Source: Clostridia bacterium (GTDB taxonomy: Bacteria; Bacillota; Clostridia; Christensenellales; UBA1242). From it: DNA of 64,000 bases. A program made the position numbers and the translations under genes. Below, piece by piece: positions 1 through 64,000 of this stretch. How positions within the stretch are numbered: position 1 is the first letter of the stretch; the number at the start of each line of letters is the position of its first letter. The notes below the pieces were generated by a model. It made no database searches, was not told the DNA's origin, and saw nothing but the letters and a program-made list of their open reading frames with translations. The stretch is taken from assembly GCA_045648025.1 (NCBI GenBank), contig JAZRNH010000045.1, positions 6,682 through 70,681 of the forward strand, written 5' to 3'.

Positions 1-1
1 C

Positions 2-754
2 AAGAAAAATTCAGATCTTACAGACGAACTTTTAAATTTAAAATTAGATGATTTTTCAGAGTATGATATTGGCTCACTCAAAGTTGCTTCGCCAAAACCT
101 ATTGATAGCGAAATACAAACCAGATATTTTGTTATTGAAGATGATAAACATTATCTAAGAGTTCATAGTTTTATTCCATCTGAAAATGATATTGAAATTT
201 CTAAATCAGTGGCATTTAAATATAATCTTGAAAACTACGATGTTTTAGAAGTTAAAGTTGAAGATAAAATGTATAAAATTGTTTCAATTAACGGGGTTGT
301 GGTTGAACATAAATTTGATGAATTAAATATAGAAAATGAAATTGTAGAAGCGGAAAACAAAAAGTTTTTTTACATTCGCACAAAAGAAGAAATTGATGAA
401 TTGGTTAAGACTATTGATGAAAAAACAGCTGTATTGGGTTTAAAAACTGTTATTTTTGCAACAAAAAAACACGAAGGACTTCGTGCTGATGTTGTTGAAT
501 ATAACATTGGTGACTGTTCAAAAATGTATAAATGCTTGATGCAGTTTATTGCAAAACTTGAAAAGTTGGCTTATGATGGTGAAGATGTTGTTGCTTTGAT
601 TGAATCATTTGATGATATCTATCAAATGTTTGAATCTATGGATGAATCTGTTTCTGAAAGAGCCAAAACAACAATTAATGAAACAATAAACAAGTTTATT
701 GCAGTAGGAAATGAATTGTATTCATTTAAAATTCAAAATACAAAAAATTATTAA
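2..754 (+). CDS. hypothetical acidic protein, 5' end outside window
   Basis: The frame of ORF 209..754 stays open back to base 2 with no in-frame stop, so the listed GTG start is probably internal. No recognisable motif. Confidence 0.5.
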   Translation, partial: KKNSDLTDELLNLKLDDFSEYDIGSLKVASPKPIDSEIQTRYFVIEDDKHYLRVHSFIPSENDIEISKSVAFKYNLENYDVLEVKVEDKMYKIVSINGVVVEHKFDELNIENEIVEAENKKFFYIRTKEEIDELVKTIDEKTAVLGLKTVIFATKKHEGLRADVVEYNIGDCSKMYKCLMQFIAKLEKLAYDGEDVVALIESFDDIYQMFESMDESVSERAKTTINETINKFIAVGNELYSFKIQNTKNY

Positions 755-1017
755 TTTGAAACGGTTGCATTTTCAATTATAAATTTATCAAAATCAATCG
801 ATTCAATAAAATCTCTTGGCAAAAAAGTTGCTGTATTAAAGTCCACATAATTTGTTATGTGGCTTTTTAATATTGCAGGGGTGGGAATATCAATTTCGTG
901 ACACATTTTTTCAATGTGAAAATGAAATTTTTCCTCAACAAAATTATCAATACTTTCATAAATATAAGACCTTGTGATTTTTCCATCAACAACGGTTCTT
1001 GCCCAAATTCTAATCAT
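751..1017 (-). CDS. small hypothetical protein (88 aa)
   Basis: Clean ORF convergent with the upstream gene (4-nt overlap of the stops). No motif recognised. Confidence 0.45.
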   Translation of the reverse strand: MIRIWARTVVDGKITRSYIYESIDNFVEEKFHFHIEKMCHEIDIPTPAILKSHITNYVDFNTATFLPRDFIESIDFDKFIIENATVSN

Positions 1018-1083
1018 TTTTTTACCTCAATAAGATGATATCAAACTCAAAAAAATTAATCAAGTAAAAACATTTTGAAAATG

Positions 1084-1112
1084 TTGACATGGTTAAACTT
1101 TTGTAATATAAT
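1084..1112 (+). promoter_or_regulatory. SigA-type promoter upstream of greA
   Basis: TTGACA (1084-1089), 17-nt spacer, TATAAT (1107-1112). Lies about 48 nt upstream of the greA ATG. Confidence 0.55.
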
Positions 1113-1159
1113 ACACTCAAATTTTTGAAAGCAATAATTTTTGCTTGAAAGGAGGCCGT

Positions 1160-1627
1160 ATGGCAGAATTGTTTATCACAGCTGAAGGAAAGGCTGAAAA
1201 AGAAGAAAGATTAAGATATTTAAAAAATGAAAAAAGACCAGAAGTTTTAGAAAAACTTAAAGTTGCTAGAGACTTTGGTGACCTTAGTGAAAATTCTGAA
1301 TATGATGCAGCAAAAAAAGAACAATCAATTGTTGAAACAGAAATTGCTTCAATTGAAGAAACATTGAGAAAAGCAAAGATTATTGACAGCAGCGATGTTG
1401 CAAAAGATGTTGTTGGTGTTGGAAACACTGTAACTGTTTATGATATGGATTTTGCAGAAGAAGTTACATATAAAATTGTTGGTGTTATTGAAAGTGATCC
1501 AGACAGAAACTTGGTTTCAAATGAGTCACCAATCGGCAGCAGTTTGATGGGTAAAAAGGTTGGAGATATTGTTTCAATCACAACTCCTGGTGGTGTTATT
1601 GAAATGAAGATTTTGAAAATTTCTTAA
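1160..1627 (+). CDS. greA: transcription elongation factor GreA
   Basis: N-terminal coiled-coil motif ARDFGDLSENSEYDAAKKEQ plus C-terminal VSNESPIGSSLMGKKVGD. AGGAGG RBS at 1150-1155 favours the ATG at 1160 over the TTG at 1145 in the ORF track. Confidence 0.9.
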   Translation: MAELFITAEGKAEKEERLRYLKNEKRPEVLEKLKVARDFGDLSENSEYDAAKKEQSIVETEIASIEETLRKAKIIDSSDVAKDVVGVGNTVTVYDMDFAEEVTYKIVGVIESDPDRNLVSNESPIGSSLMGKKVGDIVSITTPGGVIEMKILKIS

Positions 1628-1746
1628 AATGACAAGGCATAGCAAAAATAAAAGCTATGTCTTTTTTATTGCATAAAATTGTTTGCGATTTTGTTTATTT
1701 CTTGACATTTTGAGGGCTTTCTATTACGATATAAAAAGAGGGATAT

Positions 1747-2733
1747 ATGCTTAATTATTCTAATGTTATTGAAAATTCTGCGGCAATCAAAACAATTGAA
1801 CTTGATATTTCAAGGTCAAGAATTTCTCATGCATATTTATTTGTAAGTAAAGACAAAAAATATTTAAAGCAATTTGCTGAAACTGTTGCAATAAAACTTG
1901 TTAATATAAACGAAACAGAATTTGCAGAAAAAAATTTGCTTAGAATAAAAAAGAGAACACATCCTGATGTTAGCTTTTTTGGTGAAGACAAAGCAATTTC
2001 TGCCGAAGTTGCAACAGGCATTGTTGAATCTTCAAGCATTACTCCTTTTGAGGCTGATAAAAAGATTTTTGTTATTGAAAACTTTCAAAAAGCAAATGAA
2101 TCAGCTCAAAACAAACTCTTAAAAACAATTGAAGAACCTGCAAAAAACACAATTTATATCTTGTGTGCAACAGCAACCAGCAAGATTCTTCAAACAATTC
2201 TTTCAAGAGTTAAAAAGATTGATTTAGATGAGCTTTCAAAAGAAGATATCAAAAATATGCTCATTGAAACTGGTGTAAAACAAGAAAAGGCAGAAATTCT
2301 TTCAAGCTGTGCAAATGGAGACGGTGAGTTTGCTGAAAAACTTGCAACAGATGATGGCTTTGTTGATTTTTTCAACAATATTGTTTCTTGCTTGTTTGAA
2401 ATCAACGGAAGCAGAGATGTTTTAAAATTTTCAAGTATGTTTACGGCAAAATCAGTTGACCAAGAAGAATTTATTAATCTTGTTCAAATTTTGTTAAGAG
2501 ATATTATGGTGCTTTTATCAGGAAAAGAAGATTTGGTTGTTTGTAAACATATTTTGCCAAAATTAAAAGTTATTTCTTCAAGTTTAAACCTTTCAGCGGT
2601 TCAAATTTTGATAGATACCTGCTTTAATGAAAAAAAGAAACTTTCTTTTAATGTTAACAGCACTGCTGTTATTGATGACTTTTTATTTAAATTAGCGGAG
2701 GTTAAAGTAAAATGCAGAAGATTGTCGGTGTAA
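1747..2733 (+). CDS. holB: DNA polymerase III delta' subunit
   Basis: SHAYLF box, NKLLKTIEEP and TILSRV motifs typical of HolB. Synteny with ricT/yaaT downstream. Confidence 0.85.
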   Translation: MLNYSNVIENSAAIKTIELDISRSRISHAYLFVSKDKKYLKQFAETVAIKLVNINETEFAEKNLLRIKKRTHPDVSFFGEDKAISAEVATGIVESSSITPFEADKKIFVIENFQKANESAQNKLLKTIEEPAKNTIYILCATATSKILQTILSRVKKIDLDELSKEDIKNMLIETGVKQEKAEILSSCANGDGEFAEKLATDDGFVDFFNNIVSCLFEINGSRDVLKFSSMFTAKSVDQEEFINLVQILLRDIMVLLSGKEDLVVCKHILPKLKVISSSLNLSAVQILIDTCFNEKKKLSFNVNSTAVIDDFLFKLAEVKVKCRRLSV

Positions 2734-3791
2734 AAAGAAGCGACGATAAAAACATATATTATTTTTCGCATAACTTAGAACTTGTTCAAGGGGATAAAGT
2801 TGTTGTGAATTTTGATGAGTTCCAAACCGTTGCAACTGTTGTTAGAGTTGATCCAAAAATTGATGATGCAGCAGCAAAAGAAGTTGCTAAAATTGTTAGA
2901 ATCGCAACTGATGCAGATTTGAAAAAATATAATGAACTTCAAGCAAAGGCAAAATCAAACTTGAAAAGCATTAAAACAAAGTCGTTAGAACTTGGTTTAA
3001 TGATGAAGTTTGTTGCTGCTGAATATAGCTTGGATAATTCAAAAATAATTATTACTTTTTCAAGTGAAGAAAGAGTTGATTTTAGACAATTTTTAAAAGA
3101 CCTTGCAGCAATGCTTAAAACTAGAATTGAGCTTAAACAAATTGGTCAAAGAGATGAAGTTAAGGTTATTGGTGGTGTTGGTCCTTGTGGAGAGCCATGC
3201 TGCTGTGCAAGATTTTTAAATGAATTTGAACATGTTACTGTTAAAATGGCAAAAATTCAAGGCTTGTCACTTTCACCAACAAAGATTAACGGAATTTGTG
3301 GAAGACTTATGTGTTGTTTGGGATATGAATCTGAGGTTTATGAAGAAGTTTTGTCTAGGATGCCAAAAGTGAATTCAGAAGTAATTTCACCAAACGGAAA
3401 GGGTCAGGTTGTTTATAATGATATTCTTCACGAAAGAGTATCTGTAAAAAGACAAGCAGAAGGTGACACTTTTATTGTTGAAGATTTTGCTCTTGAAGAA
3501 CTTGAATTTGAAGGTCACAAGGCAAAACCAGCAAAAAAAGAAGAACCAAAGATAAAAGAAGAAAAACCTGTTCAAACTGAAGAAGTTATGATGCTTGGTG
3601 GCGAACAAGAGAATAAAAAGCCATTTAACAAGGCAAATAAACACAAAAACCACCAAAATAAACCAAGTGAAACTGTGGAAAGTGGCAAATCTGAAAATAA
3701 AAATGGTCAAGAAAAGCCAAAACACAAAAAGCATCATGGGTTTAAAAACAAAAATAAACAAAAATCATATAATAATAAAAACAACGAATAA
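2712..3791 (+). CDS. ricT: PSP1-domain protein RicT/YaaT with Lys-rich C-terminal extension
   Basis: Cys cluster GPCGEPCCCARFL...ICGRLMCCLGYE typical of YaaT/PSP1. GGAGG RBS. 22-nt overlap with holB. The last ~90 aa are K/N/E/H low complexity. Confidence 0.85.
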   Translation: MQKIVGVKRSDDKNIYYFSHNLELVQGDKVVVNFDEFQTVATVVRVDPKIDDAAAKEVAKIVRIATDADLKKYNELQAKAKSNLKSIKTKSLELGLMMKFVAAEYSLDNSKIIITFSSEERVDFRQFLKDLAAMLKTRIELKQIGQRDEVKVIGGVGPCGEPCCCARFLNEFEHVTVKMAKIQGLSLSPTKINGICGRLMCCLGYESEVYEEVLSRMPKVNSEVISPNGKGQVVYNDILHERVSVKRQAEGDTFIVEDFALEELEFEGHKAKPAKKEEPKIKEEKPVQTEEVMMLGGEQENKKPFNKANKHKNHQNKPSETVESGKSENKNGQEKPKHKKHHGFKNKNKQKSYNNKNNE

Positions 3792-3806
3792 AGACCTCAA
3801 AATATC

Positions 3807-3835
3807 TTGATATAATTTTGGGTCTGGAGTATAAT
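3807..3835 (+). promoter_or_regulatory. SigA-type promoter upstream of the ferredoxin gene
   Basis: TTGATA (3807-3812), 17-nt spacer, TATAAT (3830-3835). Confidence 0.45.
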
Positions 3836-3867
3836 TAATCTTGTAAATTTACATAAGGAGATTTATT

Positions 3868-4044
3868 ATGGCATACAAAATTCTTGCAGACAAATGTATT
3901 GGTTGTGGTGCTTGTGCAGGTGCTTGTCCTGTTGCTGCTATCAACCCAACAGATGACGGAAAAATGGTTATCGATGAAGAAAAGTGCATTTCATGTGGCA
4001 CTTGTGCTGCAGTTTGTCCAGTAGGGGCACCTGTAAGTGAATAA
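3868..4044 (+). CDS. 2x[4Fe-4S] ferredoxin (58 aa), absent from the ORF track
   Basis: My translation is MAYKILADKCIGCGACAGACPVAAINPTDDGKMVIDEEKCISCGTCAAVCPVGAPVSE. It has two CxxCxxCxxxCP motifs. AAGGAG RBS lies 8 nt upstream of the ATG at 3868, and the TAA stop is at 4042-4044. Confidence 0.85.
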   Translation: MAYKILADKCIGCGACAGACPVAAINPTDDGKMVIDEEKCISCGTCAAVCPVGAPVSE

Positions 4045-4765
4045 TCTTTTAAAAGAAAATGAAAGATTAGATGACTTAGAACTTGATAATTTAATGATTA
4101 TTCAAGACAGAAATGGCTACAAATTTTCTACCGACTCTGTGCTTCTTGCAAACTTTGCCAAGGCAAAACCTAGCGATGTTTGTGTAGATTTGTGCAGTGG
4201 CGGTGGAGTGGTAGCCATTCTTTTTTCATACAAAAATAAAATCAAAAAGTCTTATGCTGTTGAAATTCAAGAAAAACCTGCTGAAATGTCAAAAAGGTCA
4301 ATTGAATACAACAAACTTAATATTGAAGTTATTAATGATGATTTAAAAAACTTAAAAGAAATTTTGGGTGCTGAAACTGTTGATGTAATCACAGTTAATC
4401 CACCATATAACAAAGTGGGTGAAACCAGTGAACTTGATGAAATTGCAATTTCTACCCACGAAATAAAAACCAATTTAGATGAAATTTTGAAAACATCATC
4501 AACAATATTAAAGTTTGGCGGAAAAATTTATATGGTTCACAGGGCAGACAGGCTTGTTGATATTATGTCTGGTATGAGAAAATACAAACTTGAACCAAAA
4601 GTTTTAAGAATTGTTTATCCGAAGATTTCAAAAGAACCAAATTTGGTTTTAATTGAAGCCAAAAAGGGTGCAAAAGCCGGTTTGAAAATTATGAAACCTT
4701 TAATTTTAAACAATGAAGACGGCTCAGAAACTGATGAATTAAAGAAAATTTACTGCAGAAAATAA
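4037..4765 (+). CDS. SAM-dependent methyltransferase, TrmN6/YabB-like (tRNA m6A37 family)
   Basis: SAM-binding DLCSGGG and catalytic NPPY motifs. Sits at the yabB position downstream of holB-yaaT. GTG start overlaps the ferredoxin stop, so the start is uncertain. Confidence 0.7.
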   Translation: MNNLLKENERLDDLELDNLMIIQDRNGYKFSTDSVLLANFAKAKPSDVCVDLCSGGGVVAILFSYKNKIKKSYAVEIQEKPAEMSKRSIEYNKLNIEVINDDLKNLKEILGAETVDVITVNPPYNKVGETSELDEIAISTHEIKTNLDEILKTSSTILKFGGKIYMVHRADRLVDIMSGMRKYKLEPKVLRIVYPKISKEPNLVLIEAKKGAKAGLKIMKPLILNNEDGSETDELKKIYCRK

Positions 4766-4788
4766 CATTTTTTGCAGTTTTTTATTGT

Positions 4789-5295
4789 TTAAAATATTCT
4801 GCATACAAAACAAGAAATCACAGCACCAAAAAGTGCGGAAATTAAACAAACAGGAATGATATATCTTAATTTTTTAATTTTTGTTGTTGAAAAATAAACT
4901 GCAACCACATAAAAAGTAGTTTCAGATGTGCTCATGATCACGGCAGCTGCTTTTGATATGAAACTATCTGGTCCATAGGTTTCAAACAATCTTGAAAGCA
5001 TTCCAAGTGAGCCTGAGCCAGTAAATGGTCTGAGTATTAAAAATTCGGTTAGTTCAACAGGTATGCCCAAAAATTTAAATACTGGTGAAACGGCGGCCGC
5101 CAAAACATTTGACAGTCCACTTATTGAAAGAAGTTCAACTATTGCAAAAATTGCAACTAAGTATGGCACGGTGTTTATGCAAAGGTCAATGGCTTGTTTT
5201 CCGCCATAAACAAAAGAATCATAAGCATTTATTTTTTTGAAAAAGCTAAAAACCAAAACAAATACAATAAAAATTGGAATAATATAATCAGACAT
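4789..5295 (-). CDS. spmB: spore maturation protein B / nucleoside-recognition membrane protein
   Basis: Polytopic membrane protein with RPFTGSGSLGM and SETTFYV blocks typical of SpmB. Adjacent to spmA. Confidence 0.75.
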   Translation of the reverse strand: MSDYIIPIFIVFVLVFSFFKKINAYDSFVYGGKQAIDLCINTVPYLVAIFAIVELLSISGLSNVLAAAVSPVFKFLGIPVELTEFLILRPFTGSGSLGMLSRLFETYGPDSFISKAAAVIMSTSETTFYVVAVYFSTTKIKKLRYIIPVCLISALFGAVISCFVCRIF

Positions 5296-5297
5296 AG

Positions 5298-5891
5298 TTA
5301 TCTCTTTTTTGATTTATTTTTGTCAAAGATAAAGTGGAATAAATAAACTAGCAAAATTGCAATGGTTGTTGAAATAATAGAGCAGATAATTGATGGCAAA
5401 ATTATTCCTGATGGATTTGAACTTCCGGCAGAAGATAGCATACCAATTATTGATGTTGGAAGCAGTTGTATGCTTGAACAACTTATTGCAATAAGCATAA
5501 TCATTGGAAAGGTAACAGTGTTTTTATTTTGGTTGTCTTTTTGCATTGATTCAATTGCTTTGATTCCAAGAGGGGTTGCTGCACCGCTCATTCCAAGAAG
5601 ATTTGCAGACATATTCATTGAAACATATCTCTTACTTTCTTCTGAAAGGTTGTTTTTGCCAAATATTTTGTTTATAATAGGTGATAGAAGTTTTGAAACT
5701 TTTTTTGATAGTCCACTTTGCTCTAAGATTGAAAATAGTCCAATCCAAATGGCATAAATGGCACAAAGTTCAAAAGAAAGTTTGATTGCAGAATTTGCTG
5801 CTGTTATTAAACCTGTCAAAACCTGTGACGGGTCAAAAAGGCAGATAGCGACAATGCTTGAAATAAAAACAATAGTCCAAATTTTATTCAT
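5298..5891 (-). CDS. spmA: spore maturation protein A / nucleoside-recognition membrane protein
   Basis: SpmA-like sequence (MSANLLGMSGAATPLGIKA). I prefer the start at MNKIWTIV (5891), because the longer ORF to 5945 would overlap the divergent tatD start. Confidence 0.75.
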   Translation of the reverse strand: MNKIWTIVFISSIVAICLFDPSQVLTGLITAANSAIKLSFELCAIYAIWIGLFSILEQSGLSKKVSKLLSPIINKIFGKNNLSEESKRYVSMNMSANLLGMSGAATPLGIKAIESMQKDNQNKNTVTFPMIMLIAISCSSIQLLPTSIIGMLSSAGSSNPSGIILPSIICSIISTTIAILLVYLFHFIFDKNKSKKR

Positions 5892-5934
5892 ATTAAAAAA
5901 TATGATTAAATGACTGAAAATATGAGGTTTTATT

Positions 5935-6702
5935 ATGTTTGACACACATGCACATTTTTTATGTTATAAAGAAGATGAAATTGATGACATTATAAATGAA
6001 ATGCAAGAAAACAACTTAGATTATATTGTTAACATTGCAACAACAATCGATGAAGCAAAAAAGAGCATTGAACTTGCAAATAAATATGATAGAGTTTATA
6101 CTGCAATTGGTCTTTATCCAGAATATTCGCTTGATGTGACTGACGAAGATTTGATTCAACTTGAAGAACTTGCAAAAAATGAAAAAGTGGTTGCAATTGG
6201 CGAAATTGGTCTTGATTATCACAGTGAAAAATATGACAAAGAATCACAAAAGAAAATTTTTGTAAAACAACTTGAAATTGCAGACAGACTTGGGCTTCCA
6301 TTTTGCATTCATTGCAGAAAAGCCGTTGAAGATTTGTATCAAATATTGTATGAAAATAAAAATTTAATAAATCACTCTGGAATTATGCATTGTTATAGTG
6401 AAGGGGCAGAGTGGGTTCAAAAATTTTTAGACTTAGGCTTGGTGATTAGTTTTTCTGGAAACATTACTTACAAAAAAACAGACAAGTCAGTTTTAAAACT
6501 TATACCAATAGATAAAATTGTTGTTGAAACCGATGCACCATATCTTACTCCTGAACCATTTAGGGGAAGAACAAATTATCCAACATTTGTTAATTTGGTT
6601 GCTAAAAAAATTGCAGAAGAACTTGAAATTGATTTTGATGAATTTGATAAACAAGTTACAAAAACCGCAAAATCGGTTTATCTTAAGATAAAAAATAAAT
6701 AA
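5935..6702 (+). CDS. tatD: TatD-family metal-dependent DNase/hydrolase (YabD)
   Basis: FDTHAHF N-terminal HxH, EIGLDYH and VETDAPYL motifs. Conserved position next to rsmA. Confidence 0.9.
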   Translation: MFDTHAHFLCYKEDEIDDIINEMQENNLDYIVNIATTIDEAKKSIELANKYDRVYTAIGLYPEYSLDVTDEDLIQLEELAKNEKVVAIGEIGLDYHSEKYDKESQKKIFVKQLEIADRLGLPFCIHCRKAVEDLYQILYENKNLINHSGIMHCYSEGAEWVQKFLDLGLVISFSGNITYKKTDKSVLKLIPIDKIVVETDAPYLTPEPFRGRTNYPTFVNLVAKKIAEELEIDFDEFDKQVTKTAKSVYLKIKNK

Positions 6703-6713
6703 AAAGGGCAAAT

Positions 6714-7508
6714 ATGGAAAGATTTGAGTTTAAGAAAAAGTTTGGTCAAAATTTTTTGACTGATAAGAATTTACTTGCGGAAATCGTGGAAAAATCAGGT
6801 GTTATGTCTGACGATGTAGTGGTGGAGATTGGTGCTGGAAAAGGTGCACTCACTGAAGTTTTGTCAAAAACCGCAAAAAAAGTATATTCTTTTGAAATTG
6901 ATAGTGAACTTGTTGAATTTTTAACAGAAAAATTTGATGGAACAAATGTTTCAATGATTTTTAAAGATGTTATGAAAGTTTCTGATGAAGAAATAAATTC
7001 TATTGTGGGTGAAAAGTTTAAGCTTGTTGCAAACCTTCCATACTATGTTACTTCTCCAATTCTTACAAGATTTTTGCAAAATGAAAATATGCTTTCTTGC
7101 ACGGTTATGGTTCAAGAAGAAGTGGCTGACAGAATTATTGCTGAGCCAAAAACAAAAGACTATGGTGTGCTAACAGTAATTTGTCAGTCGTTTGGAAAGG
7201 CTGAAAAAGTTTTGAGAGTTAACAGAAAAATGTTTTATCCTGTTCCTAATGTTGATTCTGCTGTTATTCGAATTAATAAATATGAATCTGCACCACAAAA
7301 CTTTGAGAAGTTTATTTCTTTTGTAAAGACTGCATTTTCAATGAGAAGAAAAAAACTTTCTAGCAACTTAGAAAGTTTGGGACTCAAAAAAGCAGACATT
7401 GAAAAGATGCTCATAGAAAATGGTTTTAGTGACATGGCCAGGGCAGAAGAACTTTCAATTTCTGAGTTTGAAACTTTATATAATTTGTTTTGCAAAAATT
7501 CCAAATAA
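6714..7508 (+). CDS. rsmA: 16S rRNA (adenine1518/1519-N6)-dimethyltransferase
   Basis: KKFGQNFL, EIGAGKGALT and NLPYYVTSPI motifs of KsgA/RsmA. Confidence 0.9.
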   Translation: MERFEFKKKFGQNFLTDKNLLAEIVEKSGVMSDDVVVEIGAGKGALTEVLSKTAKKVYSFEIDSELVEFLTEKFDGTNVSMIFKDVMKVSDEEINSIVGEKFKLVANLPYYVTSPILTRFLQNENMLSCTVMVQEEVADRIIAEPKTKDYGVLTVICQSFGKAEKVLRVNRKMFYPVPNVDSAVIRINKYESAPQNFEKFISFVKTAFSMRRKKLSSNLESLGLKKADIEKMLIENGFSDMARAEELSISEFETLYNLFCKNSK

Positions 7509-7546
7509 TATAACAAATTTTGTATAATCGCAACTTACAAAACATC

Positions 7547-7574
7547 TTGACAAAGGGTTGCAAACAATTATAAT
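7547..7574 (+). promoter_or_regulatory. SigA-type promoter upstream of the lipoprotein gene
   Basis: TTGACA (7547-7552), 16-nt spacer, TATAAT (7569-7574). Confidence 0.5.
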
Positions 7575-7634
7575 TATATTGTAATAAAATTATTTATGTT
7601 GAGAGACTATATCTTAGCATAACATGAGGGCTTT

Positions 7635-9122
7635 ATGAGAAAAATACTTAAAATTACATTATCAATGGTTATGGCAGTTGTTTGTGTATTTTCATTTACT
7701 GGCTGCAAGAAAAAAGTTTCTGAAACAACCACTGATGCTGCAAAAACAGTTTTAAATGGTGTTCAAACAAATGGAGGAATCACCGCTGTTTATGATGGTT
7801 ATTTATATTTTATCAACGGAACCAGAGATAATGATGGCACAAAATTAACAAAAACAACTAGATCTGCTATTTACAGAGTTCAATATAATGCAGATGGAAC
7901 TCTTGGAACAGAATATGAAGTTGTTGTTGATGACCTTGTTGGTTACACAAATGGTTCACTTTATTTCTTTGGCGATTACATGTATTATGCAACTCCATGT
8001 GCTGACAAAAACAAAAAGGCAACAGTTTTAAATGGAAAAACTTCATTTATGAGATATGACCTTGTTAACAAAAAGACACATGAAGTTTACACAACAAACT
8101 TAAACGACACAAAAGAAGTGATTTCTTATGAATATTATGTAGTTGGAACAGAACTTCACTTGGTTGTTTTTGAAACAAACAACAAAACAATCACAAGTGT
8201 AAAAGTTGACAAAAAGCCAACAGTAAACTATGTAATTTCTGATGTTACTGCTTGTGTTCTTAGCGAAAACAACGGAACAGTTGTTACAAAAGATGCAACT
8301 GCTGATGCAAACAGCTTTGTGTTCTATTCAAAAGCACATGAATCAGTTGAACAAGACAAAGTTCAAACAGGTAACAAAGTTTATAAAACTTCACCAAGCT
8401 ATGATAGTTCAGCAGTGCTTTATGATGGTGGTGAAACAATTTCAATTCTTTCAATCAGAAACGGCAAACTTATTTATGCAAACGGTTCAAAACTTTATGC
8501 TCAAACATTTACCGGTGCTGAAAAAGAAAGTTTAGTTCTTGACAATGCTTATGTTATCACTCAAAACTATTCAACAGATTCAAGCTATATGTTCCTTGAG
8601 AATGCTGATGGAACAATTTCTGTTTTATATTATGATGCAACAAGTTTTGGTCTTAACATCATCACTTGGAAAAATGGTGACCTTGAAACAGTTAACCTTC
8701 ACACATTTACAAAAGATGACAAACTTGAATTTTTGACAACAGTTACACTCACTGAAACAGAAGAAGTTGAAGAAGGTGAGACTGCCAAGTCTCATGAAGT
8801 TACTTATTTGATTTTCATCAACTCAACAAAACTTTATAAAATTGAAATTGCATTTGATGGAAATTATGAAGATTCTGCTTATGCAAGTGGTGTGATTCAA
8901 ATCACAAGCACTGCTGTTAATAGTGCATCAGGCTGCTTGATGCCAGAAGTTATTGGCAACAACTTATACATTTTTGCAAAGAACTCTGACGATAACCCAT
9001 ATCTTCATAAAGTTGATGTTACAAAAGACATCAAAGAAATTGAAAAAGATGAAGACAAAAAAGCAACTTTTGTTGGTGTTGTTGATGACACTGATGAAAA
9101 GAAAAAAGAAGAAGAGAAGTAA
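7635..9122 (+). CDS. putative lipoprotein, probably a beta-propeller-like repeat protein
   Basis: Signal peptide ending in the lipobox FTGC (Cys24). Recurrent YFINGT / LYFFGDYMYYA / KLIYANGSKLYA / NLYIFAK strands. Acidic/Lys-rich C-terminus. Followed by a hairpin plus T-run at 9132-9158. Confidence 0.65.
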   Translation: MRKILKITLSMVMAVVCVFSFTGCKKKVSETTTDAAKTVLNGVQTNGGITAVYDGYLYFINGTRDNDGTKLTKTTRSAIYRVQYNADGTLGTEYEVVVDDLVGYTNGSLYFFGDYMYYATPCADKNKKATVLNGKTSFMRYDLVNKKTHEVYTTNLNDTKEVISYEYYVVGTELHLVVFETNNKTITSVKVDKKPTVNYVISDVTACVLSENNGTVVTKDATADANSFVFYSKAHESVEQDKVQTGNKVYKTSPSYDSSAVLYDGGETISILSIRNGKLIYANGSKLYAQTFTGAEKESLVLDNAYVITQNYSTDSSYMFLENADGTISVLYYDATSFGLNIITWKNGDLETVNLHTFTKDDKLEFLTTVTLTETEEVEEGETAKSHEVTYLIFINSTKLYKIEIAFDGNYEDSAYASGVIQITSTAVNSASGCLMPEVIGNNLYIFAKNSDDNPYLHKVDVTKDIKEIEKDEDKKATFVGVVDDTDEKKKEEEK

Positions 9123-9202
9123 TATAAAAGGCAAGAGAAAATCTCTTGTCTTTTTTTTATTTCATCAAATAAAAAACCCCGCCAAAAAGGTGGGGTTTTG
9201 TT

Positions 9203-9454
9203 TTATTGTTCATTTTTTGCTTGATATTCTTTTAAAGCTTTTGCAAGTTGGTCTGGACAAGAAGTTCCGTTTCTGCAAAGAGTTCCTTCAAGAAGGGAAA
9301 TCACTTCTTCAACAGGTCTGTTTTTTGCAAGTTTTGCAACACCTTGTGTGTTTCCAGCACAACCGCCAATAAACTTAACATCTGTCAAAATGCCATCTTT
9401 AACTTCAAATTCAATGAATCTTGAACATACAGAAGAAGTTTTAAAAGTTTCCAT
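9203..9454 (-). CDS. TSCPD-domain protein (TIGR03905-like)
   Basis: 83 aa with SRFIEFEV...GGCAGNTQGVAKL...TSCPDQLAKAL, the TSCPD signature. Confidence 0.8.
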   Translation of the reverse strand: METFKTSSVCSRFIEFEVKDGILTDVKFIGGCAGNTQGVAKLAKNRPVEEVISLLEGTLCRNGTSCPDQLAKALKEYQAKNEQ

Positions 9455-9459
9455 AGTTT

Positions 9460-9978
9460 TTATTCTCCATCAATTAAAATTTTATATAAATTTGCATAAA
9501 CTTCACCAGCCGAAGTATCCCATTTTTTGTAAACAGTAATTGCTTCTGCACGGTTTGCAACATTGAGTTTAAGTTCAAGTTTTGTGCTGTCTGGGTCAAT
9601 AATTTTTAATCTAACGGTATAGCTTCCGTCTGGATTTTTGTTGTAATCTTTGAAATATTCTTGATTTCTTTTGAAAACCCTTCTATTTTTTTTGATAAAA
9701 ACTCTAATGCTATCTCTGATTGAAGAAGGAACTTTGTGATAAAAGAAATTAATACAATCGCGACCCTCCTGAGTTATTTTGAAATACTCAGTGCTTCCGT
9801 TAGAACTAGAAACCAAAAACCTTGCGGTAACAAGTTCAGGCAACACTTCGGCAAGTGTCATATATGTTAGCCAATTGTTTTGGCTGCAACACATTTCGTT
9901 TAAAGTTTCTGCTGTAACAGGAATTTCCATTTGGTCAAAAACATATAATAAAATCAATTTACTAATAGTTGTGTCCAT
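9460..9978 (-). CDS. DUF4364-family protein (putative winged-helix regulator)
   Basis: N-terminal KLILLYVFDQMEIPVT pattern and ~170-aa length resemble DUF4364 proteins of Clostridia. Assigned from memory only. Confidence 0.6.
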   Translation of the reverse strand: MDTTISKLILLYVFDQMEIPVTAETLNEMCCSQNNWLTYMTLAEVLPELVTARFLVSSSNGSTEYFKITQEGRDCINFFYHKVPSSIRDSIRVFIKKNRRVFKRNQEYFKDYNKNPDGSYTVRLKIIDPDSTKLELKLNVANRAEAITVYKKWDTSAGEVYANLYKILIDGE

Positions 9979-10142
9979 AAAAAATCCTTAAAAAATATAC
10001 TGTTAATAATATATCATAGATATTAAAAAAAATAAATACTTTAATGCTAAATTTAAATTTTTTTGCAATTATTTGTTATGGGTGATTTTATTTAGTTGTT
10101 TTATTTTTAAGTGGGTGATATATTATTTATGTAGGTGAGAGT

Positions 10143-10892
10143 ATGACAAATGAAAAAAAGTTAGCCGAAATACAAGAATTTCTCTTAAGTATAAAAAATA
10201 TGCTTGAGTCTAAATATATATTAATTGATAGAAGAGTGTCTGATATTCTCAGAGCAATTGCAGACACAAATGCCGTTTATAACCTTATTGCAGAATGTAT
10301 GATTAATTTTGATTTTGCTTATGAATGGCGAAAAGCAACCGCTGGAAGTTTCTTAAAATTGCCAGATTCAGAAGCAAAAAAAGTTGCATTTATCTTTTGT
10401 TTGCTTAACAATATTGATGATAGAAAAATTGATGTTACACAGGTTTTAGAAAAATATTATTCATATGATTTGGCCTACTCGCCATACGATATGTTTTGCA
10501 AATTCGTTATTGTTGAATTTAGAAGAATAATATTGAAATTCTTGAATATTGAAATTCCAAAGCCAAGACCAACAGTTGAATTTACCGCTCCTGAAATTGA
10601 ATCAAATGAGCAAAAACCAGAAATTGATGATTTTGAAAAACTTGATATTGTTCTCAGAGATTTTGTTAAATTTTTGGGTGAACAAAAGAAACTTAAAAAT
10701 AGTTTTATGCCAAAATATGATTTGATTGCAGTTGCATCAACATTTGAACAAGTTGTTCGAAATAAGCAAGTAGAATATTTTTATGCCTTTTTGGTAACAC
10801 TAAATTCTGCTGCACCAAAAAATAAAGAAGTGAGAGCAATGCTTGCAGAAATCAACAAACTCGCAAGTTTATTAATTTCAAGAAGAAAGTAA
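10143..10892 (+). CDS. hypothetical protein (249 aa)
   Basis: Clean ORF with RBS-like GGTGAG upstream. No motif recognised. Confidence 0.5.
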   Translation: MTNEKKLAEIQEFLLSIKNMLESKYILIDRRVSDILRAIADTNAVYNLIAECMINFDFAYEWRKATAGSFLKLPDSEAKKVAFIFCLLNNIDDRKIDVTQVLEKYYSYDLAYSPYDMFCKFVIVEFRRIILKFLNIEIPKPRPTVEFTAPEIESNEQKPEIDDFEKLDIVLRDFVKFLGEQKKLKNSFMPKYDLIAVASTFEQVVRNKQVEYFYAFLVTLNSAAPKNKEVRAMLAEINKLASLLISRRK

Positions 10893-10902
10893 GGAGAATT
10901 TT

Positions 10903-11343
10903 ATGGAATATACAACATATAAAGATTATTGGTATGTCAACCTTGTTGATTTTTCTGATGATGAACTCATTGAACTTAGAAACAATCTTGATATTGAATA
11001 TGGCAAACTTGCAGAAGAGTGGGGCGAAGCTGTTGCTCATTTGGTTAATGATTTAAAAGTTGATCCATATACCTTTTGGGGAGGCAGAAAAGTTAAAAAG
11101 GTAACAAAAAAATATTCAAGTCAAACAGCTGAAATTCAAGTATTGATTGAAGACATTCATAAAGAACTTCAAAAAAGAGATAATTATAGATTTGAACAAA
11201 GTTTTATTGGTGGAAAACCTTATCATGATATGAATCTTTCAGAAAAAGAATTCTTTGAAAAAGAACAATTGAAAACTTTGAAATATAAAGAATCAATTGA
11301 TGTTGAAAGACCAGATGAAGAAGACGAAGACAATTTAATGTAA
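10903..11343 (+). CDS. hypothetical acidic protein (146 aa)
   Basis: AAGGAG RBS 8 nt upstream. Followed by a hairpin terminator at 11351-11376. No motif recognised. Confidence 0.5.
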   Translation: MEYTTYKDYWYVNLVDFSDDELIELRNNLDIEYGKLAEEWGEAVAHLVNDLKVDPYTFWGGRKVKKVTKKYSSQTAEIQVLIEDIHKELQKRDNYRFEQSFIGGKPYHDMNLSEKEFFEKEQLKTLKYKESIDVERPDEEDEDNLM

Positions 11344-11346
11344 AAT

Positions 11347-11397
11347 AAAAAAGAAGAGCATAACTCTTCTTTTTTTATTGGTAGCACCACAGGGAAT
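11347..11397. repeat. direct repeat copy A: terminator hairpin plus a 19-nt copy of the tRNA 3' end
   Basis: AAAAAAGAAGAGCATAACTCTTC-T7-ATTGGTAGCACCACAGGGAAT. Identical to 11544-11597 except for the T-run length (7 vs 9). Confidence 0.85.
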
Positions 11398-11543
11398 ACT
11401 CGCAAAAGTTTAAGCTATAAAAAAACAAATTAATTATTTAACTTTTATTTGTAATATATATTTACATTGGCTCGTGACCCTCACGATGTTCGGCTGACGA
11501 ACTTGCCAAAAATATGGCAGTTCATCTCATAGTTAGTGCAAAC

Positions 11544-11597
11544 AAAAAAAGAAGAGCATAACTCTTCTTTTTTTTTATTGGTAGCACCACAGGGAAT
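11544..11597. repeat. direct repeat copy B, overlapping the true 3' end of the tRNA
   Basis: Same ~50-nt string as 11347-11397. Here it continues into a complete tRNA. Confidence 0.85.
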
Positions 11598-11653
11598 CGA
11601 ACCCTGCTCCCAAGCGTGAGAGGCTTGTGTCCTAACCGATAGACTATGATGCC
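11579..11653 (-). tRNA. tRNA, probably tRNA-Glu (anticodon CUC), with encoded CCA
   Basis: The reverse complement folds as a cloverleaf. Acceptor stem is GGCATCA/TGGTGCT. D arm is GTCT..AGGA, as in bacterial tRNA-Glu. Anticodon stem CAAGC/GCTTG carries the loop CTCTCAC. T arm is CAGGG-TTCGATT-CCCTG, then A-CCA. Confidence 0.8.
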
Positions 11654-11780
11654 ATATTTCTTAACAAGGGAATTATAACACAGTAAACTAAAATTTGCAA
11701 TAAAAATTTTTAAAAACAGATAACTTTTATTAACGACAAATTTGCTTGATGTGTTATACTATTTTCATAAGGAAGGTATT

Positions 11781-12467
11781 ATGAAAAGAGTTATTTGTGT
11801 TACTGGTGCAAGTGATGGTTTGGGCAAGGCAATAGTGGAACATTTTAGCAAAAAAGATTATGTTTTTGCAATTGCAAGAAACAAAACAATGCTTGAAAAA
11901 TTATCAAAGGAAACAGGTTGTGGATACTTTGTTGCAGATGTTACAAAACCTGCCGAGCTTGAAACTGTTATGTCACACATAATATCCGATAAAAACAGGA
12001 TTGATGTGCTTATAAACAGTGCTGGAAGCCTTGTTGATGGTGAACTTTTAAACTGTGATTATGATGAAATTAAAACAGTTATAGATACAAATTTGACTGG
12101 TTTAATCAATTCAACAAAAGCTGTTGTGCCATATATGAAAAAGCAAAATCAAGGCACAATTTTGAATATCAATTCTCAAGCGGGATTTGGAGCTCTTGCT
12201 GAAAAGTCTATCTATAATGCTTCAAAGTGGGGTGTTAGAGGATTTTCAAAATGTATTCAACCTGAACTTTCAAAATATGGTATTAGAGTAACAGATGTTT
12301 TTCCTGGAAGAATGCAAACGGGTATGTTTGAAAAAATTGGGCAAAAAAGAGATATGAATTTTGCAGTTAGAATGACAGATATGATTAAGCTTATTGAATT
12401 TGTTTTGGATATGCCAAAAGATATGGTTATTCCTGAAATTGGAATTAAACACATAAACAACAACTAG
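11781..12467 (+). CDS. short-chain dehydrogenase/reductase (SDR) family oxidoreductase
   Basis: TGASDGLGKA (TGxxxGxG), NSAG and YNASK (YxxxK) motifs. The ATG at 11781 follows an AAGGAAGG RBS, so the upstream extension in the ORF track is unlikely. Confidence 0.8.
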   Translation: MKRVICVTGASDGLGKAIVEHFSKKDYVFAIARNKTMLEKLSKETGCGYFVADVTKPAELETVMSHIISDKNRIDVLINSAGSLVDGELLNCDYDEIKTVIDTNLTGLINSTKAVVPYMKKQNQGTILNINSQAGFGALAEKSIYNASKWGVRGFSKCIQPELSKYGIRVTDVFPGRMQTGMFEKIGQKRDMNFAVRMTDMIKLIEFVLDMPKDMVIPEIGIKHINNN

Positions 12468-12488
12468 ATATTTACTAAGGAGAATTTT

Positions 12489-13877
12489 ATGAGCAGAGCA
12501 ATAGATATTTTTAAAGAGATTTTGGCTATTCCTAGACCGTCAGGAAAGGAAGAAAAAATTGCAGATTATTTGGTTAAATTTGCAAAAAACAATAATCTTG
12601 AATATTTTAGAGATGCAAAAAACAATGTAATCATAAAAAAGAATAATGGCAGCAATAAAACTATAATTTTGCAAGGTCATACAGATATGGTTTGTGTGGC
12701 AGATAAAATGGTTGTTCATAACTTTAATGAGCAAGGTATTAATTACTTTGAAGAAGATGATTTTATAAAAGCTCAAGGAACCACACTTGGTGCAGATAAT
12801 GGAGTTGGTGTTTCAATTATCTTATCTTTGCTTTTGGAAGATTATCAAGGAATGATTCCAAACATTGAAGCGGTTTTCACAGTGCAAGAAGAAACAACTA
12901 TGGAAGGTGCAAAATCGCTCGATTATTCTAAACTTGAAGGAAAAGCCTTGCTTAGTTTAGATGGTGACAGAGAGGGTGTTTTAGAGGTTTCTAGTGCAGG
13001 AATAGCTGACATTTTGTTTGAAAAGAAACTCAAAGAAATCAAGCAGCCAAAAGATACTTTTGTTTATTCAGTTGAAGTTTCAAATCTTGCAGGCGGACAT
13101 TCTGGCGAAGATATCAATAAAAATAGGTTAAATGCCATTGATATTTTAGGAAGAATTTTAAAAGAGATTAACCCTATTGGAATTATTTCAATTTTTGGTG
13201 GGGAGAGAAGTAATGTTATTCCAAGCACCGCTGTTTGTGAATTTGTTACAGAAAAAAGTATGGGCGAAGTAAGTTTTATTTGTAGCAAATTCAGAGAACT
13301 TTCAGAAGAAAATGACAATCATCCAACAATTTTTGTGAGCAAACTTGAAGATAAAGAGTGGGTGATTTATGACGAAGATGAAGTTGTTAGTTTTATTAAC
13401 AACTTTGAACATGGTGTGCTTAGATTTATTGATGGAAATTGTCCAATAACATCTGAAAATATGGGTATTTTAAGACTTTCTGACGGAGTTTTGTCGGTTA
13501 GGGCATCTGTTAGAAGCTCTGATAAAAATGACGAGGACAAACAGTTAAAAGTGCTTTCTGCTCTTGGCAAAATCCATGGTTTTTCATTTGAAATTTTGTG
13601 TCAAAATCCATTTTTTGAGTGCAAGGGTAGTTCTATTTTAAGAGATGCATTAAAGGATTCTTATAAAAAACTTTATCAAAAAACCGTTATTGAAAAACAC
13701 ATTCATGCCGGTCTTGAAGGTGGTGTTTTTGCAGAAAATATTGAAGGACTTGATGTTTGTGTTGCAGCAGCAGATATTTTTGATTTACATTCAACAAAAG
13801 AAAGAGCATCAATCAGCTCAATAAACAGAACATATGATTGGATTTTAAGTTCATTGATGGATTATGAAGGAAGATAA
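12489..13877 (+). CDS. pepD: aminoacyl-histidine dipeptidase (M20C, PepD-like)
   Basis: IPRPSGKEEKIADYL start, and metal-ligand blocks LQGHTDMV, GADNGVG and VQEETTMEGA. About 460 aa. Confidence 0.8.
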   Translation: MSRAIDIFKEILAIPRPSGKEEKIADYLVKFAKNNNLEYFRDAKNNVIIKKNNGSNKTIILQGHTDMVCVADKMVVHNFNEQGINYFEEDDFIKAQGTTLGADNGVGVSIILSLLLEDYQGMIPNIEAVFTVQEETTMEGAKSLDYSKLEGKALLSLDGDREGVLEVSSAGIADILFEKKLKEIKQPKDTFVYSVEVSNLAGGHSGEDINKNRLNAIDILGRILKEINPIGIISIFGGERSNVIPSTAVCEFVTEKSMGEVSFICSKFRELSEENDNHPTIFVSKLEDKEWVIYDEDEVVSFINNFEHGVLRFIDGNCPITSENMGILRLSDGVLSVRASVRSSDKNDEDKQLKVLSALGKIHGFSFEILCQNPFFECKGSSILRDALKDSYKKLYQKTVIEKHIHAGLEGGVFAENIEGLDVCVAAADIFDLHSTKERASISSINRTYDWILSSLMDYEGR

Positions 13878-13879
13878 TT

Positions 13880-14590
13880 ATGATAAAAGCGGTATTGTTT
13901 GATTTAGATGGAACTTTGGTTCCACTTAAAGATGATGAGTTTATTAAGGCATATTTTGGTTTGCTTTGCAAAAAACTTATGCCTTTTGGCTATGAGAAAG
14001 ATTTGCTTGTAAAAACCGTTTTAGAAGGCGATAAACTTATGAGATTAAATGATGGCAAACAAACAAATGAAGTTGTGTTTTGGAATCATATGGCAGAAGT
14101 TTATGGTGAAGAAAAAAGAGCAGACGAACAAATTTTTCATGAATTTTATTTAAATGAATTCAAGCAAGTTCAAGTTGTTGCCGGTCAAAATGATAAAGCC
14201 AGAGAAGTGATTGATTTTTGCAAGAGCAAAGGATTAAAGGTGATTGTTGCAACCAGCCCAGTTTTTCCAGTTGAAGCAATGGTTGCCAGACTTGGCTTTG
14301 TTGGTCTTAAAGAAAATGACTTTGATTATATAACCAGTTATAAAACCTGTTCATATTCAAAACCAAATCCTAAATTTTATGAAGAGATTTTAACAAAAAA
14401 TGGTTTGTCTGCTGACGAAGTTTTATATTTTGGTAATAGTGAAAAAGATGACGGAACACCTGCAACCGCTGTTGGAATTAAATCGTTTATGGTGGGAAAT
14501 CAAATTATTGTTGATGAAAACAATCCAAATAAGTTTAAGCACTATGAATTTGATGAAATAATTGGCATTATTAATGAAAATATAAAGTAA
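13880..14590 (+). CDS. HAD-superfamily hydrolase
   Basis: Motif I LFDLDGTLV at the N-terminus and motif III-like GNSEKDD. Starts 2 nt after the pepD stop. Confidence 0.75.
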   Translation: MIKAVLFDLDGTLVPLKDDEFIKAYFGLLCKKLMPFGYEKDLLVKTVLEGDKLMRLNDGKQTNEVVFWNHMAEVYGEEKRADEQIFHEFYLNEFKQVQVVAGQNDKAREVIDFCKSKGLKVIVATSPVFPVEAMVARLGFVGLKENDFDYITSYKTCSYSKPNPKFYEEILTKNGLSADEVLYFGNSEKDDGTPATAVGIKSFMVGNQIIVDENNPNKFKHYEFDEIIGIINENIK

Positions 14591-14694
14591 CAAAATTAAT
14601 AAAATTGAAACAATTTTCTGCTAATAGATAAAATTATTTTGAATTGATTATTGTTAAGATTATAATTTAACTATGTTATTTTAAGGAGAACCTT

Positions 14695-15582
14695 ATGAAA
14701 AAATTTGCAGTTTCTGCTGATTCAACATGTGATTTATATAAACAAGAAGTTGAAGAACTTAATGTGTATGTTGGAAGACTTAATTTTGTTGTTGAACAAG
14801 GCAAAGAAACAGAAGAATTTTTAGACGATTTTAACAGTTATGATGAATATGTTGAATTTTATAAAAAACTCAGAAATGGTGCAGTTGCAAGAACCAGTAT
14901 TTTAAATTTACAAGCACACATTGATTTGTTTACAAAAATGGCGGAAGATGGAGTTAAATCAGCGGTGCATTTTTCACAGTCAAAAGGTCTTAGCCCAACA
15001 ATTGACAATGCAAACAAGGCGATTGAAATTGTAAAAGAAAAATATCCTGATATTGATTATTTGACTGTTGAAACCAACACAACAACTGTGGCAGAAGGTA
15101 TGCTTGTTAAACTTGCTTGTAAACTTAGAGATGAGGGTAAAACTGCTGCTGAAACCAAAGAGATTATTGAAAATGAAAAGAATCATATTCAACATTTCAT
15201 CTTGGTTGATGATCTTATGTATTTGAAAAGAGGCGGAAGAATAAGCACTGTTTCTGCTGCTTTTGGAACTCTTTTAAATATTAAACCGATTATTGAGTTT
15301 ACCAAAGCTGGAAAACTTGAAGTTGTTAGAAAAGAAAAAGGAACAAAAAAGGCATTAAAATCAATAGTTTCAGAATTTGGAAATTTTTCAAAGAGTGAAA
15401 ATTTTGATATTGTTATTGTGCATACTGACAATTTGCCACTTGCAGAAAATCTTCAACAAATGCTTGAAGAAGAATATAATGTTAAACCGGAAATTAGAAT
15501 TATGGGACCTATCATTGGTGCTCATGTTGGTCCAAATGCAGTTGCTTACACATTTATTAGTAACGAAGAAAGACCATATTAA
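14695..15582 (+). CDS. DegV-family fatty-acid-binding protein
   Basis: N-terminal ADSTCDL, LKRGGRIS and GPIIGAHVGP motifs typical of DegV. Confidence 0.85.
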   Translation: MKKFAVSADSTCDLYKQEVEELNVYVGRLNFVVEQGKETEEFLDDFNSYDEYVEFYKKLRNGAVARTSILNLQAHIDLFTKMAEDGVKSAVHFSQSKGLSPTIDNANKAIEIVKEKYPDIDYLTVETNTTTVAEGMLVKLACKLRDEGKTAAETKEIIENEKNHIQHFILVDDLMYLKRGGRISTVSAAFGTLLNIKPIIEFTKAGKLEVVRKEKGTKKALKSIVSEFGNFSKSENFDIVIVHTDNLPLAENLQQMLEEEYNVKPEIRIMGPIIGAHVGPNAVAYTFISNEERPY

Positions 15583-15630
15583 TTTTATTTTTGCAAAACA
15601 AAAAGACCTATTGTTTAGGTCTTTTTTATA

Positions 15631-16179
15631 TTACTTTGAAATTGATTTTTTATATTCTGCAATATAAGATTTAATTTCTTTGCAGGTTTCATATGGCATT
15701 TCAATATGTCCAAATTTGTAAGCTGAAGAATATTTTCCTTCAACAACAGGACTTGCTGCACTTCCAAATGTTACTGAACCAGTGTTCTTTTTAACAATTT
15801 TGTCAATAAGGCTAACATAAACATCTACAACACCAATCATACTCATATCAAGGCTTTTATAATCAATACCAAAAATGCCAGTTCTAATAATGATTCTTTT
15901 ATTTGAATATGCAAAGTAAACATTTTTGTAATAAATGTGGGTGAGTGCAAAAACAACAAGCATTACAGCAATATAAATTCCTATTGGGATAAGAACAAGA
16001 ATAGGATTTGCATCAGTTTCTGTATCAAATAAAATTCCAAAAATTGAAACAATAACAAAAAATGCCATTGCAAGAGTATAACTAACAAATGTTGATATAA
16101 ATAATTTTGTTTTGTTTGGCTTATAAACTTTAACGATTTTTTCATCGTCGTCTAAAACTTTTGAGAATAATTCTTCCAT
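15631..16179 (-). CDS. membrane protein with bacterial PH domain (YdbS/YdbT-like)
   Basis: Two TM helices flanked by PH-like segments (EKIVKVYKPNK...; RIIIRTGIFGIDYKSLDM). Shares a bidirectional hairpin terminator (~15600-15627) with degV. Confidence 0.6.
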   Translation of the reverse strand: MEELFSKVLDDDEKIVKVYKPNKTKLFISTFVSYTLAMAFFVIVSIFGILFDTETDANPILVLIPIGIYIAVMLVVFALTHIYYKNVYFAYSNKRIIIRTGIFGIDYKSLDMSMIGVVDVYVSLIDKIVKKNTGSVTFGSAASPVVEGKYSSAYKFGHIEMPYETCKEIKSYIAEYKKSISK

Positions 16180-16310
16180 AAAACCCTCCTTAAAACTAAT
16201 ATTACTATATCAAAAACAGAGTCATTTTTCAAATATATTAACCAAAATGTTAAAATATAATGACAAATTCAAGATTTTTGTAGAATTTTGTTATATAATG
16301 TTTTTATTAT

Positions 16311-17852
16311 ATGAAAAAGATAATAAATTTTAGACCTTTTTTAATTTTGATGTTGTGCCTAATGCTTTCAATTGTGTTTGGGACAATGGTTTTGCATACA
16401 AAAAATTTGAAAATGGTTTTTATTGTGTTTTTCTCATTATGTTTGATTTGCAGCATTGTGCTTTGTTTTATCTTTAAGAGAAAGTTTTTAATTTTTATTT
16501 CAATTTGTTTGCTGGTTTCAATTATTCCACTTATTCAAATATATGCAAAGACAAGTGAATTGAATAAGCTTCGTGGTTATGCTGGTGTGGATATTGTTGT
16601 TAGTGGCAGAATTTCTGACAATTACAAAATAACAAGCGGTGGCAGTTTAAATATTGTTTTAGATTCTGTTGAAATTATTGGAGCCGATTTCAAAGTTAAA
16701 ACAAAAGGAAAGGTTTCAGTTTATACAAATCCAAACAACTTTAACTTAGAAGATTTTTCAATCGGCAGATTTGTGTCTGTTATGGGAAAACTTTCAGTTT
16801 ATGATTTAGAAGATATTCAAGATTATACAATGTTTAACTTGTCAAAAGATATAAATTCTTCGGTTTATGTGAACTATTCAAAGTTTATTTTGAAAGATAA
16901 AACTAACATTATGCCAGATGAATTTGTGAGGGCAACCGTCTTAAATAAAATTGAATCAGAAGATATTGAATATGGTGATGTTGGTTATGCAATGCTCTTT
17001 GGTGAATCTATGTTGCTTGAACAAGATATTCTTGAAGCATTTAGAACAACGGGAATCGCACACTTACTTGCTGTTAGTGGACTTCATGTATCAATTATTG
17101 CTGCAATTATTAGCTTTGTGTTAAAAAGAGCAAAAGTTTCAAATGTTTTTAATTTGATAATAATGACAGTGTTATTATCGATTTATAGTTATCTATGCAA
17201 CTTTTCTGTTTCTGTTGTCAGAGCAAGTTTAATGATGATAATGTATTTGTATTTAAAGGTTAGGGGAAAGTGTTATGACAGATTGTCAGCATTGTCACTT
17301 TCTGCGATTATAATATTGCTTACGAATCCTCTAAATTTGTTTAGTGTATCATTTATTCTTAGCTTTATGGCTGTGTTTTCTATAACAGTATTGGCAAAAA
17401 CTTTAGAAAAATTGTTTAGTTGTTTTATGAAGAAAAAGGCGGCGACAGCACTTTCGATTGTGTTTGCAGTGCAGGTTGGATTGATTTTTATTCAATTGTA
17501 TTTTTTCAAAAAATATACAATTTTAAGTTTGGTTTATAACCTAATTGCGATTCCTGTTGCAACGATTGCATTTGAAGTTTTCATTGTTACATTGCTACTT
17601 TCTTCACTATTACCATTTTTGTCAGTATTCTTTAAAATATTTGAACTATTAATGGGACTTGTTGTTAAATTTGTTTATACCGTTTCAAAAATCGGACTAA
17701 TGATTTCGATTAACAATCTTAATTTTTGGATAGTGTTGCTCGGAATTGCAATAATGATAACGGCAAGTAATTTTATATTTGCCAAAAAAAGATATAAGGC
17801 AGTGGGTGTTTCACTGTTTATGTTAATTGGCGGAATTTTGCTGTTTGTGTGA
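16311..17852 (+). CDS. comEC: ComEC/Rec2-family DNA internalisation channel protein, short form
   Basis: Competence-domain motif GIAHLLAVSGLHVSII and many TM helices. Conserved comEC-holA order. Only 513 aa, so no room for the C-terminal metallo-beta-lactamase domain. Ends with TGA. Confidence 0.75.
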   Translation: MKKIINFRPFLILMLCLMLSIVFGTMVLHTKNLKMVFIVFFSLCLICSIVLCFIFKRKFLIFISICLLVSIIPLIQIYAKTSELNKLRGYAGVDIVVSGRISDNYKITSGGSLNIVLDSVEIIGADFKVKTKGKVSVYTNPNNFNLEDFSIGRFVSVMGKLSVYDLEDIQDYTMFNLSKDINSSVYVNYSKFILKDKTNIMPDEFVRATVLNKIESEDIEYGDVGYAMLFGESMLLEQDILEAFRTTGIAHLLAVSGLHVSIIAAIISFVLKRAKVSNVFNLIIMTVLLSIYSYLCNFSVSVVRASLMMIMYLYLKVRGKCYDRLSALSLSAIIILLTNPLNLFSVSFILSFMAVFSITVLAKTLEKLFSCFMKKKAATALSIVFAVQVGLIFIQLYFFKKYTILSLVYNLIAIPVATIAFEVFIVTLLLSSLLPFLSVFFKIFELLMGLVVKFVYTVSKIGLMISINNLNFWIVLLGIAIMITASNFIFAKKRYKAVGVSLFMLIGGILLFV

Positions 17853-17925
17853 TGTTAAAACAAAAAGAAACTAGACAAACAATTTGTTGTTTGATATAAT
17901 AAAACTGCTTGGAGCTAGAAAAAAA

Positions 17926-18903
17926 GTGAAATATGTTGAATTAAAGACAAGTTTAAAAAATAAAGTAGAAAATGCCTATTTGATTTTTGGTGATGATAGG
18001 TATTTGTGTTATGATGCTTTAAAAAAGATTGAGGACTCACTTTCACTTACCATCAAAGATATGAACTCTGTTGTTATATCAGGGGATAGCACCACAGCAA
18101 AAGATATTGTTGATTCTGCAAACCTTTATCCTTTTGGAGATTTGAACAGGCTTGTGGTTGTTAAAGATTTTGCACCAACAAAAAATAAAGAAGAATATAA
18201 AACAATAGAGGCTTATTTGAAAGCTCCTCAAACATCAACAGTTTTGGTGTTTTTTAACCCAGATTCTTCTGATTTTTTCAAAGGTATGTCTAACATAACA
18301 CCTGTAGATTGTGGAAAAATCGGCATTCAGGTTATTTCTGCATTTGTTAAAAATCATTTAGCAAAAAATGAAATCAGTGCAACAGAAACGGCAATTCAAG
18401 ACCTTATTTTGTTCTGTGACAGTGATATGTCTAGAATTACAAATGAACTTGAAAAGTTGTCAGCTTATGTTGCAGACACAAAAGTTTTGACAGAAGAAGT
18501 TGTTCATGATTTTGTTGTTCAAGACAAAGAATATCAAGTTTTTGAACTTGCGGAGTTTATTGCAAAAGGTGAAGGCAAAAAAGCAATTGACCTAGTTGAT
18601 AGTTTTATGATAAAATCAGGCACAGCTTTTACTATTTTGTCTCCATTATTCAACAATTATAGAAGGGCACTTTTTGTGTCTATTAACAAAGATAAAACAA
18701 CTGCAGAAATTGCAGGGCTTTTGGGCATTAAAGAATTTGCTGTAAAAATGCTTAAAAATCAAGTAAATTCATTTTCTTCTAAAGATTTGAAGAAAATTGT
18801 TGATATGATTGCAGAATATGATAAAAAAATTAAAATAGGTGAAATAAAAGAAAATGTTGCAATAAAAACTATTGTAAACAATATACTAAATTTAAGAGGA
18901 TAA
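17926..18903 (+). CDS. holA: DNA polymerase III delta subunit
   Basis: N-terminus KYVELK...AYLIFGDDRYL plus length and position after comEC. GGAG at 17911 favours the GTG at 17926. The ORF is open from the TTG at 17884, so the start is uncertain. Confidence 0.7.
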   Translation: MKYVELKTSLKNKVENAYLIFGDDRYLCYDALKKIEDSLSLTIKDMNSVVISGDSTTAKDIVDSANLYPFGDLNRLVVVKDFAPTKNKEEYKTIEAYLKAPQTSTVLVFFNPDSSDFFKGMSNITPVDCGKIGIQVISAFVKNHLAKNEISATETAIQDLILFCDSDMSRITNELEKLSAYVADTKVLTEEVVHDFVVQDKEYQVFELAEFIAKGEGKKAIDLVDSFMIKSGTAFTILSPLFNNYRRALFVSINKDKTTAEIAGLLGIKEFAVKMLKNQVNSFSSKDLKKIVDMIAEYDKKIKIGEIKENVAIKTIVNNILNLRG

Positions 18904-18904
18904 A

Positions 18905-19480
18905 ATGACAGAAAATTATTTATTTGGAAATCCCGAAAATAAGAAATCTAGCAATGGTTGGCTAGTGATTGTGCTTTTAATACTTTCTTTTGTTTGGACA
19001 AGTTTATTCACAACAGCTTCGTCACTTACAAACTTGCTTTATTGGAATTTTGGTGATTTGTTAGATTTTGGTTCGGTAAACTTTGGCAGTGTTTTAACAA
19101 TGGTTTTTGCCGAAGCAATTAGTTATTGGATTGTTTTTGAAATTGTATTTTATTTGTATAGATATGTTTTGCAATTTAAAATATATTCATTTATTATTCC
19201 AAAGGAAAGATTGAAAATTGAATCAAGAACATACTTTATTTATAGAAATGTGTTTTATGGACTTTTCTTAAATTTATGTTTCTTGTTTCCATACCTTTAC
19301 ATTTTTGCACCGGTTGTGAGTTTAATTGCAACATTTGCGACTTTAATACTTTATTCAGTTCATTTAAACAAAACTTATGCTGAGCCAATTATTGGACATT
19401 TTGTGTTTAAAAACTTCTGTTTTCCAATTTTTGTTTATCAAGCAATCGTGTTGTTTATTGACATAATTGAGGTGCTATAA
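18905..19480 (+). CDS. hypothetical polytopic membrane protein (191 aa)
   Basis: About 5 hydrophobic helices. Tightly coupled to both neighbours: starts 2 nt after holA, and its stop overlaps the next ATG. Confidence 0.5.
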   Translation: MTENYLFGNPENKKSSNGWLVIVLLILSFVWTSLFTTASSLTNLLYWNFGDLLDFGSVNFGSVLTMVFAEAISYWIVFEIVFYLYRYVLQFKIYSFIIPKERLKIESRTYFIYRNVFYGLFLNLCFLFPYLYIFAPVVSLIATFATLILYSVHLNKTYAEPIIGHFVFKNFCFPIFVYQAIVLFIDIIEVL

Positions 19481-20913
19481 TGAAAAAGATTTTTAAAACA
19501 ATTATATTCGTGCTTGTTGCTGCAATTGTTTTGCCTGTATTTATGGCAAAACCAGTGACTATGGGTGAAGCAAATGCTGCAACTCCTGCAAGTCCAATTA
19601 TAAGTGCTTCTGACTTTGAAACTAACATAAATGGAATTTTAACAGATTTTTCAGTTTATAAAGACAGAACTCCTGGTTCTGTTGGTGAAAAAACCGCTTC
19701 GGAATATATTAGAAACTATTTAGTTGATAACACAGAGCTTCAAGCTGTTACAACAAAGCATTTTGAAAACGGAATTCAAACATTTCAATTTGAATCGTCA
19801 AATGCTGGTGGATATATAAATTCACAAAACATTGTATTTAGACTTGCCGCAACAACCGAAACAACAAAAAAGGTGATAATTGGTTGTCACTATGATGCTG
19901 TTGCTTATGATATGGATATGGCAAGTGAAAATTATGGCAAATTTGTTGATTCTGAATCACTTAACGGCAGTGCAGGAAATGTTGCAGTTTTGCTTTCACT
20001 TGCAAAGTATCTTCCAGCACAAAAAGATTTTGCAGTTGAATTTGTGTTCTTTGGTGCAGGTGAAGACAACAAAGCTGGTTCAAAATATTACACACAAGGA
20101 ATCAGCAAAGAAGATAAAAAGAATATTGTTTGTATGATTAATATAAATCAAGTTGCAATTGGTCAAAATTTGTATTTTTATATGAACGAAGTTGATACAA
20201 AAACAGCTGATTTTGTTGAAACCACAACTTATAATAGCAGAGTGGGAATCGAAAGAGTTTCAGTATCTCACTTGAACAAAATGTTACTTTCTGAGCCAAA
20301 TGAACTTGGTCTTGATTATACCCATGTTGGATTAGATTCAGACAATATCAACTTTATGAGCGAAGGTATTGAAACAATTAATATCTTTGCAGGAAACTAT
20401 TCAGAAGGTATTATTATTGGAAGACAAGAGTTTTATGACTATGAACTTTTGACTTATACTGCAAATGATAATCTTGCTTATGTAAACGAAACATTCCCGG
20501 ATTTTTCGGTAGCTGCAAATCTTTATGAAACATTTAAGGCTGTAACAACAATTCTTTCAGCAGATTCTTTTGTTGCAACATTTGAAGCTGCTAAGGGAGG
20601 CACAAACTTCTTCTATAAAGTGTTTACAAACAAAAATTTGGTTTTATATTTAACTGCAATTGTATTTGTTTTATTTGTTATTATTGCAATGTATGTTTAT
20701 TATAAACTTTCAATTAAAGCTTATTATGCAAATGTGGAAGTTGAATTCTTGTCTTCGGTTGTAAAGATTTCTGATGAGCTTGATAAAACAGGAAAAGATG
20801 ATTCTGTTGCAAAGGTTGTAAGTCAAGTTATTGCAAATGATATCAAAAAAGACAAAGTTATCAAAGTTAAGCCATCAAAAGATGATAAAAAAGATGAAAA
20901 TGACAAAAAATAA
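19480..20913 (+). CDS. secreted/anchored M28-like aminopeptidase
   Basis: Signal peptide, then IIGCHYDAV and VFFGAGEDNKAGSKYY blocks resembling M28 Zn ligands. C-terminal TM helix plus a Lys/Asp-rich tail. Hairpin terminator at ~20916-20945. Confidence 0.55.
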   Translation: MKKIFKTIIFVLVAAIVLPVFMAKPVTMGEANAATPASPIISASDFETNINGILTDFSVYKDRTPGSVGEKTASEYIRNYLVDNTELQAVTTKHFENGIQTFQFESSNAGGYINSQNIVFRLAATTETTKKVIIGCHYDAVAYDMDMASENYGKFVDSESLNGSAGNVAVLLSLAKYLPAQKDFAVEFVFFGAGEDNKAGSKYYTQGISKEDKKNIVCMININQVAIGQNLYFYMNEVDTKTADFVETTTYNSRVGIERVSVSHLNKMLLSEPNELGLDYTHVGLDSDNINFMSEGIETINIFAGNYSEGIIIGRQEFYDYELLTYTANDNLAYVNETFPDFSVAANLYETFKAVTTILSADSFVATFEAAKGGTNFFYKVFTNKNLVLYLTAIVFVLFVIIAMYVYYKLSIKAYYANVEVEFLSSVVKISDELDKTGKDDSVAKVVSQVIANDIKKDKVIKVKPSKDDKKDENDKK

Positions 20914-21023
20914 AGACTTGAAAATTTTCAAGTCTTTTTTATTTGAATATAAAAGAGTAGGGTGTATATTTTATTTTAAAAATAAAAAACAGAACCATTA
21001 AGGTTCTGTTTTTTTTTCACTAA

Positions 21024-21302
21024 TTAATTTTTAGCTTCATTTTTGAGTTTAGTAAGCTCAATAGAAAGATTAGCTTTTTTGTTATTAGCTTTATTTTTAT
21101 GAATAATTCCTCTTGAAGCTTCTTCATCAATTTTAGAGAAAGTTTCAGGAAGCAATTTTTCAGCTAATTCAACATCTTTATCTGCGATAGCTTTGTTAAA
21201 TTTCTTTATAACAGTTGCAAGTTCGCTTCTTTCACTCTTGTTACGAGCATTATTTCTAATAGCTACTTGTTCTCTTTTCTTTGCTGATTTAATAATTGGC
21301 AT
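21024..21302 (-). CDS. rpsT: 30S ribosomal protein S20
   Basis: MPIIKSAKKREQVAIRNNARNKSERS... is a canonical S20 N-terminus. AAGGAG RBS precedes the ATG at 21302. The longer ORF to 21374 overlaps murI and is rejected. Confidence 0.9.
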   Translation of the reverse strand: MPIIKSAKKREQVAIRNNARNKSERSELATVIKKFNKAIADKDVELAEKLLPETFSKIDEEASRGIIHKNKANNKKANLSIELTKLKNEAKN

Positions 21303-21351
21303 ATAAATTTGCTCCTTTGCAATATTACTAGACCCAATTTTAGCATAGATT

Positions 21352-22122
21352 TTATACTTTTGCAAGTATTTCATTAAATATTTTTTTATAAATTTCTTTA
21401 CTGGTTAAATTGCTGTCAGAAACTATAATTTTTAATGTTTGATTTTTGTTATTTGAATTAAGTAGTTTATCTTTATAATATGAGATTTGGTTTAAGACAC
21501 CATTTGTTCCATCAATGGTTGGTTTTTGAGTGATTTTTTCAATTTTTTCTTTAACAAAAATATAATGAGTACAGCCCAAAATGATGCAGTCAGAATTTCT
21601 GCAATAATAACAAATGTTATAAATATTTTTTTGTATAACAAAACTGTCCCACAATTGTTGGTGAGTGAAAAAATTTTCAATTGCTGTTGCAAATGTTTTT
21701 AACTTTAAACTAAAAATTTTAATAGGGGTTTTGGCTGTTAAATTCTTATATTTTTGCTGTTTGATGGTTGTTGGGGTGGCAATCACCATAGCAGATTCAA
21801 AATGCTTTTTATGAGCCAAATTTATTGCTGGTTCAGTGCCAATAAAACGAATATTAGTAAATGTTTTTCTAAGTTTTTCAATTGCAGCAGTAGTGGCTGT
21901 GTTACAAGCCAAAACAACAATTTTAATGTTATATTTTTTTAATAGATTTAAAAGTATATCTTGAATAAATTTATATATTTTTTCTTTTGAGTGAATTCCA
22001 TAAGGTGCATTTTTGTTGTCAGCAAAATATATATAATTTGATGGCAAATTTTTATATGCTTTACTGAGAATAGATAGTCCGCCAACACCACTATCTATAA
22101 CTAAAATATAATCTTTTTGCAT
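21352..22122 (-). CDS. murI: glutamate racemase
   Basis: VIDSGVGGLS, LACNTAT and LGCTHY (two catalytic Cys) motifs. Confidence 0.85.
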   Translation of the reverse strand: MQKDYILVIDSGVGGLSILSKAYKNLPSNYIYFADNKNAPYGIHSKEKIYKFIQDILLNLLKKYNIKIVVLACNTATTAAIEKLRKTFTNIRFIGTEPAINLAHKKHFESAMVIATPTTIKQQKYKNLTAKTPIKIFSLKLKTFATAIENFFTHQQLWDSFVIQKNIYNICYYCRNSDCIILGCTHYIFVKEKIEKITQKPTIDGTNGVLNQISYYKDKLLNSNNKNQTLKIIVSDSNLTSKEIYKKIFNEILAKV

Positions 22123-22282
22123 ATTAAAGTATATGCTAAAAGCTGTAAAAATGGGTGAGTTTTGGAATAATTTGGGGTGATTTGAAACAACTTTCTTAAT
22201 TGATGATATTCTGTGCCGCTCTGAGACCGTTTTTGAAAATTTAAATGAATAATTGTTCGTTTAAATTTGATGGTTTTTGTAA

Positions 22283-22316
22283 CAAAAAAAACACATTAGA
22301 TAGTTGTCTAATGTGT
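22283..22316 (-). terminator. rho-independent terminator ending the virD4-surface protein operon
   Basis: Stem ACACATTAGA/TCTAATGTGT (22291-22316) followed on the minus strand by a T8 run (plus-strand A-run 22283-22290), 8 nt after the stop at 22324. Confidence 0.6.
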
Positions 22317-22323
22317 TTGATTT

Positions 22324-24597
22324 TTATCTTGTAGCAACTTTTCCTCTTGCTTTCATTACGAAAAGAATAATAACTGCTGCAATGATTGATGATAATACAA
22401 CAAGCACGATAGCAGACATATTCATTTGTTTTTTGAAAACAAATGTGGCTTCGGCTTCTGTTCCCATTGAGTCGACGGCTCTTACATGATAAGTGCCATA
22501 TTCGGTTCTATCAATTGTACTATTGCCATTTTCTGAATTTAACATAATGATTTCAGTAACACCATTATATGTTAAATAAACAGTGATATCACCAACACCT
22601 TGTATATTGAGATATACACCTGGTGGAACCTTTTCATCTTCTTTTGCAGGAATTGGTTCATATTCGTTAATTTCAACTCTCTTTACACCAAATTTAACTT
22701 GAAAACGGTTAATATAAGTTTTTTCAAGAGTGATAGGTGGTTCTTCTTCAGCTGAAGAAGAGAATTTAACGGTAAGGTTAATATTAGATTCGATTTTTGT
22801 TCTATAATCTTTTATGTCGGTTTTAAATGGTGTAGTTGCTTCAAATGCATTACCTTCATGTCTGAAAGTTGTTTTCGCATGTTTTATGATTGTAAACAAA
22901 TAATTAATTGGTTCGTCTGTTTCTTGTTTTGGATTGATGATGATTTGATAAAAAGCATCGGTTTCATATTCAAGAATGAAATCATTGTTGACCAATGCTG
23001 CTTGAATTTCTTCAACAGTATAAACCTTTTCAACGGTTTCAACATGGTCGATACCAAAGTCTGCCATTCTGACAGTAATATTGCTGATAACATCAGAAAG
23101 TAAGATATCATTGCCACCGGCATCTTTTCCAAAATCACCAAGGTTTTTAAATGTGATTCTAACGGTTTTGTTTACGGTTGAACTGCTAACAATATATTCA
23201 TCAGGAACAAGTTCAACCGGACCAGTTTCAACTTCTTCTTTTTCTGATTCTGAAGTTGTGCCGTCAGTATTTTCATCGGTTTCTGTTTCAACAGAAGTGT
23301 CAATTTCTGGCAATTTTTCTGTTAATGTTTGTGCAACAATATAAATGTTTGAAAATGGTGAAACCAACTCAGATTCTGATTTGATAAAGAATGATGTTGA
23401 ATAATAATTTGCATTATTCATACCAAGAAGGTGAGTTGAGTCATAAAGTTCAATTGAATATCTGCCAGTGTTTTTGAAAATAAATGAAAATTCATTAGTG
23501 TTTCCACTGCCAGCATCATAGGCAAGAACTTTTCTGTCAATCATTGGATTTTTTGTAACCGCATCATAAATAATTTCTTTGTTTGAATCAAGTTTAAATG
23601 AGGTTGCAAGTTGACGGCTATTATTATAAACAATTTCTTCTGTTACAGAAGAATATTCATCAATATAGTTAACAAATAGCAAGTTTTCGCCGTTATAAAC
23701 TTTTGAAAATAATTTATAGTTATAGACAAATCCGTTAAAGTTGATATTGAAGTAAAGTGGATTGCCTTCGGTGTAGTTGTTGTTTATGAAAGATACTTGA
23801 AGTTTGTCAAAAACATCATCTAAAGGAAGGGCTTTTTCTGGTGGATATGGGTTGCCGCCACCATCTGTTTTGTATGTGTTAAACATAACAATTGGTTCAG
23901 TTAAATTAAAGAAATTTACAACTGGCTTTTGGAAATTGATAACATATTCAATTGTTGTGTATATTGATTGTCTGATAGAAAATTCAAATGAACAACTGTC
24001 AGTTGCTTCGTTTGCAGAATTCACAAATCCAGTTTCTTTTGTTGTGTATGATTTTGTAAGGAAAATCTTAAGTGTTCCATCAACAGAGTCGTCATATTTA
24101 ACAAGTGAAGAGTTGTTGCTATCAACAATTGATATTGATTTTGATGGGTTTGTGAAGATGTATAAAATTGTATTTTCAATTTCCCAATAATATGTGATTC
24201 CGTTATATTCAAAACTAGGAGGGAGCTGTTCAGTAACTTCATCTTTTGTTAAAACGATTTCATCTTTAACTTCAAAAAAGTTAGTGATTGTGTTTGAATC
24301 ATTTAAGACTTTAATATTTGAAGCAAGTGGATTAAGAGTGATGGTTACCGATTTGTTTGTGATAACATAGGTAACTTCTTTTTTCTCTTCATCAACTATT
24401 GTTTGAAGTTTTTCACTATCAATTGGTTGACCTGCTTGTGATAAAGTTACATAACGAAAAGCATCAGCTTTGTATTCGATGTTACTAAAATCCGCTGATG
24501 ATGATTCGTCTGTTTTTGGCTGCATCAAAAAGCAACACAATGCAGCCACAGAAACGATTGATAATACAAAAATTAATATCTTTTTAAATTTTTTCAT
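22324..24597 (-). CDS. 757-aa surface protein with N-terminal signal/anchor and C-terminal TM anchor (candidate adhesin/outer component of the T4SS-like locus)
   Basis: N-terminal KKFKKILIFVLSIVSVAALCCF and C-terminal SAIVLVVLSSIIAAVIILFVMKARGK. Acidic Thr/Glu linker (TSVETETDENTDGTTSESEKEEVETGP) between two beta-rich halves. Ig-like strand YHVRAVDSMGTEAEATFVF. No LPXTG. Lies 43 nt downstream of virD4 with an AAGGAA RBS. Confidence 0.6.
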   Translation of the reverse strand: MKKFKKILIFVLSIVSVAALCCFLMQPKTDESSSADFSNIEYKADAFRYVTLSQAGQPIDSEKLQTIVDEEKKEVTYVITNKSVTITLNPLASNIKVLNDSNTITNFFEVKDEIVLTKDEVTEQLPPSFEYNGITYYWEIENTILYIFTNPSKSISIVDSNNSSLVKYDDSVDGTLKIFLTKSYTTKETGFVNSANEATDSCSFEFSIRQSIYTTIEYVINFQKPVVNFFNLTEPIVMFNTYKTDGGGNPYPPEKALPLDDVFDKLQVSFINNNYTEGNPLYFNINFNGFVYNYKLFSKVYNGENLLFVNYIDEYSSVTEEIVYNNSRQLATSFKLDSNKEIIYDAVTKNPMIDRKVLAYDAGSGNTNEFSFIFKNTGRYSIELYDSTHLLGMNNANYYSTSFFIKSESELVSPFSNIYIVAQTLTEKLPEIDTSVETETDENTDGTTSESEKEEVETGPVELVPDEYIVSSSTVNKTVRITFKNLGDFGKDAGGNDILLSDVISNITVRMADFGIDHVETVEKVYTVEEIQAALVNNDFILEYETDAFYQIIINPKQETDEPINYLFTIIKHAKTTFRHEGNAFEATTPFKTDIKDYRTKIESNINLTVKFSSSAEEEPPITLEKTYINRFQVKFGVKRVEINEYEPIPAKEDEKVPPGVYLNIQGVGDITVYLTYNGVTEIIMLNSENGNSTIDRTEYGTYHVRAVDSMGTEAEATFVFKKQMNMSAIVLVVLSSIIAAVIILFVMKARGKVATR

Positions 24598-24640
24598 TGA
24601 TAAATTTCCTTGAAAATTTTATTTAAAAATTAATAATAGA

Positions 24641-26605
24641 TTAGTCAGAGAAGTCATCATTATTAAGAACAATGCTGTTTCTTCTTCTAATATCATAATA
24701 AACTTCGCTTTCTTTAAATGTTCTTCCAGGAACAAATTCTGCAGGAACACAACCAATTTGATAAAGGTCTAATGTTTTGAAGTATGGTGTAACAATTGCC
24801 TTGCAAGGATATTGTTGGAAGTTGTTTGTAATGTTTTGACCAAGAGGAATCTTGTCAAGTTGTGAAGGGTGAATAAGTGGAACTTGTTGAAGGGAAGTGC
24901 TGGTTGAAGAAGTGCTTGATTCTTTGCCTTTTCCTTCGTTTTTGGTTTTTGAGTCAACTTCGATTGTGTGGTTTCCAAGTTCTTTTGAGAATTCTTCACG
25001 GGTTTTAAGGTCAGGGGTTCCATAGAAAAGTGTGGCACGGCATTGACCTCTAACGATTTCAGCAACTTCTTTGCCGTAAACATCGTCAAGCTGTGAGTAA
25101 GATTGGATAGCCATATTAAGGAAAATCCATCTAGATCTCGCAACGGTAATAATTCTGTTTAAGCCTTCAATTTTAGGCATATTCGCAAATTCGTCGAGGA
25201 TGTAGAAAAGTGGTCTTTTAAGGTGAGCCATTTTGTCGCTATTTACAAGTTCATTTTCTCTCGCTTTTTGAACGAATTCTTTATAAGATTGTGAAATACA
25301 AACAGATGCAAGTTTATATCTGGTTGCTCTTTCATCAGGAATTTTAATGAAGAAAGCTGTTGGCTTATCGTCAAATTCTGTAAATCTGATATCGTTTTCA
25401 GAAGTTAAATAACAGATACCGTTATCAGAGAAGATTGAAAGGTTTGTTGTAAGTGATGACATATAACCGTCACGAGTAACGGTTGCTTTTGTTTGAGTGA
25501 TGTTGGTTGAAAGTTCTTTTGATTTTGAAAGAGGATCTCTTCCAGAGAAATAATCTTTAACAACTTCATAGTCGTCATCTTTGTTCATTGCAATTTTGAA
25601 AGCATTGAAGAAGTTGTATTTTTCTCTTGTCATTCCAAGAGCTTCATTTTCACTATCTTCAAGCATCGCAATCATACAAGCAAGGAAGTAGTCTCTTGCA
25701 CCATCGGTCCATTGTTTGTTTTTTGGATCTGGGTCAGATGGAACGATAGCACTTGCGATATCGTTTAAACTTTCCATACAGTCATCTTTGATTTTTTGTT
25801 TTTCTACATCAACTTCAACCAAAGTTTCACGAAGGGTAGAGAAGGCTTTGCCCATAAATTCATACCATTCAGAACTTTTGATTTCGCCGCCCTTTAAAAG
25901 GTTTGGATAGTTTTTAATAGGGTCGTTTGTGTGTTTTAAGATTTCTTCTTCAAGATGAGCTCTCTTTTGCCATTGAAGATAGATGTTTTCAAGTGGATTC
26001 CATCTCTTACTAGCATAAGGTTGGGTGAGGTCAAGTTGCAAAACGACATAGCCTTGGTTTTTGAGTTTTAAGCTATGGTGTGCATAAATTTCGCCTTTAG
26101 GGTCAGTGATAAAGAGAGATGGTCTGTTTTTAAGCTCAGACAAAATTTGCATGGTTGGTTCAACCCAACATGCAGTTTTACCAGTACCAGAAGCTCCTAC
26201 AATCAAGACATGACAGGCAGGTGTGAAGTGAATATGTAAGTTTCTTCTTTTATATTCAAATCTAAAAGGAATACCTGTAATGCTTAAATTTTTAAGTTCA
26301 GAAAACATACAGTTAGTGAAATTTTTGTTAAGCTCTTTCATACTAGCAAAGTGTTGATTTTCCATCGCACTTTTACCTTTGAGTTTGATATCTTTATCCT
26401 TGTTGGTAAGTGAAATAACATAGAATAAAAACATTACACCAAAAATAATGAGAGCATAAGAAAGAGTTGTTGTGGAGGTGAGAGAAATTCCACCGCCATC
26501 AAGAAAGTAATTGAGTGCTACACCACCGGCAAGGGAGATGACAAGCATAAATAATGTTACAACTAAAAAACTTGTAAAACCACCAGATGATTTTTCTTCA
26601 GACAT
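24641..26605 (-). CDS. virD4: type IV coupling protein (VirD4/TraG family ATPase)
   Basis: Two N-terminal TM helices. Walker A VGASGTGKT (nt 26174-26197), FITDPKGE, Walker B FYILDEFANMP, and the RSRWIFLNMAIQSYSQLDDVYG block. All are typical of TraG/VirD4. Confidence 0.85.
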   Translation of the reverse strand: MSEEKSSGGFTSFLVVTLFMLVISLAGGVALNYFLDGGGISLTSTTTLSYALIIFGVMFLFYVISLTNKDKDIKLKGKSAMENQHFASMKELNKNFTNCMFSELKNLSITGIPFRFEYKRRNLHIHFTPACHVLIVGASGTGKTACWVEPTMQILSELKNRPSLFITDPKGEIYAHHSLKLKNQGYVVLQLDLTQPYASKRWNPLENIYLQWQKRAHLEEEILKHTNDPIKNYPNLLKGGEIKSSEWYEFMGKAFSTLRETLVEVDVEKQKIKDDCMESLNDIASAIVPSDPDPKNKQWTDGARDYFLACMIAMLEDSENEALGMTREKYNFFNAFKIAMNKDDDYEVVKDYFSGRDPLSKSKELSTNITQTKATVTRDGYMSSLTTNLSIFSDNGICYLTSENDIRFTEFDDKPTAFFIKIPDERATRYKLASVCISQSYKEFVQKARENELVNSDKMAHLKRPLFYILDEFANMPKIEGLNRIITVARSRWIFLNMAIQSYSQLDDVYGKEVAEIVRGQCRATLFYGTPDLKTREEFSKELGNHTIEVDSKTKNEGKGKESSTSSTSTSLQQVPLIHPSQLDKIPLGQNITNNFQQYPCKAIVTPYFKTLDLYQIGCVPAEFVPGRTFKESEVYYDIRRRNSIVLNNDDFSD

Positions 26606-26641
26606 AATAACTCCTTTTAAAAATACAATATATCAATTTGA

Positions 26642-26670
26642 ATTATAGCACAGCAATTTCAAATCTCCAA
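26642..26670 (-). promoter_or_regulatory. putative promoter of the virD4 operon
   Basis: On the minus strand: TTGGAG, 17-nt spacer, TGc-TATAAT (extended -10). About 35 nt upstream of the AAAGGAG RBS and ATG. Confidence 0.45.
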
Positions 26671-26849
26671 ACAAATAAAAATGATTTATAAAAGAAATAT
26701 TTATATTTATTATATATTTATAAAAATTTTGATAACTTTCAATAATGGTATAATAATGGCTAAATATTTGAAAATTTTACAAAATAAACGAAATTTTAAC
26801 CAAATGTAAAAATAAAATAAAAAAAATCTATTATTAGTGTAAAATTTGT

Positions 26850-26877
26850 TTGCAAAGTTTAAATTAATTGTGATAAT
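26850..26877 (+). promoter_or_regulatory. putative promoter of the first VirB2-like gene
   Basis: TTGCAA (26850-26855), 16-nt spacer, TGt-GATAAT (26872-26877). Confidence 0.4.
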
Positions 26878-26907
26878 ATTTGCTTATATAAGATTAGGTG
26901 GTTTGTT

Positions 26908-27222
26908 ATGATTGAAGCAATTAAACAACAATTATCAATGTTTTCATACTTGTCAGCGGGATCAGGTGACGAAGTTTTAAACCCTATTTATGAAGGTTTG
27001 TCTTTGGTTGGTCCTTATGCACTTTCGGTAGTTGCCGTTCTTAGTATCTTTTACGGTATCTTTTTGGGTGTTAAATATGCCCAAGCAGAAGATGAGGCAA
27101 CAAAAGCTAATATGCAAAAAACACTCATAAATTTCATTATTGGTGCGGTAACAGTCTGGGTTCTTTTGGCAGTTCTTTATGCAATTCGTGAACCTCTTGG
27201 CAGGTGGATTACCGCTGGTTAA
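26908..27222 (+). CDS. small two-TM hairpin membrane protein, VirB2/TrbC-pilin-like (paralogue 1)
   Basis: 104 aa. Two hydrophobic helices joined by the charged loop GVKYAQAEDEATKANMQKTL. AGGTGG RBS. Paralogous to 27393..27740. Confidence 0.5.
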   Translation: MIEAIKQQLSMFSYLSAGSGDEVLNPIYEGLSLVGPYALSVVAVLSIFYGIFLGVKYAQAEDEATKANMQKTLINFIIGAVTVWVLLAVLYAIREPLGRWITAG

Positions 27223-27318
27223 CTTTTGACTTAAATTGATTGAGTTAATTCAAATATTTTCCGAAATTTAGGCAAAATGAAAAAAAATAAAAAAATTGTA
27301 AAATTTGCTTTATTTTAT

Positions 27319-27347
27319 TTGCCAAATAAAAATTGGTGTGATACTAT
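27319..27347 (+). promoter_or_regulatory. putative promoter of the second VirB2-like gene
   Basis: TTGCCA (27319-27324), 17-nt spacer, TGa-TACTAT (27342-27347). Confidence 0.45.
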
Positions 27348-27392
27348 TAAGTCAGTCGATTAAGTAATTTTTAATTTAAAAAGGAGAAAATT

Positions 27393-27740
27393 ATGGAAAA
27401 ATTATTAAACATGGTTAGCTTTTTAGCAGAAGAATCTGAAATCGTAAGCGAAGCTTATGGTGCATTTATCAGAATCGTTAACATCGTTCTTCCAGTACTT
27501 ATGTCTATTCTTTTAGTTATCGGTATGTTCTATGGTATTCAACTTGGTGTTAAATATGCTAAAGCAGAAGAAGATGATGATAAGAAAAAAGCAAGAGGAC
27601 AACTTATCAATGTTATCGTTGGTATCCTTATTGCAATTCTCTTCGTAGCTATTGTTGAAATTGTATTGAACATGGACTTCGTTGCTAAATTATTCAGACA
27701 AGTTAAAGATACATACTCAGCTGCTACATCAGCATACTAA
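27393..27740 (+). CDS. small two-TM hairpin membrane protein, VirB2/TrbC-pilin-like (paralogue 2)
   Basis: 115 aa. Helix, then the loop GVKYAKAEEDDDKKKARGQL, then a second helix. AAAGGAGAA RBS. Codon usage looks highly expressed (ttc/atc/ggt/gct/ctt). Followed by two tandem terminators. Confidence 0.5.
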   Translation: MEKLLNMVSFLAEESEIVSEAYGAFIRIVNIVLPVLMSILLVIGMFYGIQLGVKYAKAEEDDDKKKARGQLINVIVGILIAILFVAIVEIVLNMDFVAKLFRQVKDTYSAATSAY

Positions 27741-27750
27741 TAAAAAAAAT

Positions 27751-27780
27751 AAAAACACGAAGCAATTCGTGTTTTTATTT
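27751..27780 (+). terminator. rho-independent terminator 1 after VirB2-like gene 2
   Basis: Stem AAAAACACGAA/TTCGTGTTTTT with GCAA loop and a T-run. Confidence 0.65.
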
Positions 27781-27805
27781 TGCAAAAAATTACATAATTT
27801 TTAAG

Positions 27806-27837
27806 AAAAACAGCCAGTGAATTTTGGCTGTTTTTTT
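27806..27837 (+). terminator. rho-independent terminator 2 (tandem)
   Basis: Stem AAAAACAGCCA/TGGCTGTTTTT followed by T7. Confidence 0.65.
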
Positions 27838-27907
27838 ATTTGTTTAAATTATATTTAAAAAGTTTGAAAAAAAATAAAAAATAATGTTACAAATTGAAGT
27901 TATTCGT

Positions 27908-27937
27908 TTGTGTATTTGATTCTTGCTATGTTATAAT
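27908..27937 (+). promoter_or_regulatory. putative promoter of the 4301-aa gene
   Basis: TTGTGT, 18-nt spacer, TGt-TATAAT (27932-27937). About 105 nt upstream of the ATG. Confidence 0.4.
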
Positions 27938-28044
27938 ATACTCGTTAAATTATATATATTATAAGTCGCTCTTAAATTTTAAAATTTTTACTAAAAACAA
28001 TTTGTTTTGCAAAAACTAAATTTAAACGACATTTTGGGGGAATT

Positions 28045-40000: not shown

Positions 40001-40950
40001 ATATCAAAGGCAAGTCAGAAGAAGCTAAGAAGAACCTTCTTGAAAAATACTTTGCTGACAAGTTAGACAAAGCACTTAAGATGGTTCACAATGATTCAAA
40101 ATATAGAGCAGATAGTGCAAAACTTGAAAGACTCAATGGTAGAAGAGTTGAAAGATCTTCAATTGATCACACAGGAACATCTGCAGTTCTTGCAAATGCA
40201 ATGAAGACCGCAAACAGCTCAGTATATCAAACACTTACAAGAGATGTTAAATCTGCTAATGAAAAGGTAAATGCTGAAAAGTTTAACTTAGAGCAACTTA
40301 CCAACCAACTTAGAGCTATGCAATCAGCTCCAAGAACTCCTGCTAATATTGCTGAAATTGCAAATATTAACAGAGCAATTAAACAAGCACAAGTTAAACT
40401 TAACAACTTATCAAGAGTATTAGATTCTGCTAAGAAGAAAAAGAAAGACTTTGAAAATGCATTTGCTTCATCACAAATTAAAGAAGCTAAGGCATCTAAC
40501 CAAAATCTTGCTTATAACACTTCTAAAGCTAGTGTTGTTAAGAAATATGAATTCCCAACAACTTCAGGTGGTAAGATTTCAGAAGGAACAGTTGAAGCTA
40601 AACAAGTTGAAATGCTTGTTTCTAAGTTCATTATGTCTTATAGACAAACTGTTCAATCAATGACTAAGACAGAAATCATTAAACAAAATGATGAACTCAA
40701 AGAATATGTTGATAGCTTAGCTAAGAAGTTCTCAGACGACTTCGGTAAGAACATGAGAGATACTCAAAAAGTTCGTGAAGAACTCACAAGAAGAATTAAA
40801 CTTCTCAAAGAGTCTAATGCGAAGATGGATAGAGAACTTGCAGGTAAACTTGACGAATATCTTAAGAAGTTTGTTCAATCTGAAACCCAACTCAATTCTA
40901 AGCTTAGAGGCATGGGTATAAAGGTTAGCGGAATTAAACTTAAAAAATAA
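28045..40950 (+). CDS. giant (4301 aa) polytopic membrane protein, VirB6/TrbL-like by architecture. Has a ~950-aa inserted ectodomain and a ~3000-aa Ala/Glu/Lys/Gln-rich tail.
   Basis: Uninterrupted 12,906-nt ORF in AT-rich DNA with a GGGGGA RBS. N-terminal 3-helix module and a second TM module (aa ~1153-1300, ATIPLDEG) are shared with the 3901-aa and 1354-aa proteins. It is certainly a CDS. The family call is an inference. Confidence 0.6.
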   Translation: MSFTSITLLASKLIGAQTLEPGGLAFGSPILWLLTWVWEGICLGIYNLVRWLLAIVDFMQYFIQKLIGLDYWLNRTYYTLEGAIEADLIFGFLYSETVQKVFRAMVAVFFALLIIFTIYAIIRQEWRYIMGKDFGNGTGNSKTLIFRESIKAIAIVLIFPIVLMIGVISANAILASLIKALNIDTSSTLGGQLFQIASQNAVKYEKYANGGERTSVSDEVTFYIDDDTKKYITMSSGSADATLVDRATTYEAFLEKISNATKYTVNTMFEEVNPSKESSFNGYCARLVRDGEPYYVMVKCSDDDNGTNGRYAMGYYLKNVLQVKVVTSEDSAGFGGADDFSNKIGTDGFISNFNLKECYSDDIADACYHTWNYASIYERTFEFEDAEDYLVTKSGNSIKVTMDGSTVSKIGEGPTSSELISALGLGVTNAKVMYNSDQISPYFDGGQHGVVQMQAEYMVMSEVVNYMAESNLRLYMLDITSDLIDWGGHGSYYVDSRWIGSDDSGNVKYSTLVDGGSTKTTLPFVISYNDNCNETEMGNVLYFGDKIANGNEIKGANYIMCLKVEGMKDNAGNMLNAKFIPLVNNKTFTDPSTGSQYNFKSNYYASNYRGVVLAKGLLDSGATNAYRGEPTYLVSGAKTEKDKIAGKDIPYYFDMETIGGFNQFVEDSGTVVMNGNTVEGLEVPLRAANYSYSVSKVSGATDHTYQIKKHTAEEDGTTTTTDQSVTEDIIRNLQINMKLSTGVVSIGSYAGQSVSYGSKVFYLFTHLKGAQAFYFVVSADSSNGQLQLYSYTANSTEVVDAANPNLLYYEYVDGDVWSVSSSTISSTSRFYKIMYDYKSSVGTPIELLDKVVDAQATPNYFDYSKYSNGKAVYTTVDMQSINESGFSKTLYVNGTFNTTSATLMNLGFDGEGVPAVRYADPYVPDYPSSNVHDKFEYRTDHSDSIQKSKMVRFYLYDFYNASVGGTIKKYDIDNDSSPISGSEKPTDEEWYFDIKLDSNGFSFPARESYLHLYNGKKYVATIYKVASKNEGDAITDIGDLDDYTTYILYDNQNYYNIDTQNKFTNDTEMKESYEDIEASAVITCTRGNRSYNFMALDFAFGGIIPWKARMHVEMFFNTLKREWKGHEFLINEGIQFDYFFEGKASLVTFYIPSKISYWIIIIASALMIKVLGTAIWGVIKRIYEITLYFIAAPAVAATIPLDEGQKFKTNIQGELIRKVLGTYGVMLGVNVFFILLYPVKTLSQIFTAEDIAVSNSYFLKNFFSFFSLDFKAKLLNMYVYILFVLVAFTMISSLPKMISQMIGAEDVHAQGEATKSAAKKNVQGAMDMASGKTLADGAGKAMKGIKEGNFLPGGVLAKKAVDAGKGAAGWIADKAKGGVPSEAGDEDEEKKDDESSREDEDPAAAEVQNAIDSKVSAATGGQFATYADVMANGTEEQKAAAEAAKTEAEADIAANGTEEQKAALTKMQAAEAEAETEEGKEPVDAATQEAQNQFNGSMEEVAANLNGDQGSMQASTVRNMAASGNAAVGSVVANVLATKGGGAEAVKAGDKAGMSTAVNAALNGADGKGGMMTADMKKQAVLSTMSADEQTAFNNMSEKQQQAELAKYDVQASVGEDGQVGLSVQKQGEEAKAVGAQVTNGIMGQIMSNPSNVSNAEINNAVAAADSGAEGSPIAGEIANLSKQNIATAIDFNAGGSDAIGEQIKTSILDNPDDPQNGAVLDRAVMAFLQEKGNEKVLKNFQKITGLSDDDMKDEQKVLANISAARQNGSLENMGINKSAYEGQVMGALQTAVQKGEFKMSAWNMFTTTNEQGAQAYIENIAAQNLTRNADEAAFEQEASEKIVAEMQAKSVLEQFGVDTDGMNSEQLAQAQTELETKMFLEKAGVDVSKMDAAQMAQAKEDLEQQKMFEAASKATGKQITSMEEFEKLSGTEQAAAQEAASNQMADIQKEVDGEVGAVKAQATGEMLFSTFAKNSEGKGEVVGQIVDAYLGMDEEGKAEQILMDANISAADINKLKLEGYSVEDIARASAAAKLMGGDGGIDSTIAALVQAKEDPDGYNKSVLEAMQSNGDKEALNKAYQKLGDGSVVGEDEIKDLTAKAASDSSFMAATLAQTMTVDAAEATSIEAKKEAILYNRQGADLDKTLQGLGIDTKGMTEEQKLAEFNKLDDSDIESIFTSLDPDQMRNGLAHSAAFAKSLEGVSAYEAQQLLQGKTKEEVFNGLREDTKHKKIIDEAMAAEDVSTEALMEEAGADTEARKVMAEAYNQRMRVVTEGDKTKARKDAEDELLLEEVEKMGFTREKNGTFKKVGEDGKVKTYKNINEVYASITDQKEVEKQTAAYLSDEITRNKKLRAARDAFLKENKGKNQDDFVQALISNDPEAAKHVAKAAGIARDQFTGVDSLNNIQAAKALGIDKIDLGAKRQEIARNLAMEDAKKNDATFESRIEEQTTRNIDNTNRRKLAQGYGEETMAIAAALQKDDPDIMNDAMALYQQKYKGQNFSDADEFTKAAFLAENFGDRLSQTERDKIHEQTVTSHNAVKGDYEAAIYTRLTENPERFREVFNELDSFDGNDDSDAVKERLKRNAIEKEYQKYGGKLDIAADPEKMSAGEKKRYDFNKGILQQEMRDNPEVVANLFRNSNIMGQDSMILEIAKSQGLNVSLENGEFSLDGAAISTADLKAKLDTEHINNFVNKNEATKDKLLSIGAQDMTKALDKETLEIKKTEAVLGSAFLRGQVADKVLKEQGIVDKTGALDEGKVRDLIKQMLTADGRGDKANDEFINAHFNELKTELSLHEITGDGTTVGKKDSTAFTAAMQTMQTDSNLFKSSLNRELTRVIDPSNYDPNTSAQSFFEQRSLSEFKTKDNQEIRNLHDAIDAYNTEGFVGFDGFGKAMRESVAKSDVTSTLKTLVLGNRADGQREGIVGAAEAAAKSWVGAAKRMVTFKAARSVVSTIKDYKQYKTHGDNMGFASYLKQKAGIDEFERDEKGKIKLDKRTGQAIRKKTYVTNADGSYKLDKNGNKIEMGGFRRFTKTSLHIANKFAENTGVGYFIKQQGKAKVLKYKALLQTADKVATGGIVGDLIAKKKAGEKIDWKSVGKRYAKHAGKAALVATAIAGPGLGLTAVGFTAYHAGKTFLNKTHSGKKFKDGTKKFLKSGYDIMFKAGMAYEDFKAGRIGIKDVKRGVRRFFTADKKVGEGGGAQIVKRVKQISKVGLAATAGILTVASGGTLIPALLAVGGAAATMKGGSAFLNKTAIGKHIRKATSLKSIKEHYTGGFTAKDGGKYKRHLATQITKTVVKTGLAATAGILTVASGGTLIPALLAAGGAAGTMFAGKSALNHTKIGKRFKKFEAEAIADPKKKWSSMKKSFVNYYTGGLQKGQKGYTSNIVKGITKSVAKTGLTATAGILTIASGGTFIPTMLATGGAMASIKAGKTFLNRTQMGRKFKKFGNLAFSDPKAAAAKAGRGFINFYTGGKKKGEKGFATNIVKGVGRTTLAATAGVLSLVSGGGFQAIALAAGGAIGASGKKGQSKVVSGYNAVVFKMTQKLPKMCSQYDNWNRVINNKITQVKNNKSMTRSERLKEIEKLESQKIFVEKPQNYYNMTIEQKNQFDLAQDKLKREAFTDVNLAKFVKNLDRVQRVKQPGDIDIPDILTHLSTPTKDRKQKHLEALHHARATMDRFHATAAMRNAERDYGEDFEKFAQTMLTKRQFFRMMYFYHIKSKKEYDALNDRQKAEERKNRENAIKAQLAQTERRLARKVARDNNVRPESYMRSRGLVGDIYRYSDGSKKFRDASAYKGSGLSDTAARIAQQTQRQSSVVAIQNQALNIDKMMQEFIKFNAEYKGTSADFAAAFKKEFEKYGPYAKKIYEKYAKSFRGLDVSLEKRPIAVQQRKIMEDLAQELSKCKQRATSNGMIPASKELNDLFVAKTFTNATTHAELKLHQQNAEELSRLLKLIKEQRKSISYDSLIKRIASTHLSDFEMSHPHIKGKSEEAKKNLLEKYFADKLDKALKMVHNDSKYRADSAKLERLNGRRVERSSIDHTGTSAVLANAMKTANSSVYQTLTRDVKSANEKVNAEKFNLEQLTNQLRAMQSAPRTPANIAEIANINRAIKQAQVKLNNLSRVLDSAKKKKKDFENAFASSQIKEAKASNQNLAYNTSKASVVKKYEFPTTSGGKISEGTVEAKQVEMLVSKFIMSYRQTVQSMTKTEIIKQNDELKEYVDSLAKKFSDDFGKNMRDTQKVREELTRRIKLLKESNAKMDRELAGKLDEYLKKFVQSETQLNSKLRGMGIKVSGIKLKK
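37366..38630 (+). repeat. five in-frame tandem repeats (87-105 aa) inside the 4301-aa gene, each encoding a Gly/Ala-rich hydrophobic segment plus a basic linker
   Basis: Units start at about 37366, 37681, 37942, 38239 and 38524 (periods 315/261/297/285 nt). Core is GLAATAGILTVASGGTLIPALLA[VA]GGAA...GK[ST][AF]LN[KHR]T.[IM]G[KR].F[KR]K. Copies 2 and 3 are nearly identical at the DNA level over ~80 nt. Confidence 0.85.
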
Positions 40951-40985
40951 GTCAAACACCTAATTTTACTTAATTAATCAATAAA

Positions 40986-41013
40986 ACTTTTGCCACTTTT
41001 TTGTGGCAAAAGT
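40986..41013 (+). terminator. hairpin (partial terminator/attenuator) between the 4301-aa gene and virB4
   Basis: Perfect 11-bp stem ACTTTTGCCAC/GTGGCAAAAGT with a T6 loop. Only a weak T-tract follows. A promoter-like TTGCTA-17-TATACT follows at 41024-41052. Confidence 0.45.
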
Positions 41014-41075
41014 GGTTATTGATTTGCTAGAAATTTTTGTATGTTATATACTATAAATGAGGAGAAATTAAGACT

Positions 41076-43763
41076 ATGTCTAGAATGATTCCAAAATCAA
41101 CGAAAGTTAAAGTTCAATTCTTTAAAGGGTTTAACTTTTCGGATATTTTTGTAGTTTTATTTGCATTAATTATAGTGGCTCTTGCGATGACCACTTCTTT
41201 TGGCATTATTGCAAAATTAGTTATTTCAGGTATTACAGTATTCATTACTGCGGCTATGTTTATGAGCTTTGAACCAGGTGTTAGGTTATATAAACAAGTT
41301 GGTGACTTATTCAAATTTTTGTTTGGTATTAACACATACAAAAAAATGAAAGGCAACTCAAAAAGCAATGTTAAACAACTTTTGCCTTATGTTGGTATTT
41401 TAGAGCAAGAATACGATGAAAAACATCAAATCGGTATCATCGACTATAAAGAATATTTTGGTGCTGCTATCGAGGTTAACTCTATTCAATTCCATATGCT
41501 TTCTGAACAAAGACAAAATGCATATATTGAAACCCTTGAAAGTGCATTCAAAACAATTTCTGCAGAAGACCTTGGTGCGATTTATAAACTTCAAAGACCT
41601 ATGGTTTTTGATAATTACATCGACAACGAATGTAAAAAGAGAGAAGAAATTCTTGACTCAGTTCGTAACGGTTCAACAAATATTAACGAGGCTAGACCTA
41701 GACTTGAAATTGCCGAAGCTAGAATTAAGAACCTTGAAAACATGAATGTTGATAGTGAATTTCCTGTTTTTAAGGATCATATGTATATTGCTTTCTTCTG
41801 TACAAACATTAGAAACTTAATTCAAGTTGTAAACTTCGTAGCAAGTTCAATTGAAAGTGGTTCTGGTGGTTCAATTGAACCAAAGATTCTTGATAGAAAA
41901 CAAACTGCTATTTTCTTAAAGAGTTATTACACCACAAACTTTGACGAAAGAGAAATCAAAAACATCGATCCAAAAGATTTGATGGATTGGATTGCACCTG
42001 AAAAAGTTACATTTGGTATTAAAAGCTGTACCATTGACGGTAATGCTTATGCCTTATATGAACTTTCAGACTATCCACTTGCAGTTCCTAATGCATGGGG
42101 AAGAGCATTCTTCTCAGTGCCTGGTGCAAGAATATGTGTAAAATTTAAACCTGTTGAACAAGGTGAATCTGAAAAGCGACTTGATAGAGCCATTATGGAT
42201 ATCAGAATGCAAGCATCAGAAGGTAGTACAAAAGCCTCTGCGGTTATGGAAACACAAACTCACCTTGACACACTTACTGAACTTATGCAATACATTAAAC
42301 AAGGTTCAGAAATGCTCTTTGATACAAACATCTATATGATGATTGAAGCAGAGCAAAAGAAATCATTTAAAACACAAGTTATGAGAGCTGGTTTTAGAGT
42401 TTATGACCTTTTTGCAAAACAAAAAGAAGCATTTACAAACTGTAACATTTCTCGAAGAATGACAATCACAAGATTCGAAAGAGGTATCAACTCATCATCA
42501 CTTGCTGCTATATTCCCATTTGTTTCGGATGCTATTCAAGACCCTAAAGGTTTCTATGTTGGTATGAACAGTGAACCTGTATTCTTGGACTTCTTCCAAA
42601 GAGACAAAGAAAGAATTAACTCAAACATGGTTATCATGGGAAAATCTGGTTGCGGAAAGTCATTCTGTACCAAGTCAATCCTTGCTAACCTTGCTGCTGA
42701 TAACAGTAAAATCTTTATTCTTGACCCTGAAAAAGAATATGATATTATTGCTAGAAACATGTATGGAAAAGTTATCGATGTAGGTTCTGCTAGAGAGGGT
42801 AGAATCAATCCGCTTCAACCTAATGCTTCACAAGACGATGAAGATAGCGGCGGCGGAAATGTAGCTCTTGCCATGCACATGCAGTTCCTTGAAACCTTCT
42901 TTGGTATGATTCTTGATGGTATTACCATGGACGGTATGGAACTTTTGAACGAAGCTTTAAAAGAGCTTTATGCTAAATTTGGTATTAACAACTCAACCCA
43001 AATTGAAAAAGTTAAACCAGAACAATTCCCAATCATGCAAGACTTATATAACTATATTTGTGAAAAGCATGATAATGCTACTGACGACTATAACAGAAAC
43101 AACTATAAGATTTTAAAAATCTACTTAAACAAGTTTGCTGAAGGTGGTAGAAATGCTCAGCTCTGGAACGGCCCTTCAACAATTTCTTCAAAAGAAAACT
43201 TTATTGTATTTAACTTCCAATCACTTCTTGCTAACAATGCGGGTGCGGTTGCAAATGCACAGATGCTTCTTATCATGAGATGGCTCAATAACGAAGTTAT
43301 TAACAACAAAGACTATAATGCAAAGTTCCACACAAACAGAAAAATCATCGTCGTTATCGACGAAGCCCATGTATTTATCGATCCAAAACAAACTGTTGCT
43401 CTTGACTTCATGCAACAAATGGCTAAACGTATTCGTAAGTATGCGGGTTCACAAATTGTTATTACACAAAACATTAAAGACTTTACTGGTTCGCCTGAAA
43501 TCGCTAGAAAATCAACTGCGATTATCAATGCTTGTCAGTATTCACTCATTTTCGCACTTGCTCCTCAAGATATGAATGACCTTGTTATTCTTTATGAAAA
43601 AGCAGGTAAGATTAATGAAAAAGAACAAGATACAATTACAACCAACCCTAGAGGAAGAGCATTCTTGATGACTTCAACATATTCAAGAACCAATGTAGAT
43701 ATCCTCGTTAACGACAGGGTTCGTAACTTGTTCGAAAAACTTAGAGATGACATAAAAGTATAA
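41076..43763 (+). CDS. virB4: VirB4-family T4SS ATPase with N-terminal two-TM (VirB3-like) segment
   Basis: Walker A MGKSGCGKSF (42639-42662), FILDPEKEY, Walker B IVVIDEAHVF (43347-43370) and ITQNIKDF. N-terminal hydrophobic hairpin at aa ~20-66. GAGGAG RBS. Confidence 0.85.
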   Translation: MSRMIPKSTKVKVQFFKGFNFSDIFVVLFALIIVALAMTTSFGIIAKLVISGITVFITAAMFMSFEPGVRLYKQVGDLFKFLFGINTYKKMKGNSKSNVKQLLPYVGILEQEYDEKHQIGIIDYKEYFGAAIEVNSIQFHMLSEQRQNAYIETLESAFKTISAEDLGAIYKLQRPMVFDNYIDNECKKREEILDSVRNGSTNINEARPRLEIAEARIKNLENMNVDSEFPVFKDHMYIAFFCTNIRNLIQVVNFVASSIESGSGGSIEPKILDRKQTAIFLKSYYTTNFDEREIKNIDPKDLMDWIAPEKVTFGIKSCTIDGNAYALYELSDYPLAVPNAWGRAFFSVPGARICVKFKPVEQGESEKRLDRAIMDIRMQASEGSTKASAVMETQTHLDTLTELMQYIKQGSEMLFDTNIYMMIEAEQKKSFKTQVMRAGFRVYDLFAKQKEAFTNCNISRRMTITRFERGINSSSLAAIFPFVSDAIQDPKGFYVGMNSEPVFLDFFQRDKERINSNMVIMGKSGCGKSFCTKSILANLAADNSKIFILDPEKEYDIIARNMYGKVIDVGSAREGRINPLQPNASQDDEDSGGGNVALAMHMQFLETFFGMILDGITMDGMELLNEALKELYAKFGINNSTQIEKVKPEQFPIMQDLYNYICEKHDNATDDYNRNNYKILKIYLNKFAEGGRNAQLWNGPSTISSKENFIVFNFQSLLANNAGAVANAQMLLIMRWLNNEVINNKDYNAKFHTNRKIIVVIDEAHVFIDPKQTVALDFMQQMAKRIRKYAGSQIVITQNIKDFTGSPEIARKSTAIINACQYSLIFALAPQDMNDLVILYEKAGKINEKEQDTITTNPRGRAFLMTSTYSRTNVDILVNDRVRNLFEKLRDDIKV

Positions 43764-43788
43764 AAACAATAGGAGAAAGACTAGAGTT

Positions 43789-46700
43789 ATGGTTAGACTA
43801 TTTACATTTTTAATAAGTATATTTGAGTTTGAGCAGGGCTCTAGTTTTTTATCCATACCTTTATGGATAAAATTTATTGGAAGAGGTATTGCAAACTTAT
43901 TCAGCCAAATTATGAACTTCATTCTCAAAATGGCTTGGGTAATCATCAAGTTTATGCTTGGTGTTATGGAAGCCTTTGAATATATGATTAATTCATTTAT
44001 TGGCATTGATACTTCTGTTCAAGATATGTATGATTTTGTATATAATTCTGAAAACGGAATCAAACTTCTTGATGTACTTTCAACCTCACTTAAAGCTATG
44101 ATGGCTTTGAGTATCGTATTTTTAGTTATTTTCACAATTTTTGCTATGATTAAGCAAGAATATAACAATGCATTTAGCGGTGGCAAAAAAGGTAATGATA
44201 AAAAACCAATCATTACTGGTATGTTTAAGAAAATGTTGTATATTGTTTTACTTCCAATTACAATGATGTTCATCATTACTGGTGTTAACTCAATTTTAAC
44301 CTCATTTTCAAGAGCTATGACTGGCGGTGAAGATGTAACAATTGCAGCACAAGTGCTGTCAACATCAACATACGATTCAAACAAGTATCGTTATTATGCA
44401 CAAGAAAATAAGAGAATTCCAATTATCATTAAGGCATATGATCCAAATCAATATGCTCCAGATGAAAACGAACTTCTTGCAGAAAAGATTAAATCGGTTG
44501 CAGTTCAAGATGTTTTAAAAACAACCGTTTCTAGTATGTCAAGTAAGAACTTACTTACATTTAACGAAAGTGTACAATACAAAAACAACAAATTATCAAA
44601 TAGTGTTGAATATGGTCAAGGTGAATGGTATGAAACATTTATTTGTACTGCTGAGCAGTATCAAATTATGGCAGACTTCATCGATTATGCTCAAAAACAT
44701 AATTTAAAATACTATATTAAACCTACTGATTCAGAAGATATCGATTGGAGATATGTTGATTCAGCAGTCTTCAATGCCAGTGATATATCATTAAAAATCA
44801 ATTATCGTGATGCTAATGATATGAACGGCGATGGCAAAAAAACAGACTCTTATACAGTTGAATTTTCAACAAGTTTTGAAGTTACTTCACCAATCTCAAA
44901 TGCTATGGAAACAATCTTAGCACTTCTTGGTGTTGATAGCAAAAATGAAAAGTATTCTGAAAATATTTTCAAAACAATGGAAAGAGATGAAAACTATGTC
45001 AATGTTGTAAACTGGGCAAATGAAAAAGTTTTGATAAAACTTTCAAATGACTTTGACTTAGATGACCCTTCAAATTGGACAAGAATGGACCAACTCATAA
45101 TTTATGAGTATTACCATTTTTCTTCAAATAACACCTTCGGAAAGTATTCAATTGCTGACCTTGTTAAAGGTGTTGAACTTGAAGCAAGTCTTCTTGTATA
45201 TCGTGAATATTATCCAGTTGGAAATGCTTACTCAGAAGAGAGAACTATTCCTTGTGTAAAGATCAATGGTTCATATTATAGAATTTGGCAAGATCCAGAA
45301 GATCAAAAGACTGATAAATATGGCAATATTTATTATGAACTTGAAGATTCTTTAACAGAAGAAGACACACTCAATTTCTTAAATAATGATTATTCATTAA
45401 TTCAAGAAGTGGGAACTGAAACCGGAAAACTTAAACTTAGTGGTAACTTTGAAGCAAATGACCCAACCACTTGGGAATATTATGATCAAATTATTGTTTA
45501 TGAATTCTATAAAGATTTAACATCAAACAATAAACTTTATAGCTATAACTTCAATCAATTTAAAGAGGGTATTGAAGTTCCTGTTTATCAAATTACAAAG
45601 AGAAAATTCTCTGATAAAACAGTTGCTGATAGAGTTGATGATGAAACCGGTTATTATCTCGAAATCAATGGCATCTATTATGAGGCTACCAAAAAAACTA
45701 CTGGTAGTTCAAGTGATCCAGATTATGGAAAATGGTTCCTTAGTGATGCTACAATTGATTATTTAATAGAAGCAAATCCATTTAGTGATACATATTATTA
45801 TAACTATGAAATCAACCTTGATGGTGTGACTGATGGTGAAGGTGAATTTAATGATATTTATGGTGATAAATATGGTATTAGCACCAGCTTAGAATCAACC
45901 AAAAAAGCAACAAACTTTATTGTTGACAGAGATACAACAACAAGATATGTTGACTTCACACCACTTGATGAAAGTGATACTAATTTCTTAAAATACAGCA
46001 ACTTCTCATTAATGCTTTCTAAAAACTTTGACCATAACGAAGTTGATACTTGGACTTTTAAAGATTATTTCATTTTCTATTTATATATTAACTATAACCA
46101 AATTGCTGGAAGACTCGGACTAGAATCCCTTAAACTCACCGGTGTTAGTGGTGAAATCGGAACAATTGAACTTGAAGGAACATCTGCTACTAAGTATGTT
46201 TATAAAGTTAAATATGGTTCACACATCTTAACAACCGCAGATATTTATTGTGAACATTGTGGAAGATTCTACACAGAAGCTCAACTTGTTGATAGTAAAT
46301 GTCCTACCTGTGACATTAGAATTGATGACCAAGCAGGAAGAACTCTTGATTTATGTTTATATCTTGATATTGATGGTATTAGAAAGATTTCTAATATGCT
46401 CATTAACAATACACTTGATAGCACATATATCAAACAACACAACTATACAGATAAGGGTATTGGAAACACACTCTTTATTGATGTTGATTCAAATGATTTG
46501 GTTGTTGCAGACACAGAAGTTAGAGAGTTTAAACTCAGTGAAGGATTCAGCCAATTATATCCAAACAACTGGACCGTTTTAGATTATATTTTATATTCAT
46601 TTAGCAACGAAGGTGTTATTAATCAAATTCCAAAAGATGAGGCTGGAATTGAAAGTTATAAATACTCAGCTGTTGTTTATAAAATATTTGATGGCGAAGT

Positions 46701-49700
46701 TTTAAAAGATATAATGTATAAATTTGGTTCATCAACCAGAGGAAACGAACAATATTTAAGTTTAGAAAATGTCAAGGCATTGAAAGATGCAAATGGAGAT
46801 TCTTTAAACTATAGAGATGTTGATGACTTTTTGGAATTAAATTTCTTAGATTATGTTGCAAAAGCAAAAGGTATGCATTCTAATGAAATTATTTCTAACC
46901 AAGATGGAATTATTAACAACTTGTATAATGATTTGATTGAGTATGTTTACTCAACAGATAAAATCATGGAAGAGATTGTTAGACAAAAAGCATTCCATAT
47001 TGGTGCAAATGAATATGATTTATACAGCAGTGTATTATCATATACATATTCAAATCCATCTGTTAAGATTGATGATTTATCAACTTGGACATTGATGGAT
47101 GCATTAATTTATATTGCAACTGGAACTGTTAGCTTAACATATACAGCACCAGTTTATAGACATTTAAACAAAAATTACTTTATCGTTGGAAATTATGCTG
47201 TTGATATAACAACATCAACCAGTCCATTTAAGGGAACACTTTCAAGTGCAAACAAGATTACATCAAGAAATTCAACATTTGATGGTTCTGGACCACTTGC
47301 TGATTATGTTACAGCAAACTGTGCAGATTATATCTTTGATGAAGCTTACTTTACAGGCAAAAAGGTAAAGAAATATTCTAATGCTAGTTTCACATATAAA
47401 AATGAAGATACAGCATATACAACATTTGATGCAATATATGAATATTTAATGGGAACAGCAATTGCATTAGATGGAACTGTTTCATTAGATGCTTTCATTG
47501 AAGGGGAAAATGTTTATTTAAAAACAACAAAATCTGGTGTAAATAAATACATCTTAGTAAGCGAAGCATACAACGATTATATTTCTGTTGAAAAATCAGG
47601 AAAATTTACACTTTCAAGCACAGCAAAAATTGCAACAAAAGAACCAACTTCTTATGTTGCATTTGATAATGATCTTGATACAACAACATTTAATGCTGAC
47701 AATTTACATATTAAACCATTAGATGCTCTTATTTATTTTGATACTGGGGTAATCGAAAAGAAATCACTTAATGTTTATAAATATGTAAACAAAGACGGCA
47801 ATGAAAAGAAATATGTATATTCTGGAAAAGGATATATTGAAATTAAAGATAACAATGAAGTTAATATTATTAATTCAAGCTTAGACAACTTAACAAACTC
47901 TGACCATGAGTTATTAACTTTATTATATTCAACATATTATCAACAATATTATAAAACTGCTGTTGACAATATTCTTTCAGATGCAGTTGTTAAAAATGCT
48001 ACATTTGAATATGTTAGACCTGTTGACGGTGGTGGTATTCCAAAAGATGTAACAATCACAAGAGTTTCACCATTTGCATTAATCTTCTCAAAATTAGGTC
48101 TTATTGACTTAACATTGTCAAGAGATACCGTTACAGGAAAAATTGTTAGAACAGCAAGAAAAACTTACTTCTATTATGAAGGAACAACTGCAACTAGCAA
48201 TGAAGTAACAAAGATTTATGTTGATGTTACTGATATTGGAACTGTTGGTTATAAACCAGGTGATGAAACAAACTTATTCTTGTTTGACAACAATTCATCT
48301 GTTTATGAAATGGTTTTAAGATATATGCTTATGAGTAATTCAGATGGCGGTACTGGTTATTTGAATCAAAACACTTATGCTACAGCATATAAGACATTTG
48401 ATGCAGAACTTGAACCATATTTTGAAGATAACTATTTGGCTGCAGATGCAGTAAATACAACACTTTCAAATACATCTGGTTTCACACTTACAGCTGCAAC
48501 ATCTTGGACTAATTTCAACACACTTTATTACTATTTAACAAATTCATCTAATATCTCAACAATGCAAAACATATATACAGATAAAGATGGATATATGTAT
48601 GTAAAAATTCAAAAGAATAGTGATGTAACTTATGTTAAAGTTGGTAAAGATGGAAGTTATTATACAAACACATTGTTTGATCATTATACTTTTGCATCAG
48701 CAGCTTATCAACTTGAAGATGCATCAACTGGAAATTATAGTCCACTTGGAATTATTGCTTATAAACAAACTGCAATAAAAAATGGAACTATTCAACTTAT
48801 TACTTATGCAGAAAACTTCTGTCCAACTTGTGTTAGAGAATTGTCATCTGGTCAAGTAAATGCAGATAAAGAATGTACTACTTGTCATACAAAGGTTATT
48901 CCAACACAATTCCATTTTATTAAAAATAACTATTATGATGAATTTATTTGTGTTTATAACTTAGACAATGCTTCACTTAGAAATGCAACATCTTATGATA
49001 ATTATTATTACAATTTTAGAGGCGACACAGATGCAAATGGAAATTCAATTGTAAAGGACTGGACAATTTTTGATTATTTGATTGCTTATATCAATGCATA
49101 TAGCAAAGAATATAAGGTTTCTCAAAATATTCAAATTTATGGTTCAAATGCATACATTTCTGTTGATGGTTCTGATAATGGCAAATTTATCAACTTGTCA
49201 AAACTTGGCATTTTGTCAGAAGATGATGTTAATGATATTTATGATTCTGTTGGATATGATAAACTTGCATCAAGGCCATCAGGATATAGTGGCTCATATA
49301 ATTCATCTGCAGTTGAGGCTTTATATAATGAAAAATATGCAAGTTTGGTAAAAACATCAACACAATTAGATCTTGCAAATATTAATGTTTATAATCCAAA
49401 AGCTAGTGAAACAACAATCAAATATATTAAATCAGAAGAAGTTACCGCATTTGATATTATTTATTCAAAACTTAAAGGGGTAGGTTTTGCGGCAAATAAT
49501 AGTGAAATTGAAGTATCAACATTTGTTGATATTACCAGCGGAACAAAATATATTTTAATTGAAAAAGATACAACAGATTATTATGTTGCTGTTGGTGAAG
49601 ATCTTTACTTTGGTTCAGCTAATCCTGATATGATTGAACTTGAAGTTAATTTAAACCCAGTGTTTGATTATGTTTCAACAGGTGCTTATGATGTTTTTGA

Positions 49701-52700
49701 TGATGATAGAAAAGCATCTAGTCCTGTTCCAGGAATTGGTGATATTGACAAAGTAAGTTTCTCATCATATTTCCAAATTAATGATTATTCAACTTGGATG
49801 CTTTCAGATTTTGTAATTTATTACATATTTAATGAAAGTCCAGAACAATTTAATATTGATGGAAATCTTGATTCAACAAAGAACTTCCAAGAACTTGTTA
49901 ATAAGGGATATTCTCCAGCTAAAAATTATAAATACTTCATTGAAGATGAATTTGGAAATTCAATCTTAAAAGATGTTATTTGGATTGGTATTGGAGAAAA
50001 AGATGATGGTATTGCTGTTGACAGAACATTATTCACAAAATATTATGCTCAACAACTTGCTAACATTCAATTCTTAGATAAAACCTCTGTTGATTATAAA
50101 ACTTATAATTATGATAAGGGTATTGAACTTTCAATGGATTTTGGTGCAAATCAAAAGTTTACAACACAATCTATCAAGCAGTTCTATACCACAAAGAATA
50201 CTGTTTTAAATGCAAATCAATTCACTTATGACAGTTATTATTATTATGATTTAGACAGTGGAAAGCTCACACAAACAGACAATAACCTTCTTAGTGTTAA
50301 TGCAAACTTGATGAGTAATATTGCAGATGGAAAGGCAACTGTTTCAGATGCTCTTAACATTGCACTTTCAGACGGCTTTATTATTAGTGAGCCATCAACA
50401 TGGACATGGCTTGACTATATTATTGTTTATGAATTTTCAAGAACAAATATAAGACATAACTATTTTGAAGGTATGGCTTTTGAAAATCTTAGAACAAAGA
50501 GTTATGTTCCTGTGTTTATTGATGGTTCTGAAATTGTTATTGAGCTTAACGGAAGATATTATGATTTATCCGTAATTAAGCATGACACAGCCGCAACAGA
50601 CAAACTTACTCAAATTAGAAATAGTTATAAACTTATGAACGACACAACTGTTAGCGATGCCGTTACATTAAAGGCAGATGGTGATAATGGATTTGATTTC
50701 AAGACATTATATCAACAATTTGAGTATAATGTTCAAAAGAGTGAATATTCATTAGATTATTCAAAAACACCAAACAGCATTTTATATGAATATGCTGATC
50801 CAACTGATCCTTATGCAGATCAAATTATGTATTATATGACACTTAACACAGATATCATTGATACATATAAGGTTAACATTGCATCTCTTAACACAAATGG
50901 TTTCTATGCATTCACCAACATTGTTAGAGAAGTTAGTTGGCCACAAAAATTAATGAATGACCTTCAAGTGTTATATCCAGATTTGAACTGGGCAACACTT
51001 ATTGCTACTGATGGTTGGCTTGATACTCTTGGAGAATTTACATCAGCACAAGCTTCTGGGGAATATGTTTCTGAGGGCAACTCAGCAAACATTACAGCTG
51101 CTGGTTTGGTTCTTTCAGAATTCTTTGTATCAGTTGCCAAAGAAATGGATCCATTTGCATCAGTTCATAGCTATGAATATCAACCAATATTTAGTGAATC
51201 AACAATCAAGGCATTAATGCTTGCTATGCTTGGTGAAGAACAATATTATGATTTATCAACACAAGCTTCAGTATTTATTGAAATGTTTAACAATATGTTC
51301 TTGCCAGTGCTTGAAGATATTGCAAAAGAGAGAGGAATTTCAATTGTTGATGGAAAAGTTGATAACTTCTATATCAGTGTTTATAAAGCATATCTTGCAA
51401 CTGTTCTTTTAGGTTCAGATATTGGCGAATATTTCTATAAGATTGCAACAAGAGTTTATGCTCAATATACAATCTTTGATTCACTTGCAGCTGCAAGTGG
51501 TGACTATGCTGCTTATATGGATTATATTAATTCATTAAGCAATCAAAATGGTGAAAAAGTAACATCGTTTATGTATTCATCATTCCACGAACTTGCTATT
51601 TATGAAAACAGCTTCTCTGGAAACAAAAACCCAACATTTACATATAACTTTGAATCTTCACTTGCATATTTCTATGGCAAAAACTTCACATACGGAAAAT
51701 TGGCAGGGGAAGGCTATGATTTATCGGGTGTTCAAGATAAGACAAGCAATGATGCTATTGTTACTGCAAGAGATGTCAAAACAATTATGAAAAAGGCATC
51801 AAACTTTAACAACCTCAACAAACGTATTGATGACACTTATAGAGATATTTATAGCAAGGGTGGAAGAGTTAGTGATACTAATGTAAGTGGTATTTATTGC
51901 TTTATGTTTGATGTTTATTGGTCAATTCATCAAGTTGTTCAAGGCAAAAATCAAAACGATCCAGTTTACTTAGAGTATTATCGTGAATATATTATGGGTG
52001 AAGTAAAGAGATGGCAAACCGTTGCTAACGAAACAATTGACGGAACATCATCTTATATTCCAGATAACTCAAAATATAAATTAGCACTTAATATCAACAA
52101 AATCTTTGCTATGACATCTGTTGTTGGTCTTTACCTTCCAGATGGAAAGAGTATTGATGTTGAAGAAGAAGGCAGTTTATTTGATAAAATTAATTCAGCA
52201 TTAGATAGTGCTTCAATTACAAATGTAGGTGTTATTACTGACACATTTAATAACACAACAGCTTATACAGAATTCAAGAGAGCTTATAACAATGTATTTG
52301 GTCAAGGCCAAATTATGAACATCTCTGACATTATGGATGCTTCAAATGAAGGTAATACCGACAAATGGCATCAATTAGTTCAAATGAGAGATGATCTTGG
52401 AATCTTGGTTGAAGAATTAAACCAAGTTGCAAGTATGTCTGGTGAAGGCTATGTTAAAGGTGACTCAACAAGAGGTTACCGTGCACCAAGATATGACAAA
52501 GAAAGATATACTGATGCTTATAATGATTTGCAATCTTTGTATGGTTATATTGATACATACATTTCAAACCAAATTATTTTGGATAAGATCACAAAATCAA
52601 GTATCACATTTACTCTTGCTCAATTTGGTAAAAACTATGTAACTGATGGTTATACATTCTCATTCGAAAATAAGTCTTACACAATGAAGGCAACAGCTTC

Positions 52701-55494
52701 TGCTGAAAGACTTGCTGAATATGTTTATGGTGGTGCATTCCTTGTTAAATATGGTGTATCTCCAAAATATACAAATGACAAGTATCACGGATTTGTTGAA
52801 AGTTATAAGGTTTATGATTCAAATTCTGGTTCAACAAAAACTAGACTTAAAGTTTGGACAGAACTTAGAACATTTGTTTCTGAACTTGCAAACTATACAG
52901 CAAAATTATATTACTTAAGTAATATGAATGACCTTTCTAAAAATATTAGTGATGGCATTTTATTAACAGATACCATTTATCAAGGAAACTCTGATGATGG
53001 CGGCACACTTGTTTCAAAAACATTAGAGCAAATGATTATTGAATATTTGCTCACTAGTGAAATTGAAGCAGATACATTCTTGAGATTATCATTTGGTGAC
53101 ACTGTTGCAACACTTGATGCATTAAGTTGTCCAAATGATGAATTTAAAGCACTTGCATATTATCTTGAAGGTAATTATGCTGGTGATGACGGTGTTGTTG
53201 AAAAAACTGGATATGGTGACTACATTATTGATATTGGCGAAGGTGATGCAGCTGTTAGATTTACACTTACAGGTGCAAATAAAAAGGCATACATCAAAAA
53301 CTATTGGGATTATGTTGGAAGTTCAGCATATAACTCAAATGGTTATTATAATGATGGTTCAAACAATGGTGTTGATAGATTACACCTTATCTTCAAAAAG
53401 ATAATTTCATATTTGATTGTTACTGAAGAGGCAGAAGAATCAACTTCTGAAAAAGCAATTAATCTTGATAATATCACATTTAAAGAATTTAGAAAGATTT
53501 TAATGCAAGCTCTTAGTGATTATCAAAAGAACCCAACAGAAAATGATATTCAAAATTCAAACAGATATATCACATTATTCAACTTAATTAGTTCACAATT
53601 TGCTTACACATATAGTTATACAAATGATGATGGTGAAACTATTCATGTTCAAGCTGGAACAACTGTTAACCCATTATTTGTTTCAAAAGTGAATCCAGAT
53701 ACAGGATCAGCTATTGATAAAAACATTTCTGCAAAAACTGCTGGAAGAGTAAATTATGTTTATGAAAATCCATCAGGTATTAAAGAAATAAGACCTCTTT
53801 ATGGTGAATTTTCTATTGATATTCCAACAAGAGATATCATTTTAACATTAGCTGGAATTGAAAACCGTCCAATTGAAGAACTTGTTGGTCTTGAATATGA
53901 AAGCCTTTATGATAAAGGTGGAAACTATGACGAAGAAGATGGTGATACATTCATTATTTGTTCATATGACGAAAGTGAAGGAAAGTATTATCCAGTTCTT
54001 GGAAGAAATACCGGTTGGAGTGTTTCTGATAAAGGTTTTGATTATATCGACAACATCGGCATTGATATTAAAACATCTTATTATGCACCAGATGGACATT
54101 ATCCAATCATTGCAAAAGGTGTAATCGATGCTTCGGGTTATCCAACCGCAATCAAACAGGTTGACGGAAAGATTTTATTCTATAGAACAAATATCACAAC
54201 TGCACAAGATGTCGGCGAAAGTGCTTTGGGTCAAACAAGAAGCGGTGGTGAAGTTACAACCATTGGATATACAAAATATACCACTGGTTTCTGGTCTGCT
54301 ATCGGAAACAGTGATAAAGTTGCTATGTTCACTGGAAACTCTTCAATTGACTCAATGGCAAATTCTGATTTCCAAGTTAATTTCATTCAAACGACACAGC
54401 AATATTCAATCACAAATGCTGAAGATTTTGAATCAATTGCAGTTCTTGAAGAATTTTCTGCATTCTATACACTTGAATCAAGACAATTGTTCTTATTCTT
54501 GCTTGGTTTCTCAGTGTTACTTCCAATGCTCTTTAGTGCATCTGCAACGGTTCTTAGAAGAATTCTAGATCTGATATTCTTGGTGTTGATGGGTCCAATG
54601 GCGATAGCTTCGCTTTCACTTGGAGCTGATCAAAATCCAGATGGAAAGAGTAAGATTTTTGATACCTGGAAAACCTATATGACTCAGACACTGCTTCATG
54701 TGTTTGGTTATATCATTGCATTTAATGTATATTCAATTTTGATGTCAACAATTCTCAAGATGGATCTTGTTGGTCAAAGCACAATGGATGCAATTTATAG
54801 AATCGGTGGCTTATCACAATTTGTTACTGAAAATAGTATTAATGCACTTTTAAGATATGTTTACATTATTGCTGCGGCTGCTGCAATTAAAACATCAGCC
54901 GACCTTCTTGTTAACATTGTTACTGCTGGAAAAGTTACCAATGCATTCCAAACACCAATGGGCGGAGATGTTATGGCTGACATTAAGAAAATGGCAGAAC
55001 AACTCAAAGATGCATTTGATGCGGTTAAAGGTATTGCTAGTGGACAGGCTGCAACAATGCTTAAAGACTTTGCTATGGAAACGGCTATGAAAGCGATTCC
55101 TGGTGGAGCACTTATTGGCAAAGCGGTCAATGCTGGTCAAAACCTGATTTCACAACAAAAAGGTAAAGCCTTAGAAAAATCGGCAATTTCAAACGGAGTT
55201 TCACCAGAAGTTGCTAAGAGTATGTCAAAACAATTTGTTGACAACGAAATGAAACAAAGACAAGCCAAGAGAGAGCAACGAGCTGCAAATGCTAACCAAT
55301 TCTCTAAGACATTTGGAGGCGATGCAATGTTTAAGGCACAAGAAAACGGTGCACTTACAAAGCGACAACAAGCCGCAAAGAAAGAGGATGCAGCAGCAAA
55401 GAAAAAAGCTGGAAAAGCAGGAAAAGCTGCAAAAGGAAGCAAGGGCAGTAAAGGTGGCTCATCAAAGGGCGGAAAGAAAAAAGGTAAAAAATAA
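43789..55494 (+). CDS. giant (3901 aa) polytopic membrane protein, paralogue of the 4301-aa protein. Has a ~3350-aa Tyr/Asn/Asp/Thr-rich modular ectodomain and a short Lys/Gly-rich tail.
   Basis: Uninterrupted 11,706-nt ORF starting 25 nt after the virB4 stop, with an AGGAGA RBS. The N-terminal 3-helix module and the C-proximal TM module (aa ~3565-3720) align by eye with the other two proteins. Confidence 0.6.
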   Translation: MVRLFTFLISIFEFEQGSSFLSIPLWIKFIGRGIANLFSQIMNFILKMAWVIIKFMLGVMEAFEYMINSFIGIDTSVQDMYDFVYNSENGIKLLDVLSTSLKAMMALSIVFLVIFTIFAMIKQEYNNAFSGGKKGNDKKPIITGMFKKMLYIVLLPITMMFIITGVNSILTSFSRAMTGGEDVTIAAQVLSTSTYDSNKYRYYAQENKRIPIIIKAYDPNQYAPDENELLAEKIKSVAVQDVLKTTVSSMSSKNLLTFNESVQYKNNKLSNSVEYGQGEWYETFICTAEQYQIMADFIDYAQKHNLKYYIKPTDSEDIDWRYVDSAVFNASDISLKINYRDANDMNGDGKKTDSYTVEFSTSFEVTSPISNAMETILALLGVDSKNEKYSENIFKTMERDENYVNVVNWANEKVLIKLSNDFDLDDPSNWTRMDQLIIYEYYHFSSNNTFGKYSIADLVKGVELEASLLVYREYYPVGNAYSEERTIPCVKINGSYYRIWQDPEDQKTDKYGNIYYELEDSLTEEDTLNFLNNDYSLIQEVGTETGKLKLSGNFEANDPTTWEYYDQIIVYEFYKDLTSNNKLYSYNFNQFKEGIEVPVYQITKRKFSDKTVADRVDDETGYYLEINGIYYEATKKTTGSSSDPDYGKWFLSDATIDYLIEANPFSDTYYYNYEINLDGVTDGEGEFNDIYGDKYGISTSLESTKKATNFIVDRDTTTRYVDFTPLDESDTNFLKYSNFSLMLSKNFDHNEVDTWTFKDYFIFYLYINYNQIAGRLGLESLKLTGVSGEIGTIELEGTSATKYVYKVKYGSHILTTADIYCEHCGRFYTEAQLVDSKCPTCDIRIDDQAGRTLDLCLYLDIDGIRKISNMLINNTLDSTYIKQHNYTDKGIGNTLFIDVDSNDLVVADTEVREFKLSEGFSQLYPNNWTVLDYILYSFSNEGVINQIPKDEAGIESYKYSAVVYKIFDGEVLKDIMYKFGSSTRGNEQYLSLENVKALKDANGDSLNYRDVDDFLELNFLDYVAKAKGMHSNEIISNQDGIINNLYNDLIEYVYSTDKIMEEIVRQKAFHIGANEYDLYSSVLSYTYSNPSVKIDDLSTWTLMDALIYIATGTVSLTYTAPVYRHLNKNYFIVGNYAVDITTSTSPFKGTLSSANKITSRNSTFDGSGPLADYVTANCADYIFDEAYFTGKKVKKYSNASFTYKNEDTAYTTFDAIYEYLMGTAIALDGTVSLDAFIEGENVYLKTTKSGVNKYILVSEAYNDYISVEKSGKFTLSSTAKIATKEPTSYVAFDNDLDTTTFNADNLHIKPLDALIYFDTGVIEKKSLNVYKYVNKDGNEKKYVYSGKGYIEIKDNNEVNIINSSLDNLTNSDHELLTLLYSTYYQQYYKTAVDNILSDAVVKNATFEYVRPVDGGGIPKDVTITRVSPFALIFSKLGLIDLTLSRDTVTGKIVRTARKTYFYYEGTTATSNEVTKIYVDVTDIGTVGYKPGDETNLFLFDNNSSVYEMVLRYMLMSNSDGGTGYLNQNTYATAYKTFDAELEPYFEDNYLAADAVNTTLSNTSGFTLTAATSWTNFNTLYYYLTNSSNISTMQNIYTDKDGYMYVKIQKNSDVTYVKVGKDGSYYTNTLFDHYTFASAAYQLEDASTGNYSPLGIIAYKQTAIKNGTIQLITYAENFCPTCVRELSSGQVNADKECTTCHTKVIPTQFHFIKNNYYDEFICVYNLDNASLRNATSYDNYYYNFRGDTDANGNSIVKDWTIFDYLIAYINAYSKEYKVSQNIQIYGSNAYISVDGSDNGKFINLSKLGILSEDDVNDIYDSVGYDKLASRPSGYSGSYNSSAVEALYNEKYASLVKTSTQLDLANINVYNPKASETTIKYIKSEEVTAFDIIYSKLKGVGFAANNSEIEVSTFVDITSGTKYILIEKDTTDYYVAVGEDLYFGSANPDMIELEVNLNPVFDYVSTGAYDVFDDDRKASSPVPGIGDIDKVSFSSYFQINDYSTWMLSDFVIYYIFNESPEQFNIDGNLDSTKNFQELVNKGYSPAKNYKYFIEDEFGNSILKDVIWIGIGEKDDGIAVDRTLFTKYYAQQLANIQFLDKTSVDYKTYNYDKGIELSMDFGANQKFTTQSIKQFYTTKNTVLNANQFTYDSYYYYDLDSGKLTQTDNNLLSVNANLMSNIADGKATVSDALNIALSDGFIISEPSTWTWLDYIIVYEFSRTNIRHNYFEGMAFENLRTKSYVPVFIDGSEIVIELNGRYYDLSVIKHDTAATDKLTQIRNSYKLMNDTTVSDAVTLKADGDNGFDFKTLYQQFEYNVQKSEYSLDYSKTPNSILYEYADPTDPYADQIMYYMTLNTDIIDTYKVNIASLNTNGFYAFTNIVREVSWPQKLMNDLQVLYPDLNWATLIATDGWLDTLGEFTSAQASGEYVSEGNSANITAAGLVLSEFFVSVAKEMDPFASVHSYEYQPIFSESTIKALMLAMLGEEQYYDLSTQASVFIEMFNNMFLPVLEDIAKERGISIVDGKVDNFYISVYKAYLATVLLGSDIGEYFYKIATRVYAQYTIFDSLAAASGDYAAYMDYINSLSNQNGEKVTSFMYSSFHELAIYENSFSGNKNPTFTYNFESSLAYFYGKNFTYGKLAGEGYDLSGVQDKTSNDAIVTARDVKTIMKKASNFNNLNKRIDDTYRDIYSKGGRVSDTNVSGIYCFMFDVYWSIHQVVQGKNQNDPVYLEYYREYIMGEVKRWQTVANETIDGTSSYIPDNSKYKLALNINKIFAMTSVVGLYLPDGKSIDVEEEGSLFDKINSALDSASITNVGVITDTFNNTTAYTEFKRAYNNVFGQGQIMNISDIMDASNEGNTDKWHQLVQMRDDLGILVEELNQVASMSGEGYVKGDSTRGYRAPRYDKERYTDAYNDLQSLYGYIDTYISNQIILDKITKSSITFTLAQFGKNYVTDGYTFSFENKSYTMKATASAERLAEYVYGGAFLVKYGVSPKYTNDKYHGFVESYKVYDSNSGSTKTRLKVWTELRTFVSELANYTAKLYYLSNMNDLSKNISDGILLTDTIYQGNSDDGGTLVSKTLEQMIIEYLLTSEIEADTFLRLSFGDTVATLDALSCPNDEFKALAYYLEGNYAGDDGVVEKTGYGDYIIDIGEGDAAVRFTLTGANKKAYIKNYWDYVGSSAYNSNGYYNDGSNNGVDRLHLIFKKIISYLIVTEEAEESTSEKAINLDNITFKEFRKILMQALSDYQKNPTENDIQNSNRYITLFNLISSQFAYTYSYTNDDGETIHVQAGTTVNPLFVSKVNPDTGSAIDKNISAKTAGRVNYVYENPSGIKEIRPLYGEFSIDIPTRDIILTLAGIENRPIEELVGLEYESLYDKGGNYDEEDGDTFIICSYDESEGKYYPVLGRNTGWSVSDKGFDYIDNIGIDIKTSYYAPDGHYPIIAKGVIDASGYPTAIKQVDGKILFYRTNITTAQDVGESALGQTRSGGEVTTIGYTKYTTGFWSAIGNSDKVAMFTGNSSIDSMANSDFQVNFIQTTQQYSITNAEDFESIAVLEEFSAFYTLESRQLFLFLLGFSVLLPMLFSASATVLRRILDLIFLVLMGPMAIASLSLGADQNPDGKSKIFDTWKTYMTQTLLHVFGYIIAFNVYSILMSTILKMDLVGQSTMDAIYRIGGLSQFVTENSINALLRYVYIIAAAAAIKTSADLLVNIVTAGKVTNAFQTPMGGDVMADIKKMAEQLKDAFDAVKGIASGQAATMLKDFAMETAMKAIPGGALIGKAVNAGQNLISQQKGKALEKSAISNGVSPEVAKSMSKQFVDNEMKQRQAKREQRAANANQFSKTFGGDAMFKAQENGALTKRQQAAKKEDAAAKKKAGKAGKAAKGSKGSKGGSSKGGKKKGKK
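45061..50439 (+). repeat. ten or more divergent copies of a protein-level module marked by [LS]S..F...[DE]P[ST].W[TE]..D..I.Y.[FY]
   Basis: Motif copies at 45061, 45457, 46036, 46558, 47071, 47701, 48499, 49051, 49780 and 50386. Examples: DDPSNWTRMDQLIIYEYY, NDPTTWEYYDQIIVYEFY, SEPSTWTWLDYIIVYEFS. Spacing is 132-266 aa. Confidence 0.75.
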
Positions 55495-55520
55495 AACTTA
55501 ACGAACAGGAGAGAAAATAG

Positions 55521-58500
55521 ATGGGGTTAATTAATATGGCGACAAAAATTCCAACTTTAATGATGAAGTTATCTTCATCTATTTTCCCGACCGGTTCTTC
55601 AAGTTTCTTGGCGGCAGCGGGAACGGATTCGTTCTTGTCGGTGGTATTCAACTTTTTAGCCAAAATTTTCTATTTTGCGGCTAAATGGATGTTATATCTG
55701 CTTGATATTTTGTATGCATATATAAAAGAACTTTGCGGTCTTAATATGAGTTATGAGTCTTTAGAAAAAATGGTTTCAAAAGAATCTGACTTTGTATTTA
55801 ATCTTTTGATTACATCAAGAGAAACAATTACTCCAATTATTAAAAGTTTAATAGGTCTTGTTATTGCACTGGTTATTTTCTTTGCAATTTTAGCGGTTAT
55901 TAAAACCACTTTCAATTCAATAAAACAAGGTGCAACAGCAGACATTAAGGGTGTATTTAGAAACACATTTAAAGCATTTATCTTGCTTGTTATTACACCA
56001 ATGCTCGCAATTGTTGGTATTGTTGCTGCAAACACAATCTTAAAGACATTATATAATGCAACAAACCCTTCAGGTTCGACAAGCATAAGCACTCAGTTGT
56101 TCTCAGCTTCTGCAACATCTGCTAGTAGTTATCGAATATATGCTCAAAATGGTTTAAAAATTCCGATAACTTATGATTTTACCGAACAAGAAACAATTTT
56201 AGAATATTATCAAAATCATCCACTTACTGATGATTTTAGAGAATATGTTGTTTCCGACAAAAACCTTATATATACAAATTATAAAAGGTTGCAAGACGGA
56301 AATTTTGATGAATTTATATATCTTAACGATGCCATTTCTTCTGGAACAGGTGTAACAGAAAGTTATGTAACAAGATATTATCAAGCTTATGATAGACATG
56401 CTGAATCTGTTAAACCAGTTTCTCCATATCATGCATATAAGAGAATTCAGGCTTATAGATCAGAATATCTTGTTATGGCAGATGTTATTGATTATTGTAT
56501 AAATTCAGGCAATACTCTTTATTTAAAAACAATACAAGAAGTTCTTGATTCTATAGCTGCTGTGCCAGATGACAGTGTGTTTGAATCATTTGTAACATTG
56601 TTTGATATTGAATTTTTAACAGCAGATTTAAAAACTTATGTTTTGAGTTCGATTGTAACAACTAATGCAGATGATGTAAACAGCACATACAACTCGTACA
56701 AACAAATCTATAATCACGATAGTTGGGAAATTATTAGATTTAACAGCACATATTATGATGCAAACGAAAGCACTGAGCCTACAAGAAAAATGGTTATTCA
56801 ATATAACCATGTTAAAGATGCTACAGATGAACTTGATGGTGCAAAGTATATAGTTGCTAGTGAACAAATTAAAACCGTTTATGATGCTTATTCAAGCAGA
56901 GATAAACAATATCCTTATTTCTATCCAATAACTCTTGGTTATGGAACTGGAAGTGGTGGTGCATTTGATACAGACTTTATTCAAATGGGTCAAATTGTTG
57001 CTGCAAAAGGTATTTTCAGCGAAGGAAAATATCCAACAGCAATTAGACAAAGTGATGACAAAGCTGAACTTCAATTTTATAGAGAGACAATCTCACAAGT
57101 AAATGTGGGTGATGAAAGTGGTATGGCTGGAGGCTCTCTTGCAACTGAAGAAAAGAAGAGTGGTATTGCTGGATTCTTCCAAAAACTTAAAGCAATGTTT
57201 AGCCCCAAAGTTAATTTAAGTGTTGACGAAAATGCGGTTATAACGGCTTATGGTATTGAAGAAGTTCAAGTCAATATTTTAACGGCTGGTAAACTTAATA
57301 TTAGCTATATGTTCTCAGATGCAATATCAAACGGTCTTGGCGGTATCATGACTGCTGCTTCAAGAGCAGTGTCTGGTCAAGACAATGTTGAACAAATTGG
57401 TATCTTTGGATTAAACTTAGATAACTTATTCATACCAAACAAACTTAATATATTAGTTCTTATTGTTGGTGCATTTGTAATGATTAAAATCACTTTCCAA
57501 GCGGTTTTTGCACTTATTAATAGGTCTTATGAACTGTTCTTAACGATTATAGTTTATCCAACGGCCTGTGCAACAATTCCTCTTGATGAAAATGGTTTCC
57601 AACAGTGGACGATAACTTATACCCAGCGACTGTTCTCAACATACGGTCTGATTCTGGGTCTGAACTTCGTTATTATGTTGTTCCCAATAATCAGTGAACT
57701 TGAAGTGTTTACGGCGGGTGAAATTGCACTTTCTAAACCTTTGATGAGATTTAGAAATCTGTTCTCACTTGGTGGACTGATAACGATTAGTTTGGAATTT
57801 TTGGCAAGTTTCTTAAACCTTGTTGTTGTAATTTTATTTGAACTTGTTGCATTTACACTTCTTGAAACAATTCCAGAAACAATTTCAAAAATCACAGGTG
57901 TTTCTGCAGCTCAAGGCTTCGACCCAATTGAAGCTATGGGTAAGGTTTTGAATGTTATTATGGGTGTTGTTAAAACCGTCGGCTCAAGTGGTTCGGGTGT
58001 AATTTTAGGTATATTCGATGTCCTTGGTGCATTTGTAGGTTCTAAAAAGTCAAGAGATAAAGCAAAGCAAAGAATTAAGCAAAAGGTTAAAGATAAAACT
58101 GACAAGCTTAAAAAAGGTGCGAAATCAATGATTCCTGGTAAAGGTCTTGTTGATTCAATAAAAGATAAGCAGCATGTAAAACAACAAATGGGTGCTCAAA
58201 AAGAAGCTATGAACAAACTTAAAGATGCTATGGATAACAAAGATAGTGATCCAAAAGCTGTTCAAGATGCTATGAGCAATTTGTTACAAGCTCAACAAAA
58301 AGCAACTGCTGCAATTAATGACCCTTCTGGTTCAAGAGCTGCGGCTGAATCTGAAAAGAAACAAAATGAAGAGGCGGGTCTTGATGAAGATGGCGAAGTT
58401 TCTTCAAGAGAAGGTGAAGAGAACGATGACCAAGAAGGAGCAGATCTTTCACATAGATCAAAGAGTTCTTTGAAGAAAGAAAAGAAGAGAGCGAAGGCTG

Positions 58501-59585
58501 TCGTTAAAAACCTTAAGAAGAAAGAAAAATCTGGTGGAGTGTTGTCTGCAACTGAACAAGCTGCATTAAAGAGACAAGAAGGTATATTGAAAAATACTAC
58601 AAATGCTCTCAAACAGCAAAAGACAGATAGCAAAGGCGACAAACAAGCTAAAAGGACTATTAGGCAGCTCACAAAAGCACAAGGAAAAGGTCAATTAACA
58701 CAAACACAAACCCAAGAACTTGCTGCTGCTCAACAAACTCTTGCTGATAGTAAAACAAGAAAGCAAACCCATGCTGCTACCAGAAAGAAAGAAAAAGATG
58801 ATATTAAGCAAAAACATGCAGATGCTAAAGAAGATGCAAAGAAAGCAGAAAGATTAAGAGCATTTAGCCATATGGATATGGGTTCAAGAATGGCTCAAAA
58901 AGGCTATTTGAAAGAGATGGAAAAGGAACAAACCAAACTTCAACAACAATTAAATGAAAGCGGTTTGAATCTCAATTTGGCTCAACTTACTCAAGATCAA
59001 TATGATAAAATTGGCACAGGTTTCTATACCGCTGCTCAAGAAGAAATTATTAAAAAATATGTTGCAAAAGAACAAGAAAAGAATGCCCTTATTGATATGA
59101 CTGGTGAAGATTATCTTAAAGCAAAGGCTCAAAGAAAAGCCAATTATGCTGCTTACAAGAATCAAGATTTAGCTGGAAAACATGGTCTTAATGTTGTAAA
59201 AACCATTCAAAAGAAGGCTCTCAACAAAAAACTTAATGGAAATTATATGCAAAATAAAAATGAACTTGCTGCGGTTTCGCAACAACTTCAAAACTTTGGA
59301 AATGTTGATTCTTCAAACATTAGAGCATATAATCAGCTTAAACAAAAACAAGCAGAGCTTCAAGCAAGACTTGATACCGCTCAAAAGTGGAATGATAGAA
59401 ATGCAATGTCTCCTGCACAAAGAAAAGCTGCTGATAAAAATCAACAACTTAGAGATAAGTGGGAAAGAGAAGCTATGCTTGAACTTAGGGCAACTAACCA
59501 AGCAATGACAAGAGAAAATCTTGACAAAGTTATGGCTAGAAAGAGACAAGAAGCAATTAATAAGCGAATAAAGAGAAGAAGATAA
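55521..59585 (+). CDS. 1354-aa polytopic membrane protein, smallest paralogue (VirB6/TrbL-like by architecture) with a ~500-aa Lys/Gln/Ala-rich basic tail
   Basis: Starts 26 nt after the previous stop, with a GGAGAG RBS. N-terminal 3-helix module, ~460-aa ectodomain, TM module with ACATIPLDENG (57570-57590), then a coiled-coil-like basic tail ending KRIKRRR. Confidence 0.6.
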   Translation: MGLINMATKIPTLMMKLSSSIFPTGSSSFLAAAGTDSFLSVVFNFLAKIFYFAAKWMLYLLDILYAYIKELCGLNMSYESLEKMVSKESDFVFNLLITSRETITPIIKSLIGLVIALVIFFAILAVIKTTFNSIKQGATADIKGVFRNTFKAFILLVITPMLAIVGIVAANTILKTLYNATNPSGSTSISTQLFSASATSASSYRIYAQNGLKIPITYDFTEQETILEYYQNHPLTDDFREYVVSDKNLIYTNYKRLQDGNFDEFIYLNDAISSGTGVTESYVTRYYQAYDRHAESVKPVSPYHAYKRIQAYRSEYLVMADVIDYCINSGNTLYLKTIQEVLDSIAAVPDDSVFESFVTLFDIEFLTADLKTYVLSSIVTTNADDVNSTYNSYKQIYNHDSWEIIRFNSTYYDANESTEPTRKMVIQYNHVKDATDELDGAKYIVASEQIKTVYDAYSSRDKQYPYFYPITLGYGTGSGGAFDTDFIQMGQIVAAKGIFSEGKYPTAIRQSDDKAELQFYRETISQVNVGDESGMAGGSLATEEKKSGIAGFFQKLKAMFSPKVNLSVDENAVITAYGIEEVQVNILTAGKLNISYMFSDAISNGLGGIMTAASRAVSGQDNVEQIGIFGLNLDNLFIPNKLNILVLIVGAFVMIKITFQAVFALINRSYELFLTIIVYPTACATIPLDENGFQQWTITYTQRLFSTYGLILGLNFVIMLFPIISELEVFTAGEIALSKPLMRFRNLFSLGGLITISLEFLASFLNLVVVILFELVAFTLLETIPETISKITGVSAAQGFDPIEAMGKVLNVIMGVVKTVGSSGSGVILGIFDVLGAFVGSKKSRDKAKQRIKQKVKDKTDKLKKGAKSMIPGKGLVDSIKDKQHVKQQMGAQKEAMNKLKDAMDNKDSDPKAVQDAMSNLLQAQQKATAAINDPSGSRAAAESEKKQNEEAGLDEDGEVSSREGEENDDQEGADLSHRSKSSLKKEKKRAKAVVKNLKKKEKSGGVLSATEQAALKRQEGILKNTTNALKQQKTDSKGDKQAKRTIRQLTKAQGKGQLTQTQTQELAAAQQTLADSKTRKQTHAATRKKEKDDIKQKHADAKEDAKKAERLRAFSHMDMGSRMAQKGYLKEMEKEQTKLQQQLNESGLNLNLAQLTQDQYDKIGTGFYTAAQEEIIKKYVAKEQEKNALIDMTGEDYLKAKAQRKANYAAYKNQDLAGKHGLNVVKTIQKKALNKKLNGNYMQNKNELAAVSQQLQNFGNVDSSNIRAYNQLKQKQAELQARLDTAQKWNDRNAMSPAQRKAADKNQQLRDKWEREAMLELRATNQAMTRENLDKVMARKRQEAINKRIKRRR

Positions 59586-59620
59586 AACTTATATTTCTTC
59601 AAAATTTTGCAAAATATAAA

Positions 59621-59653
59621 AAGACAAGAGATAATAAATCTTGTCTTTTTTTT
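59621..59653 (+). terminator. rho-independent terminator ending the plus-strand T4SS-like operon
   Basis: Stem AAGACAAGA/TCTTGTCTT (59621-59647) followed by a T-run. Confidence 0.7.
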
Positions 59654-59683
59654 ATTGCTATGCTAAAATTAATTTGAGGAAAA

Positions 59684-60136
59684 ATGATGGTTTTTGGTTT
59701 TATTTCGGCAATACTTACTATTTTTATTGACCAATTAACAAAATTTTTAATCTACGGAACTGCAACAAAATCAATTATTGGTGATTTTTTGTGGTTTCAA
59801 AGCACCTTAAACACAGGTGTTGCTTTTTCTATGTTTGAAGGGCAAACAGTTCTTTTTATTGCAATTTCTGCAATTGCAGCGGCAATCTTTGTTTATTTGT
59901 TGCTCAGCAAAAAGTTCTTCACAAACAAATTTTTAAAAGTGTGCTTAGGTTTAATTTTGGGCGGCACTGTTGGAAATATGGTTGACCGAATTGTGTTTTC
60001 TGGTGTTAGAGATTTTATATATTTTAAATTTATAAACTTTGCAATTTTCAATATTGCAGATGCTGCAATTGTGATTGCCGTGTTTATGATTTGTATTTAT
60101 ATGTTGATTGATATTTTTAAAAAGGAAAAGAAATGA
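59684..60136 (+). CDS. lspA: lipoprotein signal peptidase II
   Basis: GGTVGNMVDR and FNIADAAI motifs (catalytic Asp pair). Four TM helices. Confidence 0.85.
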   Translation: MMVFGFISAILTIFIDQLTKFLIYGTATKSIIGDFLWFQSTLNTGVAFSMFEGQTVLFIAISAIAAAIFVYLLLSKKFFTNKFLKVCLGLILGGTVGNMVDRIVFSGVRDFIYFKFINFAIFNIADAAIVIAVFMICIYMLIDIFKKEKK

Positions 60137-61056
60137 TAGAATTAAATTCTGAAATTATTGTTGAAGATTTAGAAGATAAAGTTAGGCTTGATGTGTTTCT
60201 TTCAGAAGAAACGGGTTGGTCAAGGTCACAAGTAAAACTTCAAATTGATAGCCAAAAGGCAATTGTTAATGGAAAACCTAGAAAAGCAGGTTTTTTAATT
60301 AAAAATGGCGATGTGGTTAATCTTGCATTTTCAAAAGAAATATTAGAAATTAATGCAGAAGCAGAAAATATTCCGCTTGATATTGTTTATGAAGATGATG
60401 ATTTTGCAATCATAAACAAGCCGCAAGGTATGGTGGTTCATCCAGCACCAGGTGCATATAATCACACTGTTGTTAATGCAATTTTATATTATTTTGAAAA
60501 TTTGAGCAAAGGCGGAGATAAAATCAGACCGGGCATTGTTCACAGAATAGACAAAGACACATCTGGTCTTTTGGTTATAGCCAAAAATGATGTTGCACAC
60601 AGTTCACTTGCTTCACAAATTGCAGAACACAGCTGTTTTAGAAGATACTTGGCAGTGCTTGAAGGTAACTTGAAAGATGATGAAGGAACTATTGAAACTT
60701 TTATTTCAAGAAGCAAAACAGACCGAAAAATGATGGCAGTTTCTGACTCTGGAAAGAAGGCAATAACACACTATAAAGTGCTTGAAAAATATCAAAACAA
60801 CTGTTTGGTTGAGTTTAAACTTGAAACCGGCAGAACACACCAAATTAGGGTTCATTCTAAATATTTAAACCACCCAATTGTGGGTGATAAGACCTATGGA
60901 ATAAAGAATCAAAAGTTTAAGTTAGATGGACAACTTTTACATGCTTATAAACTTGAACTTACTCATCCAACAACGGGCAAAAGAATGGAATTTGAGTGCG
61001 ATATTCCTGATTATTTTACAAATGTTGTGACAAAACTCAGAAAACAAAGTCAATAA
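60133..61056 (+). CDS. rluD: RluA/RluD-family 23S rRNA pseudouridine synthase
   Basis: N-terminal S4-like segment (VRLDVFLSE...SRSQVK). Catalytic HRIDKDTSGLLV and GRTHQIRVH motifs. ATGA overlap with lspA. Confidence 0.85.
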   Translation: MIELNSEIIVEDLEDKVRLDVFLSEETGWSRSQVKLQIDSQKAIVNGKPRKAGFLIKNGDVVNLAFSKEILEINAEAENIPLDIVYEDDDFAIINKPQGMVVHPAPGAYNHTVVNAILYYFENLSKGGDKIRPGIVHRIDKDTSGLLVIAKNDVAHSSLASQIAEHSCFRRYLAVLEGNLKDDEGTIETFISRSKTDRKMMAVSDSGKKAITHYKVLEKYQNNCLVEFKLETGRTHQIRVHSKYLNHPIVGDKTYGIKNQKFKLDGQLLHAYKLELTHPTTGKRMEFECDIPDYFTNVVTKLRKQSQ

Positions 61057-61117
61057 TAATTGACTTAAAAATTTTATAAATTATATAATAAAACTAATAT
61101 AGTGGAGGTATGTTATT

Positions 61118-61438
61118 ATGGCAAAAACAAAAACAGAAGAAACTACAACAACTTCAAAGAAATCAACAAGAAAATCATATTCCGTTGCATATATTTTAAA
61201 TATTTTATCTTATGCAGCAGTTGTTATTGGAGGCTTAGCACTCTTTATTTCAATGATACTTGCAAAATTTGGACTTTCATCATCAATTACATCTGCAATG
61301 AATAACATTGCAAACATTATTGGCTGGTCAGTTCTTTGTTTGCTTTCAGCTTCATATATCACTCACAGAAGAAAAATCTGGATGTGGGTTGTTTGGGTTA
61401 TTGCAGTTGTTATGATTGTTACAGGTATTATTTTATAA
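61118..61438 (+). CDS. small hypothetical membrane protein (106 aa)
   Basis: GGAGG RBS 9 nt upstream. Thr/Lys-rich N-terminus followed by 3 hydrophobic helices. Confidence 0.55.
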   Translation: MAKTKTEETTTTSKKSTRKSYSVAYILNILSYAAVVIGGLALFISMILAKFGLSSSITSAMNNIANIIGWSVLCLLSASYITHRRKIWMWVVWVIAVVMIVTGIIL

Positions 61439-61451
61439 AAAGGTATAAATT

Positions 61452-61787
61452 ATGAGTAAAAAAGAAATTTTAAAAACATTGGATATTGCAACATATATTG
61501 CTGCAATTGCTGCAACTGTTTTGGTGCTTATCTTTCAATTTACTGGTGCATATCTTGTTATGAAGTTTGCAATAGTAATGTATGCTGTATGTTTTATGGC
61601 ATTAGTGATTTTACTTGCGATTTCAGTTTATGATAAATTTGCAAAAAACAAAAATCAAGATAATGAAGAATCAAAGAAAGAAGAAGTTAAGCCAGTGACA
61701 AAAAAAGATAAAATTTTATCAATTGTTTGGCTTTCACTGGCAGCCATTGCTTTGGTTTTAACAATTGCACTTTTAGTTGTTTATTAA
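61452..61787 (+). CDS. small hypothetical membrane protein (111 aa)
   Basis: Two N-terminal helices, a charged KNKNQDNEESKKEE linker, and a C-terminal helix. Hairpin terminator ACCGCTT/AAGCGGT follows at ~61800-61826. Confidence 0.55.
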   Translation: MSKKEILKTLDIATYIAAIAATVLVLIFQFTGAYLVMKFAIVMYAVCFMALVILLAISVYDKFAKNKNQDNEESKKEEVKPVTKKDKILSIVWLSLAAIALVLTIALLVVY

Positions 61788-61917
61788 AAAATATAGAAGA
61801 CCGCTTGAAAAAGCGGTTTTTTTGTTATGTAAAGTGGTCAAATAGCAGATAAATCTTGACAAATTGTATAAAGTTAATTAAAATAATTGTGTTAGTTTAT
61901 TATCAAGGAGAATTATA

Positions 61918-63201
61918 ATGACATACAAAATTGGTGAAAAGAAAGACGGAAAACTTACCGTTGACTTTAAATTAAATGCTGATGAATGGGAAGCAGAAGT
62001 AGAAAAGGCTTACCAAAAAAATAAAGGAAAATACAAACTTGATGGTTTCAGACAAGGTAAAATTCCTAGAAAAGTTTTAGAAAAAACTTATGGCGAATTT
62101 TTATTCTATGAAGATGCATTGAATGCTGTTTGTGATGATAGCTTCTATGATTTCATTGAAAAAGAAACTGATGTTCAAGCAGTTGACTATCCAGAAATTT
62201 CTGTTAAGTCACTCACAAAAGACGGTGTTGAATGGGTTGCTACAATCACACTCTTACCAGAAGTTACTCTTGGTAAACTTGATGGATTGAATGTAACAAA
62301 ATCAAAAGTTTCTGTTACTGAAAAAGAAGTTGATGAAAAAATTAAAGAACTTCAAGAAAAACAAGCTAGATATGTTGATGTTACAGACAAACCTGCAAAA
62401 ATGGGTGACCTTGTAAACATTGATTTTGCTGGTTCTATGAACGGTGTTGCTTTTGAAGGCGGCACAGCAAAAGATTATGAACTTGAACTTGGAAGCCATT
62501 CATTTATCGCTGGTTTTGAAGAACAAGTTGTTGGTATGACAATTGATGAACAAAAAGATGTTAATGTAACATTCCCAGATGCTTATCATGCAAAAGAACT
62601 TGCTGGAAAACCTGCAGTTTTTGCTGTTAAACTTCTTGCTATTCGTGAAAAACAAGTTCCAGAAATTGATGACAAATTTGCTGCTGATGTAAGTGAATTT
62701 AACACAGTTGCTGAACTTAAAAAAGACACAAAAGAAAAACTTAAAGCAGAAAAAGAAACAGCTGCAGAAAAAGAACTTGAAAACAAACTTGTTGAAGCTT
62801 ATGTTGATGGTGCAACTGTTGATATTCCAAAATGTATGGTTACAAACCAAATTAACCGTGGAATTGAAGAAACAAAGAGAGCTCTTGCTTCACAAGGTAT
62901 GAGCTATGAAATGTATCTTGCATATATCGGTATGAACGATGCAGACTTCAGAAAATCAAGAGAAGAAGAAACAGAAAAGCAAATCAAAGTTAGTCTTGTT
63001 TTGAGCGAACTTGTTAAAGCTGAAAAGATTGAAGCTACTGAAGCAGAAATTGATGCAAAAGTTGTAGAACTTGCTGAAAAGATGAAAAAGACAGCTGAAG
63101 AACTTAAAAAGACAATGACTGCAAATCAAAAAGATGTTATTGTTAACAACATTGTTTCAGACAAGATTGTTAAACTTTTGAAAGAAAAGAACAATATTTA
63201 A
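61918..63201 (+). CDS. tig: trigger factor
   Basis: N-terminal ribosome-binding GFRQGKIPRKVLE motif, central FKBP-like GDLVNIDFAGSMNGVAFEGG, and an acidic helical C-terminus. Confidence 0.9.
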   Translation: MTYKIGEKKDGKLTVDFKLNADEWEAEVEKAYQKNKGKYKLDGFRQGKIPRKVLEKTYGEFLFYEDALNAVCDDSFYDFIEKETDVQAVDYPEISVKSLTKDGVEWVATITLLPEVTLGKLDGLNVTKSKVSVTEKEVDEKIKELQEKQARYVDVTDKPAKMGDLVNIDFAGSMNGVAFEGGTAKDYELELGSHSFIAGFEEQVVGMTIDEQKDVNVTFPDAYHAKELAGKPAVFAVKLLAIREKQVPEIDDKFAADVSEFNTVAELKKDTKEKLKAEKETAAEKELENKLVEAYVDGATVDIPKCMVTNQINRGIEETKRALASQGMSYEMYLAYIGMNDADFRKSREEETEKQIKVSLVLSELVKAEKIEATEAEIDAKVVELAEKMKKTAEELKKTMTANQKDVIVNNIVSDKIVKLLKEKNNI

Positions 63202-63343
63202 TAAAAAAATCAAAAAAGTGCAATAATAATTGCTTTGGTTCGGTAATAAAGTTTTATTATGAACTTTTGCAGTATTGCACTTTTGTTTGAGTAAAAAATA
63301 TTTTTTTGTTAAAACTTTAATGTATTAACAATTGGAGTTATTT

Positions 63344-63937
63344 ATGAACGAAAAAGATATGCTTATTCCTATGGTTGTTGAACAAACAAACAGAGGCGAA
63401 AGATCTTATGATATTTATTCAAGACTTTTAGAAGATAGAATTATATTTTTGACAGGCGAAATCAATGATCAATCAGCAAATTTGGTTATTGCACAGCTTA
63501 TTTATTTGGAAGGCAAAGACCCTGACAAAGATATCACTCTTTATATCAACAGTCCTGGTGGAAGTGTGGTTGCTGGTATGGCAATTTACGACACTATGAA
63601 CTATATCAAATGTGATGTTTGCACAGTTTGTATTGGTATGGCTGCATCAATGGCGGCAATACTTCTTTCTAGTGGCACAAAGGGCAAGAGATTTGCACTT
63701 TCTAACTCAGAAGTTATGATTCATCAGCCACTTGGTGGTTTCCAAGGTCAAGCAAGTGATATTAAAATCCATGCTGCTCATATGGAAAAAACCAAGAAGA
63801 CTATCAATAGAATTTTATCAGAAAATACTGGTATGCCTATTGAAACCGTTGAAAAAGATACAGACAGAGATAACTTTATGTCTGCCGAAGAAGCAAAGAA
63901 ATACGGTCTTATTGACAAGATTTATGCAAAAAGATAA
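63344..63937 (+). CDS. clpP: ATP-dependent Clp protease proteolytic subunit
   Basis: [19 protein letters not shown] (Ser nucleophile) and MIHQPLGG (His) motifs. GGAG RBS favours the ATG at 63344 over the TTG at 63332. Confidence 0.9.
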
Positions 63938-64000
63938 ATGTTTATCAAGATATACAAAAGATACTTTGTTTTTTTGCATATCTTGATTTTATTTTAAGGA

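Follow-up and report, generated by a model that had tools for sequence, protein, structure and literature searches.

We conclude, with a probability of roughly three in four, that the gene cluster at positions 22324–59585 of the window (the analysed 64,000-nt stretch of a Clostridia contig) is a vertically inherited, chromosomally fixed T4SS of the minimal monoderm, Mycoplasma-ICE-like type and not a self-transmissible element. At its core stand VirD4, a VirB4 that begins with a VirB3-like region, a pair of VirB2/VirB3-like hairpin proteins and three candidate CDS16-type VirB6-like paralogues, and the cluster resembles a lasting cell organelle more than a mobile element. The first-pass annotation had proposed a domesticated T4SS in place of a conjugative element, a proposal supported here by the fixed locus, the conserved ATPases, and the lack of a close plasmid copy and of a relaxase nearby.

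All eight ORFs of the cluster (8/8) were recovered with the coordinates and sizes first assigned to them, and the length of 28,677 nt given for the three giant genes likewise stands, equal to 44.8% of the window. The minus strand carries a VirD4-type coupling protein (T4CP, 654 aa, 24641–26605) and a 757-aa surface protein (22324–24597); this operon is closed by a bidirectional terminator-like hairpin (22289–22318, assigned to neither strand), which parts it from murI. The divergent promoter region (26606–26907) contains an extended -10 promoter-like site on the plus strand (TTGCAA-N16-TG-GATAAT, 26850–26877), partly conserved in relatives. On the plus strand follow a two-helix hairpin protein of 104 aa (26908–27222), its 115-aa paralogue (27393–27740), a terminator-like hairpin on the same strand (27804–27837) located after the pilin-like genes and before the first giant gene, and then, all on the plus strand, a putative extended VirB6-like protein of 4301 aa (28045–40950), the VirB4 ATPase (895 aa, 41076–43763) and two further putative extended VirB6-like proteins of 3901 aa (43789–55494) and 1354 aa (55521–59585). 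Family searches of the flank ORFs confirmed the core-gene character of both sides, with the housekeeping genes holB, PSP1, TatD, ksgA, ComEC, holA, rpsT and murI on one and lspA, rluD, tig and clpP on the other. The host is walled (murI, PBP) and uses the standard genetic code.

In relatives, the same locus (holA-rpsT-murI / T4SS / lspA-rluD-tig-clpP) is found on contigs of 66–562 kb, the comparison genomes being gut and rumen MAGs of uncultured organisms (all genomes are MAGs), and it persists down to 42–57% identity in housekeeping proteins. At the murI-rpsT/lspA-rluD junction, which the first-pass annotation had singled out for comparison, the block is present and the same flanks recur in every relative examined whose flanks are visible. 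Identity of VirD4 in relatives amounts to 86/76/68%, compared with 77/68/57% for RpsT, 62/55/45% for HolA and 45/47/42% for MurI, so that VirD4 is conserved more strongly than ribosomal protein S20 (RpsT) and, as judged from these identities, the ATPases are conserved like, or above, core housekeeping proteins. VirB4 is syntenic with both giants in 24 GTDB species representatives, with 55–92% identity for VirB4 and 25–50% for the giants, and a group with VirB4 at 61–64% identity still has the full set of three paralogue types. A comparison of the window with a 96–97% identical strain gave dN/dS values of 0.07 in the gene of the 1354-aa protein and 0.13 in that of the 3901-aa protein; the giants evolve fast, yet under purifying selection.

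These observations weigh heavily against the idea of an ordinary ICE, or of a decaying ICE remnant, inserted by chance between murI and lspA. T4SS genes of this type have so far been described only on mobile elements, and GC content in places of the cluster (0.35–0.41) is slightly above that of the flanks (~0.30). However, the rise in GC falls on the stretch that encodes the Ala/Gly-rich tail of the 4301-aa protein, and a chance insertion sits poorly with a locus whose position and flanks remain constant across such diverged relatives, or with intact ORFs of 4,000–7,300 codons at dN/dS values of 0.07–0.13. In DNA of 30% GC, where ~8% stop codons are expected per codon, open frames of ~4,000 codons would not arise by chance. 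Relaxase, integrase and transposase families had no match among the flank ORFs scanned in the window; relaxase families were likewise absent from the window ORFs scanned and from the Pfam annotations of flanking genes in relatives, and neither the DDE transposase (CDS22) nor the CDS1/CDSG backbone of the Mycoplasma ICEs (MICE) was found in window or flanks. The longest words shared between the borders (12–13 nt) lie at chance level (shuffle mean 11.8, maximum 14). Within the window ORFs scanned and the border comparison, the originally noted absence of relaxase, integrase/recombinase and flanking repeats is thus borne out. Close plasmid copies, which would have spoken for an ICE, did not appear among 72,556 plasmids, the best matches being Spiroplasma plasmids with a VirB4 of 27% identity. 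The ICE explanation is therefore largely refuted, and we regard it as highly improbable.

Both motors are assigned by family profiles. VirD4, with two N-terminal TM helices, matches Pfam T4SS-DNA_transf (1e-43) as well as TraG-D_C and TrwB_AAD_bind, and reaches 252.7 bits in the NCBIfam CD1115 family (cutoff 250). VirB4 matches P-loop_TraG (8e-19), AAA_10 and DUF87 in Pfam, aligns over its full length with the NCBIfam VirB4_plasma / Mbov_0397 family (594 bits, equivalog cutoff 590) and starts with two TM helices that form the VirB3-like region. Its matches to NCBIfam Mollicutes and CD1110 families would suggest the MPF_FATA class of the Guglielmini classification. All six previously noted motifs were located, namely GASGTGKT (Walker A), DPKGE and ILDEFANMP in VirD4, and GKSGCGKS, LDPEKEY and VVIDEAH in VirB4. 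The accompanying restriction of T4SS signatures to the two ATPases is correct as to the ATPases themselves but was too strong, since matches to MICE T4SS families, below curated cutoffs, also occur in the hairpin proteins and in either TM module of the giants.

The conservation of VirD4 can also be read as the mark of a chromosomal conjugation system that still moves DNA, a domesticated mating apparatus for chromosomal segments with its relaxase, or an equivalent, encoded elsewhere or unneeded. The nearest known relatives of the ATPases and of the VirB6-like core are conjugative (MICE, Spiroplasma plasmids, and the CD1115/CD1110 families of clostridial conjugative transposons), and MICE mediate chromosomal transfer without an identified relaxase (PMC6030558, PMC12857230). 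Against this, neither the 64-kb window nor, in relatives, the 10 kb next to the cluster contains a gene for a relaxase, an SSB, a partition function or a recombinase, and ATPase conservation above that of S20 exceeds what is expected for an accessory sex function. We consider DNA mating a possible but minority explanation.

The paralogy of the three giants, as first described, is real but spans only ~380 aa per protein, being limited to an N-terminal module of ~210 aa and a second TM block of ~170 aa (BLASTP 1e-14 to 1e-30). Both modules match, in colinear order, the MICE family MMCAP2_0566 (322 positions), the N-module at 9–179 and the second TM module at 186–318, with E-values of 1e-8 and of 1.6e-10 to 1.6e-14 and scores below the curated cutoff (75 bits vs 90). 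The pLS20_p028 family is also matched by both core halves, as is ICE_Mbov_0396_TM, again below curated cutoffs. No match was obtained for the giants in Pfam TrbL/VirB6, or for their VirB6-like core in the PDB. The VirB6-like nature postulated by the first-pass annotation is tentatively supported, with both TM modules corresponding to halves of the MICE VirB6-like protein at profile scores below the curated cutoffs. On sub-cutoff profile matches, position and topology, we assign the giants as probable extended VirB6-like proteins. In each paralogue, a predicted ancestral, polytopic core of ~320 aa and CDS16 type is interrupted behind its third TM helix, the inserted stretch being 390, 930 or 3,150 aa long; the tail after the core measures 170, 550 or ~3,000 aa across the three. 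AF2 modelling and hydropathy give 3 + 3 long TM helices, a count that would place the insertion outside and the tail inside the cell.

The 4301-aa protein comprises the N-module (aa 1–233, 3 TM), an ectodomain (~aa 234–1144), the second TM module (aa 1145–1320) and a ~3,000-aa Ala/Lys/Glu-rich, probably cytoplasmic tail. Five ~95-aa repeats in this tail (37342–38634, plus strand, aa 3100–3530), each with a Gly-rich hydrophobic segment (GLAATAGILTVASGGTLIPALLA), show no conservation in relatives, where orthologues range from 2,200 to 7,309 aa. In the 3901-aa protein, the N-module (aa 1–212) and the second TM module (aa 3555–3730) enclose an ectodomain of ~aa 213–3554 with at least eight copies of a novel module (core [ST]W[TE]xxD[YQ][IL]IxY), followed by a short Lys-rich tail; its orthologues form 78 clusters of 2,181–4,315 aa. 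The 1354-aa protein (N-module aa 1–245, ectodomain aa 246–629, second TM module aa 630–800, Lys/Gln-rich tail of ~550 aa) has orthologues in 37 clusters, with full-length members of 1,260–1,404 aa. Its ectodomain is modelled by AF2 at pLDDT 80–90 over ~aa 200–530, compared with 50–65 in the TM regions. The ectodomains gave no sequence match and their AF2 models no fold match to known structures, so that a role in adhesion or contact stays putative.

Of the hairpin proteins, the 104-aa member is VirB2/VirB3-like (Pfam T4SS_pilin, 25.5 bits, below threshold) and belongs with the NCBIfam Mbov_0395 pilin-like family, to which its paralogue, 35% identical to it, scores 36.4 bits (cutoff 40). The 757-aa protein carries a signal/anchor at its N-terminus and a TM anchor at its C-terminus, is without family or PDB match, and evolves fast (27–37% identity in relatives, lengths 584–754 aa). 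By position and putative function it is an analogue of the MICE CDS14 surface protein (PMC6030558), with no detectable homology. None of the cluster proteins matched a VirB8-like or VirB1-like component in Pfam, NCBIfam or the PDB, in line with the first-pass annotation, and two partial AF2 models gave no fold match.

We propose a model in which three VirB6-like cores, VirB4 and VirD4 would form the membrane translocon, with VirD4 passing a putative cytoplasmic substrate (protein or DNA) to the channel and the hairpin proteins building a pilus or stalk of short length. Together with the anchored 757-aa protein, the ectodomains of the giants would cross the cell wall and touch the partner surface, replacing VirB8, VirB1 and the adhesins of other Gram-positive systems. 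Slow-evolving motors and fast-evolving surface parts suggest a conserved engine bearing partner-specific contact surfaces. The same surface parts could instead belong to an organelle in which the giants are adhesins or wall-spanning fibres, with the ATPases serving only to insert and assemble them and no cell-to-cell transfer taking place. Such an organelle would fit the ~45% of coding capacity in ectodomains and tails, the repeated novel module and the fast surface evolution. However, the ectodomains sit inside a polytopic channel-type protein and are not signal-peptide passengers, coupling proteins of the VirD4 type act as receptors for substrates in every system studied (PMC12857230), and the cytoplasmic tails would be left unexplained, which renders pure surface assembly unlikely. 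Within our preferred reading of a fixed secretion system, we tentatively raise the further possibility that this gut Clostridia lineage depends on its T4SS as a core, quasi-essential cell–cell interface, with the VirB6 ectodomains as wall-spanning conduit and partner-recognition surface. For such essentiality the stronger conservation of the ATPases relative to RpsT and HolA is an indirect hint.

Extended VirB6-like proteins of Gram-positive conjugative elements measure 350–830 aa. Those of the pLS20 p028 family and of the ConG, TcpH and PrgH types share with the giants a polytopic core and hydrophilic extracellular or C-terminal domains; in contrast to the cluster, they are single-copy and plasmid- or ICE-borne. 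The rvh T4SS of Rickettsiales, chromosomal and non-conjugative in bacteria of reduced genome, carries a tandem set of several VirB6 paralogues that bear large hydrophilic extensions. This multiplication and extension in a chromosomal T4SS would be common to both systems, but rvh is a diderm P-type apparatus with VirB7/9/10/11 and no sequence relation to the cluster, where enlargement is mainly an insertion in the TM core plus a tail and reaches larger sizes. The 'extended VirB6' phenomenon (PMC12857230) would be pushed to 4,000–7,300 aa, in triplicate, and placement of the insertion point in the channel protein within a few residues offers a handle for structural and evolutionary work.

The closest likeness is to the T4SSs of MICE (ICEA, ICEB, ICEHo) and Spiroplasma plasmids, with a CDS15-like hairpin, a CDS16-type VirB6-like protein, CDS17 VirB4, CDS5 VirD4 and a surface protein (PMC12857230, PMC6813540), in the same order of pilin-like, VirB6-like and VirB4 genes as MICE CDS15-16-17 and the Spiroplasma plasmids (PMC12857230). 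The MICE channel module CDS5/CDS15/CDS16/CDS17 is present, with curated cutoffs passed by CDS17 and the T4CP only, and VirB1 and VirB8 are missing from both. Unlike MICE, the cluster has no DDE transposase (CDS22), CDS1, CDSG or SSB, is chromosomally fixed and vertically inherited, has a surface protein lacking detectable CDS14 homology, and encodes three putative VirB6-like proteins of 1,354–4,301 aa, with lengths reaching 7,309 aa in relatives, where MICE have a single one of 350–400 aa; even the nearest Spiroplasma VirB4 is only 27% identical. The cluster ties the Mycoplasma ICE apparatus to a relative that is walled and uses the standard genetic code.

Dedicated non-conjugative functions of Gram-positive T4SSs are a long-standing open question according to a recent field review, which names no cases beyond the S. 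suis 89K island and the systems of Patescibacteria (PMC12857230). In Patescibacteria (CPR), a chromosomal T4SS is essential for epibiotic growth of Southlakia epibionticum (PMC12102498). The first-pass annotation, which was not aware of an equivalent in minimal Gram-positive-type T4SSs, needs correcting here, since this Patescibacteria system is such a domesticated monoderm T4SS. Both systems are monoderm, chromosomal, related to Gram-positive conjugation, without a relaxase nearby, equipped with VirB2-like pilin paralogues and widely conserved within one lineage (PMC12102498, PMC12857230). The present cluster differs in belonging to another phylum, Bacillota (class Clostridia, going by record names), in the absence of detected VirB1, VirB8 and TrsD homologues and in its giant triplicated VirB6-like proteins. 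We regard it as a candidate third non-conjugative case, within Bacillota, and as a T4SS fixed in the core genome of a lineage widespread in gut and rumen, its motors being better conserved than a ribosomal protein. Should the lineage indeed depend on it, it would be the first Bacillota case comparable to the epibiont T4SS of Patescibacteria and would represent a new architectural class of T4SS, its extracellular part being made of VirB6 itself.

In this analysis, the gene cluster at 22324-59585 of the window was found to hold a complete channel module of the type known from Mycoplasma integrative conjugative elements (MICE), comprising VirD4, VirB4, three copies of a VirB6-like core, hairpin proteins and a surface protein. 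This module is fixed in the chromosome and kept by selection across a deep gut lineage, of which all genomes are MAGs. The open reading frames listed in the first-pass annotation are present exactly as described, within a window of about 30% GC throughout: VirD4 (654 aa) and a 757-aa protein are encoded on the minus strand, and on the plus strand two hairpin proteins of 104 and 115 aa, a 4301-aa protein (28045-40950), an 895-aa VirB4, a 3901-aa protein (43789-55494) and a 1354-aa protein (55521-59585). The genes of the 4301-, 3901- and 1354-aa proteins, hereafter the giants, account for 28,677 nt, 44.8% of the window, and all six ATPase motifs quoted in that annotation could be located. VirD4 matched the Pfam families T4SS-DNA_transf (1e-43), TraG-D_C and TrwB_AAD_bind and scored above the cutoff of the NCBIfam CD1115 family. 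VirB4 matched P-loop_TraG, AAA_10 and DUF87 in Pfam and, over its full length, NCBIfam VirB4_plasma ('Mbov_0397 family ICE element conjugal transfer ATPase') with 594 bits at an equivalog cutoff of 590. The hairpin proteins matched the NCBIfam Mbov_0395 'pilin-like' family and Pfam T4SS_pilin just under threshold, while the giants and the 757-aa protein had zero Pfam matches. From hydropathy, each ATPase carries two N-terminal TM helices, the 104- and 115-aa proteins one two-helix hairpin each, and the 757-aa protein anchors at both termini. Public annotation names the cluster proteins only as 'DUF87 domain-containing protein', 'type IV secretory system conjugative DNA transfer family protein' or 'hypothetical protein'.

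The first-pass annotation had regarded the three giants as paralogues. All-against-all BLASTP confined this paralogy to two blocks, the remaining sequence being unrelated between them. The first block, the N-module, comprises the N-terminal ~210 aa with three TM helices; the second is a TM module of ~170 aa at aa 1145-1320 of the 4301-aa, 3555-3730 of the 3901-aa and 630-800 of the 1354-aa protein. Hydropathy likewise displays two separate TM clusters in each giant. At scores under NCBI's curated cutoffs, the N-module of the 4301-aa protein aligned to positions 9-179 of the 322-position NCBIfam family MMCAP2_0566 ('conjugal transfer protein', E=1e-8), and the second TM module of all three giants to positions 179-318 (E=1.6e-10 to 1.6e-14) and also to ICE_Mbov_0396_TM. 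Both halves are furthermore colinear with the pLS20_p028 conjugation TM family. The CDS16 proteins of Mollicutes ICEs constitute the VirB6-like component of that minimal T4SS, according to a recent review (PMC12857230). Since both modules match this CDS16-type family, the giants can be considered interrupted VirB6-like cores: each one is, as judged from sequence, a putative core of ~320 aa, interrupted behind TM3 by an insertion, with a tail at the C-terminal end. Insertion and tail measure ~390 and ~550 aa in the 1354-aa protein, ~930 and ~3,000 aa in the 4301-aa protein, and ~3,150 and ~170 aa in the 3901-aa protein. Because of the sub-cutoff scores and the lack of a match between the giants and Pfam TrbL/VirB6, the VirB6 assignment is based on similarity of profiles, on colinearity, and on gene position and topology. 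Direct pairwise alignment to a Spiroplasma Mbov_0396 protein was not significant, and only the profile-level similarity stands.

Hydropathy profile and AF2 model agree on three TM helices before and three after the insertion, a count from which we infer an extracellular insertion (the ectodomain) and a cytoplasmic tail. The 4301-aa and 3901-aa proteins additionally have in common a juxtamembrane motif, PGGxLxxKAVxAG, just C-terminal of the second TM module (aa ~1351, ~32095-32140, and aa ~3761, ~55069-55110, respectively), which could be a candidate docking site for the ATPases. For ectodomains, tails and the 757-aa protein, searches of Pfam, NCBIfam, PHROGs and PDB sequences returned nothing outside the TM modules. 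In the ectodomain of the 3901-aa protein a novel module (core [ST]W[TE]xxD[YQ][IL]IxY) recurs in at least eight divergent copies, and conserved islands of this protein lie at aa 200-600, 2400-2600 (~60% identity), 2900-3100 and 3200-3500. Two AF2 models were built from family alignments. For aa 1-860 of the 1354-aa protein pLDDT was 62 overall and 80-90 in the ectodomain (aa 200-530); for aa 2350-3549 of the 3901-aa protein it was 68, with mostly 70-93 over about aa 2440-3300 (model residues ~90-950). The ectodomain folds are thus confidently predicted; when these models were compared with PDB and BFVD by Foldseek, no match reached E<0.04, the best E-values being 0.36, 0.07 and 0.05. The tail of the 4301-aa protein is rich in Ala, Lys and Glu, and its C-terminal ~800 aa are conserved. 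Five tandem repeats of ~95 aa at aa 3100-3530 (37342-38634), each with a Gly-rich hydrophobic stretch (GLAATAGILTVASGGTLIPALLA…), are not conserved in relatives. The length of this stretch would suffice for a membrane hairpin; the prediction for the rest of the tail is cytoplasmic.

We searched 1.84 billion representative proteins with a profile of the second TM module and obtained 1,443 matches at E<=1e-3, of which 84 reached E<=1e-30. Of the best 150 of the 1,443, nearly all are enlarged proteins (860-7,309 aa) in which the module lies at ~550-3,700; these sort into the same three positional classes as the giants of the window. Orthologues of the 1354-aa protein form 37 clusters (full-length members 1,260-1,404 aa), those of the 3901-aa protein 78 (2,181-4,315 aa). 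Giants of 7,309-7,704 aa alongside a cryptic VirB6 were reported from 'Hodor' gut megaplasmids (bioRxiv 10.64898/2026.02.21.707213). We rejected this origin for the 7,309-aa protein (L041:10001-31930, in a relative), which is orthologous to the 4301-aa protein and occupies the same chromosomal locus. Two matches in which the second TM module is small or N-terminal (P0298 and P0305), considered as possible unexpanded ancestors, come from short contigs with apparently fragmented gene calls and are uninformative.

With each GTDB species represented by a single genome, the search yielded VirB4 relatives in 32 species. All are uncultured MAGs named 'Clostridia bacterium' and come from the gut of goat, sheep, deer, buffalo, mouse and human. 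In 24 of these 32, where VirB4 identity is 55-92%, VirB4 sits between both giants, as in the window, and the group at 61-64% VirB4 identity retains all three paralogue types (e.g. 2,599, 2,046 and 1,222 aa at locus L016). The cluster had been described as embedded between housekeeping genes, which holds in the window, and the block was present in all relatives examined, with the same neighbours wherever the contigs (66-562 kb) showed them: ComEC-holA-(190 aa)-M28-rpsT-murI-(757-like)-VirD4, then pilins-giant-VirB4 on the left, and giant-(1354-like)-lspA-rluD-two small genes-tig-clpP-clpX-engB…mraZ-rsmH-PBP on the right. In three relatives VirD4 is 86/76/68% identical, compared to 77/68/57% for the adjacent RpsT, 62/55/45% for HolA and 45/47/42% for MurI; conservation of the coupling ATPase thus exceeds that of a ribosomal protein in all three. 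The VirD4 values drop in parallel with those of the housekeeping genes, as would be expected for vertical descent. Divergence is fast in the giants, at 25-50% identity, and in the 757-aa protein, at 27-37%. Despite this the giants are under purifying selection, with dN/dS of 0.07 for the 1354-aa and 0.13 for the 3901-aa gene against a 96-97% identical strain. At 59586-60136 the last giant gene is followed, after a gap of 98 nt and in the same orientation, by lspA, encoding lipoprotein signal peptidase, a neighbourhood kept across the relatives examined; the N-terminus of the 757-aa protein (…VAALCC…) has no canonical lipobox.

An ordinary ICE was weighed against this chromosomal setting. As the first-pass annotation had stated, nothing resembling a relaxase, integrase, partition or replication protein was found among the window ORFs scanned; the same holds for a DDE transposase, and the borders share no repeat beyond chance level. 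PLSDB plasmids hold no close VirB4 copy: all matches are below 60% identity, the best being from Spiroplasma (26-32%). Of the outcomes that would have contradicted the reading in the first-pass annotation, none was encountered as far as the tests reached: no relaxase or integrase as part of the block, no plasmid- or ICE-borne copies of nearly identical sequence, no assignment of the giants to a well-characterised family outside T4SSs, and no wide earlier annotation of the architecture. With respect to mobility, the cluster falls outside both ICEs and MICE. At 1747-7508 the window carries a holB-yaaT(PSP1)-methyltransferase-TatD-ksgA block, which is origin-proximal in Bacillus. Because of this block and a GC skew that is positive over the whole window, in which no dnaA was found, the T4SS may have a position close to oriC, which has been reported for T4SSs of Patescibacteria. 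Neither Pfam nor NCBIfam matched flanking ORFs of 495, 249, 146 and 181 aa (including 7635-9122 +, 10143-11343 + and 209-754 +). Other gut Clostridia MAGs carry a second, distant VirB4 group (loci L025-L032; 40-45% identity), which is devoid of VirB6-like modules and may be another domesticated VirB4 system. At the one locus of this group scanned (L030:9998-15788), VirB4 sits among the housekeeping genes DegV, YchF and HflX; 3' of VirB4 the group encodes a single-TM protein of more than 3,333 aa (L026:9995-22673) or proteins of ~890 aa.

We propose a model in which the three VirB6-like cores and the ATPases would form a translocon, while the ectodomain insertions and the 757-aa protein would cross the wall and touch a partner surface, thereby taking the place of VirB8, VirB1 and adhesins. 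The hairpin proteins would build a short pilus or stalk. Ten terminator-like sites were seen in 22000-28200 against 2.4 expected; a bidirectional one directly follows the 757-aa gene (22289-22318), and a strong one on the plus strand (27804-27837), between the second hairpin gene and the first giant gene, fits higher expression of the hairpin proteins. VirD4 would bring in a cytoplasmic substrate, DNA or protein. A DNA substrate would imply chromosomal exchange, as in mycoplasma chromosomal transfer, and a protein substrate either the delivery of effectors or reliance on a partner of the kind seen in Patescibacteria.

The literature searched gave no account of such an architecture from Clostridia. 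For T4SS research the cluster is highly interesting, since it is relevant to whether Gram-positives have non-conjugative T4SSs, an open question in the field (PMC12857230). Its order of hairpin, VirB6-like and VirB4 genes is that of MICE CDS15-16-17, where reported sizes are 525-562 aa for CDS14, 95-121 for CDS15, 357-400 for CDS16, ~930 for CDS17 and ~1,430-1,520 for CDS19 (PMC6813540). Spiroplasma plasmids display the same order, with a VirB6-like protein of 347 aa, and MICE and cluster alike are without recognisable VirB1 or VirB8. The cluster is predicted to work like the MICE T4SS, from the same stock by descent. It parallels, without belonging to either, the multiplied extended VirB6 of Rickettsiales and the chromosomal T4SS of Patescibacteria, which mostly occurs without an associated relaxase (PMC12102498).

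Follow-up and report, generated by a model that had tools for sequence, protein, structure and literature searches.

A diverged array of an undescribed alpha/beta domain in the extracellular loop of a giant, candidate VirB6-like protein from gut Clostridia

Extended VirB6-like proteins reportedly form a class recognised by Alvarez-Martinez and Christie. Reach and adhesion are elsewhere supplied by dedicated adhesins, VirB5 or VirB8-type wall subunits. Anaplasma, Ehrlichia and Rickettsia encode tandem paralogues VirB6-1 to VirB6-4, with VirB6-4 measuring 4,322 or 9,935 aa, and the tandem paralogues of Anaplasma bear surface-exposed repeat regions (PMC7648143, PMC12857230). In mycoplasma integrative and conjugative elements (ICEs), the polytopic membrane protein CDS16 is regarded as a VirB6-like component (PMC12857230, PMC6030558). 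The chromosomal type IV secretion systems (T4SS) of Patescibacteria/Saccharibacteria contain arrays of VirB2-like pilins (PF18895), and reviews of them do not report giant ectodomain arrays (PMC12857230, PMC12102498).

We analyzed a T4SS locus of uncultured gut Clostridia, a monoderm lineage represented by MAGs with a GC content of about 30%, within a window of 64,000 nt (the whole stretch of DNA analyzed; coordinates are on its + strand unless stated). The cluster holds a VirD4-type coupling protein (24641..26605, - strand; Pfam T4SS-DNA_transf E 1e-43, TraG-D_C and TrwB_AAD_bind), two small VirB2/pilin-like ORFs (26908..27740, at 26908-27222 and 27393-27740), a VirB4/TraE-type ATPase (41076..43763; Pfam P-loop_TraG E 8e-19, AAA_10 and DUF87) and three paralogous polytopic proteins. 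The pilin-like ORFs match Pfam T4SS_pilin (E 1e-5 and 2e-4) and the NCBIfam Mbov_0395 pilin-like model (E 9e-5 and 3e-9), in each case slightly below cut-off. The protein of interest, of 3,901 aa (43789..55494), is encoded directly downstream of VirB4, between a 4,301-aa paralogue (28045..40950) and a 1,354-aa paralogue (55521..59585) that have the same two transmembrane (TM) blocks by BLASTP. The ectodomain of the former is different and lacks the module described below (best HMM iE 0.017), and that of the latter comprises only about 470 aa. The N-terminal block of the 3,901-aa protein is homologous to the N-termini of both neighbors (E 1e-13 to 1e-14) and its C-terminal TM block to theirs, and the 1,354-aa paralogue can also be aligned to its residues 3361-3660 (E 1.5e-10). 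Below curated cut-offs, aa 41-200 match the NCBIfam pLS20_p028 conjugation TM protein (E 1e-7), and the C-terminal TM block matches the MMCAP2_0566 conjugal transfer family (E 3e-10; E 4e-21 for the 4,301-aa paralogue) and the Mbov_0396 ICE TM protein (E 2e-6). Among 24 related loci, VirB4 lies directly upstream of the giant gene in 21, and the order 4,301-aa paralogue, VirB4, giant gene, 1,354-aa paralogue is kept in all 16 that extend across all four genes. The site, lspA-rluD-tig-clpP-clpX, is shared by genomes whose giant proteins are merely 49% and 34% identical. Neither an integrase nor a relaxase was identified in the window. The locus appears to be chromosomally fixed and not part of an ICE. 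From these sequence relationships, we infer that the 3,901-aa protein is an extended VirB6-like T4SS subunit.

Like the extended VirB6 proteins, it is polytopic with five or more TM helices and very large hydrophilic regions, belongs to a set of several tandem paralogues beside virB4, and carries a variable, repeat-bearing region that is probably exposed at the surface. Unlike them, it occurs in a monoderm lineage, its hydrophilic part lies centrally, as a loop joining two TM blocks, instead of extending the C-terminus, its repeats are old, diverged alpha/beta domains predicted to be folded instead of near-identical 3' tandem repeats, and it is not matched by the Pfam TrbL/VirB6 model. The mycoplasma ICEs share pilin-like ORFs ahead of the TM proteins, a VirB4/TraE gene in the same cluster, and C-terminal TM blocks, which in the 3,901-aa protein and both paralogues align to positions ~175-318 of the 322 of MMCAP2_0566 (E 3e-10 to 4e-21); however, these matches are below the curated cut-offs, and the mycoplasma NCBIfam models span about 300 positions without a giant ectodomain. 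With the Patescibacteria systems the locus shares a monoderm host, chromosomal VirB4 and VirD4, a putative VirB6-like subunit, T4SS_pilin-type small proteins and the lack of an evident relaxase, but it belongs to a different lineage.

The 3,901-aa protein has 78 homologues of 2,181-4,315 aa, none of which is named. A hydropathy scan places three N-terminal TM helices (~aa 41-62, 103-121 and 145-170; 43909..44298) before an ectodomain of ~3,400 aa (aa 171-3566) and a C-terminal TM block of three clear helices and one doubtful one (aa 3567-3711; 54487..54921); the inner loops and the tail are Lys-rich and the outer loop is acidic. This architecture, a membrane-embedded loop, differs from that of Gram-positive giant surface proteins with a signal peptide and LPXTG. 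The ectodomain begins with a conserved membrane-proximal domain (aa 171-404; 44299..45000), with a mean identity of 50% across the family and no module signal (hhalign below 3%, as a control). The module array follows at aa 405-2324, the N-terminal ~55% of the loop, and the conservation profile then delimits a post-array ectodomain (aa 2325-3566; 50761..54486) in which Pfam, NCBIfam and PDB searches recognised no domain and which includes the best-conserved stretch of the family (aa 2380-2620, ~60% identity). The polytopic T4SS context, the partial share of the loop taken up by the array, and the division of the copies into two subgroups had all been overlooked in the first-pass annotation, which took the ectodomain to be ten or more diverged copies of a single domain in series.

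That description is borne out by hhalign, iterated HMMs and AlphaFold. All ten motif peptides quoted in support of it are present in the ORF, beginning at aa 417, 549, 742, 915, 1093, 1305, 1568, 1753, 1995 and 2192 and thus spaced 132-263 aa apart; the end of the proposed span (45061-50439) is correct, but the first peptide begins at nt 45037, and nt 45061 (aa 425) lies 8 codons inside it. The pattern W-x3-[DN]-x2-[ILVFY]2 is found 9 times, where 2000 shuffles give an expectation of 0.48 (maximum 5), and a stricter form 5 times against 0.02. These motifs mark homologous domains of ~110-150 aa, not a short motif alone. By segment BLAST, copies 1, 2 and 10 align at 29-31% identity over 95-117 aa. 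In hhalign comparisons of per-copy family profiles, copies 1, 2, 3, 4, 9 and 10 cluster tightly (94-99.8% probability) and copies 5-8 form a second group, joined via copy 5 (c5-c6, c5-c7 and c5-c8, 93-98%), with no more than 9-42% for the c6-c7, c6-c8 and c7-c8 pairs. Links between the groups reach 84-89%, whereas control regions remain below 3%. An HMM iterated from copy-5 orthologues recovers all ten copies together with an eleventh (aa 1195-1305), with no further hit across all six frames of the window. The domain is thus repeated at least eleven times, and structure or weak profile hits support a total of 11-13 modules; the estimate of ten or more copies holds, and the list of ten falls short by copies 5b, 6b and probably 8b. 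Repeats are about 15-30% identical, and none were found at the DNA level, so the duplications must be old.

Module 1 (aa 405-540; 45001..45408; HMM iE 5e-41) is the sole module retained by every family member, including the short forms of 2.2 kaa, and its model, with the motif helix at R432-H443, has a pLDDT of about 90. Module 2 (aa 541-711; 45409..45921; iE 2e-29; also modeled) aligns with copy 1 at 99.8% hhalign probability over 118 columns, and its folded core is predicted to extend to about aa 651, followed by a lower-confidence linker. Module 3 (aa 735-891; 45991..46461; iE 4e-19) reaches 95-96% to copies 1, 2, 4 and 10 and has an insert with a CxxC...CxxC, zinc-ribbon-like arrangement of Cys positions (aa 821-841; nt 46249-46311). 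Module 4 (aa 904-1062; 46498..46974; iE 3e-13) reaches 94-97% to copies 1, 2, 3, 9 and 10, and a link to copy 5 stands at 88%. The second subgroup opens with module 5 (aa 1081-1194; 47029..47370), supported by AF2 (strand aa 1084-1088, helix 1102-1111, hairpins after) and by hhalign to copies 8 (97.8%, 158 columns), 6 (93.5%) and 7 (92.7%). The extra, Trp-less module 5b (aa 1195-1305; 47371..47703), with the helix FDAIYEYLMG at aa 1212-1221, has an HMM iE of 2e-5 in the protein alone and 7e-4 in the six-frame scan, enters the search seeded with copy 5 at iterations 4-5 and drops out at 6-7, and repeats the strand-helix-hairpin order in AF2 model 2. The Trp has also been lost from module 6 (aa 1306-1397; 47704..47979; helix LDALIYFDTG), contrary to the conserved Trp core of the first-pass annotation; this copy is supported by HMM (iE 1.5e-5 alone, 5e-4 in six frames), hhalign (93.5% to copy 5) and AF2 (helix aa 1310-1319, hairpins). 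Module 6b (about aa 1400-1520; 47986..48348) is a probable extra copy by element order in AF2 model 2, with the helix FALIFSKL at aa 1428-1435 (family consensus W-x-P-L-x-x-I-L) and weak profile support (hhalign 27%, HMM not significant). Trp-less extra copies thus sit between the two subgroups. Module 7 (aa 1555-1665; 48451..48783; iE 3e-10) is linked by hhalign with copies 5 (92.7%) and 10 (85%); behind it lies a second CxxC...CxxC segment (aa 1678-1699; nt 48820-48885), and aa 1674-1707 give zinc-ribbon hints in Pfam (E 0.01-0.03). Module 8 (aa 1745-1869; 49021..49395; iE 5e-14) is linked by hhalign with copies 5 (97.8%) and 10 (83.8%). A possible degenerate copy, module 8b (about aa 1885-1939; 49441..49605; iE 0.0019; AFDIIYSKLKG), has low family conservation (occupancy 0.23) and falls inside the 158-column alignment of copies 5 and 8. 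Module 9 (aa 1985-2110; 49741..50118; iE 5e-8 and 4.5e-7 with two profiles) reaches 95-97% to copies 1, 2, 3, 4 and 10, and module 10 (aa 2188-2324; 50350..50760; iE 5e-23), the last clear copy, 99.1% to copy 1.

Two AlphaFold (AF2) models, with pLDDT values of 83.9 (model 1) and 87.1 (model 2), predict a module that opens with a short strand and a Trp-terminated loop, continues with an alpha-helix and closes with 3-6 beta-strands in hairpins, with identical element order in modules from both subgroups. In both models, the motif Trp lies in the loop two residues ahead of the helix, and D-x2-I-x-Y lies within the helix (in model 1, R432-H443 and Y564-K575), such that W-x3-D-x2-I-x-Y describes a predicted Trp-capped helix; the earlier guess of a strand-turn-strand fails, as the motif is modeled as strand-loop-helix. 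For model 2, which covers four consecutive modules, the pTM of 0.78 suggests that neighboring modules may be packed in a fixed manner. The proposed novelty of the domain stands: it is undescribed and matches no known family or solved structure. Pfam searches with the whole protein and 61 separate modules gave no consistent match, NCBIfam and PHROGs left the ectodomain unmatched, PDB sequence profiles did not match the module, and Foldseek of the models of consecutive modules returned no confident match in PDB or BFVD (none at E <= 0.001), so that the predicted fold appears to be without known counterpart as far as these two databases go. Big/Ig-like, Cna-B, FIVAR, cadherin-like and SH3b domains match in neither sequence nor structure, and the module is of alpha/beta type and not an all-beta sandwich. 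A search of 1.84 billion (1.84e9) representative proteins with the module profile gave 56 hits, including two spurious ones; P0109 matches module 10 only, and each remaining newly retrieved hit that was compared by BLASTP aligns with the 3,901-aa protein in matching regions. From all checkable hits, the module is confined to this one protein family.

Homologues contain between 1 and about 12 modules, a number that correlates with protein length (r = 0.66): short forms have module 1 only, mid-length forms modules 1-4, 9 and 10, and long forms all. Identity across the family is 4-28% in the array and about 50% in the proximal domain. VirB4 is 80-92% identical in most related loci and 54-72% in six, and the giant protein is 31-50% identical in the loci where VirB4 was compared. 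Sequence comparison thus portrays the array as a fast-evolving, copy-number-variable and expandable outer part of the loop. Gram-positive surface-protein arrays are alike in their serial, small, independently folding extracellular domains and in copy number that varies between relatives.

The best explanation as a whole, to which we assign a probability of roughly 0.5, is that the array forms the reach or contact part of the extracellular loop of a VirB6-like T4SS subunit. The TM blocks would be placed in the translocon beside VirB4 and VirD4, and the ~3,400-aa loop inserted between them would make the subunit a functional counterpart of extended VirB6. A string of rigidly packed modules could serve as a spacer or stalk, its length set by module number, that would carry the conserved distal ectodomain through and past the thick monoderm envelope, and the modules could present a variable surface for contacting the cell wall or a partner cell; the array would then supply reach and adhesion in place of dedicated adhesins, VirB5 or VirB8-type wall subunits. 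With an anchor at either end, the ectodomain is a loop and not a free stalk, and the array may alternatively double back or make up a compact cap. No binding partner, ligand site or ligand-binding signature was identified for the array.

A more specific reading takes the array for an adhesin or for the host/partner-specificity determinant itself, with individual modules binding ligands on another bacterium or on the mucus of a host and the T4SS serving contact-dependent, epibiont- or parasite-like exchange and not classical plasmid conjugation; this seems rather doubtful. The single chromosomal site kept despite the divergence of the giant proteins, the window's lack of a recognised integrase or relaxase, and the array being the fastest-evolving part of the protein all favor it, as does the finding that Patescibacteria cannot grow as epibionts without their chromosomal, pilin-encoding T4SS (PMC12857230, PMC12102498). 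Yet the absent ligand-binding signature counts against it, a relaxase could hide in an unrecognised product such as that of the 757-aa ORF or in the 4,301-aa paralogue with its tail of 3,000 aa, and the proposal overlaps with a reach or contact function and does not exclude it. It is quite improbable that the modules, as SH3b-like small barrels, bind the peptidoglycan or a secondary polymer of the cell's own wall and staple the machine into it instead of reaching outward. Neither a hydrolase of VirB1 type nor a VirB8-type wall subunit was recognised at the locus, and Foldseek relates model 2 to a phage endolysin SH3b-type domain (5udn_B, probability 0.35, 63 columns, 21% identity), with fainter local matches to 5udm_B (0.21) and 7bng_A (0.14), but none of these comes near significance (best E 0.19, TM-score at most 0.25) and model 1 gave no SH3b hit. 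Two of 14 chance-level single-module Pfam hits are SH3-fold (Tudor-knot E 9e-4, SH3_KIN17_C 0.03), although each Pfam family is matched by only one of 61 modules, and the strong divergence of orthologous modules is ill-suited to a conserved self polymer. Chance or convergent recurrence of a short amphipathic motif in a Y/D/T/S/N-rich protein, with no true domain repeat, is refuted: single-sequence BLAST similarity outside the motif is weak for most pairs and copies 6, 7 and 8 were not significant with the first HMM, but self-similarity runs over 95-158 columns against less than 3% for same-composition controls, six-frame HMM matches fall at the expected places only, both subgroups share one AF2 element order, and the motif is counted 9 times where shuffles give 0.5.

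At the far end of the protein, beyond the C-terminal TM block, lies a Lys/Ala/Gly-rich tail (54922..55494) that is predicted from its composition to be cytoplasmic; aa 3760-3901, the bulk of it, comprise 20% K, 18% A and 13% G. The portion of the gene encoding this tail contains a 9-nt tandem repeat at 55404-55435.

All ten motif-bearing peptides singled out in the first-pass annotation lie in the ORF at 43789-55494 (+), whose product is a 3,901-aa membrane protein associated with a T4SS, at residues 417, 549, 742, 915, 1093, 1305, 1568, 1753, 1995 and 2192. The core pattern W-x3-[DN]-x2-[ILVFY]2 matches this protein nine times, against a mean of 0.48 and a maximum of 5 in 2000 shuffles of the same protein, and a stricter form matches five times against 0.02 in shuffles. 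Self-similarity reaches past the short motif: in BLAST of overlapping segments, copies 1, 2 and 10 (copies are numbered by the peptide that they carry) share 29-31% identity over 95-117 residues, starting about 12 residues ahead of the motif and extending about 100 residues beyond it. An HMM seeded with these three copies and iterated on the family found copies 1, 2, 3, 4, 9 and 10 in the protein (iE 5e-41 to 5e-8) and, marginally, copy 5 (8.5e-4), and left copies 6-8 unreached. When one orthologue profile per copy, cut out of the family alignment, was compared by hhalign, copies 1, 2, 3, 4, 9 and 10 matched one another with 94-99.8% probability, and copy 5 matched copies 8, 6 and 7 with 97.8% (158 columns), 93.5% and 92.7%, respectively. 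Pairs among copies 6, 7 and 8 reached 9-42%, pairs across the two groups (4-5, 5-10, 7-10 and 8-10) 84-89%, and three control regions of the protein less than 3%. A second iterated HMM, seeded with copy-5 orthologues at an inclusion threshold of 1e-3, recovered at iteration 5 all ten copies and an eleventh, 5b, at residues 1195-1305, with copies 5b and 6 lost again at iterations 6-7. A six-frame scan of the 64-kb window with this HMM gave eleven matches, all at the expected positions in the array, and none in the two neighboring paralogues of 4,301 aa (28045-40950, +) and 1,354 aa (55521-59585, +). Segment BLAST, hhalign and the iterated HMMs thus agree with the earlier proposal of a string of at least ten divergent copies of one domain. 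Pairwise identity between the protein's own copies is approximately 17-26%. At the DNA level the array contains no tandem repeats and no repetition beyond the 48 nt encoding the motif (60-73% identical); recent tandem duplication of modules is thereby ruled out, and any module duplication must be ancient.

The module was further characterized with two AlphaFold2 models, each based on an alignment of sub-sequences from orthologues. Model 1 spans modules 1 and 2 (residues 395-740; 43 sequences, mean pLDDT 83.9, pTM 0.59), and model 2 covers residues 1078-1560 (26 sequences, pLDDT 87.1, pTM 0.78). Module 1 is predicted to comprise a strand (413-416), a loop ending in W430 and a helix at 432-443 (R-M-D-Q-L-I-I-Y-E-Y-Y-H), followed by a short helix (455-460) and strands at 462-471, 485-492, 495-501 and 516-518; in module 2 the elements follow in the same order, and the helix lies at 564-575. 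The motif, previously guessed to be a strand-turn-strand, therefore appears in these models as a Trp-capped amphipathic helix packed on a small sheet. Model 2 contains four units with the element order of model 1, their helices lying at 1102-1111 (copy 5), 1212-1221 (FDAIYEYLMG, copy 5b), 1310-1319 (copy 6) and 1428-1435 (FALIFSKL, copy 6b), with three to seven strands after each. Helices of the Trp-less form D-x-I-Y-x-x-L-x-G that lie between the ten original copies are probably additional modules, likeness being judged by the order of secondary-structure elements together with the profile results. A sub-threshold HMM match at residues 1885-1939 (iE 0.002) and the structural order of the unit at 1428-1435 suggest two further degenerate copies, 8b and 6b respectively. 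The array (residues 405-2324) would then hold 11-13 modules, and the pTM of 0.78 for the four units of model 2 points to a fixed inter-module packing.

The first-pass annotation had placed the module outside known repeat families, and the searches bear this out, with no match among Pfam, NCBIfam, PHROGs or PDB sequences. Pfam gave only two sub-threshold zinc-ribbon hints for the whole protein (residues 1674-1707), and 61 separate, diverse modules matched 14 families with one module each at E >= 9e-4, which is noise; Big/Ig-like, Cna-B, FIVAR, cadherin, RHS/YD and PbH1 families were matched neither by the whole protein nor by any of the 61 modules at E <= 0.1. The ectodomain has no NCBIfam or PHROGs match, and no PDB chain was matched by the single protein (phmmer) or by the module profile. 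A whole-protein profile matched one PDB sequence, a ribosome hibernation promoting factor (E 0.023, residues 3419-3494), at chance level and in the post-array ectodomain, outside the array. With Foldseek, neither model had a hit in PDB or BFVD at E <= 0.001, the best E-values being 0.3 and 0.14 (PDB) and 0.025 (BFVD). A likeness of the two-module model to the MHC class I platform is meaningless (E 0.3-1, TM ~0.1, rmsd ~26 A). What is established is that the module has no PDB or BFVD match and belongs to no described family; we do not claim a new fold.

A module profile of 131 positions was also run with HMMER against 1.84 billion representative proteins and matched 56 of them at E <= 0.001. 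Two, the ankyrin-repeat protein P0104 and the RTX-like protein P0107, have no BLAST similarity to the 3,901-aa protein and were discarded as spurious. About half of the remaining 54 were already among the known family members, and 29 were newly retrieved; by BLASTP, 28 of these 29 align with the protein in the matching regions, the longer ones with their flanks as well, and the other, P0109 (E 9e-4), matches module 10 only. A 96%-identical relative has ten matched stretches. Within HMMER's reach, the module appears to be confined to this protein family. Module and architecture are undescribed in the profile libraries and literature searched; as kinds, serial domain arrays are already known from giant surface proteins, and so are extended VirB6 proteins. 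A phage origin was ruled out, with no PHROG match, as were the giant surface proteins of the "Hodor" megaplasmid, which have 7,300 and 2,600 aa, S-layer/MBG domains and sortase anchoring. The giants in the giant-gene survey of West-Roberts et al. are other Clostridia proteins, with RCC1 and beta-propeller repeats.

The gene order around the array-bearing protein is VirD4 coupling protein (24641-26605, minus strand), two small pilin-like ORFs (26908-27222 and 27393-27740), the 4,301-aa protein, the VirB4 ATPase (41076-43763, +), the array-bearing protein and the 1,354-aa protein. Pilin-like genes in monoderm T4SSs have been recognised only recently; the two ORFs here resemble VirB2-type/T4SS_pilin (PF18895) and mycoplasma Mbov_0395 pilin-like proteins, just below cut-offs. 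The three large proteins are paralogues, sharing an N-terminal block of three TM helices (E 1e-13 to 1e-14) and a second TM block, in which residues 3559-3784 of the array-bearing protein correspond to 1149-1365 of the 4,301-aa protein and residues 3361-3660 to 420-729 of the 1,354-aa protein. The ectodomains between the blocks are unrelated and span approximately 470 residues in the 1,354-aa protein, 975 in the 4,301-aa protein and 3,400 in the array-bearing protein. The 4,301-aa protein also continues for some 3,000 residues past its second TM block, with no recognisable domain.

Hydropathy places three TM helices near the N-terminus of the array-bearing protein (residues 41-62, 103-121 and 145-170) and three clear ones near the C-terminus (3567-3585, 3595-3613 and 3634-3656), with one more doubtful. 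It thus has six to seven predicted TM helices and a virB4 neighbor, five or more TM helices and such a neighbor being the marks of a VirB6-type protein. The hydrophilic stretch between the blocks covers residues 171-3566. TM1 is followed by an acidic loop and TM2 by a Lys-rich one, the C-terminal tail is Lys-rich too, and the positive-inside rule therefore puts the stretch of about 3,400 aa on the outside of the cell, where it would be extracellular. The tail (54922-55494) is rich in Lys, Ala and Gly (20%, 18% and 13%), and a 9-nt tandem repeat near its end (55404-55435; AAAAGCTGG x 3.6) encodes KKAG-type repeats.

Affiliation to described T4SS membrane families is distant. The second TM blocks of all three paralogues match the Mycoplasma ICE TM protein models MMCAP2_0566/Mbov_0396 of NCBIfam with E 3e-10 to 4e-21, and all score below the curated cut-offs: the C-terminal block of the array-bearing protein reaches 39.7 bits with NF045848 (MMCAP2_0566, cut-off 90) and 27.3 bits with NF045889 (Mbov_0396, cut-off 70), the other two paralogues 74-76 bits with the former model and about 40 bits with the latter. 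As its E-values are significant at scores below those cut-offs, the protein is a distant relative of these families and not a member. Its first TM block aligns with profile positions 17-150 of 377 in NF045890 (pLS20_p028, a conjugation TM protein) at 31.1 bits (E 1e-7; cut-off 150). Pfam TrbL/VirB6 (PF04610) matches neither the array-bearing protein (E <= 0.1) nor either paralogue (E <= 1), for which reason the protein is not filed as a VirB6 member. A polytopic membrane protein of mycoplasma ICEs, CDS16, has been reviewed as a likely VirB6-like component, and "extended VirB6" proteins have been defined as a VirB6 core joined to large hydrophilic domains, central or C-proximal, whose role is not known (PMC12857230). 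Gene order and architecture would link CDS16 to the MMCAP2_0566/Mbov_0396 families. With a hydrophilic domain as large as some 3,400 aa at its centre and a TM core that matches conjugation TM families only below threshold, the array-bearing protein may work like an extended VirB6, outside formal family membership.

The closest precedent is found in the extended VirB6 paralogues of Rickettsiales, such as Anaplasma VirB6-4, which has 4,322-9,935 aa and surface-exposed C-terminal tandem repeats (PMC7648143). Common to both systems are paralogues in tandem beside virB4, proteins of giant size and an exposed region that varies and bears repeats. In contrast to the Rickettsiales proteins, ours belongs to a monoderm, has no TrbL match and carries its insertion centrally instead of C-terminally, and its repeats are old, diverged, folded domains where theirs are near-identical sequence repeats. 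As a whole, the locus is also similar to the chromosomal T4SS of Patescibacteria, which likewise encodes pilins (PMC12857230, PMC12102498), and to the minimal apparatus of mycoplasma ICEs (PMC6030558).

We found 78 homologues of 2,181-4,315 aa, all unnamed and none with a Pfam domain. When one genome per species was scanned, 24 related loci emerged, all in MAGs of uncultured Clostridia from the guts of humans, ruminants and other hosts. In 21 of the 24, as in the window, the giant protein comes immediately after VirB4, and the order 4,301-aa-type paralogue, VirB4, giant protein, 1,354-aa-type paralogue holds in all 16 loci long enough for the four genes. VirB4 is 80-92% identical to that of the window in most loci and 54-72% in six, whereas the best-matching segment of the giant protein is 31-50% identical across related loci. 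Compared over loci L001-L018, VirB4 identity is 79-94%, a very large contrast in rate within one operon. In the region 22324-63937, the T4SS-like cluster is preceded by rpsT and a racemase gene and followed by lspA, rluD, two small ORFs, tig, clpP and clpX, and the same downstream housekeeping genes occur in other genomes (loci L025, L026 and L027) even where identity of the giant protein is down to 49% and 34%. No integrase or relaxase was recognised in the 64-kb window. The T4SS looks chromosomal and vertically inherited in this clade, unlike a recently mobile ICE.

Mean identity to the window protein is approximately 50% in the proximal ectodomain (residues 171-404), 47% in module 1, 14-28% in modules 2-10, 4% in module 8b and 60% at residues 2401-2600. 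Copy number is nested: forms of about 2,200 aa keep module 1 only, forms of about 2,850 aa have modules 1-4 (5 in part), 9 and 10, and forms with about 3,500-4,300 aa also carry the 5b-8b block of the second subgroup. With a sensitive HMM the module count ranges from 1 to 12 per protein and correlates with protein length (r = 0.66).

Directly established are the serial array of one small alpha/beta domain, the placement of this array in a giant loop between two TM blocks, the T4SS neighborhood, variable copy number and fast divergence. Our main reading, to which we assign a probability of roughly 0.5, is that the array serves as a spacer or stalk and a variable contact surface of a VirB6-like T4SS subunit, with module number setting its reach. 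The TM blocks would belong to the translocon, together with VirB4 and VirD4, and the array would act as a semi-rigid spacer or stalk bearing the conserved distal ectodomain across and past the monoderm wall, offering a variable surface for contact and standing in for the VirB5, VirB8-type wall subunits or separate adhesins of other systems. Anchored at each end, the ectodomain must form a loop or fold-back and not a free fibre, which constrains this reading and all its rivals. It is possible, if doubtful, that the array is an adhesin proper, or determines specificity, in a contact-dependent system that is non-conjugative, a proposal that overlaps the main reading. We think it unlikely that the modules are SH3b-like wall-binding repeats anchoring the machine, the sole hint of this being faint local Foldseek matches of model 2 to endolysin SH3b wall-binding domains (prob 0.14-0.35, E 0.19-1.1, 56-63 columns). 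Similarly improbable is a new fold building the contact organ or conduit of a vertically inherited, non-conjugative T4SS, clade-wide at a fixed chromosomal site in uncultured gut and rumen Clostridia. By analogy with Patescibacteria, whose T4SS is essential, such a system might serve an obligate cell-to-cell interaction, for instance the epibiotic uptake of nutrients or DNA. Its three giant VirB6-like paralogues would stand in for the wall-spanning and adhesin components usual elsewhere, and module number would tune reach to the partner's envelope. That the repeat is only a motif, with no true domain behind it, is effectively refuted.

How monoderm T4SSs span the wall and contact their partners is only now being worked out, and what the large hydrophilic domains do in extended VirB6 proteins is recognised as an open question (PMC12857230). 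The family offers a natural experiment, in which one shared membrane core is combined with 1, some 6 or some 12 copies of a module that folds well, at a chromosomal locus conserved among abundant but uncultured gut bacteria. It also yields the definition of a new domain family (a profile and two confident models) that would annotate approximately 2 kb of "dark" sequence per protein in some 100 giant proteins, and flags a T4SS type missed by current profile sets (Pfam TrbL, NCBIfam cut-offs). If the array is a passive spacer only, it is still a useful annotation, not a new principle.

The best-conserved stretch of the family lies just past the array, at residues ~2380-2620 (50920-51650; ~60% identity), with the sequence VNWPQKLMNDMQV-YPDLNW-TLIATDGWLDTLGEFTS...GNSANITAAGLVLSEFF and no known match; it may be a functional head positioned by the array. 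Zinc ribbons sporadically inserted in an ectodomain are unusual. Two CxxC...CxxC zinc-ribbon-like segments occur in the predicted extracellular array, one inside module 3 (46249-46311, residues 821-841) and the other just past module 7 (48820-48885, residues 1678-1699), and the homologue P0048 has a similar CxxC segment elsewhere, between its own modules 1 and 2 (CKDCNEKYSKDLAECPNC). Adjoining VirD4, a 757-aa ORF (22324-24597, -) with no Pfam, NCBIfam or PHROGs match could encode a relaxase that escaped recognition, or an accessory protein. A gene for the ComEC competence channel lies at 16311-17852, 7 kb upstream of the T4SS cluster and amid housekeeping genes.
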